NCBI GenBank assembly: GCA_044892525.1
Contig: CM097887.1
Location: 107,052,397-107,116,396 of the forward strand
DNA: 64,000 bases
Reading direction: 5' to 3'
DNA from: Schmidtea polychroa
Lineage: Eukaryota
Position 1 is the first letter of the stretch. The number at the start of each line of letters is the position of its first letter. This document shows, one piece after another, positions 1 through 64,000 of the stretch. The position numbers and the translations under genes were made by a program. Under the pieces are notes generated by a model. The model saw nothing but the letters and a program-made list of their open reading frames with translations, was not told the DNA's origin and made no database searches.

Positions 1-1
1 A

Positions 2-883
2 GGATTAGTATTTGCAGTGGAAAAATTTAGTCATTACCTATGGGGCCGAAAGGTAATTTTCTATACAGATCATAGACCATTGCAATGGCTGTTAAAACAT
101 AGAGACGAAGCATCAAAGTTAGTATGATGGGCATTGAGATTACAGCCATATAATATCGAAATTGTATATCGTAAAGGTAAAGCTAATGGTAATACAGATG
201 CATTATCATGAATGGAGCAAGAGCCCGAATTAGAAGATATAAAGGAATTAGAAGGGACAATCTTCATGCTAACAAGAGAGGCTAACACTTTGAGCGATTT
301 AGTAGAAGCACAGAAAAATGATGATGAAATCAATAAGATCAGACAAGCTATAGAAGCAAAGGCCATATCAAATGAACTTCAGAAATATTGGAGAAACATA
401 AAGATAAATTCATATTGGAAGAAGGTCGAATTAAATACGTGGAATCAAGAGATAATGTAATATTAGTGCCCAAGAAATACAGAGAATCACTATTATTACA
501 ATACCACGATGGAGCACTGGGAGGATATCTCTCAGCTAGCATACACTGTCAAGATTAAAAATGAAATAATTCTGGCCAGATATAAAAGATGATGTTAAAA
601 AGTGGTGTCAATCATGTAAGATATGTATAACCAGAAGGAACACAGGCAGGAAACCACATGTCCCATTAAAACCAATGTCAGTACCGTCCTCGCCAATGGA
701 GATGACTGCTATGGACGTACTAAGGCCCTTTAAAGAATCAAAGATGGGAAATAAATTTATCATAGTATTTTGCGACTACTTAACGAAGTGGCCCGAAGCA
801 TTCCCAATTCCGAATCATAAGGCAGACACAATTGCCAGAATCTTTGTAGAACAAATTGTATTTAGATATGCTTACCGACAGAG
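2..883 (+). mobile_element. pol: Degenerate Ty3/Gypsy LTR-retrotransposon pol remnant (RNase H C-terminus, integrase zinc finger and partial catalytic core)
   Basis: The frame from base 2 reads GLVFAVEKFSHYLWGRKVIFYTDHRPLQWL...KLV*WALRLQPYNIEIVYRKGKANGNTDALS*, a typical gypsy RNase H end. After frameshifts it reads LVPKKYRESLLLQYHDGALGGY...TLSRLKMK*FWPDIKDDVKKWCQSCKIC (HHCC finger), then PMEMTAMDVLRPF...NKFIIVFCDYLTKWPEAFPIPNHKADTIARIFVEQIVFRY (rve core, first Asp at 714-716). Stops at 125, 209 and 567. Confidence 0.95.
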
Positions 884-1181
884 AAAGGCTAGATTAGTGA
901 GTATTCCTGGTTGTAAAGGAATAAAGGCTTTGGATTGGTTTAGTATCAGAAAGGTAGCGAGTGTAAACCAGCCCCGCATAAATAAATTAATTAATAATTG
1001 TAGAGTTCAAAATACGTTAAACGGGACAACGAGAGATAAAACCTCAACTTGGTTATTCTTAATCATGATAGGGGGAGTAATTTGCATGATTTTAATTTTG
1101 ATATTAACCACCCTATGGATGCTTAGATTAAATATGCGGGATATTCGTTATTGGGAAATTATTTACGAAACCGAGGTATAG
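675..1181 (+). pseudogene. Chimeric junction ORF: integrase core fragment fused in frame to the env-like membrane-anchor tail of array unit 1
   Basis: Residues up to EQIVFRY are integrase. From KARLVSIPG onward the ORF is identical to the repeated 155-aa ORF. The switch is at 883. Confidence 0.85.
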
Positions 1182-1236
1182 GGGGAAAGTCTCACCATAT
1201 ACTAGGAAGTGTAAATATATATTTTATCTATTTTAT

Positions 1237-2256
1237 ATGTTATTTATATTAGTATGTAAACTAATGTGGGCTCAAATGAGCATCGGTAAAATCAGACATC
1301 AGCGTATGTCGACTTTGGTTACCCTGCGAGGGTCTATCACGAAAGTGATAAAAGCTGTTAATTATTTTATTTTTAGAAAAATGAATTATAACAGAGAACC
1401 AAAACCACCAGTCAAAGCAAATCGACGACACCCATTGGCAACGTACAATTCCCAGACTCGAGTTGAAACTGAAGTATATAGTACATACAAAGAAGAGTAC
1501 GTATACAGGTTCATCGGAACTACGGTCGCAGCAAAAATGAATCACCTCACCTCAAACTATTGGTATTATCCCAGGAGAGTGGATATTCCAAACGATTTCA
1601 AATTCGCAGGAGGGCCTCGAAAGCAAATGATGATAACGGTTATAAATAACCAAGGTAGATTAAAATTGGCGGAACTATGTAGAGATTATGGTTCATGTCC
1701 GAAATTGGAAAACATTTGGATCCATGCGATCAATAGGCCATTCACTGTGTTTATGGCGGGATTAGAGTTACCTGTTGAATTAGAAAAACAGTGTACCCTG
1801 GAGATATACCACGCTGATGGACGAGAACGGAATATTATGATCCAGGCAGCAGCAGTTGATACCATAATCGCAGTAGAAATCTTGGATTTCAGGAAGCCAT
1901 ACTCTATAGTTAGCAAAAACGAGCCAACTTGGATTTACAATGTAAATAAAGTTGATATACAGCAGTGTAAATCATTTGTGAGGAAGAAGTTAACCAAAGC
2001 CGAGGAGGACGAGGCTACAATTTTCATATCGGCAGGTTTTGCCAAATCCCGAATCGAACTGAAGGAGACAATTATCCAAATCGCAATTATGGATATGAGG
2101 GGAAATAATTTATTGAGTGCGGTAGTGACTCCCAGAGACCCTGTAAAACACTACCAAACGCACCAATACAAGTTAAAGGAACCTGATATTAGAGGAAACC
2201 TCGACGAAGATGATTGTTATCCTCTGATAAGATCTGCGATAAGAAAATACTTGTAG
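1237..2256 (+). CDS. ORF B (unit 1 copy, repeated in all units): unknown N-terminal domain plus the first half of a REX4/ISG20-like DEDDh exonuclease-fold domain; probable true start is ATG 1381
   Basis: 339-codon open frame, intact in 20 of 22 copies. The C-terminal IAIMDMRGNNLLSAVVTPRDPVKHYQT matches the spacing of REXO4-type VSIVN.YG....D.YVKP.EPVTDYRT. ATG 1381 has AAAA context and follows a TTTTTAG acceptor-like site. Confidence 0.7.
   Translation: MLFILVCKLMWAQMSIGKIRHQRMSTLVTLRGSITKVIKAVNYFIFRKMNYNREPKPPVKANRRHPLATYNSQTRVETEVYSTYKEEYVYRFIGTTVAAKMNHLTSNYWYYPRRVDIPNDFKFAGGPRKQMMITVINNQGRLKLAELCRDYGSCPKLENIWIHAINRPFTVFMAGLELPVELEKQCTLEIYHADGRERNIMIQAAAVDTIIAVEILDFRKPYSIVSKNEPTWIYNVNKVDIQQCKSFVRKKLTKAEEDEATIFISAGFAKSRIELKETIIQIAIMDMRGNNLLSAVVTPRDPVKHYQTHQYKLKEPDIRGNLDEDDCYPLIRSAIRKYL
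1358..1383 (+). promoter_or_regulatory. Candidate splice acceptor directly before ATG 1381
   Basis: TTAATTATTTTATTTTTAG|AAAAATG: TTAAT branch-like motif, T-rich tract, AG at 1375-1376. Confidence 0.4.
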
Positions 2257-2915
2257 GTATTTTGCTTAAAGATCTGATCTCGGTAGCCAATCTACCAGTG
2301 CAGCGGATACTGAGTATTCGTGACCTTTCTGCAAATAAACTATTAGAAACCAGAGGAGTCCCAATGATTCATGGTCATTACAGATTGGGATTCCCGACGA
2401 AAACTTTCCTGCGTACGGTTCCCGGAGAACCAAGGAATTTAGTGGTCACCAATGAGGCACTGGCGATACGTGCGGTTTATTTACATCTCAGAAACGAATG
2501 GTTAGACCATATCACGAAACCCCAGGAGGAATTCATTTCCGTAACTACAGCAGCGATAGTTGAGCAGGAAATGACGCAAAAGAAGAGATTACCCGAGCAA
2601 CCATCTACATCAGGGCAACCCAAGCCTAAGAGAAAATCACCTGTGGACTTACCACCGCCTCCAGCTATATCTATTGGAGAAGAAGATGAATATGAAACAT
2701 GCGTTAGCGAAACGGAGACAGCAAAATCACCCAAACAATCATCGGGAGCTGCCTATCAGCCAAAGGATAAATCGGAAAATGCGGTCAGAAAAGAAAATCC
2801 AGAAGGAGGCAAGGTGAAAAAGATGTTAAAGAAAATATTACCCATAAAAAGACAATTTTTTCAAATTTGTCAGACTTCCCGCCAACGGAAATTCTTCAAC
2901 GATGTCTTATTTTAA
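2214..2915 (+). CDS. ORF C (unit 1 copy, repeated in all units): -1-frame continuation of ORF B, with the second half of the exonuclease-like fold and a Pro/Lys/acidic low-complexity tail
   Basis: KILVG...IRDLS...EALAIRAVY parallels RILVGH...IRDT...DA.A.MRLY of REX4-family nucleases. It overlaps the end of ORF B. One extra base near the A-run at 2244-2247 would give a single 511-aa ORF from 1381 to 2915. Confidence 0.65.
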   Translation: MLSSDKICDKKILVGILLKDLISVANLPVQRILSIRDLSANKLLETRGVPMIHGHYRLGFPTKTFLRTVPGEPRNLVVTNEALAIRAVYLHLRNEWLDHITKPQEEFISVTTAAIVEQEMTQKKRLPEQPSTSGQPKPKRKSPVDLPPPPAISIGEEDEYETCVSETETAKSPKQSSGAAYQPKDKSENAVRKENPEGGKVKKMLKKILPIKRQFFQICQTSRQRKFFNDVLF

Positions 2916-3001
2916 AGCTCATTGCAATACCTTTCGAATGTGGTATAGAAATCCATATTATCAATATTATTGGTAAAGATATTATTTTTTCAAAATATTA
3001 T

Positions 3002-3070
3002 TTTTTCAAGGTCATTTATATTTTCAAGGTCATTTATATTTTCAAGGTCATTCATATTTTCAAGGTCATA
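3002..3070 (+). repeat. 18-bp minisatellite (TTTTCAAGGTCATTTATA), 4 copies per standard unit, 3 or 5 in variant units
   Basis: TCAAGGTCA at 3006, 3024, 3042 and 3060, exactly 18 bp apart. Unit 13 has five copies; units 17, 20 and 22 have three. Confidence 0.95.
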
Positions 3071-3231
3071 TTTTAAAATTTAAATTTTTAGAGTTCCCAC
3101 CAATGGAATTTATTGGCCGATGGCTAATTTTGAAGCCCACTGCAATACCTTTCGAATGACGTATAGATATTCATATTATCATTATTATTAATAAAGATAT
3201 TATTTTTTCAAAATATTATTTTTCAAGGTCG
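3006..3231 (+). promoter_or_regulatory. Homotypic cluster of NR5A (FTZ-F1/SF-1) / ERR-type extended half-sites
   Basis: Four TCAAGGTCA plus TCAAGGTCG at 3223-3231, all fitting the established YCAAGGYCR consensus. Function is untested. Confidence 0.4.
3190..3195 (+). terminator. Candidate polyadenylation signal AATAAA for the ORF B/C transcript
   Basis: AATAAA lies ~275 nt after the ORF C stop and is followed by T-rich sequence. The AT-rich context makes chance occurrence likely. Confidence 0.3.
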
Positions 3232-3277
3232 TTTATTTTTTCAAGGTTCAAAATCTGTTCAAAGCTACTGTTTTAGT

Positions 3278-3533
3278 CAATACGAACCAGATGAAATAAT
3301 CGGTTCCATCGCCAAAAGTGATGCTCATCCTATTTGAATATATGCCTGAAAGATTGAAAGATTCAAGTTGAAAGACCTGAAATTAGAAGACAATCACAAG
3401 AAAATATTATCCGGACAATTGATGTCCGGACTGCAATACTTGCATAATTTGAATATCGCCCACTGCAATATCAATCCAAAAGACATTTTCGATGATATGG
3501 CAGAATTAAGATTAAAGATTTCAAACTTTGGAG
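3278..3533 (+). pseudogene. Broken eukaryotic protein-kinase fragment (subdomains ~I and V-VII, CMGC-like), repeated in all units
   Basis: Three frames give QYEPDEIIGS (3278), VMLILFEYMPERL (3318) and QLMSGLQYLHNLNIAHCNINPKDIF...LKISNFG. These correspond to hinge FEYM, catalytic loop HRDIKP.N and DFG. It is frameshifted and lacks subdomains II-IV and VIII-XI. Confidence 0.8.
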
Positions 3534-4062
3534 GACGAATAATAAAATTGCGCTTATCGTCATATTAGAAAATGACCAGCGAGTCGAGAGATTAGTGCTC
3601 AACCATGCTTATCTAAGTAGAAGATGGACAATCAAACCAGATACCGTGACAAAGGCGAACATTTCGTATTTGGAATTTACGGAGAGAACCGGTTGGTATA
3701 CAATATATCAAGAAATAGTAAATCTAATACCTCCCACAAAAGGAGAACTAACTGGCAAAGAAGGAAAGGCTAGATTAGTGAGTATTCCTGGTTGTAAAGG
3801 AATAAAGGCTTTGGATTGGTTTAGTATCAGAAAGGTAGCGAGTGTAAACCAGCCCCGCATAAATAAATTAATTAATAATTGTAGAGTTCAAAATACGTTA
3901 AACGGGACAACGAGAGATAAAACCTCAACTTGGTTATTCTTAATCATGATAGGGGGAGTAATTTGCATGATTTTAATTTTGATATTAACCACCCTATGGA
4001 TGCTTAGATTAAATATGCGGGATATTCGTTATTGGGAAATTATTTACGAAACCGAGGTATAG
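3496..4062 (+). pseudogene. 5'-truncated type I membrane protein fragment, env-like (first complete copy, repeated in all units)
   Basis: The frame is open from 3496 to TAG 4062; the track's GTG start is not a eukaryotic start. It has NIS and NGT sequons, the hydrophobic helix WLFLIMIGGVICMILILILTTLWML and a short tail RLNMRDIRYWEIIYETEV. It has no ATG or signal peptide of its own. The env identity is inferred from topology and position after a gypsy pol. Confidence 0.55.
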
Positions 4063-6644
4063 GGGGAAAGTCTCACCATATACTAGGAAGTGTAAATATA
4101 TATTTTATCTATTTTATATGTTATTTATATTAGTATGTAAACTAATGTGGGCTCAAATGAGCATCGGTAAAATCAGACATCAGCGTATGTCGACTTTGGT
4201 TACCCTGCGAGGGTCTATCACGAAAGTGATAAAAGCTGTTAATTATTTTATTTTTAGAAAAATGAATTATAACAGAGAACCAAAACCACCAGTCAAAGCA
4301 AATCGACGACACCCATTGGCAACGTACAATTCCCAGACTCGAGTTGAAACTGAAGTATATAGTACATACAAAGAAGAGTACGTATACAGGTTCATCGGAA
4401 CTACGGTCGCAGCAAAAATGAATCACCTCACCTCAAACTATTGGTATTATCCCAGGAGAGTGGATATTCCAAACGATTTCAAATTCGCAGGAGGGCCTCG
4501 AAAGCAAATGATGATAACGGTTATAAATAACCAAGGTAGATTAAAATTGGCGGAACTATGTAGAGATTATGGTTCATGTCCGAAATTGGAAAACATTTGG
4601 ATCCATGCGATCAATAGGCCATTCACTGTGTTTATGGCGGGATTAGAGTTACCTGTTGAATTAGAAAAACAGTGTACCCTGGAGATATACCACGCTGATG
4701 GACGAGAACGGAATATTATGATCCAGGCAGCAGCAGTTGATACCATAATCGCAGTAGAAATCTTGGATTTCAGGAAGCCATACTCTATAGTTAGCAAAAA
4801 CGAGCCAACTTGGATTTACAATGTAAATAAAGTTGATATACAGCAGTGTAAATCATTTGTGAGGAAGAAGTTAACCAAAGCCGAGGAGGACGAGGCTACA
4901 ATTTTCATATCGGCAGGTTTTGCCAAATCCCGAATCGAACTGAAGGAGACAATTATCCAAATCGCAATTATGGATATGAGGGGAAATAATTTATTGAGTG
5001 CGGTAGTGACTCCCAGAGACCCTGTAAAACACTACCAAACGCACCAATACAAGTTAAAGGAACCTGATATTAGAGGAAACCTCGACGAAGATGATTGTTA
5101 TCCTCTGATAAGATCTGCGATAAGAAAATACTTGTAGGTATTTTGCTTAAAGATCTGATCTCGGTAGCCAATCTACCAGTGCAGCGGATACTGAGTATTC
5201 GTGACCTTTCTGCAAATAAACTATTGGAAACCAGAGGAGTCCCAATGATTCATGGTCATTACAGATTGGGATTCCCGACGAAAACTTTCCTGCGTACGGT
5301 TCCCGGAGAACCAAGGAATTTAGTGGTCACCAATGAGGCACTGGCGATACGTGCGGTTTATTTACATCTCAGAAACGAATGGTTAGACCATATCACGAAA
5401 CCCCAGGAGGAATTCATTTCCGTAACTACAGCAGCGATAGTTGAGCAGGAAATGACGCAAAAGAAGAGATTACCCGAGCAACCATCTACATCAGGGCAAC
5501 CCAAGCCTAAGAGAAAATCACCTGTGGACTTACCACCGCCTCCAGCTATATCTATTGGAGAAGAAGATGAATATGAAACATGCGTTAGCGAAACGGAGAC
5601 AGCAAAATCACCCAAACAATCATCGGGAGCTGCCTATCAGCCAAAGGATAAATCGGAAAATGCGGTCAGAAAAGAAAATCCAGAAGGAGGCAAGGTGAAA
5701 AAGATGTTAAAGAAAATATTACCCATAAAAAGACAATTTTTTCAAATTTGTCAGACTTCCCGCCAACGGAAATTCTTCAACGATGTCTTATTTTAAAGCT
5801 CATTGCAATACCTTTCGAATGTGGTATAGAAATCCATATTATCAATATTATTGGTAAAGATATTATTTTTTCAAAATATTATTTTTTCAAGGTCATTTAT
5901 ATTTTCAAGGTCATTTATATTTTCAAGGTCATTCATATTTTCAAGGTCATATTTTAAAATTTAAATTTTTAGAGTTCCCACCAATGGAATTTATTGGCCG
6001 ATGGCTAATTTTGAAGCCCACTGCAATACCTTTCGAATGACGTATAGATATTCATATTATCATTATTATTAATAAAGATATTATTTTTTCAAAATATTAT
6101 TTTTCAAGGTCGTTTATTTTTTCAAGGTTCAAAATATGTTCAAAGCTACTGTTTTAGTCAATACGAACCAGATGAAATAATCGGTTCCATCGCCAAAAGT
6201 GATGCTCATCCTATTTGAATATATGCCTGAAAGATTGAAAGATTCAAGTTGAAAGACCTGAAATTAGAAGACAATCACAAGAAAATATTATCCGGACAAT
6301 TGATGTCCGGACTGCAATACTTGCATAATTTGAATATCGCCCACTGCAATATCAATCCAAAAGACATTTTCGATGATATGGCAGAATTAAGATTAAAGAT
6401 TTCAAACTTTGGAGGACGAATAATAAAATTGCGCTTATCGTCATATTAGAAAATGACCAGCGAGTCGAGAGATTAGTGCTCAACCATGCTTATCTAAGTA
6501 GAAGATGGACAATCAAACCAGATACCGTGACAAAGGCGAACATTTCGTATTTGGAATTTACGGAGAGAACCGGTTGGTATACAATATATCAAGAAATAGT
6601 AAATCTAATACCTCCCACAAAAGGAGAACTAACTGGCAAAGAAG
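3764..6644 (+). repeat. Array unit 2 (2881 bp)
   Basis: Private C>A at 6136. Confidence 0.95.
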
Positions 6645-9525
6645 GAAAGGCTAGATTAGTGAGTATTCCTGGTTGTAAAGGAATAAAGGCTTTGGATTGG
6701 TTTAGTATCAGAAAGGTAGCGAGTGTAAACCAGCCCCGCATAAATAAATTAATTAATAATTGTAGAGTTCAAAATACGTTAAACGGGACAACGAGAGATA
6801 AAACCTCAACTTGGTTATTCTTAATCATGATAGGGGGAGTAATTTGCATGATTTTAATTTTGATATTAACCACCCTATGGATGCTTAGATTAAATATGCG
6901 GGATATTCGTTATTGGGAAATTATTTACGAAACCGAGGTATAGGGGGAAAGTCTCACCATATACTAGGAAGTGTAAATATATATTTTATCTATTTTATAT
7001 GTTATTTATATTAGTATGTAAACTAATGTGGGCTCAAATGAGCATCGGTAAAATCAGACATCAGCGTATGTCGACTTTGGTTACCCTGCGAGGGTCTATC
7101 ACGAAAGTGATAAAAGCTGTTAATTATTTTATTTTTAGAAAAATGAATTATAACAGAGAACCAAAACCACCAGTCAAAGCAAATCGACGACACCCATTGG
7201 CAACGTACAATTCCCAGACTCGAGTTGAAACTGAAGTATATAGTACATACAAAGAAGAGTACGTATACAGGTTCATCGGAACTACGGTCGCTGCAAAAAT
7301 GAATCACCTCACCTCAAACTATTGGTATTATCCCAGGAGAGTGGATATTCCAAACGATTTCAAATTCGCAGGAGGGCCTCGAAAGCAAATGATGATAACG
7401 GTTATAAATAACCAAGGTAGATTAAAATTGGCGGAACTATGTAGAGATTATGGTTCATGTCCGAAATTGGAAAACATTTGGATCCATGCGATCAATAGGC
7501 CATTCACTGTGTTTATGGCGGGATTAGAGTTACCTGTTGAATTAGAAAAACAGTGTACCCTGGAGATATACCACGCTGATGGACGAGAACGGAATATTAT
7601 GATCCAGGCAGCAGCAGTTGATACCATAATCGCAGTAGAAATCTTGGATTTCAGGAAGCCATACTCTATAGTTAGCAAAAACGAGCCAACTTGGATTTAC
7701 AATGTAAATAAAGTTGATATACAGCAGTGTAAATCATTTGTGAGGAAGAAGTTAACCAAAGCCGAGGAGGACGAGGCTACAATTTTCATATCGGCAGGTT
7801 TTGCCAAATCCCGAATCGAACTGAAGGAGACAATTATCCAAATCGCAATTATGGATATGAGGGGAAATAATTTATTGAGTGCGGTAGTGACTCCCAGAGA
7901 CCCTGTAAAACACTACCAAACGCACCAATACAAGTTAAAGGAACCTGATATTAGAGGAAACCTCGACGAAGATGATTGTTATCCTCTGATAAGATCTGCG
8001 ATAAGAAAATACTTGTAGGTATTTTGCTTAAAGATCTGATCTCGGTAGCCAATCTACCAGTGCAGCGGATACTGAGTATTCGTGACCTTTCTGCAAATAA
8101 ACTATTGGAAACCAGAGGAGTCCCAATGATTCATGGTCATTACAGATTGGGATTCCCGACGAAAACTTTCCTGCGTACGGTTCCCGGAGAACCAAGGAAT
8201 TTAGTGGTCACCAATGAGGCACTGGCGATACGTGCGGTTTATTTACATCTCAGAAACGAATGGTTAGACCATATCACGAAACCCCAGGAGGAATTCATTT
8301 CCGTAACTACAGCAGCGATAGTTGAGCAGGAAATGACGCAAAAGAAGAGATTACCCGAGCAACCATCTACATCAGGGCAACCCAAGCCTAAGAGAAAATC
8401 ACCTGTGGACTTACCACCGCCTCCAGCTATATCTATTGGAGAAGAAGATGAATATGAAACATGCGTTAGCGAAACGGAGACAGCAAAATCACCCAAACAA
8501 TCATCGGGAGCTGCCTATCAGCCAAAGGATAAATCGGAAAATGCGGTCAGAAAAGAAAATCCAGAAGGAGGCAAGGTGAAAAAGATGTTAAAGAAAATAT
8601 TACCCATAAAAAGACAATTTTTTCAAATTTGTCAGACTTCCCGCCAACGGAAATTCTTCAACGATGTCTTATTTTAAAGCTCATTGCAATACCTTTCGAA
8701 TGTGGTATAGAAATCCATATTATCAATATTATTGGTAAAGATATTATTTTTTCAAAATATTATTTTTTCAAGGTCATTTATATTTTCAAGGTCATTTATA
8801 TTTTCAAGGTCATTCATATTTTCAAGGTCATATTTTAAAATTTAAATTTTTAGAGTTCCCACCAATGGAATTTATTGGCCGATGGCTAATTTTGAAGCCC
8901 ACTGCAATACCTTTCGAATGACGTATAGATATTCATATTATCATTATTATTAATAAAGATATTATTTTTTCAAAATATTATTTTTCAAGGTCGTTTATTT
9001 TTTCAAGGTTCAAAATCTGTTCAAAGCTACTGTTTTAGTCAATACGAACCAGATGAAATAATCGGTTCCATCGCCAAAAGTGATGCTCATCCTATTTGAA
9101 TATATGCCTGAAAGATTGAAAGATTCAAGTTGAAAGACCTGAAATTAGAAGACAATCACAAGAAAATATTATCCGGACAATTGATGTCCGGACTGCAATA
9201 CTTGCATAATTTGAATATCGCCCACTGCAATATCAATCCAAAAGACATTTTCGATGATATGGCAGAATTAAGATTAAAGATTTCAAACTTTGGAGGACGA
9301 ATAATAAAATTGCGCTTATCGTCATATTAGAAAATGACCAGCGAGTCGAGAGATTAGTGCTCAACCATGCTTATCTAAGTAGAAGATGGACAATCAAACC
9401 AGATACCGTGACAAAGGCGAACATTTCGTATTTGGAATTTACGGAGAGAACCGGTTGGTATACAATATATCAAGAAATAGTAAATCTAATACCTCCCACA
9501 AAAGGAGAACTAACTGGCAAAGAAG
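6645..9525 (+). repeat. Array unit 3 (2881 bp)
   Basis: Private synonymous A>T at 7292. Confidence 0.95.
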
Positions 9526-12406
9526 GAAAGGCTAGATTAGTGAGTATTCCTGGTTGTAAAGGAATAAAGGCTTTGGATTGGTTTAGTATCAGAAAGGTAG
9601 CGAGTGTAAACCAGCCCCGCATAAATAAATTAATTAATAATTGTAGAGTTCAAAATACGTTAAACGGGACAACGAGAGATAAAACCTCAACTTGGTTATT
9701 CTTAATCATGATAGGGGGAGTAATTTGCATGATTTTAATTTTGATATTAACCACCCTATGGATGCTTAGATTAAATATGCGGGATATTCGTTATTGGGAA
9801 ATTATTTACGAAACCGAGGTATAGGGGGAAAGTCTCACCATATACTAGGAAGTGTAAATATATATTTTATCTATTTTATATGTTATTTATATTAGTATGT
9901 AAACTAATGTGGGCTCAAATGAGCATCGGTAAAATCAGACATCAGCGTATGTCGACTTTGGTTACCCTGCGAGGGTCTATCACGAAAGTGATAAAAGCTG
10001 TTAATTATTTTATTTTTAGAAAAATGAATTATAACAGAGAACCAAAACCACCAGTCAAAGCAAATCGACGACACCCATTGGCAACGTACAATTCCCAGAC
10101 TCGAGTTGAAACTGAAGTATATAGTACATACAAAGAAGAGTACGTATACAGGTTCATCGGAACTACGGTCGCAGCAAAAATGAATCACCTCACCTCAAAC
10201 TATTGGTATTATCCCAGGAGAGTGGATATTCCAAACGATTTCAAATTCGCAGGAGGGCCTCGAAAGCAAATGATGATAACGGTTATAAATAACCAAGGTA
10301 GATTAAAATTGGCGGAACTATGTAGAGATTATGGTTCATGTCCGAAATTGGAAAACATTTGGATCCATGCGATCAATAGGCCATTCACTGTGTTTATGGC
10401 GGGATTAGAGTTACCTGTTGAATTAGAAAAACAGTGTACCCTGGAGATATACCACGCTGATGGACGAGAACGGAATATTATGATCCAGGCAGCAGCAGTT
10501 GATACCATAATCGCAGTAGAAATCTTGGATTTCAGGAAGCCATACTCTATAGTTAGCAAAAACGAGCCAACTTGGATTTACAATGTAAATAAAGTTGATA
10601 TACAGCAGTGTAAATCATTTGTGAGGAAGAAGTTAACCAAAGCCGAGGAGGACGAGGCTACAATTTTCATATCGGCAGGTTTTGCCAAATCCCGAATCGA
10701 ACTGAAGGAGACAATTATCCAAATCGCAATTATGGATATGAGGGGAAATAATTTATTGAGTGCGGTAGTGACTCCCAGAGACCCTGTAAAACACTACCAA
10801 ACGCACCAATACAAGTTAAAGGAACCTGATATTAGAGGAAACCTCGACGAAGATGATTGTTATCCTCTGATAAGATCTGCGATAAGAAAATACTTGTAGG
10901 TATTTTGCTTAAAGATCTGATCTCGGTAGCCAATCTACCAGTGCAGCGGATACTGAGTATTCGTGACCTTTCTGCAAATAAACTATTGGAAACCAGAGGA
11001 GTCCCAATGATTCATGGTCATTACAGATTGGGATTCCCGACGAAAACTTTCCTGCGTACGGTTCCCGGAGAACCAAGGAATTTAGTGGTCACCAATGAGG
11101 CACTGGCAATACGTGCGGTTTATTTACATCTCAGAAACGAATGGTTAGACCATATCACGAAACCCCAGGAGGAATTCATTTCCGTAACTACAGCAGCGAT
11201 AGTTGAGCAGGAAATGACGCAAAAGAAGAGATTACCCGAGCAACCATCTACATCAGGGCAACCCAAGCCTAAGAGAAAATCACCTGTGGACTTACCACCG
11301 CCTCCAGCTATATCTATTGGAGAAGAAGATGAATATGAAACATGCGTTAGCGAAACGGAGACAGCAAAATCACCCAAACAATCATCGGGAGCTGCCTATC
11401 AGCCAAAGGATAAATCGGAAAATGCGGTCAGAAAAGAAAATCCAGAAGGAGGCAAGGTGAAAAAGATGTTAAAGAAAATATTACCCATAAAAAGACAATT
11501 TTTTCAAATTTGTCAGACTTCCCGCCAACGGAAATTCTTCAACGATGTCTTATTTTAAAGCTCATTGCAATACCTTTCGAATGTGGTATAGAAATCCATA
11601 TTATCAATATTATTGGTAAAGATATTATTTTTTCAAAATATTATTTTTTCAAGGTCATTTATATTTTCAAGGTCATTTATATTTTCAAGGTCATTCATAT
11701 TTTCAAGGTCATATTTTAAAATTTAAATTTTTAGAGTTCCCACCAATGGAATTTATTGGCCGATGGCTAATTTTGAAGCCCACTGCAATACCTTTCGAAT
11801 GACGTATAGATATTCATATTATCATTATTATTAATAAAGATATTATTTTTTCAAAATATTATTTTTCAAGGTCGTTTATTTTTTCAAGGTTCAAAATCTG
11901 TTCAAAGCTACTGTTTTAGTCAATACGAACCAGATGAAATAATCGGTTCCATCGCCAAAAGTGATGCTCATCCTATTTGAATATATGCCTGAAAGATTGA
12001 AAGATTCAAGTTGAAAGACCTGAAATTAGAAGACAATCACAAGAAAATATTATCCGGACAATTGATGTCCGGACTGCAATACTTGCATAATTTGAATATC
12101 GCCCACTGCAATATCAATCCAAAAGACATTTTCGATGATATGGCAGAATTAAGATTAAAGATTTCAAACTTTGGAGAACGAATAATAAAATTGCGCTTAT
12201 CGTCATATTAGAAAATGACCAGCGAGTCGAGAGATTAGTGCTCAACCATGCTTATCTAAGTAGAAGATGGACAATCAAACCAGATACCGTGACAAAGGCG
12301 AACATTTCGTATTTGGAATTTACGGAGAGAACCGGTTGGTATACAATATATCAAGAAATAGTAAATCTAATACCTCCCACAAAAGGAGAACTAACTGGCA
12401 AAGAAG
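9526..12406 (+). repeat. Array unit 4 (2881 bp)
   Basis: G>A at 11108. G>A at 12177 (NFGER variant, shared with units 5 and 8). Confidence 0.95.
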
Positions 12407-15287
12407 GAAAGGCTAGATTAGTGAGTATTCCTGGTTGTAAAGGAATAAAGGCTTTGGATTGGTTTAGTATCAGAAAGGTAGCGAGTGTAAACCAGCCCCG
12501 CATAAATAAATTAATTAATAATTGTAGAGTTCAAAATACGTTAAACGGGACAACGAGAGATAAAACCTCAACTTGGTTATTCTTAATCATGATAGGGGGA
12601 GTAATTTGCATGATTTTAATTTTGATATTAACCACCCTATGGATGCTTAGATTAAATATGCGGGATATTCGTTATTGGGAAATTATTTACGAAACCGAGG
12701 TATAGGGGGAAAGTCTCACCATATACTAGGAAGTGTAAATATATATTTTATCTATTTTATATGTTATTTATATTAGTATGTAAACTAATGTGGGCTCAAA
12801 TGAGCATCGGTAAAATCAGACATCAGCGTATGTCGACTTTGGTTACCCTGCGAGGGTCTATCACGAAAGTGATAAAAGCTGTTAATTATTTTATTTTTAG
12901 AAAAATGAATTATAACAGAGAACCAAAACCACCAGTCAAAGCAAATCGACGACACCCATTGGCAACGTACAATTCCCAGACTCGAGTTGAAACTGAAGTA
13001 TATAGTACATACAAAGAAGAGTACGTATACAGGTTCATCGGAACTACGGTCGCAGCAAAAATGAATCACCTCACCTCAAACTATTGGTATTATCCCAGGA
13101 GAGTGGATATTCCAAACGATTTCAAATTCGCAGGAGGGCCTCGAAAGCAAATGATGATAACGGTTATAAATAACCAAGGTAGATTAAAATTGGCGGAACT
13201 ATGTAGAGATTATGGTTCATGTCCGAAATTGGAAAACATTTGGATCCATGCGATCAATAGGCCATTCACTGTGTTTATGGCGGGATTAGAGTTACCTGTT
13301 GAATTAGAAAAACAGTGTACCCTGGAGATATACCACGCTGATGGACGAGAACGGAATATTATGATCCAGGCAGCAGCAGTTGATACCATAATCGCAGTAG
13401 AAATCTTGGATTTCAGGAAGCCATACTCTATAGTTAGCAAAAACGAGCCAACTTGGATTTACAATGTAAATAAAGTTGATATACAGCAGTGTAAATCATT
13501 TGTGAGGAAGAAGTTAACCAAAGCCGAGGAGGACGAGGCTACAATTTTCATATCGGCAGGTTTTGCCAAATCCCGAATCGAACTGAAGGAGACAATTATC
13601 CAAATCGCAATTATGGATATGAGGGGAAATAATTTATTGAGTGCGGTAGTGACTCCCAGAGACCCTGTAAAACACTACCAAACGCACCAATACAAGTTAA
13701 AGGAACCTGATATTAGAGGAAACCTCGACGAAGATGATTGTTATCCTCTGATAAGATCTGCGATAAGAAAATACTTGTAGGTATTTTGCTTAAAGATCTG
13801 ATCTCGGTAGCCAATCTACCAGTGCAGCGGATACTGAGTATTCGTGACCTTTCTGCAAATAAACTATTGGAAACCAGAGGAGTCCCAATGATTCATGGTC
13901 ATTACAGATTGGGATTCCCGACGAAAACTTTCCTGCGTACGGTTCCCGGAGAACCAAGGAATTTAGTGGTCACCAATGAGGCACTGGCGATACGTGCGGT
14001 TTATTTACATCTCAGAAACGAATGGTTAGACCATATCACGAAACCCCAGGAGGAATTCATTTCCGTAACTACAGCAGCGATAGTTGAGCAGGAAATGACG
14101 CAAAAGAAGAGATTACCCGAGCAACCATCTACATCAGGGCAACCCAAGCCTAAGAGAAAATCACCTGTGGACTTACCACCGCCTCCAGCTATATCTATTG
14201 GAGAAGAAGATGAATATGAAACATGCGTTAGCGAAACGGAGACAGCAAAATCACCCAAACAATCATCGGGAGCTGCCTATCAGCCAAAGGATAAATCGGA
14301 AAATGCGGTCAGAAAAGAAAATCCAGAAGGAGGCAAGGTGAAAAAGATGTTAAAGAAAATATTACCCATAAAAAGACAATTTTTTCAAATTTGTCAGACT
14401 TCCCGCCAACGGAAATTCTTCAACGATGTCTTATTTTAAAGCTCATTGCAATACCTTTCGAATGTGGTATAGAAATCCATATTATCAATATTATTGGTAA
14501 AGATATTATTTTTTCAAAATATTATTTTTTCAAGGTCATTTATATTTTCAAGGTCATTTATATTTTCAAGGTCATTCATATTTTCAAGGTCATATTTTAA
14601 AATTTAAATTTTTAGAGTTCCCACCAATGGAATTTATTGGCCGATGGCTAATTTTGAAGCCCACTGCAATACCTTTCGAATGACGTATAGATATTCATAT
14701 TATCATTATTATTAATAAAGATATTATTTTTTCAAAATATTATTTTTCAAGGTCGTTTATTTTTTCAAGGTTCAAAATCTGTTCAAAGCTACTGTTTTAG
14801 TCAATACGAACCAGATGAAATAATCGGTTCCATCGCCAAAAGTGATGCTCATCCTATTTGAATATATGCCTGAAAGATTGAAAGATTCAAGTTGAAAGAC
14901 CTGAAATTAGAAGACAATCACAAGAAAATATTATCCGGACAATTGATGTCCGGACTGCAATACTTGCATAATTTGAATATCGCCCACTGCAATATCAATC
15001 CAAAAGACATTTTCGATGATATGGCAGAATTAAGATTAAAGATTTCAAACTTTGGAGAACGAATAATAAAATTGCGCTTATCGTCATATTAGAAAATGAC
15101 CAGCGAGTCGAGAGATTAGTGCTCAACCATGCTTATCTAAGTAGAAGATGGACAATCAAACCAGATACCGTGACAAAGGCGAACATTTCGTATTTGGAAT
15201 TTACGGAGAGAACCGGTTGGTATACAATATATCAAGAAATAGTAAATCTAATACCTCCCACAAAAGGAGAACTAACTGGCAAAGAAG
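12407..15287 (+). repeat. Array unit 5 (2881 bp)
   Basis: G>A at 15058 (NFGER variant). Confidence 0.95.
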
Positions 15288-18168
15288 GAAAGGCTAGATT
15301 AGTGAGTATTCCTGGTTGTAAAGGAATAAAGGCTTTGGATTGGTTTAGTATCAGAAAGGTAGCGAGTGTAAACCAGCCCCGCATAAATAAATTAATTAAT
15401 AATTGTAGAGTTCAAAATACGTTAAACGGGACAACGAGAGATAAAACCTCAACTTGGTTATTCTTAATCATGATAGGGGGAGTAATTTGCATGATTTTAA
15501 TTTTGATATTAACCACCCTATGGATGCTTAGATTAAATATGCGGGATATTCGTTATTGGGAAATTATTTACGAAACCGAGGTATAGGGGGAAAGTCTCAC
15601 CATATACTAGGAAGTGTAAATATATATTTTATCTATTTTATATGTTATTTATATTAGTATGTAAACTAATGTGGGCTCAAATGAGCATCGGTAAAATCAG
15701 ACATCAGCGTATGTCGACTTTGGTTACCCTGCGAGGGTCTATCACGAAAGTGATAAAAGCTGTTAATTATTTTATTTTTAGAAAAATGAATTATAACAGA
15801 GAACCAAAACCACCAGTCAAAGCAAATCGACGACACCCATTGGCAACGTACAATTCCCAGACTCGAGTTGAAACTGAAGTATATAGTACATACAAAGAAG
15901 AGTACGTATACAGGTTCATCGGAACTACGGTCGCAGCAAAAATGAATCACCTCACCTCAAACTATTGGTATTATCCCAGGAGAGTGGATATTCCAAACGA
16001 TTTCAAATTCGCAGGAGGGCCTCGAAAGCAAATGATGATAACGGTTATAAATAACCAAGGTAGATTAAAATTGGCGGAACTATGTAGAGATTATGGTTCA
16101 TGTCCGAAATTGGAAAACATTTGGATCCATGCGATCAATAGGCCATTCACTGTGTTTATGGCGGGATTAGAGTTACCTGTTAAATTAGAAAAACAGTGTA
16201 CCCTGGAGATATACCACGCTGATGGACGAGAACGGAATATTATGATCCAGGCAGCAGCAGTTGATACCATAATCGCAGTAGAAATCTTGGATTTCAGGAA
16301 GCCATACTCTATAGTTAGCAAAAACGAGCCAACTTGGATTTACAATGTAAATAAAGTTGATATACAGCAGTGTAAATCATTTGTGAGGAAGAAGTTAACC
16401 AAAGCCGAGGAGGACGAGGCTACAATTTTCATATCGGCAGGTTTTGCCAAATCCCGAATCGAACTGAAGGAGACAATTATCCAAATCGCAATTATGGATA
16501 TGAGGGGAAATAATTTATTGAGTGCGGTAGTGACTCCCAGAGACCCTGTAAAACACTACCAAACGCACCAATACAAGTTAAAGGAACCTGATATTAGAGG
16601 AAACCTCGACGAAGATGATTGTTATCCTCTGATAAGATCTGCGATAAGAAAATACTTGTAGGTATTTTGCTTAAAGATCTGATCTCGGTAGCCAATCTAC
16701 CAGTGCAGCGGATACTGAGTATTCGTGACCTTTCTGCAAATAAACTATTGGAAACCAGAGGAGTCCCAATGATTCATGGTCATTACAGATTGGGATTCCC
16801 GACGAAAACTTTCCTGCGTACGGTTCCCGGAGAACCAAGGAATTTAGTGGTCACCAATGAGGCACTGGCGATACGTGCGGTTTATTTACATCTCAGAAAC
16901 GAATGGTTAGACCATATCACGAAACCCCAGGAGGAATTCATTTCCGTAACTACAGCAGCGATAGTTGAGCAGGAAATGACGCAAAAGAAGAGATTACCCG
17001 AGCAACCATCTACATCAGGGCAACCCAAGCCTAAGAGAAAATCACCTGTGGACTTACCACCGCCTCCAGCTATATCTATTGGAGAAGAAGATGAATATGA
17101 AACATGCGTTAGCGAAACGGAGACAGCAAAATCACCCAAACAATCATCGGGAGCTGCCTATCAGCCAAAGGATAAATCGGAAAATGCGGTCAGAAAAGAA
17201 AATCCAGAAGGAGGCAAGGTGAAAAAGATGTTAAAGAAAATATTACCCATAAAAAGACAATTTTTTCAAATTTGTCAGACTTCCCGCCAACGGAAATTCT
17301 TCAACGATGTCTTATTTTAAAGCTCATTGCAATACCTTTCGAATGTGGTATAGAAATCCATATTATCAATATTATTGGTAAAGATATTATTTTTTCAAAA
17401 TATTATTTTTTCAAGGTCATTTATATTTTCAAGGTCATTTATATTTTCAAGGTCATTCATATTTTCAAGGTCATATTTTAAAATTTAAATTTTTAGAGTT
17501 CCCACCAATGGAATTTATTGGCCGATGGCTAATTTTGAAGCCCACTGCAATACCTTTCGAATGACGTATAGATATTCATATTATCATTATTATTAATAAA
17601 GATATTATTTTTTCAAAATATTATTTTTCAAGGTCGTTTATTTTTTCAAGGTTCAAAATCTGTTCAAAGCTACTGTTTTAGTCAATACGAACCAGATGAA
17701 ATAATCGGTTCCATCGCCAAAAGTGATGCTCATCCTATTTGAATATATGCCTGAAAGATTGAAAGATTCAAGTTGAAAGACCTGAAATTAGAAGACAATC
17801 ACAAGAAAATATTATCCGGACAATTGATGTCCGGACTGCAATACTTGCATAATTTGAATATCGCCCACTGCAATATCAATCCAAAAGACATTTTCGATGA
17901 TATGGCAGAATTAAGATTAAAGATTTCAAACTTTGGAGGACGAATAATAAAATTGCGCTTATCGTCATATTAGAAAATGACCAGCGAGTCGAGAGATTAG
18001 TGCTCAACCATGCTTATCTAAGTAGAAGATGGACAATCAAACCAGATACCGTGACAAAGGCGAACATTTCGTATTTGGAATTTACGGAGAGAACCGGTTG
18101 GTATACAATATATCAAGAAATAGTAAATCTAATACCTCCCACAAAAGGAGAACTAACTGGCAAAGAAG
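15288..18168 (+). repeat. Array unit 6 (2881 bp)
   Basis: G>A at 16182 (ORF B E>K). Confidence 0.95.
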
Positions 18169-21049
18169 GAAAGGCTAGATTAGTGAGTATTCCTGGTTGT
18201 AAAGGAATAAAGGCTTTGGATTGGTTTAGTATCAGAAAGGTAGCGAGTGTAAACCAGCCCCGCATAAATAAATTAATTAATAATTGTAGAGTTCAAAATA
18301 CGTTAAACGGGACAACGAGAGATAAAACCTCAACTTGGTTATTCTTAATCATGATAGGGGGAGTAATTTGCATGATTTTAATTTTGATATTAACCACCCT
18401 ATGGATGCTTAGATTAAATATGCGGGATATTCGTTATTGGGAAATTATTTACGAAACCGAGGTATAGGGGGAAAGTCTCACCATATACTAGGAAGTGTAA
18501 ATATATATTTTATCTATTTTATATGTTATTTATATTAGTATGTAAACTAATGTGGGCTCAAATGAGCATCGGTAAAATCAGACATCAGCGTATGTCGACT
18601 TTGGTTACCCTGCGAGGGTCTATCACGAAAGTGATAAAAGCTGTTAATTATTTTATTTTTAGAAAAATGAATTATAACAGAGAACCAAAACCACCAGTCA
18701 AAGCAAATCGACGACACCCATTGGCAACGTACAATTCCCAGACTCGAGTTGAAACTGAAGTATATAGTACATACAAAGAAGAGTACGTATACAGGTTCAT
18801 CGGAACTACGGTCGCAGCAAAAATGAATCACCTCACCTCAAACTATTGGTATTATCCCAGGAGAGTGGATATTCCAAACGATTTCAAATTCGCAGGAGGG
18901 CCTCGAAAGCAAATGATGATAACGGTTATAAATAACCAAGGTAGATTAAAATTGGCGGAACTATGTAGAGATTATGGTTCATGTCCGAAATTGGAAAACA
19001 TTTGGATCCATGCGATCAATAGGCCATTCACTGTGTTTATGGCGGGATTAGAGTTACCTGTTGAATTAGAAAAACAGTGTACCCTGGAGATATACCACGC
19101 TGATGGACGAGAACGGAATATTATGATCCAGGCAGCAGCAGTTGATACCATAATCGCAGTAGAAATCTTGGATTTCAGGAAGCCATACTCTATAGTTAGC
19201 AAAAACGAGCCAACTTGGATTTACAATGTAAATAAAGTTGATATACAGCAGTGTAAATCATTTGTGAGGAAGAAGTTAACCAAAGCCGAGGAGGACGAGG
19301 CTACAATTTTCATATCGGCAGGTTTTGCCAAATCCCGAATCGAACTGAAGGAGACAATTATCCAAATCGCAATTATGGATATGAGGGGAAATAATTTATT
19401 GAGTGCGGTAGTGACTCCCAGAGACCCTGTAAAACACTACCAAACGCACCAATACAAGTTAAAGGAACCTGATATTAGAGGAAACCTCGACGAAGATGAT
19501 TGTTATCCTCTGATAAGATCTGCGATAAGAAAATACTTGTAGGTATTTTGCTTAAAGATCTGATCTCGGTAGCCAATCTACCAGTGCAGCGGATACTGAG
19601 TATTCGTGACCTTTCTGCAAATAAACTATTGGAAACCAGAGGAGTCCCAATGATTCATGGTCATTACAGATTGGGATTCCCGACGAAAACTTTCCTGCGT
19701 ACGGTTCCCGGAGAACCAAGGAATTTAGTGGTCACCAATGAGGCACTGGCGATACGTGCGGTTTATTTACATCTCAGAAACGAATGGTTAGACCATATCA
19801 CGAAACCCCAGGAGAAATTCATTTCCGTAACTACAGCAGCGATAGTTGAGCAGGAAATGACGCAAAAGAAGAGATTACCCGAGCAACCATCTACATCAGG
19901 GCAACCCAAGCCTAAGAGAAAATCACCTGTGGACTTACCACCGCCTCCAGCTATATCTATTGGAGAAGAAGATGAATATGAAACATGCGTTAGCGAAACG
20001 GAGACAGCAAAATCACCCAAACAATCATCGGGAGCTGCCTATCAGCCAAAGGATAAATCGGAAAATGCGGTCAGAAAAGAAAATCCAGAAGGAGGCAAGG
20101 TGAAAAAGATGTTAAAGAAAATATTACCCATAAAAAGACAATTTTTTCAAATTTGTCAGACTTCCCGCCAACGGAAATTCTTCAACGATGTCTTATTTTA
20201 AAGCTCATTGCAATACCTTTCGAATGTGGTATAGAAATCCATATTATCAATATTATTGGTAAAGGTATTATTTTTTCAAAATATTATTTTTTCAAGGTCA
20301 TTTATATTTTCAAGGTCATTTATATTTTCAAGGTCATTCATATTTTCAAGGTCATATTTTAAAATTTAAATTTTTAGAGTTCCCACAAATGGAATTTATT
20401 GGCCGATGGCTAATTTTGAAGCCCACTGCAATACCTTTCGAATGACGTATAGATATTCATATTATCATTATTATTAATAAAGATATTATTTTTTCAAAAT
20501 ATTATTTTTCAAGGTCGTTTATTTTTTCAAGGTTCAAAATCTGTTCAAAGCTACTGTTTTAGTCAATACGAACCAGATGAAATAATCGGTTCCATCGCCA
20601 AAAGTGATGCTCATCCTATTTGAATATATGCCTGAAAGATTGAAAGATTCAAGTTGAAAGACCTGAAATTAGAAGACAATCACAAGAAAATATTATCCGG
20701 ACAATTGATGTCCGGACTGCAATACTTGCATAATTTGAATATCGCCCACTGCAATATCAATCCAAAAGACATTTTCGATGATATGGCAGAATTAAGATTA
20801 AAGATTTCAAACTTTGGAGGACGAATAATAAAATTGCGCTTATCGTCATATTAGAAAATGACCAGCGAGTCGAGAGATTAGTGCTCAACCATGCTTATCT
20901 AAGTAGAAGATGGACAATCAAACCAGATACCGTGACAAAGGCGAACATTTCGTATTTGGAATTTACGGAGAGAACCGGTTGGTATACAATATATCAAGAA
21001 ATAGTAAATCTAATACCTCCCACAAAAGGAGAACTAACTGGCAAAGAAG
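18169..21049 (+). repeat. Array unit 7 (2881 bp)
   Basis: Substitutions at 19815 (ORF C E>K), 20265 and 20387. Confidence 0.95.
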
Positions 21050-23927
21050 GAAAGGCTAGATTAGTGAGTATTCCTGGTTGTAAAGGAATAAAGGCTTTGG
21101 ATTGGTTTAGTATCAGAAAGGTAGCGAGTGTAAACCAGCCCCGCATAAATAAATTAATTAATAATTGTAGAGTTCAAAATACGTTAAACGGGACAACGAG
21201 AGATAAAACCTCAACTTGGTTATTCTTAATCATAATAGGGGGAGTAATTTGCATGATTTTAATTTTGATATTAACCACCCTATGGATGCTTAGATTAAAT
21301 ATGCGGGATATTCGTTATTGGGAAATTATTTACGAAACCGAGGTATAGGGGGAAAGTCTCACCATATACTAGGAAGTGTAAATATATATTTTATCTATTT
21401 TATATGTTATTTATATTAGTATGTAAACTAATGTGGGCTCAAATGAGCATCGGTAAAATCAGACATCAGCGTATGTCGACTTTGGTTACCCTGCGAGGGT
21501 CTATCACGAAAGTGATAAAAGCTGTTAATTATTTTATTTTTAGAAAAATGAATTATAACAGAGAACCAAAACCACCAGTCAAAGCAAATCGACGACACCC
21601 ATTGGCAACGTACAATTCCCAGACTCGAGTTGAAACTGAAGTATATAGTACATACAAAGAAGAGTACGTATACAGGTTCATCGGAACTACGGTCGCAGCA
21701 AAAATGAATCACCTCACCTCAAACTATTGGTATTATCCCAGGAGAGTGGATATTCCAAACGATTTCAAATTCGCAGGAGGGCCTCGAAAGCAAATGATGA
21801 TAACGGTTATAAATAACCAAGGTAGATTAAAATTGGCGGAACTATGTAGAGATTATGGTTCATGTCCGAAATTGGAAAACATTTGGATCCATGCGATCAA
21901 TAGGCCATTCACTGTGTTTATGGCGGGATTAGAGTTACCTGTTGAATTAGAAAAACAGTGTACACTGGAGATATACCACGCTGATGGACGAGAACGGAAT
22001 ATTATGATCCAGGCAGCAGCAGTTGATACCATAATCGCAGTAGAAATCTTGGATTTCAGGAAGCCATACTCTATAGTTAGCAAAAACGAGCCAACTTGGA
22101 TTTACAATGTAAATAAAGTTGATATACAGCAGTGTAAATCATTTGTGAGGAAGAAGTTAACCAAAGCCGAGGAGGACGAGGCTACAATTTTCATATCGGC
22201 AGGTTTTGCCAAATCCCGAATCGAACTGAAGGAGACAATTATCCAAATCGCAATTATGGATATGAGGGGAAATAATTTATTGAGTGCGGTAGTGACTCCC
22301 AGAGACCCTGTAAAACACTACCAAACGCACCAATACAAGTTAAAGGAACCTGATATTAGAGGAAACCTCGACGAAGATGATTGTTATCCTCTGATAAGAT
22401 CTGCGATAAGAAAATACTTGTAGGTATTTTGCTTAAAGATCTGATCTCGGTAGCCAATCTACCAGTGCAGCGGATACTGAGTATTCGTGACCTTTCTGCA
22501 AATAAACTATTGGAAACCAGAGGAGTCCCAATGATTCATGGTCATTACAGATTGGGATTCCCGACGAAAACTTTCCTGCGTACGGTTCCCGGAGAACCAA
22601 GGAATTTAGTGGTCACCAATGAGGCACTGGCGATACGTGCGGTTTATTTACATCTCAGAAACGAATGGTTAGACCATATCACGAAACCCCAGGAGGAATT
22701 CATTTCCGTAACTACAGCAGCGATAGTTGAGCAGGAAATGACGCAAAAGAAGAGATTACCCGAGCAACCATCTACATCAGGGCAACCCAAGCCTAAGAGA
22801 AAATCACCTGTGGACTTACCACCGCCTCCAGCTATATCTATTGGAGAAGATGAATATGAAACATGCGTTAGCGAAACGGAGACAGCAAAATCACCCAAAC
22901 AATCATCGGGAGCTGCCTATCAGCCAAAGGATAAATCGGAAAATGCGGTCAGAAAAGAAAATCCAGAAGGAGGCAAGGTGAAAAAGATGTTAAAGAAAAT
23001 ATTACCCATAAAAAGACAATTTTTTCAAATTTGTCAGACTTCCCGCCAACGGAAATTCTTCAACGATGTCTTATTTTAAAGCTCATTGCAATACCTTTCG
23101 AATGTGGTATAGAAATCCATATTATCAATATTATTGGTAAAGATATTATTTTTTCAAAATATTATTTTTTCAAGGTCATTTATATTTTCAAGGTCATTTA
23201 TATTTTCAAGGTCATTCATATTTTCAAGGTCATATTTTAAAATTTAAATTTTTAGAGTTCCCACCAATGGAATTTATTGGCCGATGGCTAATTTTGAAGC
23301 CCACTGCAATACCTTTCGAATGACGTATAGATATTCATATTATCATTATTATTAATAAAGATATTATTTTTTCAAAATATTATTTTTCAAGGTCGTTTAT
23401 TTTTTCAAGGTTCAAAATCTGTTCAAAGCTACTGTTTTAGTCAATACGAACCAGATGAAATAATCGGTTCCATCGCCAAAAGTGATGCTCATCCTATTTG
23501 AATATATGCCTGAAAGATTGAAAGATTCAAGTTGAAAGACCTGAAATTAGAAGACAATCACAAGAAAATATTATCCGGACAATTGATGTCCGGACTGCAA
23601 TACTTGCATAATTTGAATATCGCCCACTGCAATATCAATCCAAAAGACATTTTCGATGATATGGCAGAATTAAGATTAAAGATTTCAAACTTTGGAGAAC
23701 GAATAATAAAATTGCGCTTATCGTCATATTAGAAAATGACCAGCGAGTCGAGAGATTAGTGCTCAACCATGCTTATCTAAGTAGAAGATGGACAATCAAA
23801 CCAGATACCGTGACAAAGGCGAACATTTCGTATTTGGAATTTACGGAGAGAACCGGTTGGTATACAATATATCAAGAAATAGTAAATCTAATACCTCCCA
23901 CAAAAGGAGAACTAACTGGCAAAGAAG
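21050..23927 (+). repeat. Array unit 8 (2878 bp)
   Basis: In-frame 3-bp deletion in ORF C (232 aa). Substitutions at 21234, 21964 and 23698 (NFGER). Confidence 0.95.
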
Positions 23928-26808
23928 GAAAGGCTAGATTAGTGAGTATTCCTGGTTGTAAAGGAATAAAGGCTTTGGATTGGTTTAGTATCAGAAAGGT
24001 AGCGAGTGTAAACCAGCCCCGCATAAATAAATTAATTAATAATTGTAGAGTTCAAAATACGTTAAACGGGACAACGAGAGATAAAACCTCAACTTGGTTA
24101 TTCTTAATCATGATAGGGGGAGTAATTTGCATGATTTTAATTTTGATATTAACCACCCTATGGATGCTTAGATTAAATATGCGGGATATTCGTTATTGGG
24201 AAATTATTTACGAAACCGAGGTATAGGGGGAAAGTCTCACCATATACTAGGAAGTGTAAATATATATTTTATCTATTTTATATGTTATTTATATTAGTAT
24301 GTAAACTAATGTGGGCTCAAATGAGCATCGGTAAAATCAGACATCAGCGTATGTCGACTTTGGTTACCCTGCGAGGGTCTATCACGAAAGTGATAAAAGC
24401 TGTTAATTATTTTATTTTTAGAAAAATGAATTATAACAGAGAACCAAAACCACCAGTCAAAGCAAATCGACGACACCCATTGGCAACGTACAATTCCCAG
24501 ACTCGAGTTGAAACTGAAGTATATAGTACATACAAAGAAGAGTACGTATACAGGTTCATCGGAACTACGGTCGCAGCAAAAATGAATCACCTCACCTCAA
24601 ACTATTGGTATTATCCCAGGAGAGTGGATATTCCAAACGATTTCAAATTCGCAGGAGGGCCTCGAAAGCAAATGATGATAACGGTTATAAATAACCAAGG
24701 TAGATTAAAATTGGCGGAACTATGTAGAGATTATGGTTCATGTCCGAAATTGGAAAACATTTGGATCCATGCGATCAATAGGCCATTCACTGTGTTTATG
24801 GCGGGATTAGAGTTACCTGTTGAATTAGAAAAACAGTGTACCCTGGAGATATACCACGCTGATGGACGAGAACGGAATATTATGATCCAGGCAGCAGCAG
24901 TTGATACCATAATCGCAGTAGAAATCTTGGATTTCAGGAAGCCATACTCTATAGTTAGCAAAAACGAGCCAACTTGGATTTACAATGTAAATAAAGTTGA
25001 TATACAGCAGTGTAAATCATTTGTGAGGAAGAAGTTAACCAAAGCCGAGGAGGACGAGGCTACAATTTTCATATCGGCAGGTTTTGCCAAATCCCGAATC
25101 GAACTGAAGGAGACAATTATCCAAATCGCAATTATGGATATGAGGGGAAATAATTTATTGAGTGCGGTAGTGACTCCCAGAGACCCTGTAAAACACTACC
25201 AAACGCACCAATACAAGTTAAAGGAACCTGATATTAGAGGAAACCTCGACGAAGATGATTGTTATCCTCTGATAAGATCTGCGATAAGAAAATACTTGTA
25301 GGTATTTTGCTTAAAGATCTGATCTCGGTAGCCAATCTACCAGTGCAGCGGATACTGAGTATTCGTGACCTTTCTGCAAATAAACTATTGGAAACCAGAG
25401 GAGTCCCAATGATTCATGGTCATTACAGATTGGGATTCCCGACGAAAACTTTCCTGCGTACGGTTCCCGGAGAACCAAGGAATTTAGTGGTCACCAATGA
25501 GGCACTGGCGATACGTGCGGTTTATTTACATCTCAGAAACGAATGGTTAGACCATATCACGAAACCCCAGGAGGAATTCATTTCCGTAACTACAGCAGCG
25601 ATAGTTGAGCAGGAAATGACGCAAAAGAAGAGATTACCCGAGCAACCATCTACATCAGGGCAACCCAAGCCTAAGAGAAAATCACCTGTGGACTTACCAC
25701 CGCCTCCAGCTATATCTATTGGAGAAGAAGATGAATATGAAACATGCGTTAGCGAAACGGAGACAGCAAAATCACCCAAACAATCATCAGGAGCTGCCTA
25801 TCAGCCAAAGGATAAATCGGAAAATGCGGTCAGAAAAGAAAATCCAGAAGGAGGCAAGGTGAAAAAGATGTTAAAGAAAATATTACCCATAAAAAGACAA
25901 TTTTTTCAAATTTGTCAGACTTCCCGCCAACGGAAATTCTTCAACGATGTCTTATTTTAAAGCTCATTGCAATACCTTTCGAATGTGGTATAGAAATCCA
26001 TATTATCAATATTATTGGTAAAGATATTATTTTTTCAAAATATTATTTTTTCAAGGTCATTTATATTTTCAAGGTCATTTATATTTTCAAGGTCATTCAT
26101 ATTTTCAAGGTCATATTTTAAAATTTAAATTTTTAGAGTTCCCACCAATGGAATTTATTGGCCGATGGCTAATTTTGAAGCCCACTGCAATACCTTTCGA
26201 ATGACGTATAGATATTCATATTATCATTATTATTAATAAAGATATTATTTTTTCAAAATATTATTTTTCAAGGTCGTTTATTTTTTCAAGGTTCAAAATC
26301 TGTTCAAAGCTACTGTTTTAGTCAATACGAACCAGATGAAATAATCGGTTCCATCGCCAAAAGTGATGCTCATCCTATTTGAATATATGCCTGAAAGATT
26401 GAAAGATTCAAGTTGAAAGACCTGAAATTAGAAGACAATCACAAGAAAATATTATCCGGACAATTGATGTCCGGACTGCAATACTTGCATAATTTGAATA
26501 TCGCCCACTGCAATATCAATCCAAAAGACATTTTCGATGATATGGCAGAATTAAGATTAAAGATTTCAAACTTTGGAGGACGAATAATAAAATTGCGCTT
26601 ATCGTCATATTAGAAAATGACCAGCGAGTCGAGAGATTAGTGCTCAACCATGCTTATCTAAGTAGAAGATGGACAATCAAACCAGATACCGTGACAAAGG
26701 CGAACATTTCGTATTTGGAATTTACGGAGAGAACCGGTTGGTATACAATATATCAAGAAATAGTAAATCTAATACCTCCCACAAAAGGAGAACTAACTGG
26801 CAAAGAAG
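23928..26808 (+). repeat. Array unit 9 (2881 bp)
   Basis: Synonymous G>A at 25789. Confidence 0.95.
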
Positions 26809-29800
26809 GAAAGGCTAGATTAGTGAGTATTCCTGGTTGTAAAGGAATAAAGGCTTTGGATTGGTTTAGTATCAGAAAGGTAGCGAGTGTAAACCAGCCC
26901 CGCATAAATAAATTAATTAATAATTGTAGAGTTCAAAATACGTTAAACGGGACAACGAGAGATAAAACCTCAACTTGGTTATTCTTAATCATGATAGGGG
27001 GAGTAATTTGCATGATTTTAATTTTGATATTAACCACCCTATGGATGCTTAGATTAAATATGCGGGATATTCGTTATTGGGAAATTATTTACGAAACCGA
27101 GGTATAGGGGGAAAGTCTCACCATATACTAGGAAGTGTAAATATATATTTTATCTATTTTATATGTTATTTATATTAGTATGTAAACTAATGTGGGCTCA
27201 AATGAGCATCGGTAAAATCAGACATCAGCGTATGTCGACTTTGGTTACCCTGCGAGGGTCTATCACGAAAGTGATAAAAGCTGTTAATTATTTTATTTTT
27301 AGAAAAATGAATTATAACAGAGAACCAAAACCACCAGTCAAAGCAAATCGACGACACCCATTGGCAACGTACAATTCCCAGACTCGAGTTGAAACTGAAG
27401 TATATAGTACATACAAAGAAGAGTACGTATACAGGTTCATCGGAACTACGGTCGCAGCAAAAATGAATCACCTCACCTCAAACTATTGGTATTATCCCAG
27501 GAGAGTGGATATTCCAAACGATTTCAAATTCGCAGGAGGGCCTCGAAAGCAAATGATGATAACGGTTATAAATAACCAAGGTAGATTAAAATTGGCGGAA
27601 CTATGTAGAGATTATGGTTCATGTCCGAAATTGGAAAACATTTGGATCCATGCGATCAATAGGCCATTCACTGTGTTTATGGCGGGATTAGAGTTACCTG
27701 TTGAATTAGAAAAACAGTGTACCCTGGAGATATACCACGCTGATGGACGAGAACGGAATATTATGATCCAGGCAGCAGCAGTTGATACCATAATCGCAGT
27801 AGAAATCTTGGATTTCAGGAAGCCATACTCTATAGTTAGCAAAAACGAGCCAACTTGGATTTACAATGTAAATAAAGTTGATATACAGCAGTGTAAATCA
27901 TTTGTGAGGAAGAAGTTAACCAAAGCCGAGGAGGACGAGGCTACAATTTTCATATCGGCAGGTTTTGCCAAATCCCGAATCGAACTGAAGGAGACAATTA
28001 TCCAAATCGCAATTATGGATATGAGGGGAAATAATTTATTGAGTGCGGTAGTGACTCCCAGAGACCCTGTAAAACACTACCAAACGCACCAATACAAGTT
28101 AAAGGAACCTGATATTAGAGGAAACCTCGACGAAGATGATTGTTATCCTCTGATAAGATCTGCGATAAGAAAATACTTGTAGGTATTTTGCTTAAAGATC
28201 TGATCTCGGTAGCCAATCTACCAGTGCAGCGGATACTGAGTATTCGTGACCTTTCTGCAAATAAACTATTGGAAACCAGAGGAGTCCCAATGATTCATGG
28301 TCATTACAGATTGGGATTCCCGACGAAAACTTTCCTGCGTACGGTTCCCGGAGAACCAAGGAATTTAGTGGTCACCAATGAGGCACTGGCGATACGTGCG
28401 GTTTATTTACATCTCAGAAACGAATGGTTAGACCATATCACGAAACCCCAGGAGGAATTCATTTCCGTAACTACAGCAGCGATAGTTGAGCAGGAAATGA
28501 CGCAAAAGAAGAGATTACCCGAGCAACCATCTACATCAGGGCAACCCAAGCCTAAGAGAAAATCACCTGTGGACTTACCACCGCCTCCAGCTATATCTAT
28601 TGGAGAAGAAGATGAATATGAAACATGCGTTAGCGAAACGGAGACAGCAAAATCACCCAAACAATCATCGGGAGCTGCCTATCAGCCAAAGGATAAATCG
28701 GAAAATGCGGTCAGAAAAGAAAATCCAGAAGGAGGCAAGGTGAAAAAGATGTTAAAGAAAATATTACCCATAAAAAGACAATTTTTTCAAATTTGTCAGA
28801 CTTCCCGCCAACGGAAATTCTTCAACGATGTCTTATTTTAAAGCTCATTGCAATACCTTTCGAATGTGGTATAGAAATCCATATTATCAATATTATTGGT
28901 AAAGATATTATTTTTTCAAAATATTATTTTTTCAAGGTCATTTATATTTTCAAGGTCATTTATATTTTCAAGGTCATTCATATTTTCAAGGTCATATTTT
29001 AAAATTTAAATTTTTAGAGTTCCCACCAATGGAATTTATTGGCCGATGGCTAATTTTGAAGCCCACTGCAATACCTTTCGAATGACGTATAGATATTCAT
29101 ATTATCATTATTATTAATAAAGATATTATTTTTTCAAAATATTATTTTTCAAGGTCGTTTATTTTTTCAAGGTTCAAAATCTGTTCAAAGCTACTGTTTT
29201 AGTCAATACGAACCAGATGAAATAATCGGTTCCATCGCCAAAAGTGATGCTCATCCTATTTGAATATATGCCTGAAAGATTGAAAGATTCAAGTTGAAAG
29301 ACCTGAAATTAGAAGACAATCACAAGAAAATATTATCCGGACAATTGATGTCCGGACTGCAATACTTGCATAATTTGAATATCGCCCACTGCAATATCAA
29401 TCCAAAAGACATTTTCGATGATATGGCAGAATTAAGATTAAAGATTTCAAACTTTGGAGGACGAATAATAAAATTGCGCTTATCGTCATATTAGAAAATG
29501 ACCAGCGAGTCGAGAGATTAGTGCTCAACCATGCTTATCTAAGTAGAAGATGGACAATCAAACCAGATACCGTGACAAAGGCGAACATTTCGTATTTGGA
29601 ATTTACGGAGAGAACCGGTTGGTATACAATATATCAAGAAATAGTAAATCTAATACCTCCCACAAAAGGAGAACTAACTGGCAAAGAAGGAAAGGCTAGA
29701 TTAGTGAGTATTCCTGGTTGTAAAGGAATAAAGGCTTTGGATTGGTTTAGTATCAGAAAGGTAGCGAGTGTAAACCAGCCCCGCATAAATAAATTAATTA

Positions 29801-32800
29801 ATAATTGTAGAGTTCAAAATACGTTAAACGGGACAACGAGAGATAAAACCTCAACTTGGTTATTCTTAATCATGATAGGGGGAGTAATTTGCATGATTTT
29901 AATTTTGATATTAACCACCCTATGGATGCTTAGATTAAATATGCGGGATATTCGTTATTGGGAAATTATTTACGAAACCGAGGTATAGGGGGAAAGTCTC
30001 ACCATATACTAGGAAGTGTAAATATATATTTTATCTATTTTATATGTTATTTATATTAGTATGTAAACTAATGTGGGCTCAAATGAGCATCGGTAAAATC
30101 AGACATCAGCGTATGTCGACTTTGGTTACCCTGCGAGGGTCTATCACGAAAGTGATAAAAGCTGTTAATTATTTTATTTTTAGAAAAATGAATTATAACA
30201 GAGAACCAAAACCACCAGTCAAAGCAAATCGACGACACCCATTGGCAACGTACAATTCCCAGACTCGAGTTGAAACTGAAGTATATAGTACATACAAAGA
30301 AGAGTACGTATACAGGTTCATCGGAACTACGGTCGCAGCAAAAATGAATCACCTCACCTCAAACTATTGGTATTATCCCAGGAGAGTGGATATTCCAAAC
30401 GATTTCAAATTCGCAGGAGGGCCTCGAAAGCAAATGATGATAACGGTTATAAATAACCAAGGTAGATTAAAATTGGCGGAACTATGTAGAGATTATGGTT
30501 CATGTCCGAAATTGGAAAACATTTGGATCCATGCGATCAATAGGCCATTCACTGTGTTTATGGCGGGATTAGAGTTACCTGTTGAATTAGAAAAACAGTG
30601 TACCCTGGAGATATACCACGCTGATGGACGAGAACGGAATATTATGATCCAGGCAGCAGCAGTTGATACCATAATCGCAGTAGAAATCTTGGATTTCAGG
30701 AAGCCATACTCTATAGTTAGCAAAAACGAGCCAACTTGGATTTACAATGTAAATAAAGTTGATATACAGCAGTGTAAATCATTTGTGAGGAAGAAGTTAA
30801 CCAAAGCCGAGGAGGACGAGGCTACAATTTTCATATCGGCAGGTTTTGCCAAATCCCGAATCGAACTGAAGGAGACAATTATCCAAATCGCAATTATGGA
30901 TATGAGGGGAAATAATTTATTGAGTGCGGTAGTGACTCCCAGAGACCCTGTAAAACACTACCAAACGCACCAATACAAGTTAAAGGAACCTGATATTAGA
31001 GGAAACCTCGACGAAGATGATTGTTATCCTCTGATAAGATCTGCGATAAGAAAATACTTGTAGGTATTTTGCTTAAAGATCTGATCTCGGTAGCCAATCT
31101 ACCAGTGCAGCGGATACTGAGTATTCGTGACCTTTCTGCAAATAAACTATTGGAAACCAGAGGAGTCCCAATGATTCATGGTCATTACAGATTGGGATTC
31201 CCGACGAAAACTTTCCTGCGTACGGTTCCCGGAGAACCAAGGAATTTAGTGGTCACCAATGAGGCACTGGCGATACGTGCGGTTTATTTACATCTCAGAA
31301 ACGAATGGTTAGACCATATCACGAAACCCCAGGAGGAATTCATTTCCGTAACTACAGCAGCGATAGTTGAGCAGGAAATGACGCAAAAGAAGAGATTACC
31401 CGAGCAACCATCTACATCAGGGCAACCCAAGCCTAAGAGAAAATCACCTGTGGACTTACCACCGCCTCCAGCTATATCTATTGGAGAAGAAGATGAATAT
31501 GAAACATGCGTTAGCGAAACGGAGACAGCAAAATCACCCAAACAATCATCGGGAGCTGCCTATCAGCCAAAGGATAAATCGGAAAATGCGGTCAGAAAAG
31601 AAAATCCAGAAGGAGGCAAGGTGAAAAAGATGTTAAAGAAAATATTACCCATAAAAAGACAATTTTTTCAAATTTGTCAGACTTCCCGCCAACGGAAATT
31701 CTTCAACGATGTCTTATTTTAAAGCTCATTGCAATACCTTTCGAATGTGGTATAGAAATCCATATTATCAATATTATTGGTAAAGATATTATTTTTTCAA
31801 AATATTATTTTTTCAAGGTCATTTATATTTTCAAGGTCATTTATATTTTCAAGGTCATTCATATTTTCAAGGTCATATTTTAAAATTTAAATTTTTAGAG
31901 TTCCCACCAATGGAATTTATTGGCCGATGGCTAATTTTGAAGCCCACTGCAATACCTTTCGAATGACGTATAGATATTCATATTATCATTATTATTAATA
32001 AAGATATTATTTTTTCAAAATATTATTTTTCAAGGTCGTTTATTTTTTCAAGGTTCAAAATCTGTTCAAAGCTACTGTTTTAGTCAATACGAACCAGATG
32101 AAATAATCGGTTCCATCGCCAAAAGTGATGCTCATCCTATTTGAATATATGCCTGAAAGATTGAAAGATTCAAGTTGAAAGACCTGAAATTAGAAGACAA
32201 TCACAAGAAAATATTATCCGGACAATTGATGTCCGGACTGCAATACTTGCATAATTTGAATATCGCCCACTGCAATATCAATCCAAAAGACATTTTCGAT
32301 GATATGGCAGAATTAAGATTAAAGATTTCAAACTTTGGAGGACGAATAATAAAATTGCGCTTATCGTCATATTAGAAAATGACCAGCGAGTCGAGAGATT
32401 AGTGCTCAACCATGCTTATCTAAGTAGAAGATGGACAATCAAACCAGATACCGTGACAAAGGCGAACATTTCGTATTTGGAATTTACGGAGAGAACCGGT
32501 TGGTATACAATATATCAAGAAATAGTAAATCTAATACCTCCCACAAAAGGAGAACTAACTGGCAAAGAAGGAAAGGCTAGATTAGTGAGTATTCCTGGTT
32601 GTAAAGGAATAAAGGCTTTGGATTGGTTTAGTATCAGAAAGGTAGCGAGTGTAAACCAGCCCCGCATAAATAAATTAATTAATAATTGTAGAGTTCAAAA
32701 TACGTTAAACGGGACAACGAGAGATAAAACCTCAACTTGGTTATTCTTAATCATGATAGGGGGAGTAATTTGCATGATTTTAATTTTGATATTAACCACC

Positions 32801-35451
32801 CTATGGATGCTTAGATTAAATATGCGGGATATTCGTTATTGGGAAATTATTTACGAAACCGAGGTATAGGGGGAAAGTCTCACCATATACTAGGAAGTGT
32901 AAATATATATTTTATCTATTTTATATGTTATTTATATTAGTATGTAAACTAATGTGGGCTCAAATGAGCATCGGTAAAATCAGACATCAGCGTATGTCGA
33001 CTTTGGTTACCCTGCGAGGGTCTATCACGAAAGTGATAAAAGCTGTTAATTATTTTATTTTTAGAAAAATGAATTATAACAGAGAACCAAAACCACCAGT
33101 CAAAGCAAATCGACGACACCCATTGGCAACGTACAATTCCCAGACTCGAGTTGAAACTGAAGTATATAGTACATACAAAGAAGAGTACGTATACAGGTTC
33201 ATCGGAACTACGGTCGCAGCAAAAATGAATCACCTCACCTCAAACTATTGGTATTATCCCAGGAGAGTGGATATTCCAAACGATTTCAAATTCGCAGGAG
33301 GGCCTCGAAAGCAAATGATGATAACGGTTATAAATAACCAAGGTAGATTAAAATTGGCGGAACTATGTAGAGATTATGGTTCATGTCCGAAATTGGAAAA
33401 CATTTGGATCCATGCGATCAATAGGCCATTCACTGTGTTTATGGCGGGATTAGAGTTACCTGTTGAATTAGAAAAACAGTGTACCCTGGAGATATACCAC
33501 GCTGATGGACGAGAACGGAATATTATGATCCAGGCAGCAGCAGTTGATACCATAATCGCAGTAGAAATCTTGGATTTCAGGAAGCCATACTCTATAGTTA
33601 GCAAAAACGAGCCAACTTGGATTTACAATGTAAATAAAGTTGATATACAGCAGTGTAAATCATTTGTGAGGAAGAAGTTAACCAAAGCCGAGGAGGACGA
33701 GGCTACAATTTTCATATCGGCAGGTTTTGCCAAATCCCGAATCGAACTGAAGGAGACAATTATCCAAATCGCAATTATGGATATGAGGGGAAATAATTTA
33801 TTGAGTGCGGTAGTGACTCCCAGAGACCCTGTAAAACACTACCAAACGCACCAATACAAGTTAAAGGAACCTGATATTAGAGGAAACCTCGACGAAGATG
33901 ATTGTTATCCTCTGATAAGATCTGCGATAAGAAAATACTTGTAGGTATTTTGCTTAAAGATCTGATCTCGGTAGCCAATCTACCAGTGCAGCGGATACTG
34001 AGTATTCGTGACCTTTCTGCAAATAAACTATTGGAAACCAGAGGAGTCCCAATGATTCATGGTCATTACAGATTGGGATTCCCGACGAAAACTTTCCTGC
34101 GTACGGTTCCCGGAGAACCAAGGAATTTAGTGGTCACCAATGAGGCACTGGCGATACGTGCGGTTTATTTACATCTCAGAAACGAATGGTTAGACCATAT
34201 CACGAAACCCCAGGAGGAATTCATTTCCGTAACTACAGCAGCGATAGTTGAGCAGGAAATGACGCAAAAGAAGAGATTACCCGAGCAACCATCTACATCA
34301 GGGCAACCCAAGCCTAAGAGAAAATCACCTGTGGACTTACCACCGCCTCCAGCTATATCTATTGGAGAAGAAGATGAATATGAAACATGCGTTAGCGAAA
34401 CGGAGACAGCAAAATCACCCAAACAATCATCGGGAGCTGCCTATCAGCCAAAGGATAAATCGGAAAATGCGGTCAGAAAAGAAAATCCAGAAGGAGGCAA
34501 GGTGAAAAAGATGTTAAAGAAAATATTACCCATAAAAAGACAATTTTTTCAAATTTGTCAGACTTCCCGCCAACGGAAATTCTTCAACGATGTCTTATTT
34601 TAAAGCTCATTGCAATACCTTTCGAATGTGGTATAGAAATCCATATTATCAATATTATTGGTAAAGATATTATTTTTTCAAAATATTATTTTTTCAAGGT
34701 CATTTATATTTTCAAGGTCATTTATATTTTCAAGGTCATTCATATTTTCAAGGTCATATTTTAAAATTTAAATTTTTAGAGTTCCCACCAATGGAATTTA
34801 TTGGCCGATGGCTAATTTTGAAGCCCACTGCAATACCTTTCGAATGACGTATAGATATTCATATTATCATTATTATTAATAAAGATATTATTTTTTCAAA
34901 ATATTATTTTTCAAGGTCGTTTATTTTTTCAAGGTTCAAAATCTGTTCAAAGCTACTGTTTTAGTCAATACGAACCAGATGAAATAATCGGTTCCATCGC
35001 CAAAAGTGATGCTCATCCTATTTGAATATATGCCTGAAAGATTGAAAGATTCAAGTTGAAAGACCTGAAATTAGAAGACAATCACAAGAAAATATTATCC
35101 GGACAATTGATGTCCGGACTGCAATACTTGCATAATTTGAATATCGCCCACTGCAATATCAATCCAAAAGACATTTTCGATGATATGGCAGAATTAAGAT
35201 TAAAGATTTCAAACTTTGGAGGACGAATAATAAAATTGCGCTTATCGTCATATTAGAAAATGACCAGCGAGTCGAGAGATTAGTGCTCAACCATGCTTAT
35301 CTAAGTAGAAGATGGACAATCAAACCAGATACCGTGACAAAGGCGAACATTTCGTATTTGGAATTTACGGAGAGAACCGGTTGGTATACAATATATCAAG
35401 AAATAGTAAATCTAATACCTCCCACAAAAGGAGAACTAACTGGCAAAGAAG
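26809..35451 (+). repeat. Array units 10-12 (3 x 2881 bp; starts 26809, 29690, 32571)
   Basis: All translated ORFs equal the consensus. No nucleotide differences were noticed by eye. Confidence 0.95.
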
Positions 35452-38350
35452 GAAAGGCTAGATTAGTGAGTATTCCTGGTTGTAAAGGAATAAAGGCTTT
35501 GGATTGGTTTAGTATCAGAAAGGTAGCGAGTGTAAACCAGCCCCGCATAAATAAATTAATTAATAATTGTAGAGTTCAAAATACGTTAAACGGGACAACG
35601 AGAGATAAAACCTCAACTTGGTTATTCTTAATCATGATAGGGGGAGTAATTTGCATGATTTTAATTTTGATATTAACCACCCTATGGATGCTTAGATTAA
35701 ATATGCGGGATATTCGTTATTGGGAAATTATTTACGAAACCGAGGTATAGGGGGAAAGTCTCACCATATACTAGGAAGTGTAAATATATATTTTATCTAT
35801 TTTATATGTTATTTATATTAGTATGTAAACTAATGTGGGCTCAAATGAGCATCGGTAAAATCAGACATCAGCGTATGTCGACTTTGGTTACCCTGCGAGG
35901 GTCTATCACGAAAGTGATAAAAGCTGTTAATTATTTTATTTTTAGAAAAATGAATTATAACAGAGAACCAAAACCACCAGTCAAAGCAAATCGACGACAC
36001 CCATTGGCAACGTACAATTCCCAGACTCGAGTTGAAACTGAAGTATATAGTACATACAAAGAAGAGTACGTATACAGGTTCATCGGAACTACGGTCGCAG
36101 CAAAAATGAATCACCTCACCTCAAACTATTGGTATTATCCCAGGAGAGTGGATATTCCAAACGATTTCAAATTCGCAGGAGGGCCTCGAAAGCAAATGAT
36201 GATAACGGTTATAAATAACCAAGGTAGATTAAAATTGGCGGAACTATGTAGAGATTATGGTTCATGTCCGAAATTGGAAAACATTTGGATCCATGCGATC
36301 AATAGGCCATTCACTGTGTTTATGGCGGGATTAGAGTTACCTGTTGAATTAGAAAAACAGTGTACCCTGGAGATATACCACGCTGATGGACGAGAACGGA
36401 ATATTATGATCCAGGCAGCAGCAGTTGATACCATAATCGCAGTAGAAATCTTGGATTTCAGGAAGCCATACTCTATAGTTAGCAAAAACGAGCCAACTTG
36501 GATTTACAATGTAAATAAAGTTGATATACAGCAGTGTAAATCATTTGTGAGGAAGAAGTTAACCAAAGCCGAGGAGGACGAGGCTACAATTTTCATATCG
36601 GCAGGTTTTGCCAAATCCCGAATCGAACTGAAGGAGACAATTATCCAAATCGCAATTATGGATATGAGGGGAAATAATTTATTGAGTGCGGTAGTGACTC
36701 CCAGAGACCCTGTAAAACACTACCAAACGCACCAATACAAGTTAAAGGAACCTGATATTAGAGGAAACCTCGACGAAGATGATTGTTATCCTCTGATAAG
36801 ATCTGCGATAAGAAAATACTTGTAGGTATTTTGCTTAAAGATCTGATCTCGGTAGCCAATCTACCAGTGCAGCGGATACTGAGTATTCGTGACCTTTCTG
36901 CAAATAAACTATTGGAAACCAGAGGAGTCCCAATGATTCATGGTCATTACAGATTGGGATTCCCGACGAAAACTTTCCTGCGTACGGTTCCCGGAGAACC
37001 AAGGAATTTAGTGGTCACCAATGAGGCACTGGCGATACGTGCGGTTTATTTACATCTCAGAAACGAATGGTTAGACCATATCACGAAACCCCAGGAGGAA
37101 TTCATTTCCGTAACTACAGCAGCGATAGTTGAGCAGGAAATGACGCAAAAGAAGAGATTACCCGAGCAACCATCTACATCAGGGCAACCCAAGCCTAAGA
37201 GAAAATCACCTGTGGACTTACCACCGCCTCCAGCTATATCTATTGGAGAAGAAGATGAATATGAAACATGCGTTAGCGAAACGGAGACAGCAAAATCACC
37301 CAAACAATCATCGGGAGCTGCCTATCAGCCAAAGGATAAATCGGAAAATGCGGTCAGAAAAGAAAATCCAGAAGGAGGCAAGGTGAAAAAGATGTTAAAG
37401 AAAATATTACCCATAAAAAGACAATTTTTTCAAATTTGTCAGACTTCCCGCCAACGGAAATTCTTCAACGATGTCTTATTTTAAAGCTCATTGCAATACC
37501 TTTCGAATGTGGTATAGAAATCCATATTATCAATATTATTGGTAAAGATATTATTTTTTCAAAATATTATTTTTTCAAGGTCATTTATATTTTCAAGGTC
37601 ATTTATATTTTCAAGGTCATTTATATTTTCAAGGTCATTCATATTTTCAAGGTCATATTTTAAAATTTAAATTTTTAGAGTTCCCACCAATGGAATTTAT
37701 TGGCCGATGGCTAATTTTGAAGCCCACTGCAATACCTTTCGAATGACGTATAGATATTCATATTATCATTATTATTAATAAAGATATTATTTTTTCAAAA
37801 TATTATTTTTCAAGGTCGTTTATTTTTTCAAGGTTCAAAATCTGTTCAAAGCTACTGTTTTAGTCAATACGAACCAGATGAAATAATCGGTTCCATCGCC
37901 AAAAGTGATGCTCATCCTATTTGAATATATGCCTGAAAGATTGAAAGATTCAAGTTGAAAGACCTGAAATTAGAAGACAATCACAAGAAAATATTATCCG
38001 GACAATTGATGTCCGGACTGCAATACTTGCATAATTTGAATATCGCCCACTGCAATATCAATCCAAAAGACATTTTCGATGATATGGCAGAATTAAGATT
38101 AAAGATTTCAAACTTTGGAGGACGAATAATAAAATTGCGCTTATCGTCATATTAGAAAATGACCAGCGAGTCGAGAGATTAGTGCTCAACCATGCTTATC
38201 TAAGTAGAAGATGGACAATCAAACCAGATACCGTGACAAAGGCGAACATTTCGTATTTGGAATTTACGGAGAGAACCGGTTGGTATACAATATATCAAGA
38301 AATAGTAAATCTAATACCTCCCACAAAAGGAGAACTAACTGGCAAAGAAG
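35452..38350 (+). repeat. Array unit 13 (2899 bp)
   Basis: One extra 18-bp minisatellite copy at ~37575-37655. Confidence 0.95.
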
Positions 38351-41231
38351 GAAAGGCTAGATTAGTGAGTATTCCTGGTTGTAAAGGAATAAAGGCTTTG
38401 GATTGGTTTAGTATCAGAAAGGTAGCGAGTGTAAACCAGCCCCGCATAAATAAATTAATTAATAATTGTAGAGTTCAAAATACGTTAAACGGGACAACGA
38501 GAGATAAAACCTCAACTTGGTTATTCTTAATCATGATAGGGGGAGTAATTTGCATGATTTTAATTTTGATATTAACCACCCTATGGATGCTTAGATTAAA
38601 TATGCGGGATATTCGTTATTGGGAAATTATTTACGAAACCGAGGTATAGGGGGAAAGTCTCACCATATACTAGGAAGTGTAAATATATATTTTATCTATT
38701 TTATATGTTATTTATATTAGTATGTAAACTAATGTGGGCTCAAATGAGCATCGGTAAAATCAGACATCAGCGTATGTCGACTTTGGTTACCCTGCGAGGG
38801 TCTATCACGAAAGTGATAAAAGCTGTTAATTATTTTATTTTTAGAAAAATGAATTATAACAGAGAACCAAAACCACCAGTCAAAGCAAATCGACGACACC
38901 CATTGGCAACGTACAATTCCCAGACTCGAGTTGAAACTGAAGTATATAGTACATACAAAGAAGAGTACGTATACAGGTTCATCGGAACTACGGTCGCAGC
39001 AAAAATGAATCACCTCACCTCAAACTATTGGTATTATCCCAGGAGAGTGGATATTCCAAACGATTTCAAATTCGCAGGAGGGCCTCGAAAGCAAATGATG
39101 ATAACGGTTATAAATAACCAAGGTAGATTAAAATTGGCGGAACTATGTAGAGATTATGGTTCATGTCCGAAATTGGAAAACATTTGGATCCATGCGATCA
39201 ATAGGCCATTCACTGTGTTTATGGCGGGATTAGAGTTACCTGTTGAATTAGAAAAACAGTGTACCCTGGAGATATACCACGCTGATGGACGAGAACGGAA
39301 TATTATGATCCAGGCAGCAGCAGTTGATACCATAATCGCAGTAGAAATCTTGGATTTCAGGAAGCCATACTCTATAGTTAGCAAAAACGAGCCAACTTGG
39401 ATTTACAATGTAAATAAAGTTGATATACAGCAGTGTAAATCATTTGTGAGGAAGAAGTTAACCAAAGCCGAGGAGGACGAGGCTACAATTTTCATATCGG
39501 CAGGTTTTGCCAAATCCCGAATCGAACTGAAGGAGACAATTATCCAAATCGCAATTATGGATATGAGGGGAAATAATTTATTGAGTGCGGTAGTGACTCC
39601 CAGAGACCCTGTAAAACACTACCAAACGCACCAATACAAGTTAAAGGAACCTGATATTAGAGGAAACCTCGACGAAGATGATTGTTATCCTCTGATAAGA
39701 TCTGCGATAAGAAAATACTTGTAGGTATTTTGCTTAAAGATCTGATCTCGGTAGCCAATCTACCAGTGCAGCGGATACTGAGTATTCGTGACCTTTCTGC
39801 AAATAAACTATTGGAAACCAGAGGAGTCCCAATGATTCATGGTCATTACAGATTGGGATTCCCGACGAAAACTTTCCTGCGTACGGTTCCCGGAGAACCA
39901 AGGAATTTAGTGGTCACCAATGAGGCACTGGCGATACGTGCGGTTTATTTACATCTCAGAAACGAATGGTTAGACCATATCACGAAACCCCAGGAGGAAT
40001 TCATTTCCGTAACTACAGCAGCGATAGTTGAGCAGGAAATGACGCAAAAGAAGAGATTACCCGAGCAACCATCTACATCAGGGCAACCCAAGCCTAAGAG
40101 AAAATCACCTGTGGACTTACCACCGCCTCCAGCTATATCTATTGGAGAAGAAGATGAATATGAAACATGCGTTAGCGAAACGGAGACAGCAAAATCACCC
40201 AAACAATCATCGGGAGCTGCCTATCAGCCAAAGGATAAATCGGAAAATGCGGTCAGAAAAGAAAATCCAGAAGGAGGCAAGGTGAAAAAGATGTTAAAGA
40301 AAATATTACCCATAAAAAGACAATTTTTTCAAATTTGTCAGACTTCCCGCCAACGGAAATTCTTCAACGATGTCTTATTTTAAAGCTCATTGCAATACCT
40401 TTCGAATGTGGTATAGAAATCCATATTATCAATATTATTGGTAAAGATATTATTTTTTCAAAATATTATTTTTTCAAGGTCATTTATATTTTCAAGGTCA
40501 TTTATATTTTCAAGGTCATTCATATTTTCAAGGTCATATTTTAAAATTTAAATTTTTAGAGTTCCCACCAATGGAATTTATTGGCCGATGGCTAATTTTG
40601 AAGCCCACTGCAATACCTTTCGAATGACGTATAGATATTCATATTATCATTATTATTAATAAAGATATTATTTTTTCAAAATATTATTTTTCAAGGTCGT
40701 TTATTTTTTCAAGGTTCAAAATCTGTTCAAAGCTACTGTTTTAGTCAATACGAACCAGATGAAATAATCGGTTCCATCGCCAAAAGTGATGCTCATCCTA
40801 TTTGAATATATGCCTGAAAGATTGAAAGATTCAAGTTGAAAGACCTGAAATTAGAAGACAATCACAAGAAAATATTATCCGGACAATTGATGTCCGGACT
40901 GCAATACTTGCATAATTTGAATATCGCCCACTGCAATATCAATCCAAAAGACATTTTCGATGATATGGCAGAATTAAGATTAAAGATTTCAAACTTTGGA
41001 GGACGAATAATAAAATTGCGCTTATCGTCATATTAGAAAATGACCAGCGAGTCGAGAGATTAGTGCTCAACCATGCTTATCTAAGTAGAAGATGGACAAT
41101 CAAACCAGATACCGTGACAAAGGCGAACATTTCGTATTTGGAATTTACGGAGAGAACCGGTTGGTATACAATATATCAAGAAATAGTAAATCTAATACCT
41201 CCCACAAAAGGAGAACTAACTGGCAAAGAAG
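38351..41231 (+). repeat. Array unit 14 (2881 bp)
   Basis: ORFs equal the consensus. Confidence 0.95.
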
Positions 41232-44112
41232 GAAAGGCTAGATTAGTGAGTATTCCTGGTTGTAAAGGAATAAAGGCTTTGGATTGGTTTAGTATCAGAA
41301 AGGTAGCGAGTGTAAACCAGCCCCGCATAAATAAATTAATTAATAATTGTAGAGTTCAAAATACGTTAAACGGGACAACGAGAGATAAAACCTCAACTTG
41401 GTTATTCTTAATCATGATAGGGGGAGTAATTTGCATGATTTTAATTTTGATATTAACCACCCTATGGATGCTTAGATTAAATATGCGGGATATTCGTTAT
41501 TGGGAAATTATTTACGAAACCGAGGTATAGGGGGAAAGTCTCACCATATACTAGGAAGTGTAAATATATATTTTATCTATTTTATATGTTATTTATATTA
41601 GTATGTAAACTAATGTGGGCTCAAATGAGCATCGGTAAAATCAGACATCAGCGTATGTCGACTTTGGTTACCCTGCGAGGGTCTATCACGAAAGTGATAA
41701 AAGCTGTTAATTATTTTATTTTTAGAAAAATGAATTATAACAGAGAACCAAAACCACCAGTCAAAGCAAATCGACGACACCCATTGGCAACGTACAATTC
41801 CCAGACTCGAGTTGAAACTGAAGTATATAGTACATACAAAGAAGAGTACGTATACAGGTTCATCGGAACTACGGTCGCAGCAAAAATGAATCACCTCACC
41901 TCAAACTATTGGTATTATCCCAGGAGAGTGGATATTCCAAACGATTTCAAATTCGCAGGAGGGCCTCGAAAGCAAATGATGATAACGGTTATAAATAACC
42001 AAGGTAGATTAAAATTGGCGGAACTATGTAGAGATTATGGTTCATGTCCGAAATTGGAAAACATTTGGATCCATGCGATCAATAGGCCATTCACTGTGTT
42101 TATGGCGGGATTAGAGTTACCTGTTGAATTAGAAAAACAGTGTACCCTGGAGATATACCACGCTGATGGACGAGAACGGAATATTATGATCCAGGCAGCA
42201 GCAGTTGATACCATAATCGCAGTAGAAATCTTGGATTTCAGGAAGCCATACTCTATATTTAGCAAAAACGAGCCAACTTGGATTTACAATGTAAATAAAG
42301 TTGATATACAGCAGTGTAAATCATTTGTGAGGAAGAAGTTAACCAAAGCCGAGGAGGACGAGGCTACAATTTTCATATCGGCAGGTTTTGCCAAATCCCG
42401 AATCGAACTGAAGGAGACAATTATCCAAATCGCAATTATGGATATGAGGGGAAATAATTTATTGAGTGCGGTAGTGACTCCCAGAGACCCTGTAAAACAC
42501 TACCAAACGCACCAATACAAGTTAAAGGAACCTGATATTAGAGGAAACCTCGACGAAGATGATTGTTATCCTCTGATAAGATCTGCGATAAGAAAATACT
42601 TGTAGGTATTTTGCTTAAAGATCTGATCTCGGTAGCCAATCTACCAGTGCAGCGGATACTGAGTATTCGTGACCTTTCTGCAAATAAACTATTGGAAACC
42701 AGAGGAGTCCCAATGATTCATGGTCATTACAGATTGGGATTCCCGACGAAAACTTTCCTGCGTACGGTTCCCGGAGAACCAAGGAATTTAGTGGTCACCA
42801 ATGAGGCACTGGCGATACGTGCGGTTTATTTACATCTCAGAAACGAATGGTTAGACCATATCACGAAACCCCAGGAGGAATTCATTTCCGTAACTACAGC
42901 AGCGATAGTTGAGCAGGAAATGACGCAAAAGAAGAGATTACCCGAGCAACCATCTACATCAGGGCAACCCAAGCCTAAGAGAAAATCACCTGTGGACTTA
43001 CCACCGCCTCCAGCTATATCTATTGGAGAAGAAGATGAATATGAAACATGCGTTAGCGAAACGGAGACAGCAAAATCACCCAAACAATCATCGGGAGCTG
43101 CCTATCAGCCAAAGGATAAATCGGAAAATGCGGTCAGAAAAGAAAATCCAGAAGGAGGCAAGGTGAAAAAGATGTTAAAGAAAATATTACCCATAAAAAG
43201 ACAATTTTTTCAAATTTGTCAGACTTCCCGCCAACGGAAATTCTTCAACGATGTCTTATTTTAAAGCTCATTGCAATACCTTTCGAATGTGGTATAGAAA
43301 TCCATATTATCAATATTATTGGTAAAGATATTATTTTTTCAAAATATTATTTTTTCAAGGTCATTTATATTTTCAAGGTCATTTATATTTTCAAGGTCAT
43401 TCATATTTTCAAGGTCATATTTTAAAATTTAAATTTTTAGAGTTCCCACCAATGGAATTTATTGGCCGATGGCTAATTTTGAAGCCCACTGCAATACCTT
43501 TCGAATGACGTATAGATATTCATATTATCATTATTATTAATAAAGATATTATTTTTTCAAAATATTATTTTTCAAGGTCGTTTATTTTTTCAAGGTTCAA
43601 AATCTGTTCAAAGCTACTGTTTTAGTCAATACGAACCAGATGAAATAATTGGTTCCATCGACAAAAGTGATGCTCATCCTATTTGAATATATGCCTGAAA
43701 GATTGAAAGATTCAAGTTGAAAGACCTGAAATTAGAAGACAATCACAAGAAAATATTATCCGGACAATTGATGTCCGGACTGCAATACTTGCATAATTTG
43801 AATATCGCCCACTGCAATATCAATCCAAAAGACATTTTCGATGATATGGCAGAATTAAGATTAAAGATTTCAAACTTTGGAGGACGAATAATAAAATTGC
43901 GCTTATCGTCATATTAGAAAATGACCAGCGAGTCGAGAGATTAGTGCTCAACCATGCTTATCTAAGTAGAAGATGGACAATCAAACCAGATACCGTGACA
44001 AAGGCGAACATTTCGTATTTGGAATTTACGGAGAGAACCGGTTGGTATACAATATATCAAGAAATAGTAAATCTAATACCTCCCACAAAAGGAGAACTAA
44101 CTGGCAAAGAAG
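41232..44112 (+). repeat. Array unit 15 (2881 bp)
   Basis: G>T at 42258 (ORF B V>F). Substitutions at 43650 and 43661. Confidence 0.95.
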
Positions 44113-46992
44113 GAAAGGCTAGATTAGTGAGTATTCCTGGTTGTAAAGGAATAAAGGCTTTGGATTGGTTTAGTATCAGAAAGGTAGCGAGTGTAAACCA
44201 GCCCCGCATAAATAAATTAATTAATAATTGTAGAGTTCAAAATACGTTAAACGGGACAACGAGAGATAAAACCTCAACTTGGTTATTCTTAATCATGATA
44301 GGGGGAGTAATTTGCATGATTTTGATTTTGATATTAACCACCCTATGGATGCTTAGATTAAATATGCGGGATATTCGTTATTGGGAAATTATTTACGAAA
44401 CCGAGGTATAGGGGGAAAGTCTCACCATATACTAGGAAGTGTAAATATATATTTTATCTATTTTATATGTTATTTATATTAGTATGTAAACTAATGTGGG
44501 CTCAAATGAGCATCGGTAAAATCAGACATCAGCGTATGTCGACTTTGGTTACCCTGCGAGGGTCTATCACGAAAGTGATAAAAGCTGTTAATTATTTTAT
44601 TTTTAGAAAAATGAATTATAACAGAGAACCAAAACCACCAGTCAAAGCAAATCGACGACACCCATTGGCAACGTACAATTCCCAGACTCGAGTTGAAACT
44701 GAAGTATATAGTACATACAAAGAAGAGTACGTATACAGGTTCATCGGAACTACGGTCGCAGCAAAAATGAATCACCTCACCTCAAACTATTGGTATTATC
44801 CCAGGAGAGTGGATATTCCAAATGATTTCAAATTCGCAGGAGGGCCTCGAAAGCAAATGATGATAACGGTTATAAATAACCAAGGTAGATTAAAATTGGC
44901 GGAACTATGTAGAGATTATGGTTCATGTCCGAAATTGGAAAACATTTGGATCCATGCGATCAATAGGCCATTCACTGTGTTTATGGCGGGATTAGAGTTA
45001 CCTGTTGAATTAGAAAAACAGTGTACCCTGGAGATATACCACGCTGATGGACGAGAACGGAATATTATGATCCAGGCAGCAGCAGTTGATACCATAATCG
45101 CAGTAGAAATCTTGGATTTCAGGAAGCCATACTCTATAGTTAGCAAAAACGAGCCAACTTGGATTTACAATGTAAATAAAGTTGATATACAGCAGTGTAA
45201 ATCATTTGTGAGGAAGAAGTTAACCAAAGCCGAGGAGGACGAGGCTACAATTTTCATATCGGCAGGTTTTGCCAAATCCCGAATCGAACTGAAGGAGACA
45301 ATTATCCAAATCGCAATTATGGATATGAGGGGAAATAATTTATTGAGTGCGGTAGTGACTCCCAGAGACCCTGTAAAACACTACCAAACGCACCAATACA
45401 AGTTAAAGGAACCTGATATTAGAGGAAACCTCGACGAAGATGATTGTTATCCTCTGATAAGATCTGCGATAAGAAAATACTTGTAGGTATTTTGCTTAAA
45501 GATCTGATCTCGGTAGCCAATCTACCAGTGCAGCGGATACTGAGTATTCGTGACCTTTCTGCAAATAAACTATTGGAAACCAGAGGAGTCCCAATGATTC
45601 ATGGTCATTACAGATTGGGATTCCCGACGAAAACTTTCCTGCGTACGGTTCCCGGAGAACCAAGGAATTTAGTGGTCACCAATGAGGCACTGGCGATACG
45701 TGCGGTTTATTTACATCTCAGAAACGAATGGTTAGACCATATCACGAAACCCCAGGAGGAATTCATTTCCGTAACTACAGCAGCGATAGTTGAGCAGGAA
45801 ATGACGCAAAAGAGGAGATTACCCGAGCAACCATCTACATCAGGGCAACCCAAGCCTAAGAGAAAATCACCTGTGGACTTACCACCGCCTCCAGCTATAT
45901 CTATTGGAGAAGAAGATGAATATGAAACATGCGTTAGCGAAACGGAGACAGCAAAATCACCCAAACAATCATCGGGAGCTGCCTATCAGCCAAAGGATAA
46001 ATCGGAAAATGCGGTCAGAAAAGAAAATCCAGAAGGAGGCAAGGTGAAAAAGATGTTAAAGAAAATATTACCCATAAAAAGACAATTTTTCAAATTTGTC
46101 AGACTTCCAGCCAACGGAAATTCTTCAACGATGTCTTATTTTAAAGCTCATTGCAATACCTTTCGAATGTGGTATAGAAATCCATATTATCAATATTATT
46201 GGTAAAGATATTATTTTTTCAAAATATTATTTTTTCAAGGTCATTTATATTTTCAAGGTCATTTATATTTTCAAGGTCATTCATATTTTCAAGGTCATAT
46301 TTTAAAATTTAAATTTTTAGAGTTCCCACCAATGGAATTTATTGGCCGATGGCTAATTTTGAAGCCCACTGCAATACCTTTCGAATGACGTATAGATATT
46401 CATATTATCATTATTATTAATAAAGATATTATTTTTTCAAAATATTATTTTTCAAGGTCGTTTATTTTTTCAAGGTTCAAAATCTGTTCAAAGCTACTGT
46501 TTTAGTCAATACGAACCAGATGAAATAATCGGTTCCATCGCCAAAAGTGATGCTCATCCTATTTGAATATATGCCTGAAAGATTGAAAGATTCAAGTTGA
46601 AAGACCTGAAATTAGAAGACAATCACAAGAAAATATTATCCGGACAATTGATGTCCGGACTGCAATACTTGCATAATTTGAATATCGCCCACTGCAATAT
46701 CAATCCAAAAGACATTTTCGATGATATGGCAGAATTAAGATTAAAGATTTCAAACTTTGGAGGACGAATAATAAAATTGCGCTTATCGTCATATTAGAAA
46801 ATGACCAGCGAGTCGAGAGATTAGTGCTCAACCATGCTTATCTAAGTAGAAGATGGACAATCAAACCAGATACCGTGACAAAGGCGAACATTTCGTATTT
46901 GGAATTTACGGAGAGAACCGGTTGGTATACAATATATCAAGAAATAGTAAATCTAATACCTCCCACAAAAGGAGAACTAACTGGCAAAGAAG
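44113..46992 (+). repeat. Array unit 16 (2880 bp), first unit of the right-hand subfamily
   Basis: First KKR>KRR (45814). C>T at 44823. A 1-T deletion at ~46086-46090 extends ORF C to 253 aa. Confidence 0.95.
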
Positions 46993-49858
46993 GAAAGGCT
47001 AGATTAGTGAGTATTCCTGGTTGTAAAGGAATAAAGGCTTTGGATTGGTTTAGTATCAGAAAGGTAGCGAGTGTAAACCAGCCCCGCATAAATAAATTAA
47101 TTAATAATTGTAGAGTTCAAAATACGTTAAACGGGACAACGAGAGATAAAACCTCAACTTGGTTATTCTTAATCATGATAGGGGGAGTAATTTGCATGAT
47201 TTTAATTTTGATATTAACCACCCTATGGATGCTTAGATTAAATATGCGGGATATTCGTTATTGGGAAATTATTTACGAAACCGAGGTATAGGGGGAAAGT
47301 CTCACCATATACTAGGAAGTGTAAATATATATTTTATCTATTTTATATGTTATTTATATTAGTATGTAAACTAATGTGGGCTCAAATGAGCATCGGTAAA
47401 ATCAGACATCAGCGTATGTCGACTTTGGTTACCCTGCGAGGGTCTATCACGAAAGTGATAAAAGCTGTTAATTATTTTATTTTTAGAAAAATGAATTATA
47501 ACAGAGAACCAAAACCACCAGTCAAAGCAAATCGACGACACCCATTGGCAACGTACAATTCCCAGACTCGAGTTGAAACTGAAGTATATAGTACATACAA
47601 AGAAGAGTACGTATACAGGTTCATCGGAACTACGGTCGCAGCAAAAATGAATCACCTCACCTCAAACTATTGGTATTATCCCAGGAGAGTGGATATTCCA
47701 AATGATTTCAAATTCGCAGGAGGGCCTCGAAAGCAAATGATGATAACGGTTATAAATAACCAAGGTAGATTAAAATTGGCGGAACTATGTAGAGATTATG
47801 GTTCATGTCCGAAATTGGAAAACATTTGGATCCATGCGATCAATAGGCCATTCACTGTGTTTATGGCGGGATTAGAGTTACCTGTTGAATTAGAAAAACA
47901 GTGTACCCTGGAGATATACCACGCTGATGGACGAGAACGGAATATTATGATCCAGGCAGCAGCAGTTGATACCATAATCGCAGTAGAAATCTTGGATTTC
48001 AGGAAGCCATACTCTATAGTTAGCAAAAACGAGCCAACTTGGATTTACAATGTAAATAAAGTTGATATACAGCAGTGTAAATCATTTGTGAGGAAGAAGT
48101 TAACCAAAGCCGAGGAGGACGAGGCTACAATTTTCATATCGGCAGGTTTTGCCAAATCCCGAATCGAACTGAAGGAGACAATTATCCAAATCGCAATTAT
48201 GGATATGAGGGGAAATAATTTATTGAGTGCGGTAGTGACTCCCAGAGACCCTGTAAAACACTACCAAACGCACCAATACAAGTTAAAGGAACCTGATATT
48301 AGAGGAAACCTCGACGAAGATGATTGTTATCCTCTGATAAGATCTGCGATAAGAAAATACTTGTAGGTATTTTGCTTAAAGATCTGATCTCGGTAGCCAA
48401 TCTACCAGTGCAGCGGATACTGAGTATTCGTGACCTTTCTGCAAATAAACTATTGGAAACCAGAGGAGTCCCAATGATTCATGGTCATTACAGATTGGGA
48501 TTCCCGACGAAAACTTTCCTGCGTACGGTTCCCGGAGAACCAAGGAATTTAGTGGTCACCAATGAGGCACTGGCGATACGTGCGGTTTATTTACATCTCA
48601 GAAACGAATGGTTAGACCATATCACGAAACCCCAGGAGGAATTCATTTCCGTAACTACAGCAGCGATAGTTGAGCAGGAAATGACGCAAAAGAGGAGATT
48701 ACCCGAGCAACCATCTACATCAGGGCAACCCAAGCCTAAGAGAAAATCACCTGTGGACTTACCACCGCCTCCAGCTATATCTATTGGAGAAGAAGATGAA
48801 TATGAAACATGCGTTAGCGAAACGGAGACAGCAAAATCACCCAAACAATCATCGGGAGCTGCCTATCAGCCAAAGGATAAATCGGAAAATGCGGTCAGAA
48901 AAGAAAATCCAGAAGGAGGCAAGGTGAAAAAGATGTTAAAGAAAATATTACCCATAAAAAGACAATTTTTTCAAATTTGTCAGACTTCCAGCCAACGGAA
49001 ATTCTTCAACGATGTCTTATTTTAAAGCTCATTGCAATACCTTTCGAATGTGGTATAGAAATCCATATTATCAATATTATTGGTAAAGGTATTATTATTT
49101 TTTCAAAATATTATTTTTTCAAGGTCATTTATATTTTCAAGGTCAATCATATTTTCAAGGTCATATTTTAAAATTTAAATTTTTAGAGTTCCCACCAATG
49201 GAATTTATTGGCCGATGGCTAATTTTGAAGCCCACTGCAATACCTTTCGAATGACGTATAGATATTCATATTATCATTATTATTAATAAAGATATTATTT
49301 TTTCAAAATATTATTTTTCAAGGTCGTTTATTTTTTCAAGGTTCAAAATCTGTTCAAAGCTACTGTTTTAGTCAATACGAACCAGATGAAATAATCGGTT
49401 CCATCGCCAAAAGTGATGCTCATCCTATTTGAATATATGCCTGAAAGATTGAAAGATTCAAGTTGAAAGACCTGAAATTAGAAGACAATCACAAGAAAAT
49501 ATTATCCGGACAATTGATGTCCGGACTGCAATACTTGCATAATTTGAATATCGCCCACTGCAATATCAATCCAAAAGACATTTTCGATGATATGGCAGAA
49601 TTAAGATTAAAGATTTCAAACTTTGGAGGACGAATAATAAAATTGCGCTTATCGTCATATTAGAAAATGACCAGCGAGTCGAGAGATTAGTGCTCAACCA
49701 TGCTTATCTAAGTAGAAGATGGACAATCAAACCAGATACCGTGACAAAGGCGAACATTTCGTATTTGGAATTTACGGAGAGAACCGGTTGGTATACAATA
49801 TATCAAGAAATAGTAAATCTAATACCTCCCACAAAAGGAGAACTAACTGGCAAAGAAG
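46993..49858 (+). repeat. Array unit 17 (2866 bp)
   Basis: KRR and SSQ variants, +3 ATT, minus one 18-bp minisatellite copy. Confidence 0.95.
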
Positions 49859-52738
49859 AAAAGGCTAGATTAGTGAGTATTCCTGGTTGTAAAGGAATAA
49901 AGGCTTTGGATTGGTTTAGTATCAGAAAGGTAGAGAGTGTAAACCAGCCCCGCATAAATAAATTAATTAATAATTGTAGAGTTCAAAATACGTTAAACGG
50001 GACAACGAGAGATAAAACCTCAACTTGGTTATTCTTAATCATGATAGGGGGAGTAATTTGCATGATTTTAATTTTGATATTAACCACCCTATGGATGCTT
50101 AGATTAAATATGCGGGATATTCGTTATTGGGAAATTATTTACGAAACCGAGGTATAGGGGGAAAGTCTCACCATATACTAGGAAGTGTAAATATATATTT
50201 TATCTATTTTATATGTTATTTATATTAGTATGTAAACTAATGTGGGCTCAAATGAGCATCGGTAAAATCAGACATCAGCGTATGTCGACTTTGGTTACCC
50301 TGCGAGGGTCTATCACGAAAGTGATAAAAGCTGTTAATTATTTTATTTTTAGAAAAATGAATTATAACAGAGAACCAAAACCACCAGTCAAAGCAAATCG
50401 ACGACACCCATTGGCAACGTACAATTCCCAGACTCGAGTTGAAACTGAAGTATATAGTACATACAAAGAAGAGTACGTATACAGGTTCATCGGAACTACG
50501 GTCGCAGCAAAAATGAATCACCTCACCTCAAACTATTGGTATTATCCCAGGAGAGTGGATATTCCAAACGATTTCAAATTCGCAGGAGGGCCTCGAAAGC
50601 AAATGATGATAACGGTTATAAATAACCAAGGTAGATTAAAATTGGCGGAACTATGTAGAGATTATGGTTCATGTCCGAAATTGGAAAACATTTGGATCCA
50701 TGCGATCAATAGGCCATTCACTGTGTTTATGGCGGGATTAGAGTTACCTGTTGAATTAGAAAAACAGTGTACTCTGGAGATATACCACGCTGATGGACGA
50801 GAACGGAATATTATGATCCAGGCAGCAGCAGTTGATACCATAATCGCAGTAGAAATCTTGGATTTCAGGAAGCCATACTCTATAGTTAGCAAAAACGAGC
50901 CAACTTGGATTTACAATGTAAATAAAGTTGATATACAGCAGTGTAAATCATTTGTGAGGAAGAAGTTAACCAAAGCCGAGGAGGACGAGGCTACAATTTT
51001 CATATCGGCAGGTTTTGCCAAATCCCGAATCGAACTGAAGGAGACAATTATCCAAATCGCAATTATGGATATGAGGGAAATAATTTATTGAGTGCGGTAG
51101 TGACTCCCAGAGACCCTGTAAAACACTACCAAACGCACCAATACAAGTTAAAGGAACCTGATATTAGAGGAAACCTCGACGAAGATGATTGTTATCCTCT
51201 GATAAGATCTGCGATAAGAAAATACTTGTAGGTATTTTGCTTAAAGATCTGATCTCGGTAGCCAATCTACCAGTGCAGCGGATACTGAGTATTCGTGACC
51301 TTTCTGCAAATAAACTATTGGAAACCAGAGGAGTCCCAATGATTCATGGTCATTACAGATTGGTATTCCCGACGAAAACTTTCCTGCGTACGGTTCCCGG
51401 AGAACCAAGGAATTTAGTGGTCACCAATGAGGCACTGGCGATACGTGCGGTTTATTTACATCTCAGAAACGAATGGTTAGACCATATCACGAAACCCCAG
51501 GAGGAATTCATTTCCGTAACTACAGCAGCGATAGTTGAGCAGGAAATGACGCAAAAGAGGAGATTACCCGAGCAACCATCTACATCAGGGCAACCCAAGC
51601 CTAAGAGAAAATCACCTGTGGACTTACCACCGCCTCCAGCTATATCTATTGGAGAAGAAGATGAATATGAAACATGCGTTAGCGAAACGGAGACAGCAAA
51701 ATCACCCAAACAATCATCGGGAGCTGCCTATCAGCCAAAGGATAAATCGGAAAATGCGGTCAGAAAAGAAAATCCAGAAGGAGGCAAGGTGAAAAAGATG
51801 TTAAAGAAAATATTACCCATAAAAAGACAATTTTTTCAAATTTGTCAGACTTCCAGCCAACGGAAATTCTTCAACGATGTCTTATTTTAAAGCTCATTGC
51901 AATACCTTTCGAATGTGGTATAGAAATCCATATTATCAATATTATTGGTAAAGATATTATTTTTTCAAAATATTATTTTTTCAAGGTCATTTATATTTTC
52001 AAGGTCATTTATATTTTCAAGGTCATTCATATTTTCAAGGTCATATTTTAAAATTTAAATTTTTAGAGTTCCCACCAATGGAATTTATTGGCCGATGGCT
52101 AATTTTGAAGCCCACTGCAATACCTTTCGAATGACGTATAGATATTCATATTATCATTATTATTAATAAAGATATTATTTTTTCAAAATATTATTTTTCA
52201 AGGTCGTTTATTTTTTCAAGGTTCAAAATCTGTTCAAAGCTACTGTTTTAGTCAATACGAACCAGATGAAATAATCGGTTCCATCGCCAAAAGTGATGCT
52301 CATCCTATTTGAATATATGCCTGAAAGATTGAAAGATTCAAGTTGAAAGACCTGAAATTAGAAGACAATCACAAGAAAATATTATCCGGACAATTGATGT
52401 CCGGACTGCAATACTTGCATAATTTGAATATCGCCCACTGCAATATCAATCCAAAAGACATTTTCGATGATATGGCAGAATTAAGATTAAAGATTTCAAA
52501 CTTTGGAGGACGAATAATAAAATTGCGCTTATCGTCATATTAGAAAATGACCAGCGAGTCGAGAGATTAGTGCTCAACCATGCTTATCTAAGTAGAAGAT
52601 GGACAATCAAACCAGATACCGTGACAAAGGCGAACATTTCGTATTTGGAATTTACGGAGAGAACCGGTTGGTATACAATATATCAAGAAATAGTAAATCT
52701 AATACCTCCCACAAAAGGAGAACTAACTGGCAAAGAAG
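49859..52738 (+). repeat. Array unit 18 (2880 bp)
   Basis: KEEK/KVES membrane-ORF variants. A 1-G deletion at ~51076 truncates ORF B to 292 aa. ORF C G>V. Confidence 0.95.
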
Positions 52739-55603
52739 GAAAGGCTAGATTAGTGAGTATTCCTGGTTGTAAAGGAATAAAGGCTTTGGATTGGTTTAGT
52801 ATCAGAAAGGTAGCGAGTGTAAACCAGCCCCGCATAAATAAATTAATTAATAATTGTAGAGTTCAAAATACGTTAAACGGGACAACGAGAGATAAAACCT
52901 CAACTTGGTTATTCTTAATCATGATAGGGGGAGTAATTTGCATGATTTTAATTTTGATATTAACCACCCTATGGATGCTTAGATTAAATATGCGGGATAT
53001 TCGTTATTGGGAAATTATTTACGAAACCGAGGTATAGGGGGAAAGTCTCACCATATACTAGGAAGTGTAAATATATATTTTATCTATTTTATATGTTATT
53101 TATATTAGTATGTAAACTAATGTGGGCTCAAATGAGCATCGGTAAAATCAGACATCAGCGTATGTCGACTTTGGTTACCCTGCGAGGGTCTATCACGAAA
53201 GTGATAAAAGCTGTTAATTATTTTATTTTTAGAAAAATGAATTATAACAGAGAACCAAAACCACCAGTCAAAGCAAATCGACGACACCCATTGGCAACGT
53301 ACAATTCCCAGACTCGAGTTGAAACTGAAGTATATAGTACATACAAAGAAGAGTACGTATACAGGTTCATCGGAACTACGGTCGCAGCAAAAATGAATCA
53401 CCTCACCTCAAACTATTGGTATTATCCCAGGAGAGTGGATATTCCAAACGATTTCAAATTCGCAGGAGGGCCTCGAAAGCAAATGATGATAACGGTTATA
53501 AATAACCAAGGTAGATTAAAATTGGCGGAACTATGTAGAGATTATGGTTCATGTCCGAAATTGGAAAACATTTGGATCCATGCGATCAATAGGCCATTCA
53601 CTGTGTTTATGGCGGGATTAGAGTTACCTGTTGAATTAGAAAAACAGTGTACTCTGGAGATATACCACGCTGATGGACGAGAACGGAATATTATGATCCA
53701 GGCAGCAGCAGTTGATACCATAATCGCAGTAGAAATCTTGGATTTCAGGAAGCCATACTCTATAGTTAGCAAAAACGAGCCAACTTGGATTTACAATGTA
53801 AATAAAGTTGATATACAGCAGTGTAAATCATTTGTGAGGAAGAAGTTAACCAAAGCCGAGGAGGACGAGGCTACAATTTTCATATCGGCAGGTTTTGCCA
53901 AATCCCGAATCGAACTGAAGGAGACAATTATCCAAATCGCAATTATGGATATGAGGGGAAATAATTTATTGAGTGCGGTAGTGACTCCCAGAGACCCTGT
54001 AAAACACTACCAAACGCACCAATACAAGTTAAAGGAACCTGATATTAGAGGAAACCTCGACGAAGATGATTGTTATCCTCTGATAAGATCTGCGATAAGA
54101 AAATACTTGTAGGTATTTTGCTTAAAGATCTGATCTCGGTAGCCAATCTACCAGTGCAGCGGATACTGAGTATTCGTGACCTTTCTGCAAATAAACTATT
54201 GGAAACCAGAGGAGTCCCAATGATTCATGGTCATTACAGATTGGGATTCCCGACGAAAACTTTCCTGCGTACGGTTCCCGGAGAACCAAGGAATTTAGTG
54301 GTCACCAATGAGGCACTGGCGATACGTGCGGTTTATTTACATCTCAGAAACGAATGGTTAGACCATATCACGAAACCCCAGGAGGAATTCATTTCCGTAA
54401 CTACAGCAGCGATAGTTGAGCAGGAAATGACGCAAAAGAGGAGATTACCCGAGCAACCATCTACATCAGGGCAACCCAAGCCTAAGAGAAAATCACCTGT
54501 GGACTTACCACCGCCTCCAGCTATATCTATTGGAGAAGAAGATGAATATGAAACATGCGTTAGCGAAACGGAGACAGCAAAATCACCCAAACAATCATCG
54601 GGAGCTGCCTATCAGCCAAAGGATAAATCGGAAAATGCGGTCAGAAAAGAAAATCCAGAAGGAGGCAAGGTGAAAAAGATGTTAAAGAAAATATTACCCA
54701 TAAAAAGACAATTTTTTCAAATTTGTCAGACTTCCCGCCAACGGAAATTCTTCAACGATGTCTTATTTTAAAGCTCATTGCAATACCTTTCGAATGTGGT
54801 ATAGAAATCCATATTATCAATATTATTGGTAAAGATATTATTTTTTCAAAATATTATTTTTTCAAGGTCATTTATATTTTCAAGGTCATTTATATTTTCA
54901 AGGTCATTCATATTTTCAAGGTCATATTTTAAAATTTAAATTTTTAGAGTTCCCACCAATGGAATTTATTGGCCGATGGCTAATTTTGAAGCCCACTGCA
55001 ATACCTTTCGAATGACGTATAGATATTCATATTATCATTATTATTAATAAAGATATTATTTTTCAAGGTCGTTTATTTTTTCAAGGTTCAAAATCTGTTC
55101 AAAGCTACTGTTTTAGTCAATACGAACCAGATGAAATAATCGGTTCCATCGCCAAAAGTGATGCTCATCCTATTTGAATATATGCCTGAAAGATTGAAAG
55201 ATTCAAGTTGAAAGACCTGAAATTAGAAGACAATCACAAGAAAATATTATCCGGACAATTGATGTCCGGACTGCAATACTTGCATAATTTGAATATCGCC
55301 CACTGCAATATCAATCCAAAAGACATTTTCGATGATATGGCAGAATTAAGATTAAAGATTTCAAACTTTGGAGGACGAATAATAAAATTGCGCTTATCGT
55401 CATATTAGAAAATGACCAGCGAGTCGAGAGATTAGTGCTCAACCATGCTTATCTAAGTAGAAGATGGACAATCAAACCAGATACCGTGACAAAGGCGAAC
55501 ATTTCGTATTTGGAATTTACGGAGAGAACCGGTTGGTATACAATATATCAAGAAATAGTAAATCTAATACCTCCCACAAAAGGAGAACTAACTGGCAAAG
55601 AAG
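52739..55603 (+). repeat. Array unit 19 (2865 bp)
   Basis: KRR variant. 16-bp deletion at ~55055 in the AT-rich duplicate. Confidence 0.95.
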
Positions 55604-58469
55604 GAAAGGCTAGATTAGTGAGTATTCCTGGTTGTAAAGGAATAAAGGATTTGAATTGGTTTAGTATCAGAAAGGTAGCGAGTGTAAACCAGCCCCGCAT
55701 AAATAAATTAATTAATAATTGTAGAGTTCAAAATACGTTAAACGGGACAACGAGAGATAAAACCTCAACTTGGTTATTCTTAATCATGATAGGGGGAGTA
55801 ATTTGCATGATTTTAATTTTGATATTAACCACCCTATGGATGCTTAGATTAAATATGCGGGATATTCGTTATTGGGAAATTATTTACGAAACCGAGGTAT
55901 AGGGGGAAAGTCTCACCATATACTAGGAAGTGTAAATATATATTTTATCTATTTTATATGTTATTTATATTAGTATGTAAACTAATGTGGGCTCAAATGA
56001 GCATCGGTAAAATCAGACATCAGCGTATGTCGACTTTGGTTACCCTGCGAGGGTCTATCACGAAAGTGATAAAAGCTGTTAATTATTTTATTTTTAGAAA
56101 AATGAATTATAACAGAGAACCAAAACCACCAGTCAAAGCAAATCGACGACACCCATTGGCAACGTACAATTCCCAGACTCGAGTTGAAACTGAAGTATAT
56201 AGTACATACAAAGAAGAGTACGTATACAGGTTCATCGGAACTACGGTCGCAGCAAAAATGAATCACCTCACCTCAAACTATTGGTATTATCCCAGGAGAG
56301 TGGATATTCCAAATGATTTCAAATTCGCAGGAGGGCCTCGAAAGCAAATGATGATAACGGTTATAAATAACCAAGGTAGATTAAAATTGGCGGAACTATG
56401 TAGAGATTATGGTTCATGTCCGAAATTGGAAAACATTTGGATCCATGCGATCAATAGGCCATTCACTGTGTTTATGGTGGGATTAGAGTTACCTGTTGAA
56501 TTAGAAAAACAGTGTACCCTGGAGATATACCACGCTGATGGACGAGAACGGAATATTATGATCCAGGCAGCAGCAGTTGATACCATAATCGCAGTAGAAA
56601 TCTTGGATTTCAGGAAGCCATACTCTATAGTTAGCAAAAACGAGCCAACTTGGATTTACAATGTAAATAAAGTTGATATACAGCAGTGTAAATCATTTGT
56701 GAGGAAGAAGTTAACCAAAGCCGAGGAGGACGAGGCTACAATTTTCATATCGGCAGGTTTTGCCAAATCCCGAATCGAACTGAAGGAGACAATTATCCAA
56801 ATCGCAATTATGGATATGAGGGGAAATAATTTATTGAGTGCGGTAGTGACTCCCAGAGACCCTGTAAAACACTACCAAACGCACCAATACAAGTTAAAGG
56901 AACCTGATATTAGAGGAAACCTCGACGAAGATGATTGTTATCCTCTGATAAGATCTGCGATAAGAAAATACTTGTAGGTATTTTGCTTAAAGATCTGATC
57001 TCGGTAGCCAATCTACCAGTGCAGCGGATACTGAGTATTCGTGACCTTTCTGCAAATAAACTATTGGAAACCAGAGGAGTCCCAATGATTCATGGTCATT
57101 ACAGATTGGGATTCCCGACGAAAACTTTCCTGCGTACGGTTCCCGGAGAACCAAGGAATTTAGTGGTCACCAATGAGGCACTGGCGATACGTGCGGTTTA
57201 TTTACATCTCAGAAACGAATGGTTAGACCATATCACGAAACCCCAGGAGGAATTCATTTCCGTAACTACAGCAGCGATAGTTGAGCAGGAAATGACGCAA
57301 AAGAGGAGATTACCCGAGCAACCATCTACATCAGGGCAACCCAAGCCTAAGAGAAAATCACCTGTGGACTTACCACCGCCTCCAGCTATATCTATTGGAG
57401 AAGAAGATGAATATGAAACATGCGTTAGCGAAACGGAGACAGCAAAATCACCCAAACAATCATCGGGAGCTGCCTATCAGCCAAAGGATAAATCGGAAAA
57501 TGCGGTCAGAAAAGAAAATCCAGAAGGAGGCAAGGTGAAAAAGATGTTAAAGAAAATATTACCCATAAAAAGACAATTTTTTCAAATTTGTCAGACTTCC
57601 AGCCAACGGAAATTCTTCAACGATGTCTTATTTTAAAGCTCATTGCAATACCTTTCGAATGTGGTATAGAAATCCATATTATCAATATTATTGGTAAAGG
57701 TATTATTATTTTTTCAAAATATTATTTTTTCAAGGTCATTTATATTTTCAAGGTCAATCATATTTTCAAGGTCATATTTTAAAATTTAAATTTTTAGAGT
57801 TCCCACCAATGGAATTTATTGGCCGATGGCTAATTTTGAAGCCCACTGCAATACCTTTCGAATGACGTATAGATATTCATATTATCATTATTATTAATAA
57901 AGATATTATTTTTTCAAAATATTATTTTTCAAGGTCGTTTATTTTTTCAAGGTTCAAAATCTGTTCAAAGCTACTGTTTTAGTCAATACGAACCAGATGA
58001 AATAATCGGTTCCATCGCCAAAAGTGATGCTCATCCTATTTGAATATATGCCTGAAAGATTGAAAGATTCAAGTTGAAAGACCTGAAATTAGAAGACAAT
58101 CACAAGAAAATATTATCCGGACAATTGATGTCCGGACTGCAATACTTGCATAATTTGAATATCGCCCACTGCAATATCAATCCAAAAGACATTTTCGATG
58201 ATATGGCAGAATTAAGATTAAAGATTTCAAACTTTGGAGGACGAATAATAAAATTGCGCTTATCGTCATATTAGAAAATGACCAGCGAGTCGAGAGATTA
58301 GTGCTCAACCATGCTTATCTAAGTAGAAGATGGACAATCAAACCAGATACCGTGACAAAGGCGAACATTTCGTATTTGGAATTTACGGAGAGAACCGGTT
58401 GGTATACAATATATCAAGAAATAGTAAATCTAATACCTCCCACAAAAGGAGAACTAACTGGCAAAGAAG
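55604..58469 (+). repeat. Array unit 20 (2866 bp)
   Basis: KDLNW variant (55649, 55654), ORF B A>V (56478), and the same +3/-18 indel set as unit 17. Confidence 0.95.
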
Positions 58470-61337
58470 AAAAGGCTAGATTAGTGAGTATTCCTGGTTG
58501 TAAAGGAATAAAGGCTTTGGATTGGTTTAGTATCAGAAAGGTAGAGAGTGTAAACCAGCCCCGCATAAATAAATTAATTAATAATTGTAGAGTTCAAAAT
58601 ACGTTAAACGGGACAACGAGAGATAAAACCTCAACTTGGTTATTCTTAATCATGATAGGGGGAGTAATTTGCATGATTTTAATTTTGATATTAACCACCC
58701 TATGGATGCTTAGATTAAATATGCGGGATATTCGTTATTGGGAAATTATTTACGAAACCGAGGTATAGGGGGAAAGTCTCACCATATACTAGGAAGTGTA
58801 AATATATATTTTATCTATTTTATATGTTATTTATATTAGTATGTAAACTAATGTGGGCTCAAATGAGCATCGGTAAAATCAGACATCAGCGTATGTCGAC
58901 TTTGGTTACCCTGCGAGGGTCTATCACGAAAGTGATAAAAGCTGTTAATTATTTTATTTTTAGAAAAATGAATTATAACAGAGAACCAAAACCACCAGTC
59001 AAAGCAAATCGACGACACCCATTGGCAACGTACAATTCCCAGACTCGAGTTGAAACTGAAGTATATAGTACATACAAAGAAGAGTACGTATACAGGTTCA
59101 TCGGAACTACGGTCGCAGCAAAAATGAATCACCTCACCTCAAACTATTGGTATTATCCCAGGAGAGTGGATATTCCAAACGATTTCAAATTCGCAGGAGG
59201 GCCTCGAAAGCAAATGATGATAACGGTTATAAATAACCAAGGTAGATTAAAATTGGCGGAACTATGTAGAGATTATGGTTCATGTCCGAAATTGGAAAAC
59301 ATTTGGATCCATGCGATCAATAGGCCATTCACTGTGTTTATGGCGGGATTAGAGTTACCTGTTGAATTAGAAAAACAGTGTACTCTGGAGATATACCACG
59401 CTGATGGACGAGAACGGAATATTATGATCCAGGCAGCAGCAGTTGATACCATAATCGCAGTAGAAATCTTGGATTTCAGGAAGCCATACTCTATAGTTAG
59501 CAAAAACGAGCCAACTTGGATTTACAATGTAAATAAAGTTGATATACAGCAGTGTAAATCATTTGTGAGGAAGAAGTTAACCAAAGCCGAGGAGGACGAG
59601 GCTACAATTTTCATATCGGCAGGTTTTGCCAAATCCCGAATCGAACTGAAGGAGACAATTATCCAAATCGCAATTATGGATATGAGGGGAAATAATTTAT
59701 TGAGTGCGGTAGTGACTCCCAGAGACCCTGTAAAACACTACCAAACGCACCAATACAAGTTAAAGGAACCTGATATTAGAGGAAACCTCGACGAAGATGA
59801 TTGTTATCCTCTGATAAGATCTGCGATAAGAAAATACTTGTAGGTATTTTGCTTAAAGATCTGATCTCGGTAGCCAATCTACCAGTGCAGCGGATACTGA
59901 GTATTCGTGACCTTTCTGCAAATAAACTATTGGAAACCAGAGGAGTCCCAATGATTCATGGTCATTACAGATTGGGATTCCCGACGAAAACTTTCCTGCG
60001 TACGGTTCCCGGAGAACCAAGGAATTTAGTGGTCACCAATGAGGCACTGGCGATACGTGCGGTTTATTTACATCTCAGAAACGAATGGTTAGACCATATC
60101 ACGAAACCCCAGGAGGAATTCATTTCCGTAACTACAGCAGCGATAGTTGAGCAGGAAATGACGCAAAAGAGGAGATTACCCGAGCAACCATCTACATCAG
60201 GGCAACCCAAGCCTAAGAGAAAATCACCTGTGGACTTACCACCGCCTCCAGCTATATCTATTGGAGAAGAAGATGAATATGAAACATGCGTTAGCGAAAC
60301 GGAGACAGCAAAATCACCCAAACAATCATCGGGAGCTGCCTATCAGCCAAAGGATAAATCGGAAAATGCGGTCAGAAAAGAAAATCCAGAAGGAGGCAAG
60401 GTGAAAAAGATGTTAAAGAAAATATTACCCATAAAAAGACAATTTTTTCAAATTTGTCAGACTTCCAGCCAACGGAAATTCTTCAACGATGTCTTATTTT
60501 AAAGCTCATTGCAATACCTTTCGAATGTGGTATAGAAATCCATATTATCAATATTATTGGTAAAGATATTATTATTTTTTCAAAATATTATTTTTTCAAG
60601 GTCATTTATATTTTCAAGGTCATTTATATTTTCAAGGTCATTCATATTTTCAAGGTCATATTTTAAAATTTAAATTTTTAGAGTTCCCACCAATGGAATT
60701 TATTGGCCGATGGCTAATTTTGAAGCCCACTGCAATACCTTTCGAATGACGTATAGATATTCATATTATCATTATTATTAATAAAGATATTATTTTTCAA
60801 GGTCGTTTATTTTTTCAAGGTTCAAAATCTGTTCAAAGCTACTGTTTTAGTCAATACGAACCAGATGAAATAATCGGTTCCATCGCCAAAAGTGATGCTC
60901 ATCCTATTTGAATATATGCCTGAAAGATTGAAAGATTCAAGTTGAAAGACCTGAAATTAGAAGACAATCACAAGAAAATATTATCCGGACAATTGATGTC
61001 CGGACTGCAATACTTGCATAATTTGAATATCGCCCACTGCAATATCAATCCAAAAGACATTTTCGATGATATGGCAGAATTAAGATTAAAGATTTCAAAC
61101 TTTGGAGGACGAATAATAAAATTGCGCTTATCGTCATATTAGAAAATGACCAGCGAGTCGAGAGATTAGTGCTCAACCATGCTTATCTAAGTAGAAGATG
61201 GACAATCAAACCAGATACCGTGACAAAGGCGAACATTTCGTATTTGGAATTTACGGAGAGAACCGGTTGGTATACAATATATCAAGAAATAGTAAATCTA
61301 ATACCTCCCACAAAAGGAGAACTAACTGGCAAAGAAG
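58470..61337 (+). repeat. Array unit 21 (2868 bp)
   Basis: KEEK/KVES as in unit 18, +3 ATT, and the 16-bp deletion as in unit 19. Confidence 0.95.
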
Positions 61338-64000
61338 GAAAGGCTAGATTAGTGAGTATTCCTGGTTGTAAAGGAATAAAGGATTTGAATTGGTTTAGTA
61401 TCAGAAAGGTAGCGAGTGTAAACCAGCCCCGCATAAATAAATTAATTAATAATTGTAGAGTTCAAAATACGTTAAACGGGACAACGAGAGATAAAACCTC
61501 AACTTGGTTATTCTTAATCATGATAGGGGGAGTAATTTGCATGATTTTAATTTTGATATTAACCACCCTATGGATGCTTAGATTAAATATGCGGGATATT
61601 CGTTATTGGGAAATTATTTACGAAACCGAGGTATAGGGGGAAAGTCTCACCATATACTAGGAAGTGTAAATATATATTTTATCTATTTTATATGTTATTT
61701 ATATTAGTATGTAAACTAATGTGGGCTCAAATGAGCATCGGTAAAATCAGACATCAGCGTATGTCGACTTTGGTTACCCTGCGAGGGTCTATCACGAAAG
61801 TGATAAAAGCTGTTAATTATTTTATTTTTAGAAAAATGAATTATAACAGAGAACCAAAACCACCAGTCAAAGCAAATCGACGACACCCATTGGCAACGTA
61901 CAATTCCCAGACTCGAGTTGAAACTGAAGTATATAGTACATACAAAGAAGAGTACGTATACAGGTTCATCGGAACTACGGTCGCAGCAAAAATGAATCAC
62001 CTCACCTCAAACTATTGGTATTATCCCAGGAGAGTGGATATTCCAAACGATTTCAAATTCGCAGGAGGGCCTCGAAAGCAAATGATGATAACGGTCTAAA
62101 TAACCAAGGTAGATTAAAATTGGCGGAACTATGTAGAGATTATGGTTCATGTCCGAAATTGGAAAGCATTTGGATCCATGCGATCAATAGGCCATTCACT
62201 GTGTTTATGGCGGGATTAGAGTTACCTGTTGAATTAGAAAAACAGTGTACTCTGGAGATATACCACGCTGATGGACGAGAACGGAATATTATGATCCAGG
62301 CAGCAGCAGTTGATACCATAATCGCAGTAGAAATCTTGGATTTCAGGAAGCCATACTCTATAGTTAGCAAAAACGAGCCAACTTGGATTTACAATGTAAA
62401 TAAAGTTGATATACAGCAGTGTAAATCATTTGTGAGGAAGAAGTTAACCAAAGCCGAGGAGGACGAGGCTACAATTTTCATATCGGCAGGTTTTGCCAAA
62501 TCCCGAATCGAACTGAAGGAGACAATTATCCAAATCGCAATTATGGATATGAGGGGAAATAATTTATTGAGTGCGGTAGTGACTCCCAGAGACCCTGTAA
62601 AACACTACCAAACGCACCAATACAAGTTAAAGGAACCTGATATTAGAGGAAACCTCGACGAAGATGATTGTTATCCTCTGATAAGATCTGCGATAAGAAA
62701 ATACTTGTAGGTATTTTGCTTAAAGATCTGATCTCGGTAGCCAATCTACCAGTGCAGTGGATACTGAGTATTCGTGACCTTTCTGCAAATAAACTATTGG
62801 AAACCAGAGGAGTCCCAATGATTCATGGTCATTACAGATTGGGATTCCCGACGAAAACTTTCCTGCGTACAGTTCTTGGAGAACCAAGGAATTTAGTGGT
62901 CACCAATGAGGCACTGGCGATACGTGCGGTTTATTTACATTTCAGAAACGAATGGTTAGACCATATCACGAAACCCCAGGAGGAATTCATTTCCGTAACT
63001 ACAGCAGCGATAGTTGAGCAGGAAATGACGCAAAAGAGGAGATTACCCGAGCAACCATCTACATCAGGGCAACCCAAGCCTAAGAGAAAATCACCTGTGG
63101 ACTTACCACCGCCTCCAGCTATATCTATTGGAGAAGAAGATGAATATGAAACATGCGTTAGCGAAACGGAGACAGCAAAATCACCCAAACAATCATCGGG
63201 AGCTGCCTATCAGCCAAAGGATAAATCGGAAAATGCGGTCAGAAAAGAAAATCCAGAAGGAGGCAAGGTGAAAAAGATGTTAAAGAAAATATTACCCATA
63301 AAAAGACAATTTTTTCAAATTTGTCAGACTTCCCGCCAACGGAAATTCTTCAACGATGTCTTATTTTAAAGCTCATTGCAATACCTTTCGAATGTGGTAT
63401 AGAAATCCATATTATCAATATTATTGGTAAAGGTATTATTATTTTTTCAAAATATTATTTTTTCAAGGTCATTTATATTTTCAAGGTCAATCATATTTTC
63501 AAGGTCATATTTTAAAATTTAAATTTTTAGAGTTCCCACCAATGGAATTTATTGGCCGATGGCTAATTTTGAAGCCCACTGCAATACCTTTCGAATGACG
63601 TATAGATATTCATATTATCATTATTATTAATAAAGATATTATTTTTTCAAAATATTATTTTTCAAGGTCGTTTATTTTTTCAAGGTTCAAAATCTGTTCA
63701 AAGCTACTGTTTTAGTCAATACGAACCAGATGAAATAATCGGTTCCATCGCCAAAAGTGATGCTCATCCTATTTGAATATATGCCTGAAAGATTGAAAGA
63801 TTCAAGTTGAAAGACCTGAAATTAGAAGACAATCACAAGAAAATATTATCCGGACAATTGATGTCCGGACTGCAATACTTGCATAATTTGAATATCGCCC
63901 ACTGCAATATCAATCCAAAAGACATTTTCGATGATATGGCAGAATTAAGATTAAAGATTTCAAACTTTGGAGGACGAATAATAAAATTGCGCTTATCGTC
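61338..64000 (+). repeat. Array unit 22 (partial, cut by the window end), the most diverged unit
   Basis: KDLNW as in unit 20. Frameshift at ~62096 splits ORF B. Private N>S, R>W, P>L and L>F changes. +3/-18 indel set. Confidence 0.95.

What the first reader, a model, noticed from the sequence alone, without database searches (positions are those of the whole stretch)
883..64000. A protein-coding macrosatellite assembled from a retroelement-linked membrane-protein tail, a pseudo-exonuclease gene, nuclear-receptor sites and a dead kinase fragment
Seen: at least 22 head-to-tail, near-identical 2.9-kb units, each with four unrelated modules on one strand, abutting a gypsy integrase. Established: coding macrosatellites exist (human D4Z4/DUX4; Drosophila Stellate/Su(Ste), whose repeats combine a kinase-subunit-derived gene with transposon sequence and act through piRNAs). 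I recognise no described repeat with this module combination. Inference: this is the 3' accessory region of an env-bearing gypsy element, with or without adjacent host DNA, recently amplified. It could serve as a dosage-amplified gene, a small-RNA source against the parent element or kinase, or part of a selfish drive/suppressor system.
Basis: partly seen in the sequence, partly recalled or inferred. Interest (0 to 1): 0.85.

Follow-up and report, generated by a model that had tools for sequence, protein, structure and literature searches.

The report
Tandem array of a retroelement's tail
A 2.9-kb piece cut from the 3' end of an envelope-bearing gypsy-type retroelement, carrying a dead and frameshifted ISG20-like exonuclease gene, has very recently been copied head to tail at least 22 times; this is a young transposon-derived satellite, not a working gene family.

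Summary
There are 22 head-to-tail units (21 complete), mostly 2,881 bp and 99.4-100% identical, from base 883 to the window end. They abut a decayed gypsy-type RNase H-integrase fragment.

The large gene of the unit belongs to a protein family that, in all four long metagenomic contigs found, lies directly downstream of a gag-env-pol gypsy polyprotein. In every relative with upstream context that polyprotein ends in a membrane anchor, as it does here. The flanking pol fragment scores best against this same clade.

A profile of the family matches ISG20L2 and ISG20 exonucleases, and the predicted fold agrees. The window's branch lacks the catalytic residues. In all 22 units the gene is split by one frameshift.

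The kinase piece is a short, broken MAPK-like fragment. The "nuclear-receptor sites" come from one 18-bp minisatellite.

"Protein-coding macrosatellite" is therefore not supported. The best reading is a recent, probably neutral amplification of a dead element's 3' end. A role as a small-RNA source is untested. The array is an ordinary kind of repeat. The ISG20-like accessory gene of gag-env-pol elements appears undescribed in the papers I searched.

The parts
1..882 (+). Decayed pol fragment (end of RNase H, integrase zinc finger, start of integrase core) of a gypsy-type element of the gag-env-pol clade. It is broken by two frameshifts and three to four in-frame stops, and it ends abruptly inside the integrase core.
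   Evidence: Pfam RT_RNaseH E 5e-10, with weak H2C2 and rve matches. tblastn against clade polyproteins gives 3 pieces in 3 frames, 42-54% identity and 253-326 bits; generic gypsy proteins give at most about 250 bits.
883..64000 (+). Tandem array: 21 complete units and 1 truncated unit of about 2,881 bp, head to tail, running off the window end.
   Evidence: Anchor positions and spacing; 99.4-100% pairwise identity with nested shared variants.
883..1181 (+). Unit 1: 3' end of a membrane-protein reading frame (ectodomain remnant, one transmembrane segment, 23-residue tail, stop). In units 2-22 this frame is open for a further 56 codons into the preceding unit (155-codon ORF, e.g. 3595-4062).
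   Evidence: ORF list. Hydrophobicity 3.04, reached by 0 of 500 shuffles. Same position and architecture as the end of the upstream ORF in L001, L003, L005, L006 and L007. No sequence homology beyond the membrane segment.
1237..2915 (+). Unit 1: accessory gene of the element. It has an N-terminal beta-rich domain, an ISG20-like DEDDh exonuclease domain without the catalytic residues, and a low-complexity tail. It is broken by one frameshift shared by all 22 units; two units carry one further disabling change each.
   Evidence: 26 relatives found by exhaustive phmmer, best E 9e-36. The second frame aligns to the continuation of P0001, E 2e-14. The two pieces abut on the family profile at 207 and 67 bits. 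Family profile against ISG20L2 E 1e-22 and ISG20 E 1e-12. Fold match TM 0.79-0.80. ORF lengths per unit.
2864..3262 (+). Unit 1: 218-bp tandem duplication (84% identity), whose first copy holds an 18-bp minisatellite at 2998-3069 (3-5 copies depending on the unit), each copy carrying TCAAGGTCA.
   Evidence: the repeat finder families D1 and D2; TRF period 18, 4 copies; 86 motif matches at 18-bp spacing.
3257..3568 (+). Unit 1: fragment of a MAPK-like (CMGC) protein kinase covering roughly the hinge to the DFG region. It is cut at both ends, read in two frames with stops, and the catalytic-loop and DFG motifs are altered.
   Evidence: Pkinase E 8e-6, below the gathering score. MAPK6 E 2e-6, with the alignment showing the altered motifs. 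Three-frame translations.

Best explanation
The array is a young transposon-derived macrosatellite.

Origin. Its unit is a contiguous 3' piece of an endogenous, envelope-bearing Ty3/gypsy-type retroelement of the gag-env-pol kind. That piece is the last ~100 codons of the membrane protein encoded after integrase, followed by the element's accessory gene. The rest of the unit is ~850 bp of downstream sequence of unresolved origin, containing an internal duplication, a minisatellite and a MAPK-like pseudogene fragment.

State of the gene. The accessory gene descends from an ISG20/REXO-type 3'-5' exoribonuclease. Its branch had lost the catalytic residues while still part of elements with a long uninterrupted polyprotein frame. 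The copy that seeded the array had also acquired a frameshift.

Amplification (inferred). A first tandem duplication of the 2.9-kb segment, next to or within a dead relative of the same clade, was expanded and kept uniform by unequal exchange between units, including multi-unit blocks.

Function (inferred). No complete protein of the parent element can be made from it. Its most likely present state is selectively neutral repeat DNA. It could feed small-RNA silencing of related elements if it is transcribed.
For: Array shown.

One gene in two frames: ORF B aligns to P0001 residues 3-265 and ORF C to residues 272-405. The two pieces abut on the family profile. The same two-frame layout is present in all 22 units.

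Retroelement linkage: family members lie directly after gag / PF24664 glycoprotein / protease / RT / RNase H / integrase polyproteins in L001, L005, L006 and L007. The upstream ORF ends with a membrane anchor in 5 of 5 loci and in about 15 of 18 clade polyproteins. The flanking pol is collinear, on the same strand, and its top 18 matches are this clade.

Exonuclease ancestry: Pfam RNase_T in P0012; profile hits to ISG20L2, ISG20 and SDN1; fold hits.

Loss of catalysis: about half of the family keeps D-E-D/E-H-D; the window and P0001-P0008 do not.

Neutrality: 9 synonymous and 10 non-synonymous changes among copies against 5.5 synonymous expected, P 0.06. Two of 22 units already carry extra disabling changes.

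Multi-unit exchange: interleaved variant types among units 16-22.

Transposon-derived satellites and gag-env-pol errantiviruses are both described (PMC5932611; PMC13524379).
Against: The membrane tail matches its counterparts only in position and architecture, not in sequence.

The closest relatives of the accessory gene (P0001-P0005) lie on ~2-kb contigs without context. The linkage therefore rests on more distant members at 19-26% identity.

No LTR, primer-binding site or polypurine tract was identified, so the last 850 bp of the unit are unexplained.

The accessory gene is much less decayed than the adjacent pol fragment: 1 lesion against 5-6, P about 0.007. That could mean past selection on it.

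The excess of synonymous changes is borderline.

No expression or read-level data exist here. A systematic consensus error at the frameshift cannot be excluded.
Confidence: 0.72

Rival explanations
1. The array is a small-RNA source. It is transcribed, perhaps on both strands, and processed into piRNAs or siRNAs that silence active gag-env-pol elements carrying the same accessory gene, much as transposon-fragment clusters or Su(Ste) repeats do in Drosophila.
For: The unit is homologous to a retroelement family, and a dead relative lies next to it. High copy number and near-identity would give dense, uniform small-RNA coverage. In bdelloid rotifers 22% of transposon small-RNA reads map to such third ORFs (PMC5408684).
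Against: There are no expression or small-RNA data. All modules lie on one strand and there is no inverted arrangement in 63 kb. Any repeated transposon fragment would fit this reading equally well.
Confidence: 0.2
2. The array is a dosage-amplified, domesticated gene. A catalytically dead exonuclease-like RNA-binding protein (whole, if the frameshift is a consensus error or is bypassed; otherwise its N-terminal 339-residue part), and perhaps the 155-residue membrane-anchored peptide, are expressed from many copies and serve the host or a selfish system.
For: Reading frames of 339, 233 and 155 codons remain open in 20-21 of the units in AT-rich DNA. The gene is far less decayed than the adjacent pol fragment. 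There is a slight excess of synonymous changes. Dead DEDD nucleases that keep RNA binding are known, such as Maelstrom and EXD1, as cited in PMC5408684.
Against: All 22 units share the frameshift, which falls inside the exonuclease fold, where relatives have one continuous frame. At 99.4-100% identity, open frames say nothing about selection. Two units already carry extra disabling changes. The synonymous excess is not significant (P 0.06). No promoter or transcript evidence exists.
Confidence: 0.1
3. The unit is a whole non-autonomous derivative of the element (LTR plus a heavily deleted internal region) arranged as LTR-internal-LTR-internal by recombination between LTRs. On this view bases 2916-3763 would contain the LTR.
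For: Tandem LTR-internal arrays of non-autonomous elements are known (PMC7215508). Relatives L001 and L003 also carry short tandem repeats just 3' of the accessory gene, as the unit does.
Against: No LTR could be defined in the unit or in any relative. The N-part of the 155-codon ORF is no more similar to clade Gag N-termini than shuffled sequence is. The array's left edge lies inside a coding frame, not at an LTR end. A kinase fragment would be unusual LTR content.
Confidence: 0.12
4. The array is an assembly artefact: one or two real copies were expanded by the assembler.
For: Near-identical long repeats are hard to assemble, and five consecutive units are identical.
Against: There are 86 variable alignment columns. 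They include private changes, variants shared by nested subsets of non-adjacent units, and unit-length variants of 2,865-2,899 bp.
Confidence: 0.04

Closest known systems
Transposon-derived satellites and macrosatellites (e.g. tandem transposon arrays in Drosophila, PMC5932611; retrotransposon-derived tandem repeats in maize, PMC3648361; Cassandra arrays, PMC7215508)
   Same: Kilobase-scale head-to-tail units made of retroelement sequence, very high identity between units, and the signature of unequal exchange.
   Different: The unit here is neither a whole element nor an LTR or UTR repeat. It is an internal 3' coding piece (membrane-protein tail plus accessory gene) joined to a kinase pseudogene fragment.
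GAG-ENV-POL errantivirus-like Ty3/gypsy elements with HSV/gB-type envelope, described in Nematoda, Bryozoa and Platyhelminthes (PMC13524379)
   Same: Relatives of the window's gene sit in elements with zinc-knuckle Gag, then a fusion glycoprotein (PF24664), then protease-RT-RNase H-integrase. The window's flanking pol fragment scores best with this clade.
   Different: The window holds only fragments: no gag, no env, no RT and no LTR. The paper does not mention an exonuclease gene after pol (0 occurrences). I did not test whether PF24664 and that paper's gB-type envelope are the same thing.
ORF3 exonucleases and small transmembrane ORFs of bdelloid rotifer Juno/Vesta LTR retrotransposons (PMC5408684)
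   Same: A 3' accessory slot of an LTR retroelement is occupied by a DEDD-superfamily exonuclease gene, with small membrane proteins nearby. The slot is modular (an Ank-repeat ORF in L008).
   Different: The rotifer ORFs are DEDDy (RNase D-like). This family is DEDDh, ISG20/REXO-like, with an extra N-terminal beta-rich domain. The window's branch is catalytically dead.
ISG20 / ISG20L2 / REXO / SDN1 3'-5' exoribonucleases
   Same: Sequence-profile and fold similarity over about 170 residues. About half of the retroelement family keeps the five catalytic residues.
   Different: The window copy lacks those residues and is frameshifted. It is encoded by a retroelement, not a host gene, and is flanked by an N-terminal domain and a disordered tail.
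Coding macrosatellites (D4Z4/DUX4) and Stellate/Su(Ste)
   Same: A kilobase-scale tandem array whose unit contains gene-derived sequence, with a possible small-RNA role.
   Different: No unit encodes a complete relative of its parent protein. No evidence exists on transcription, sex linkage or a target gene.

Membership tests
Transposon-derived macrosatellite | Head-to-tail repetition of a unit of 1 kb or more, many copies, high identity | tested here: met
   22 units of about 2,881 bp, 99.4-100% identical.
Transposon-derived macrosatellite | Unit homologous to a mobile element | tested here: met
   The accessory-gene family is linked to gag-env-pol polyproteins in 4 of 4 long contigs. Membrane-tail synteny. 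Flanking pol of the same clade.
Intact GAG-ENV-POL errantivirus-like element | gag, env, protease-RT-RNase H-integrase and two LTRs | tested here: not met
   Only a decayed RNase H-integrase fragment (1-882) and the 3' tail are present. No LTR or primer-binding site was found.
ISG20/REXO-type DEDDh exonuclease (Pfam RNase_T) | Sequence and fold similarity to the DEDDh domain | tested here: met
   Met at family level: profile A4 against ISG20L2 E 1e-22, and the P0001 model against ISG20 TM 0.80. The window pieces score 207 and 67 bits on the family profile. The window pieces alone give no Pfam hit.
ISG20/REXO-type DEDDh exonuclease (Pfam RNase_T) | Five catalytic residues D-E-D-H-D | tested here: not met
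   The window has none of the five as such in the aligned columns; one column holds a conservative acidic replacement. The P0001-P0008 branch likewise lacks the set.
ISG20/REXO-type DEDDh exonuclease (Pfam RNase_T) | Uninterrupted reading frame | tested here: not met
   One frameshift inside the domain, shared by all 22 units.
Protein kinase (CMGC/MAPK-like) | Complete catalytic domain with intact HRD and DFG motifs | tested here: not met
   About 50-85 residues only, in two frames with stops. Both motifs are altered in the alignment to MAPK6. The Pfam score is below the cut-off.
Coding macrosatellite (D4Z4-like) | Each unit encodes a complete protein | tested here: not met
   Compared with full-length relatives of about 560 residues, the gene is split in every unit. 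The other modules are fragments.
Coding macrosatellite (D4Z4-like) | Transcription and translation of the unit | not testable with these tools
   No expression data available.
Small-RNA-producing repeat (Su(Ste)- or piRNA-cluster-like) | Small RNAs mapping to the array, antisense to a target | not testable with these tools
   No small-RNA data. Only the homology to a retroelement family is shown.
Nuclear-receptor response element | Extended half-site motif present | tested here: met
   TCAAGGTCA occurs 3-5 times per unit, but all copies come from one 18-bp minisatellite. It therefore counts as one independent occurrence.
Nuclear-receptor response element | Receptor binding or regulatory activity | not testable with these tools
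   No binding or expression data.

The most novel reading that the evidence does not exclude
The array is not inert. The retroelement's dead-exonuclease accessory gene was kept by selection after the rest of the element decayed, which would explain why it is so much better preserved than the adjacent pol fragment. It was then amplified as a host or selfish locus acting against the parent gag-env-pol elements, either through abundant small RNAs or through an RNA-binding decoy protein. This would be a Su(Ste)-like or Fv1-like defence built from an accessory gene of an invertebrate endogenous retrovirus.
Probability: 0.1. Interest if true: 0.75.

Novelty: new member of a known kind. Interest (0 to 1): 0.4.

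Why it matters
The array itself is another example of a satellite born from a transposon. It is a clean and very young one: the left junction, the parent element clade and the order of events (catalytic death, then frameshift, then amplification) can all be read from sequence.

The by-product is more useful. A family of ISG20-like DEDDh exonuclease genes, about half still with catalytic residues, occupies the 3' accessory slot of gag-env-pol errantivirus-like elements, next to a second small membrane protein fused after integrase. An antiviral-type RNA exonuclease carried by a retroelement bears on how such elements handle their own RNA or host RNA. I found no description of it in the papers I searched.

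Tried and rejected
Direct searches with the window's own proteins gave nothing:
- Pfam on ORF B and ORF C and their halves, up to E 10.
- Word-indexed protein searches.
- PDB phmmer.
- Exact look-up of ORF B.
- IMG/VR scan.
- A 33-mer scan of metagenome contigs.
- A single-sequence AlphaFold model, which was useless at pLDDT 32.
Only the exhaustive phmmer search found relatives.

Idea that the N-part of the 155-codon ORF is a Gag N-terminus, which would make the unit a deleted whole element: hhalign scored 12.7, against 11.3 +/- 2.5 for shuffles. Rejected.

Sequence homology of the membrane tail to the clade's post-integrase membrane module: only the hydrophobic segment matched, P 0.045. This is not evidence.

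LTR search by self-comparison of L001, L003, L005-L008 found no terminal repeat pairs.

Idea that the 218-bp sub-repeats are decayed copies of the kinase fragment: it rests on a 13-nt identity, z 3.8 for one copy and 0.9 for the other. Inconclusive.

Rfam and tRNA scans were empty. The BFVD fold search gave only generic DEDDh and AlkB-like hits, none closer than cellular ISG20.

An intron or programmed frameshift bridging the two frames was not modelled. Relatives have a continuous frame there and no tool predicts an intron.
Full report
**1.

A 30-base anchor taken at position 883 recurs 22 times on the + strand. Most spacings are 2,881 bp, with a few of 2,865-2,899 bp. The last unit (from 61338) is cut by the window end. 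A MAFFT alignment of the units gives 99.4-100% pairwise identity, and units 10-14 are identical. TRF reported nothing only because its longest period is 500 bp.

The 86 variable alignment columns include changes private to one unit and changes shared by nested, non-adjacent subsets: units 16-22 as a group, and 17/20/22 and 18/21 within it. This is what unequal exchange of single units and multi-unit blocks produces, and it argues against an assembler loop. All long ORFs lie on the + strand.

**2. The left flank (1-882)**

The flank is a dead gypsy-type pol fragment covering the end of RNase H, the integrase zinc finger and the start of the integrase core. Against related polyproteins it aligns in three pieces in three frames, with three to four in-frame stops in about 290 codons. 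It stops abruptly inside the integrase core, where the array begins. The integrase frame runs on into the unit's first ORF, which happens by chance one time in three.

**3. The large gene of the unit**

The unit shows two overlapping frames of 339 and 233 codons. Neither gives a Pfam, PDB or word-indexed hit. The exhaustive phmmer search with the first frame found 26 relatives, best P0001 (562 aa, E 9e-36), which aligned to its first 265 residues. The second frame aligns to P0001 residues 272-405, E 2e-14.

On a profile built from 30 relatives without the window, the two pieces score 207 and 67 bits and abut at the same profile position. The two frames are therefore one gene of about 560 codons split by a single frameshift. 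The same layout is seen in all 22 units, so the frameshift predates the amplification. Two units carry one further disabling change each.

**4. What that gene is**

- Distant relatives P0012 and P0010 hit Pfam RNase_T.
- The family profile hits ISG20L2 (7yw5, E 1e-22), ISG20 (1wlj, E 1e-12) and the plant small-RNA-degrading nuclease SDN1 (E 5e-8).
- An AlphaFold model of P0001 with the family alignment is confident over residues 10-372. Its best PDB matches are ISG20L2 and ISG20 (TM 0.79-0.80), followed by Pan2, SDN1, Pol III epsilon and TREX2.
- The N-terminal ~170 residues form a beta-rich domain with weaker AlkB/PHD2/cupin-like matches (TM 0.3-0.46). The last ~190 residues are disordered.
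- In the catalytic columns about half of the family keeps D-E-D/E-H-D. The window and its nearest branch (P0001-P0008) do not.

P0006, a member of this dead branch, sits in an element with an uninterrupted 3,181-codon polyprotein. Loss of catalysis therefore preceded the death of the window's copy.

**5. Where that gene lives**

Four relatives lie on long contigs. In all four the gene starts about 70-360 bp after the end of a 3,000-4,000-residue polyprotein. By Pfam, the L001 polyprotein contains in order: a Gag zinc knuckle, a viral fusion glycoprotein (PF24664, E 1e-90), protease, RT, RNase H and integrase.

This gag-env-pol order is the non-canonical arrangement recently described for HSV/gB-type errantiviruses of nematodes, bryozoans and flatworms (PMC13524379). 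That paper does not mention an exonuclease gene. The nearest described analogue is the DEDDy exonuclease ORF3 of rotifer Juno/Vesta elements (PMC5408684), which belongs to a different exonuclease subfamily.

**6. The membrane tail**

In L001, L003, L005, L006 and L007 the ORF upstream of the accessory gene ends with a strong hydrophobic segment 19-101 residues before its stop. In about 15 of 18 clade polyproteins this segment is preceded, 250-400 residues earlier and after integrase, by a signal-like segment. This looks like a small type-I membrane protein module.

The window has the same layout: a transmembrane segment (hydrophobicity 3.04, reached by 0 of 500 shuffles), 23 residues, a stop, about 200 bp, then the conserved start of the accessory gene. 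There is no sequence similarity beyond the hydrophobic segment. The correspondence is therefore one of position and architecture only.

**7. The flank belongs to the same clade**

I scored 120 long gypsy polyproteins against the flank. The 18 best (253-326 bits, 42-54% identity) are all members of the L001 clade, and 14 of them carry PF24664. The next best are generic gypsy proteins at 29-41% identity.

The flank and unit 1 are thus collinear, same-strand pieces of the same kind of element. However, the flank is much more decayed than the accessory gene: 5-6 lesions in about 290 codons against 1 in about 370, P about 0.007. Either the array grew from a younger copy next to an older one, or the accessory gene was preserved for a time by selection. 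This remains unexplained.

**8. The rest of the unit (2916-3763)**

- A 218-bp segment is duplicated at 84% identity. Its first copy contains an 18-bp minisatellite of 3-5 copies.
- Each minisatellite copy carries TCAAGGTCA, which accounts for all 86 matches in the window. It is one motif occurrence multiplied, not evidence of regulation.
- The kinase piece matches MAPK6/ERK3 best (E 2e-6). It covers about 50-85 residues in two frames with stops, and both the catalytic-loop and DFG motifs are altered.
- None of this region has a counterpart in the related loci, and no LTR could be recognised. Its origin, whether element 3' UTR/LTR or captured host DNA, is open.

**9. Selection**

Among copies the accessory gene shows 9 synonymous and 10 non-synonymous changes, against 5.5 synonymous expected from the observed mutation types (P 0.06). 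At 99.4-100% identity, open frames carry no information about constraint.

**10. Verdict**

'Protein-coding' is not supported.

- Shown: the array, the single broken gene, its exonuclease ancestry and dead catalytic site, its linkage to gag-env-pol elements, and the clade of the flank.
- Inferred: amplification by unequal exchange, present neutrality, and any small-RNA role.

The array is a new member of a known kind. The accessory-gene family is the more novel by-product.

- One search printed a table of variable alignment columns, indels included, before I knew that the unit came from a virus-like element.

This report gives counts only.

Noticed in passing
L001:8900-9934; polyproteins P0032-P0053: Most polyproteins of the clade continue after integrase into a signal-like hydrophobic segment, a 250-400-residue region with N-glycosylation motifs, and a C-terminal membrane anchor. 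This is a second, small membrane-protein module fused in frame to pol, in addition to the large fusion glycoprotein between gag and protease.
   Followed up: partly
P0001 model, residues about 10-170; window 1381-1900: The N-terminal domain of the accessory protein folds as a beta-rich double-stranded-helix-like domain. Its weak structural matches are to AlkB-family and prolyl-hydroxylase dioxygenases and cupins (TM 0.3-0.46). No sequence family was found.
   Followed up: partly
L008:14902-17118; Pfam lists of P0036, P0044, P0046, P0053, P0078: The 3' accessory slot of this clade is modular. L008 carries an Ank-repeat ORF in place of the exonuclease-like gene. Other clade polyproteins list Ank repeats, immunoglobulin domains or a dUTPase.
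   Followed up: no
window 2917-2938, 3135-3156, 3458-3479: Both copies of the 218-bp duplication share a 13-22-nt near-identity with the part of the kinase fragment that encodes its catalytic loop. This hints that the duplication may be older decayed copies of the same fragment. The statistics are weak (z 3.8 and 0.9).
   Followed up: partly
window 46993-64000 (units 17-22): The right-hand units fall into interleaved variant types (17/20/22 share an 18-bp deletion and linked changes; 18/21 share others; 19/21 share a 16-bp deletion). This suggests duplication of blocks of about three units. Units 1-15 are almost uniform.
   Followed up: partly
window 1-882 versus 1237-2915: The flanking pol fragment carries 5-6 disabling lesions in about 290 codons, while the accessory gene carries one in about 370 (P about 0.007). 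The two are unlikely to have decayed for the same time without selection.
   Followed up: partly
L001:11760-11902; L003:2629-2698: Two related elements also have short tandem repeats (about 70-bp and 34-bp periods) directly 3' of the accessory gene, as the window unit does. L005 and L006 do not clearly show this.
   Followed up: partly
L008:17034-24564: The contig carrying this clade element continues into bacterial-type genes (luciferase-like monooxygenase, NAD-binding, Mnh antiporter subunits). This is probably a chimeric metagenome assembly, so context from such contigs needs care.
   Followed up: no
L005:13763-14464: Short exons matching the prolyl 4-hydroxylase alpha N-terminal region lie downstream of the element. 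This suggests an animal host for that relative. The record name of L004 (BUSI22-1 metagenome) gives no firm host.
   Followed up: no

Follow-up and report, generated by a model that had tools for sequence, protein, structure and literature searches.

The window, by which the whole 64-kb stretch of DNA under analysis is meant (it belongs to an assembly of 781 Mb), is occupied from position 883 to position 64000 by 22 head-to-tail units of about 2881 bp each, which are more than 98% alike and differ by 0-15 small changes per unit. The features of the first unit, and of the DNA that precedes it, are the following.

1..870, forward strand: degenerate piece of integrase from the parent Ty3/gypsy element, preceding the first unit (94.9% identical to pol in a dispersed copy)
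883..3763, forward strand: first tandem unit, 2881 bp
883..1181, forward strand: end of the membrane-protein tail of the polyprotein, continuing from 3528-3763 of the preceding unit
1362..1383, forward strand: predicted T-run and AG resembling a splice acceptor, shortly upstream of the ATG (1381) at which ORF2 likely starts
1381..2256, forward strand: ORF B, 5' part of the accessory ORF2, 291 aa from the ATG at 1381 (homology to about 2232)
1486..1900, forward strand: N-terminal double-stranded beta-helix (cupin / 2OG-oxygenase-like) domain, predicted from model and structure matches
1969..2513, forward strand: predicted DEDDh pseudo-exonuclease domain of REX4/ISG20 type, interrupted by the frameshift (profile, Atlas and model)
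2214..2915, forward strand: ORF C, encoding the second half of the pseudo-exonuclease domain and the low-complexity linker (homology stops at about 2852)
2225..2235, forward strand: small frameshifting deletion, common to all 22 units of the window
2860..3250, no strand assigned: AT-rich satellite-like short repeats in the place of the ORF2 end and LTR, with repeated matches in the flanking DNA
3290..3568, forward strand: captured protein-kinase gene fragment (Pkinase E 6.6e-6)
3528..3763, forward strand: element-derived piece of the polyprotein tail, contiguous in the parent element with 883 onward

Each unit comprises 2.2 kb of uninterrupted LTR-element sequence (3528-3763 followed by 883-2852), the AT-rich, satellite-like stretch, whose repeats are found at very high depth in public contigs, and the kinase-gene fragment, which is present twice more in an inverted repeat upstream of the array and whose Pkinase match (26.1 bits) lies below the 31.7 cut-off; comparison with dispersed copies of the element finds no LTR within the unit. 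The integrase fragment is matched in Pfam by Integrase_H2C2 (E 1.1e-4) and rve (E 0.14). A protein search returned at least 57 units in the window's block and at least 12 in a second block, located 0.56 Mb upstream on the same contig (at least 69 in all); these counts, tallied by the author, are lower bounds obtained by scoring the best 150 of 849 candidates, and, given that the upstream flank common to the two blocks is 99.97% identical over more than 16 kb, part of the copy number may represent a recent duplication or an assembly duplicate.

The dispersed copies, 93-95% identical in DNA to the element piece carried by the window, are organised as LTR, gag-env-pol polyprotein (about 3,500 aa), ORF2 and LTR; in three of them the paired LTRs are 99.85-100% identical (522-760 bp compared). 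They display the LTRs, the gag, the PR-RT-RH-IN order and the class III fusion glycoprotein between gag and pol by which GAG-ENV-POL elements are recognised, the glycoprotein (PF24664 in Pfam) being in frame between gag and protease; as to the extra modules of Burro-like elements, Pfam finds in the dispersed copies a weak ubiquitin match (E 0.049) and no Bcl-2 match. Judging from this gene order, the parent is a Ty3/gypsy GAG-ENV-POL errantivirus of the planarian type, and the window consists of tandemly amplified fragments from the 3' end of this envelope-bearing element of about 15 kb. The same gene order makes a planarian-type host likely. The initial annotation had linked an exonuclease-like ORF to gypsy, and the dispersed copies, in which ORF2 follows the gag-env-pol polyprotein, confirm the linkage. 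The frame over ORF2 is open for 775 codons in at least 11 of the dispersed matches and for 747-773 codons in at least four more, and a gene of the ORF2 type is found at the same position in element families whose RT is 54-74% identical. In the families designated A, B and C a T-run with YAG stands 2-4 nt ahead of the matching ATG, while A2 has only a CAG and family D neither; the acceptor-like sequence of the first three suggests that the mRNA of ORF2 is subgenomic and spliced. None of the splice joints listed falls at the predicted acceptor, a result drawn from public contigs guessed to be RNA and uninformative on expression.

ORF B and ORF C can be identified, by homology to the dispersed copies, as the two halves of this accessory ORF2. 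ORF B, whose open frame spans 1132..2256, matches an unbroken ORF2 copy with 96% identity over 284 aa, and ORF C with 93% over the next 208 aa. The peptides on which the initial annotation had built are indeed present, TIFISAGF at 2017-2040 and VVTPRDPVKHYQT at 2122-2160 in ORF B, KILVGILLKDL at 2244-2276 and LVVTNEALAIRAVY at 2439-2480 in ORF C; the two frames had rightly been joined as halves of one gene, but the break lies at about 2230, some 15 nt before the proposed join. Nor does the 511-aa protein proposed there correspond to the product: unbroken copies, the un-frameshifted homologues whose search had been recommended and which are found dispersed in the genome, encode 690 aa from the same ATG (the equivalent of 1381), and a second lesion cuts ORF2 at about 2852 in the array, with the loss of about 200 of the 690 residues. 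The product of ORF B would retain the whole cupin-like domain and stop about 70 residues into the 165-residue DEDDh domain. The split feature occurs 22 times in the window, not once.

The frameshifting deletion (at about 2230) is also carried by 13/13 other array units measured; six dispersed copies and a single isolated unit past the end of the array lack it. A public contig of 1203 nt crosses it gap-free, so that the deletion is real DNA (the run of this contig may share the sample of the assembly). Two other origins of the split were considered and ruled out: an assembly error, since the deletion is found in 22/22 units and in public contigs (possibly from the same sample), and programmed frameshifting, since the dispersed copies and the isolated unit are continuous at this point.

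The copies in the array decay neutrally, with no sign in them of purifying selection. Taking the isolated unbroken unit as reference and two dispersed copies as outgroups, the array branch shows 8 replacement versus 2 silent changes, against 20 replacement versus 59 silent between the isolated unit and a dispersed copy (Fisher p 0.0012, ten changes being available on the array branch); a glycine kept in 21/22 of the catalytically dead homologues described below is lost on the same branch, and a further frameshift in ORF B is found in 2/22 window units. The array could conversely be a functional host locus, making either a truncated ORF B protein or small RNAs that silence the element family, as might be argued from its size (at least 69 units in two blocks of one contig), from the whole cupin-like domain kept in ORF B and from the finding of both the array junctions and the deletion in public contigs; the neutral branch with its lost glycine, the further frameshifts, a unit devoid of LTR and a copy number that, from the likeness of the flanks, may partly be recent or an assembly duplicate render this improbable. 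The array copies in the window are thus very probably non-functional.

The fold of the domain was assessed on unbroken natural copies in every test, these being 93-96% identical to the halves in the window. The initial annotation had proposed a DEDDh fold of the REX4/ISG20 type, and this was borne out. In the ESM Atlas the top match is RNase_T (0.95), with 29/30 matches in that set; a profile of four families lacking the catalytic motifs ranks ISG20L2 first of 177,635 PDB sequences (E 4.5e-4), and the dead-family profile matches an intact element family (D) with an HH probability of 99.4 over 191 columns, family D matching in turn ISG20L2 and ISG20 with E 2e-7 and 6e-7. AlphaFold2, run with a 68-row alignment on an unbroken natural copy, gave a model with pLDDT 95.1 and pTM 0.91, to which ISG20 is the best match in structure comparison (Z 17.8, rmsd 3.1, 161 residues aligned; next Z 14.7) and ISG20L2 is matched by Foldseek (E 1.5e-7). 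The nearest solved folds are ISG20, Pan2 and SDN1, at an identity of only 14-18%, and profile searches place ISG20L2, ISG20 and SDN1 on top, ahead of other DEDD groups. The first rank of ISG20 reflects which structures of the REX4 family have been solved; the label "REX4-type" on homologue rows is the author's, given from motifs, such rows following the element-type rows in the ranking. Significant matches to DnaQ/DEDD folds were thus obtained by profile, by AlphaFold and by Foldseek; the Pfam check that had been suggested failed, RNase_T giving no match for the window halves or for the unbroken proteins of families A, B and C, although 30/68 members of the alignment match it at E<=0.1. A single-sequence search of the PDB with the dead domain gave only chance LRR matches (E>0.7).

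Two-metal catalysis by DEDDh enzymes requires both acids of ExoI, together with the Asp of ExoII and the His that serves as general base. In the window, where the catalytic places were set by ungapped sequence alignment and not by atom-level superposition, the ExoI Asp is replaced by Ser (2029-2031) and the ExoI Glu by Gly (2035-2037), the D-x-E of the family reading S-A-G; the ExoII Asp place is Leu (2274-2276), and at ExoIII the His is Leu (2439-2441) and the Asp is Glu (2454-2456), that is, L-x4-E for H-x4-D. Families A and A2 have S, G, L, L, E at the same five places; the series is A, H, L, L, D for B, A, H, F, L, D for C and D, E, E, H, D for D, the motifs of this last family being D-A-E, H-D-L-Q-N-E and H-S-A-x-E-D. 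The erasure of the active site claimed in the initial annotation is therefore correct for the ExoI acids, for the ExoIII His and for the change of the ExoIII Asp to Glu; the Asp of KDL, which had been offered as a surviving ExoII residue, is off by one, and aligns with the Asn that precedes the catalytic ExoII Asp of ISG20L2. ExoII is also lost, leaving the ExoIII Glu as the only acid in the window's lineage. Cleavage of nucleic acid through a rearranged site, for which the ExoIII Asp/Glu kept in families A-C and the Asp one place before ExoII in all four families could be invoked, is hardly credible when none of the four residues (two acids of ExoI, Asp of ExoII, general-base His) is left and their places are not conserved among dead homologues; that the domain combines a DEDDh fold with the loss of its catalytic residues is close to certain.

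The distribution of intact and dead forms was followed first within the genome, where a search with PF00929 gave 20 matches: a DEDDh gene of host type, strongly matched (E 2e-23) and by eye ERI1-like, and 19 weak matches in other repeat families; no clear REX4 gene was found by this search, in which exon splitting may hide one. The 19 weak matches (family D) match ORF2 by tblastn (E 4e-24 to 1e-8), and the flanks of three family D copies show again the LTR-polyprotein-ORF2-LTR layout, with RT 54-55% identical. Sister element families of this genome thus keep all five catalytic residues at the same gene position (with Glu at ExoII in D). Outside the genome, a word-indexed homologue search (residues 100-440, lengths 405-1292) passed 0/2893 candidates, a blank due to limited sensitivity, as an HMM search of 1.84 billion representatives then gave 1523 proteins at E<=0.001; a phage collection gave no match. 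The best 150 of the 1523 and seven of our own sequences were aligned, 130 covering the domain being kept and 27 dropped. By rank and motif, 68 rows (7 own, 61 public) were labelled element-type, of which 40 are intact, 22 dead and 6 gapped; the 62 cellular-like rows comprise 55 intact, 3 dead, 3 gapped and 1 partial. Ten public homologues that were checked are nameless and come mostly from contigs of 1.8-2.7 kb, so that their retroelement origin is presumptive.

Between the two dead families A and A2, the DEDDh domain shows dN 0.061, dS about 1.8 and dN/dS 0.033, versus 0.066 in the N-terminal and 0.064 in the C-terminal part of ORF2, values that are approximate because dS is near saturation (pS 0.68). 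The dead domain is thus the best-conserved part of ORF2, held by purifying selection. In the 22 dead rows an F and a P (22/22 each), an R and a G (21/22 each) and a second R (20/22) are fixed at non-catalytic positions; F, TP-R, G and the IRD motif are kept, and the catalytic places vary freely. On quick, unrooted trees, from which no donor direction was drawn, the dead label needs one change with the motif columns (SH-aLRT 80), two without them and three when two long branches are also dropped; with the motif columns left out, eight further dead rows form a group with the family of the window (SH-aLRT 93). The dead ORF2 form has, by these comparisons, the character of an old, selected pseudo-nuclease and not of a product of decay. 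The reading as a pseudo-nuclease given in the initial annotation consequently holds for the gene family, with its selected dead domain, but not for the copies in the window, 22/22 of which are frameshifted and drift neutrally.

The additional N-terminal domain that had been noted upstream is resolved, as a prediction, into a beta-barrel of the cupin/2OG-oxygenase type: its 140 residues are modelled as a double-stranded beta-helix (pLDDT 91), whose structure matches include ALKBH6 (Z 9.7) and the cupin HP0902 (Z 9.1), AlkB-type oxygenases and small cupins tying at Z 8-9.7, within about one Z unit. Foldseek finds cupins (E about 1e-4), and the ESM Atlas no usable match for this domain. In the alignment the domain has a conserved IPN motif, a conserved His (49/56) and a conserved Glu (50/60), and shows no conserved HxD of an iron triad.

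Taken together, we favour, as probable though well short of assured, the reading of the window as a broken array of an ORF2 whose unbroken form is a selected, non-cutting, RNA-binding accessory protein, the array copies being probably non-functional. In this scheme the ancestral ORF2 would have been an active 3'-5' exoribonuclease (DEDDh/DEEDh) with a beta-barrel cap, from which one or a few lineages would have lost catalysis long ago, retaining the surface on the substrate side; the protein, expressed from a spliced subgenomic RNA, may grip the 3' ends of the element's RNA or intermediates of reverse transcription, and might shield or chaperone them against host nucleases or small-RNA silencing. 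Precedents for RNA-binding pseudo-exonucleases are, in the accessible parts of the sources, the PXL of PML (PMC13659232), Maelstrom and EXD1 (PMC5408684). The net charge of the domain per 100 residues (+2.4 in dead rows, +0.8 in intact element rows and +2.9 in cellular-like rows) is unremarkable and uninformative on the binding of nucleic acids.

Selection on the dead domain shows that it has a function, not which one, and a protein scaffold fits equally. The domain might have been kept as a protein-binding or structural module, whether to support the barrel, to form part of a particle or to engage a host factor: in the model both domains make up a single, confidently predicted unit (pTM 0.91), many of the conserved places are glycines, prolines or hydrophobic core, the charge is not distinctive and the former active-site places vary freely. 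Basic and aromatic residues of surface type (TP-R, K-x-Y, G-I-R-D) are, however, common to dead, intact and cellular-like rows, and known pseudo-DEDD domains often bind RNA, as far as the accessible text of PMC13659232 and PMC5408684 goes; the scaffold is accordingly a minority possibility, to be kept in mind beside the favoured RNA-binding protein.

The decoy or antagonist role evoked in the initial annotation, in which ORF2 would block the partners or substrates of a host REX4/ISG20-like or small-RNA-trimming nuclease, seems quite unlikely. The precedent of the arenavirus ExoN employs an active nuclease, which counts against such a role, and to our knowledge an interferon system is not expected in flatworms; the identity to ISG20, Pan2 and SDN1, although these are the nearest solved folds, is only 14-18%, and the active site kept in 40/68 element-type homologues points to an RNA job on the side of the element. 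In its favour, other host-modulating modules are carried by this group of elements (PMC6431247, accessible part), and the arenavirus ExoN suppresses innate signalling (PMC7968707, accessible part). Returning to the RNA-binding protein, its most far-reaching version is speculative and rather doubtful: the dead form would be a retroelement-encoded shield of RNA ends or silencing suppressor, the first pseudo-nuclease of an LTR element directed against host RNA decay or piRNA trimming, within a widespread and undescribed two-domain accessory protein of envelope-bearing flatworm-type retroelements having active and anciently dead forms, the barrel of which would read a base or RNA modification.

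Retroviruses counter their hosts by means of accessory genes, and in envelope-bearing retrotransposons of invertebrates we know of almost none that have been characterised. Here a single genome has one accessory enzyme in matched versions, active and dead, both in young element families of high copy number, and since RNAi and PIWI biology are routine in the host's animal group, the use of the exonuclease, and of its dead derivative, to a retroelement is directly testable; the window's own copies offer little more than a case in which a fragment of an element has become a macrosatellite. What an exonuclease does for a retroelement is also the question left by the DEDDy ORFs of rotifers, as described in part of PMC5408684.

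As to novelty, an exonuclease cargo is not unusual, contrary to what had first been supposed: sister families carry the intact version, and the bdelloid rotifer LTR retrotransposons Juno and Vesta, as well as Terminons, carry a DEDDy ORF3 with intact residues (PMC5408684, accessible part), the DEDDy exonuclease being cited as a known accessory domain (PMC6338049, accessible part). What appears to be new is the dead REX4-type DEDDh form fused to a cupin-like barrel; in the literature searched no LTR element was found described as carrying a DEDDh ORF of REX4 type, a fusion of cupin and DEDDh domains or a dead form, and Repbase, subscription papers and Grohme 2018 may bear on the point. The planarian errantiviruses of HSV/gB type Smed_errantivirus_1-6 have the same GAG-ENV-POL layout, PF24664 glycoprotein and size of about 15 kb, the glycoprotein of the window's element being by eye nearest to that of Smed_errantivirus_4 (PMC13524379, accessible part); "exonuclease" and "DEDD" occur 0 times in the main text of that eLife paper, and "exonuclease" 0 times in seven supplements. 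Burro/GYPSM1 shares the GAG-ENV-POL layout of the parent, and its description lists no exonuclease ORF in the accessible part (PMC6431247).

Human ISG20 (1WLJ) and ISG20L2 (7YW5), both of PF00929, resemble ORF2 in fold (Z 17.8, 161/168 residues), in motif spacing and in the ILVG strand and IRD motif; ORF2 differs from them in the missing catalytic residues, the identity of 14-17%, the retroelement location and the fusion of the DEDDh domain to a cupin-like barrel and a long tail. The rotifer ORF3 is likewise an accessory ORF of 3'-5' exonuclease fold placed after pol, and the change from DEDD to DEED is met both in rotifer DEDDy ORFs and in family D; according to the accessible text (PMC5408684), however, it is RNase D-like, DEDDy and intact and stands in the place of env, whereas ORF2 is REX4-like and DEDDh, lies beside a real env, is fused to a beta-barrel and has a long-lived dead lineage. 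Finally, the PXL of PML (PMC13659232, accessible part), Maelstrom, EXD1 and Exuperantia (5L80, Z 10.7 to the ORF2 model) share with ORF2 a DEDD fold that has lost catalysis and taken up another job; these cellular pseudo-exonucleases are, in the sources as far as accessible, host genes of other DEDD subfamilies whose binding of RNA is shown, whereas that of ORF2 is presumed.

The macrosatellite, to which window positions 883-64000 belong as part of the larger block, comprises at least 57 + 12 units in two blocks of the same assembly (G000:C3:107.05-107.22 Mb and 106.49-106.52 Mb), each unit joining a piece of an LTR element to a satellite stretch and part of a kinase gene. A near-identical flank of more than 16 kb is common to both blocks, which reflects either a recent duplication or an assembly duplicate. 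At C3:107.152 Mb (near 8000-8240 of locus L085) a partial unit breaks the continuity of the array, and the smaller block ends abruptly within ORF B, one of the two frames of the frameshifted accessory gene ORF2 (near 4560 of locus L082). Fragments and elements in or near the array include the following:

window 3290-3568: protein-kinase fragment, co-amplified with the array unit (Pkinase E 6.6e-6, below the cut-off)
L032:2701-9576, immediately upstream of the window, and L040: inverted repeat of 2.09 kb, arms 99.9% identical, in which pieces of glycoprotein/protease and kinase from the array's parent element are found
L033:5080-6924: hAT transposase ORF with BED finger and dimerisation domain, lying upstream of the window at a distance of about 15 kb

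About 15 kb beyond the array end lies a single unit (L035:5087-7724; G000:C3:107.23 Mb), 99% identical to the array unit, which carries the same 3' truncation without the frameshift and is likely to be close to an earlier state of the array unit.

In the parent element, the polyprotein runs on beyond the integrase into a region of about 330 aa bounded by hydrophobic segments (L022:1-1386; window 883-1181 and 3528-3763), a second module of membrane-protein-like character; the family D polyprotein has a related tail, lacking the final hydrophobic segment. The final ~110 aa of ORF2 (L022:3100-3659) form an additional conserved domain (dN/dS 0.064), common to families A, B and C and absent from D. 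At G000:C2:100.87-100.90 Mb (L023-L025), at least three whole elements stand in tandem, spaced by 14,218 bp, 99.95% alike and with LTRs in common.

Among the homologues of the ORF2 DEDDh domain, five cellular-like proteins (P0058, P0069, P0071, P0075 and P0147) contain two to four REX4-type domains each, and in some of them degenerate active sites are found.
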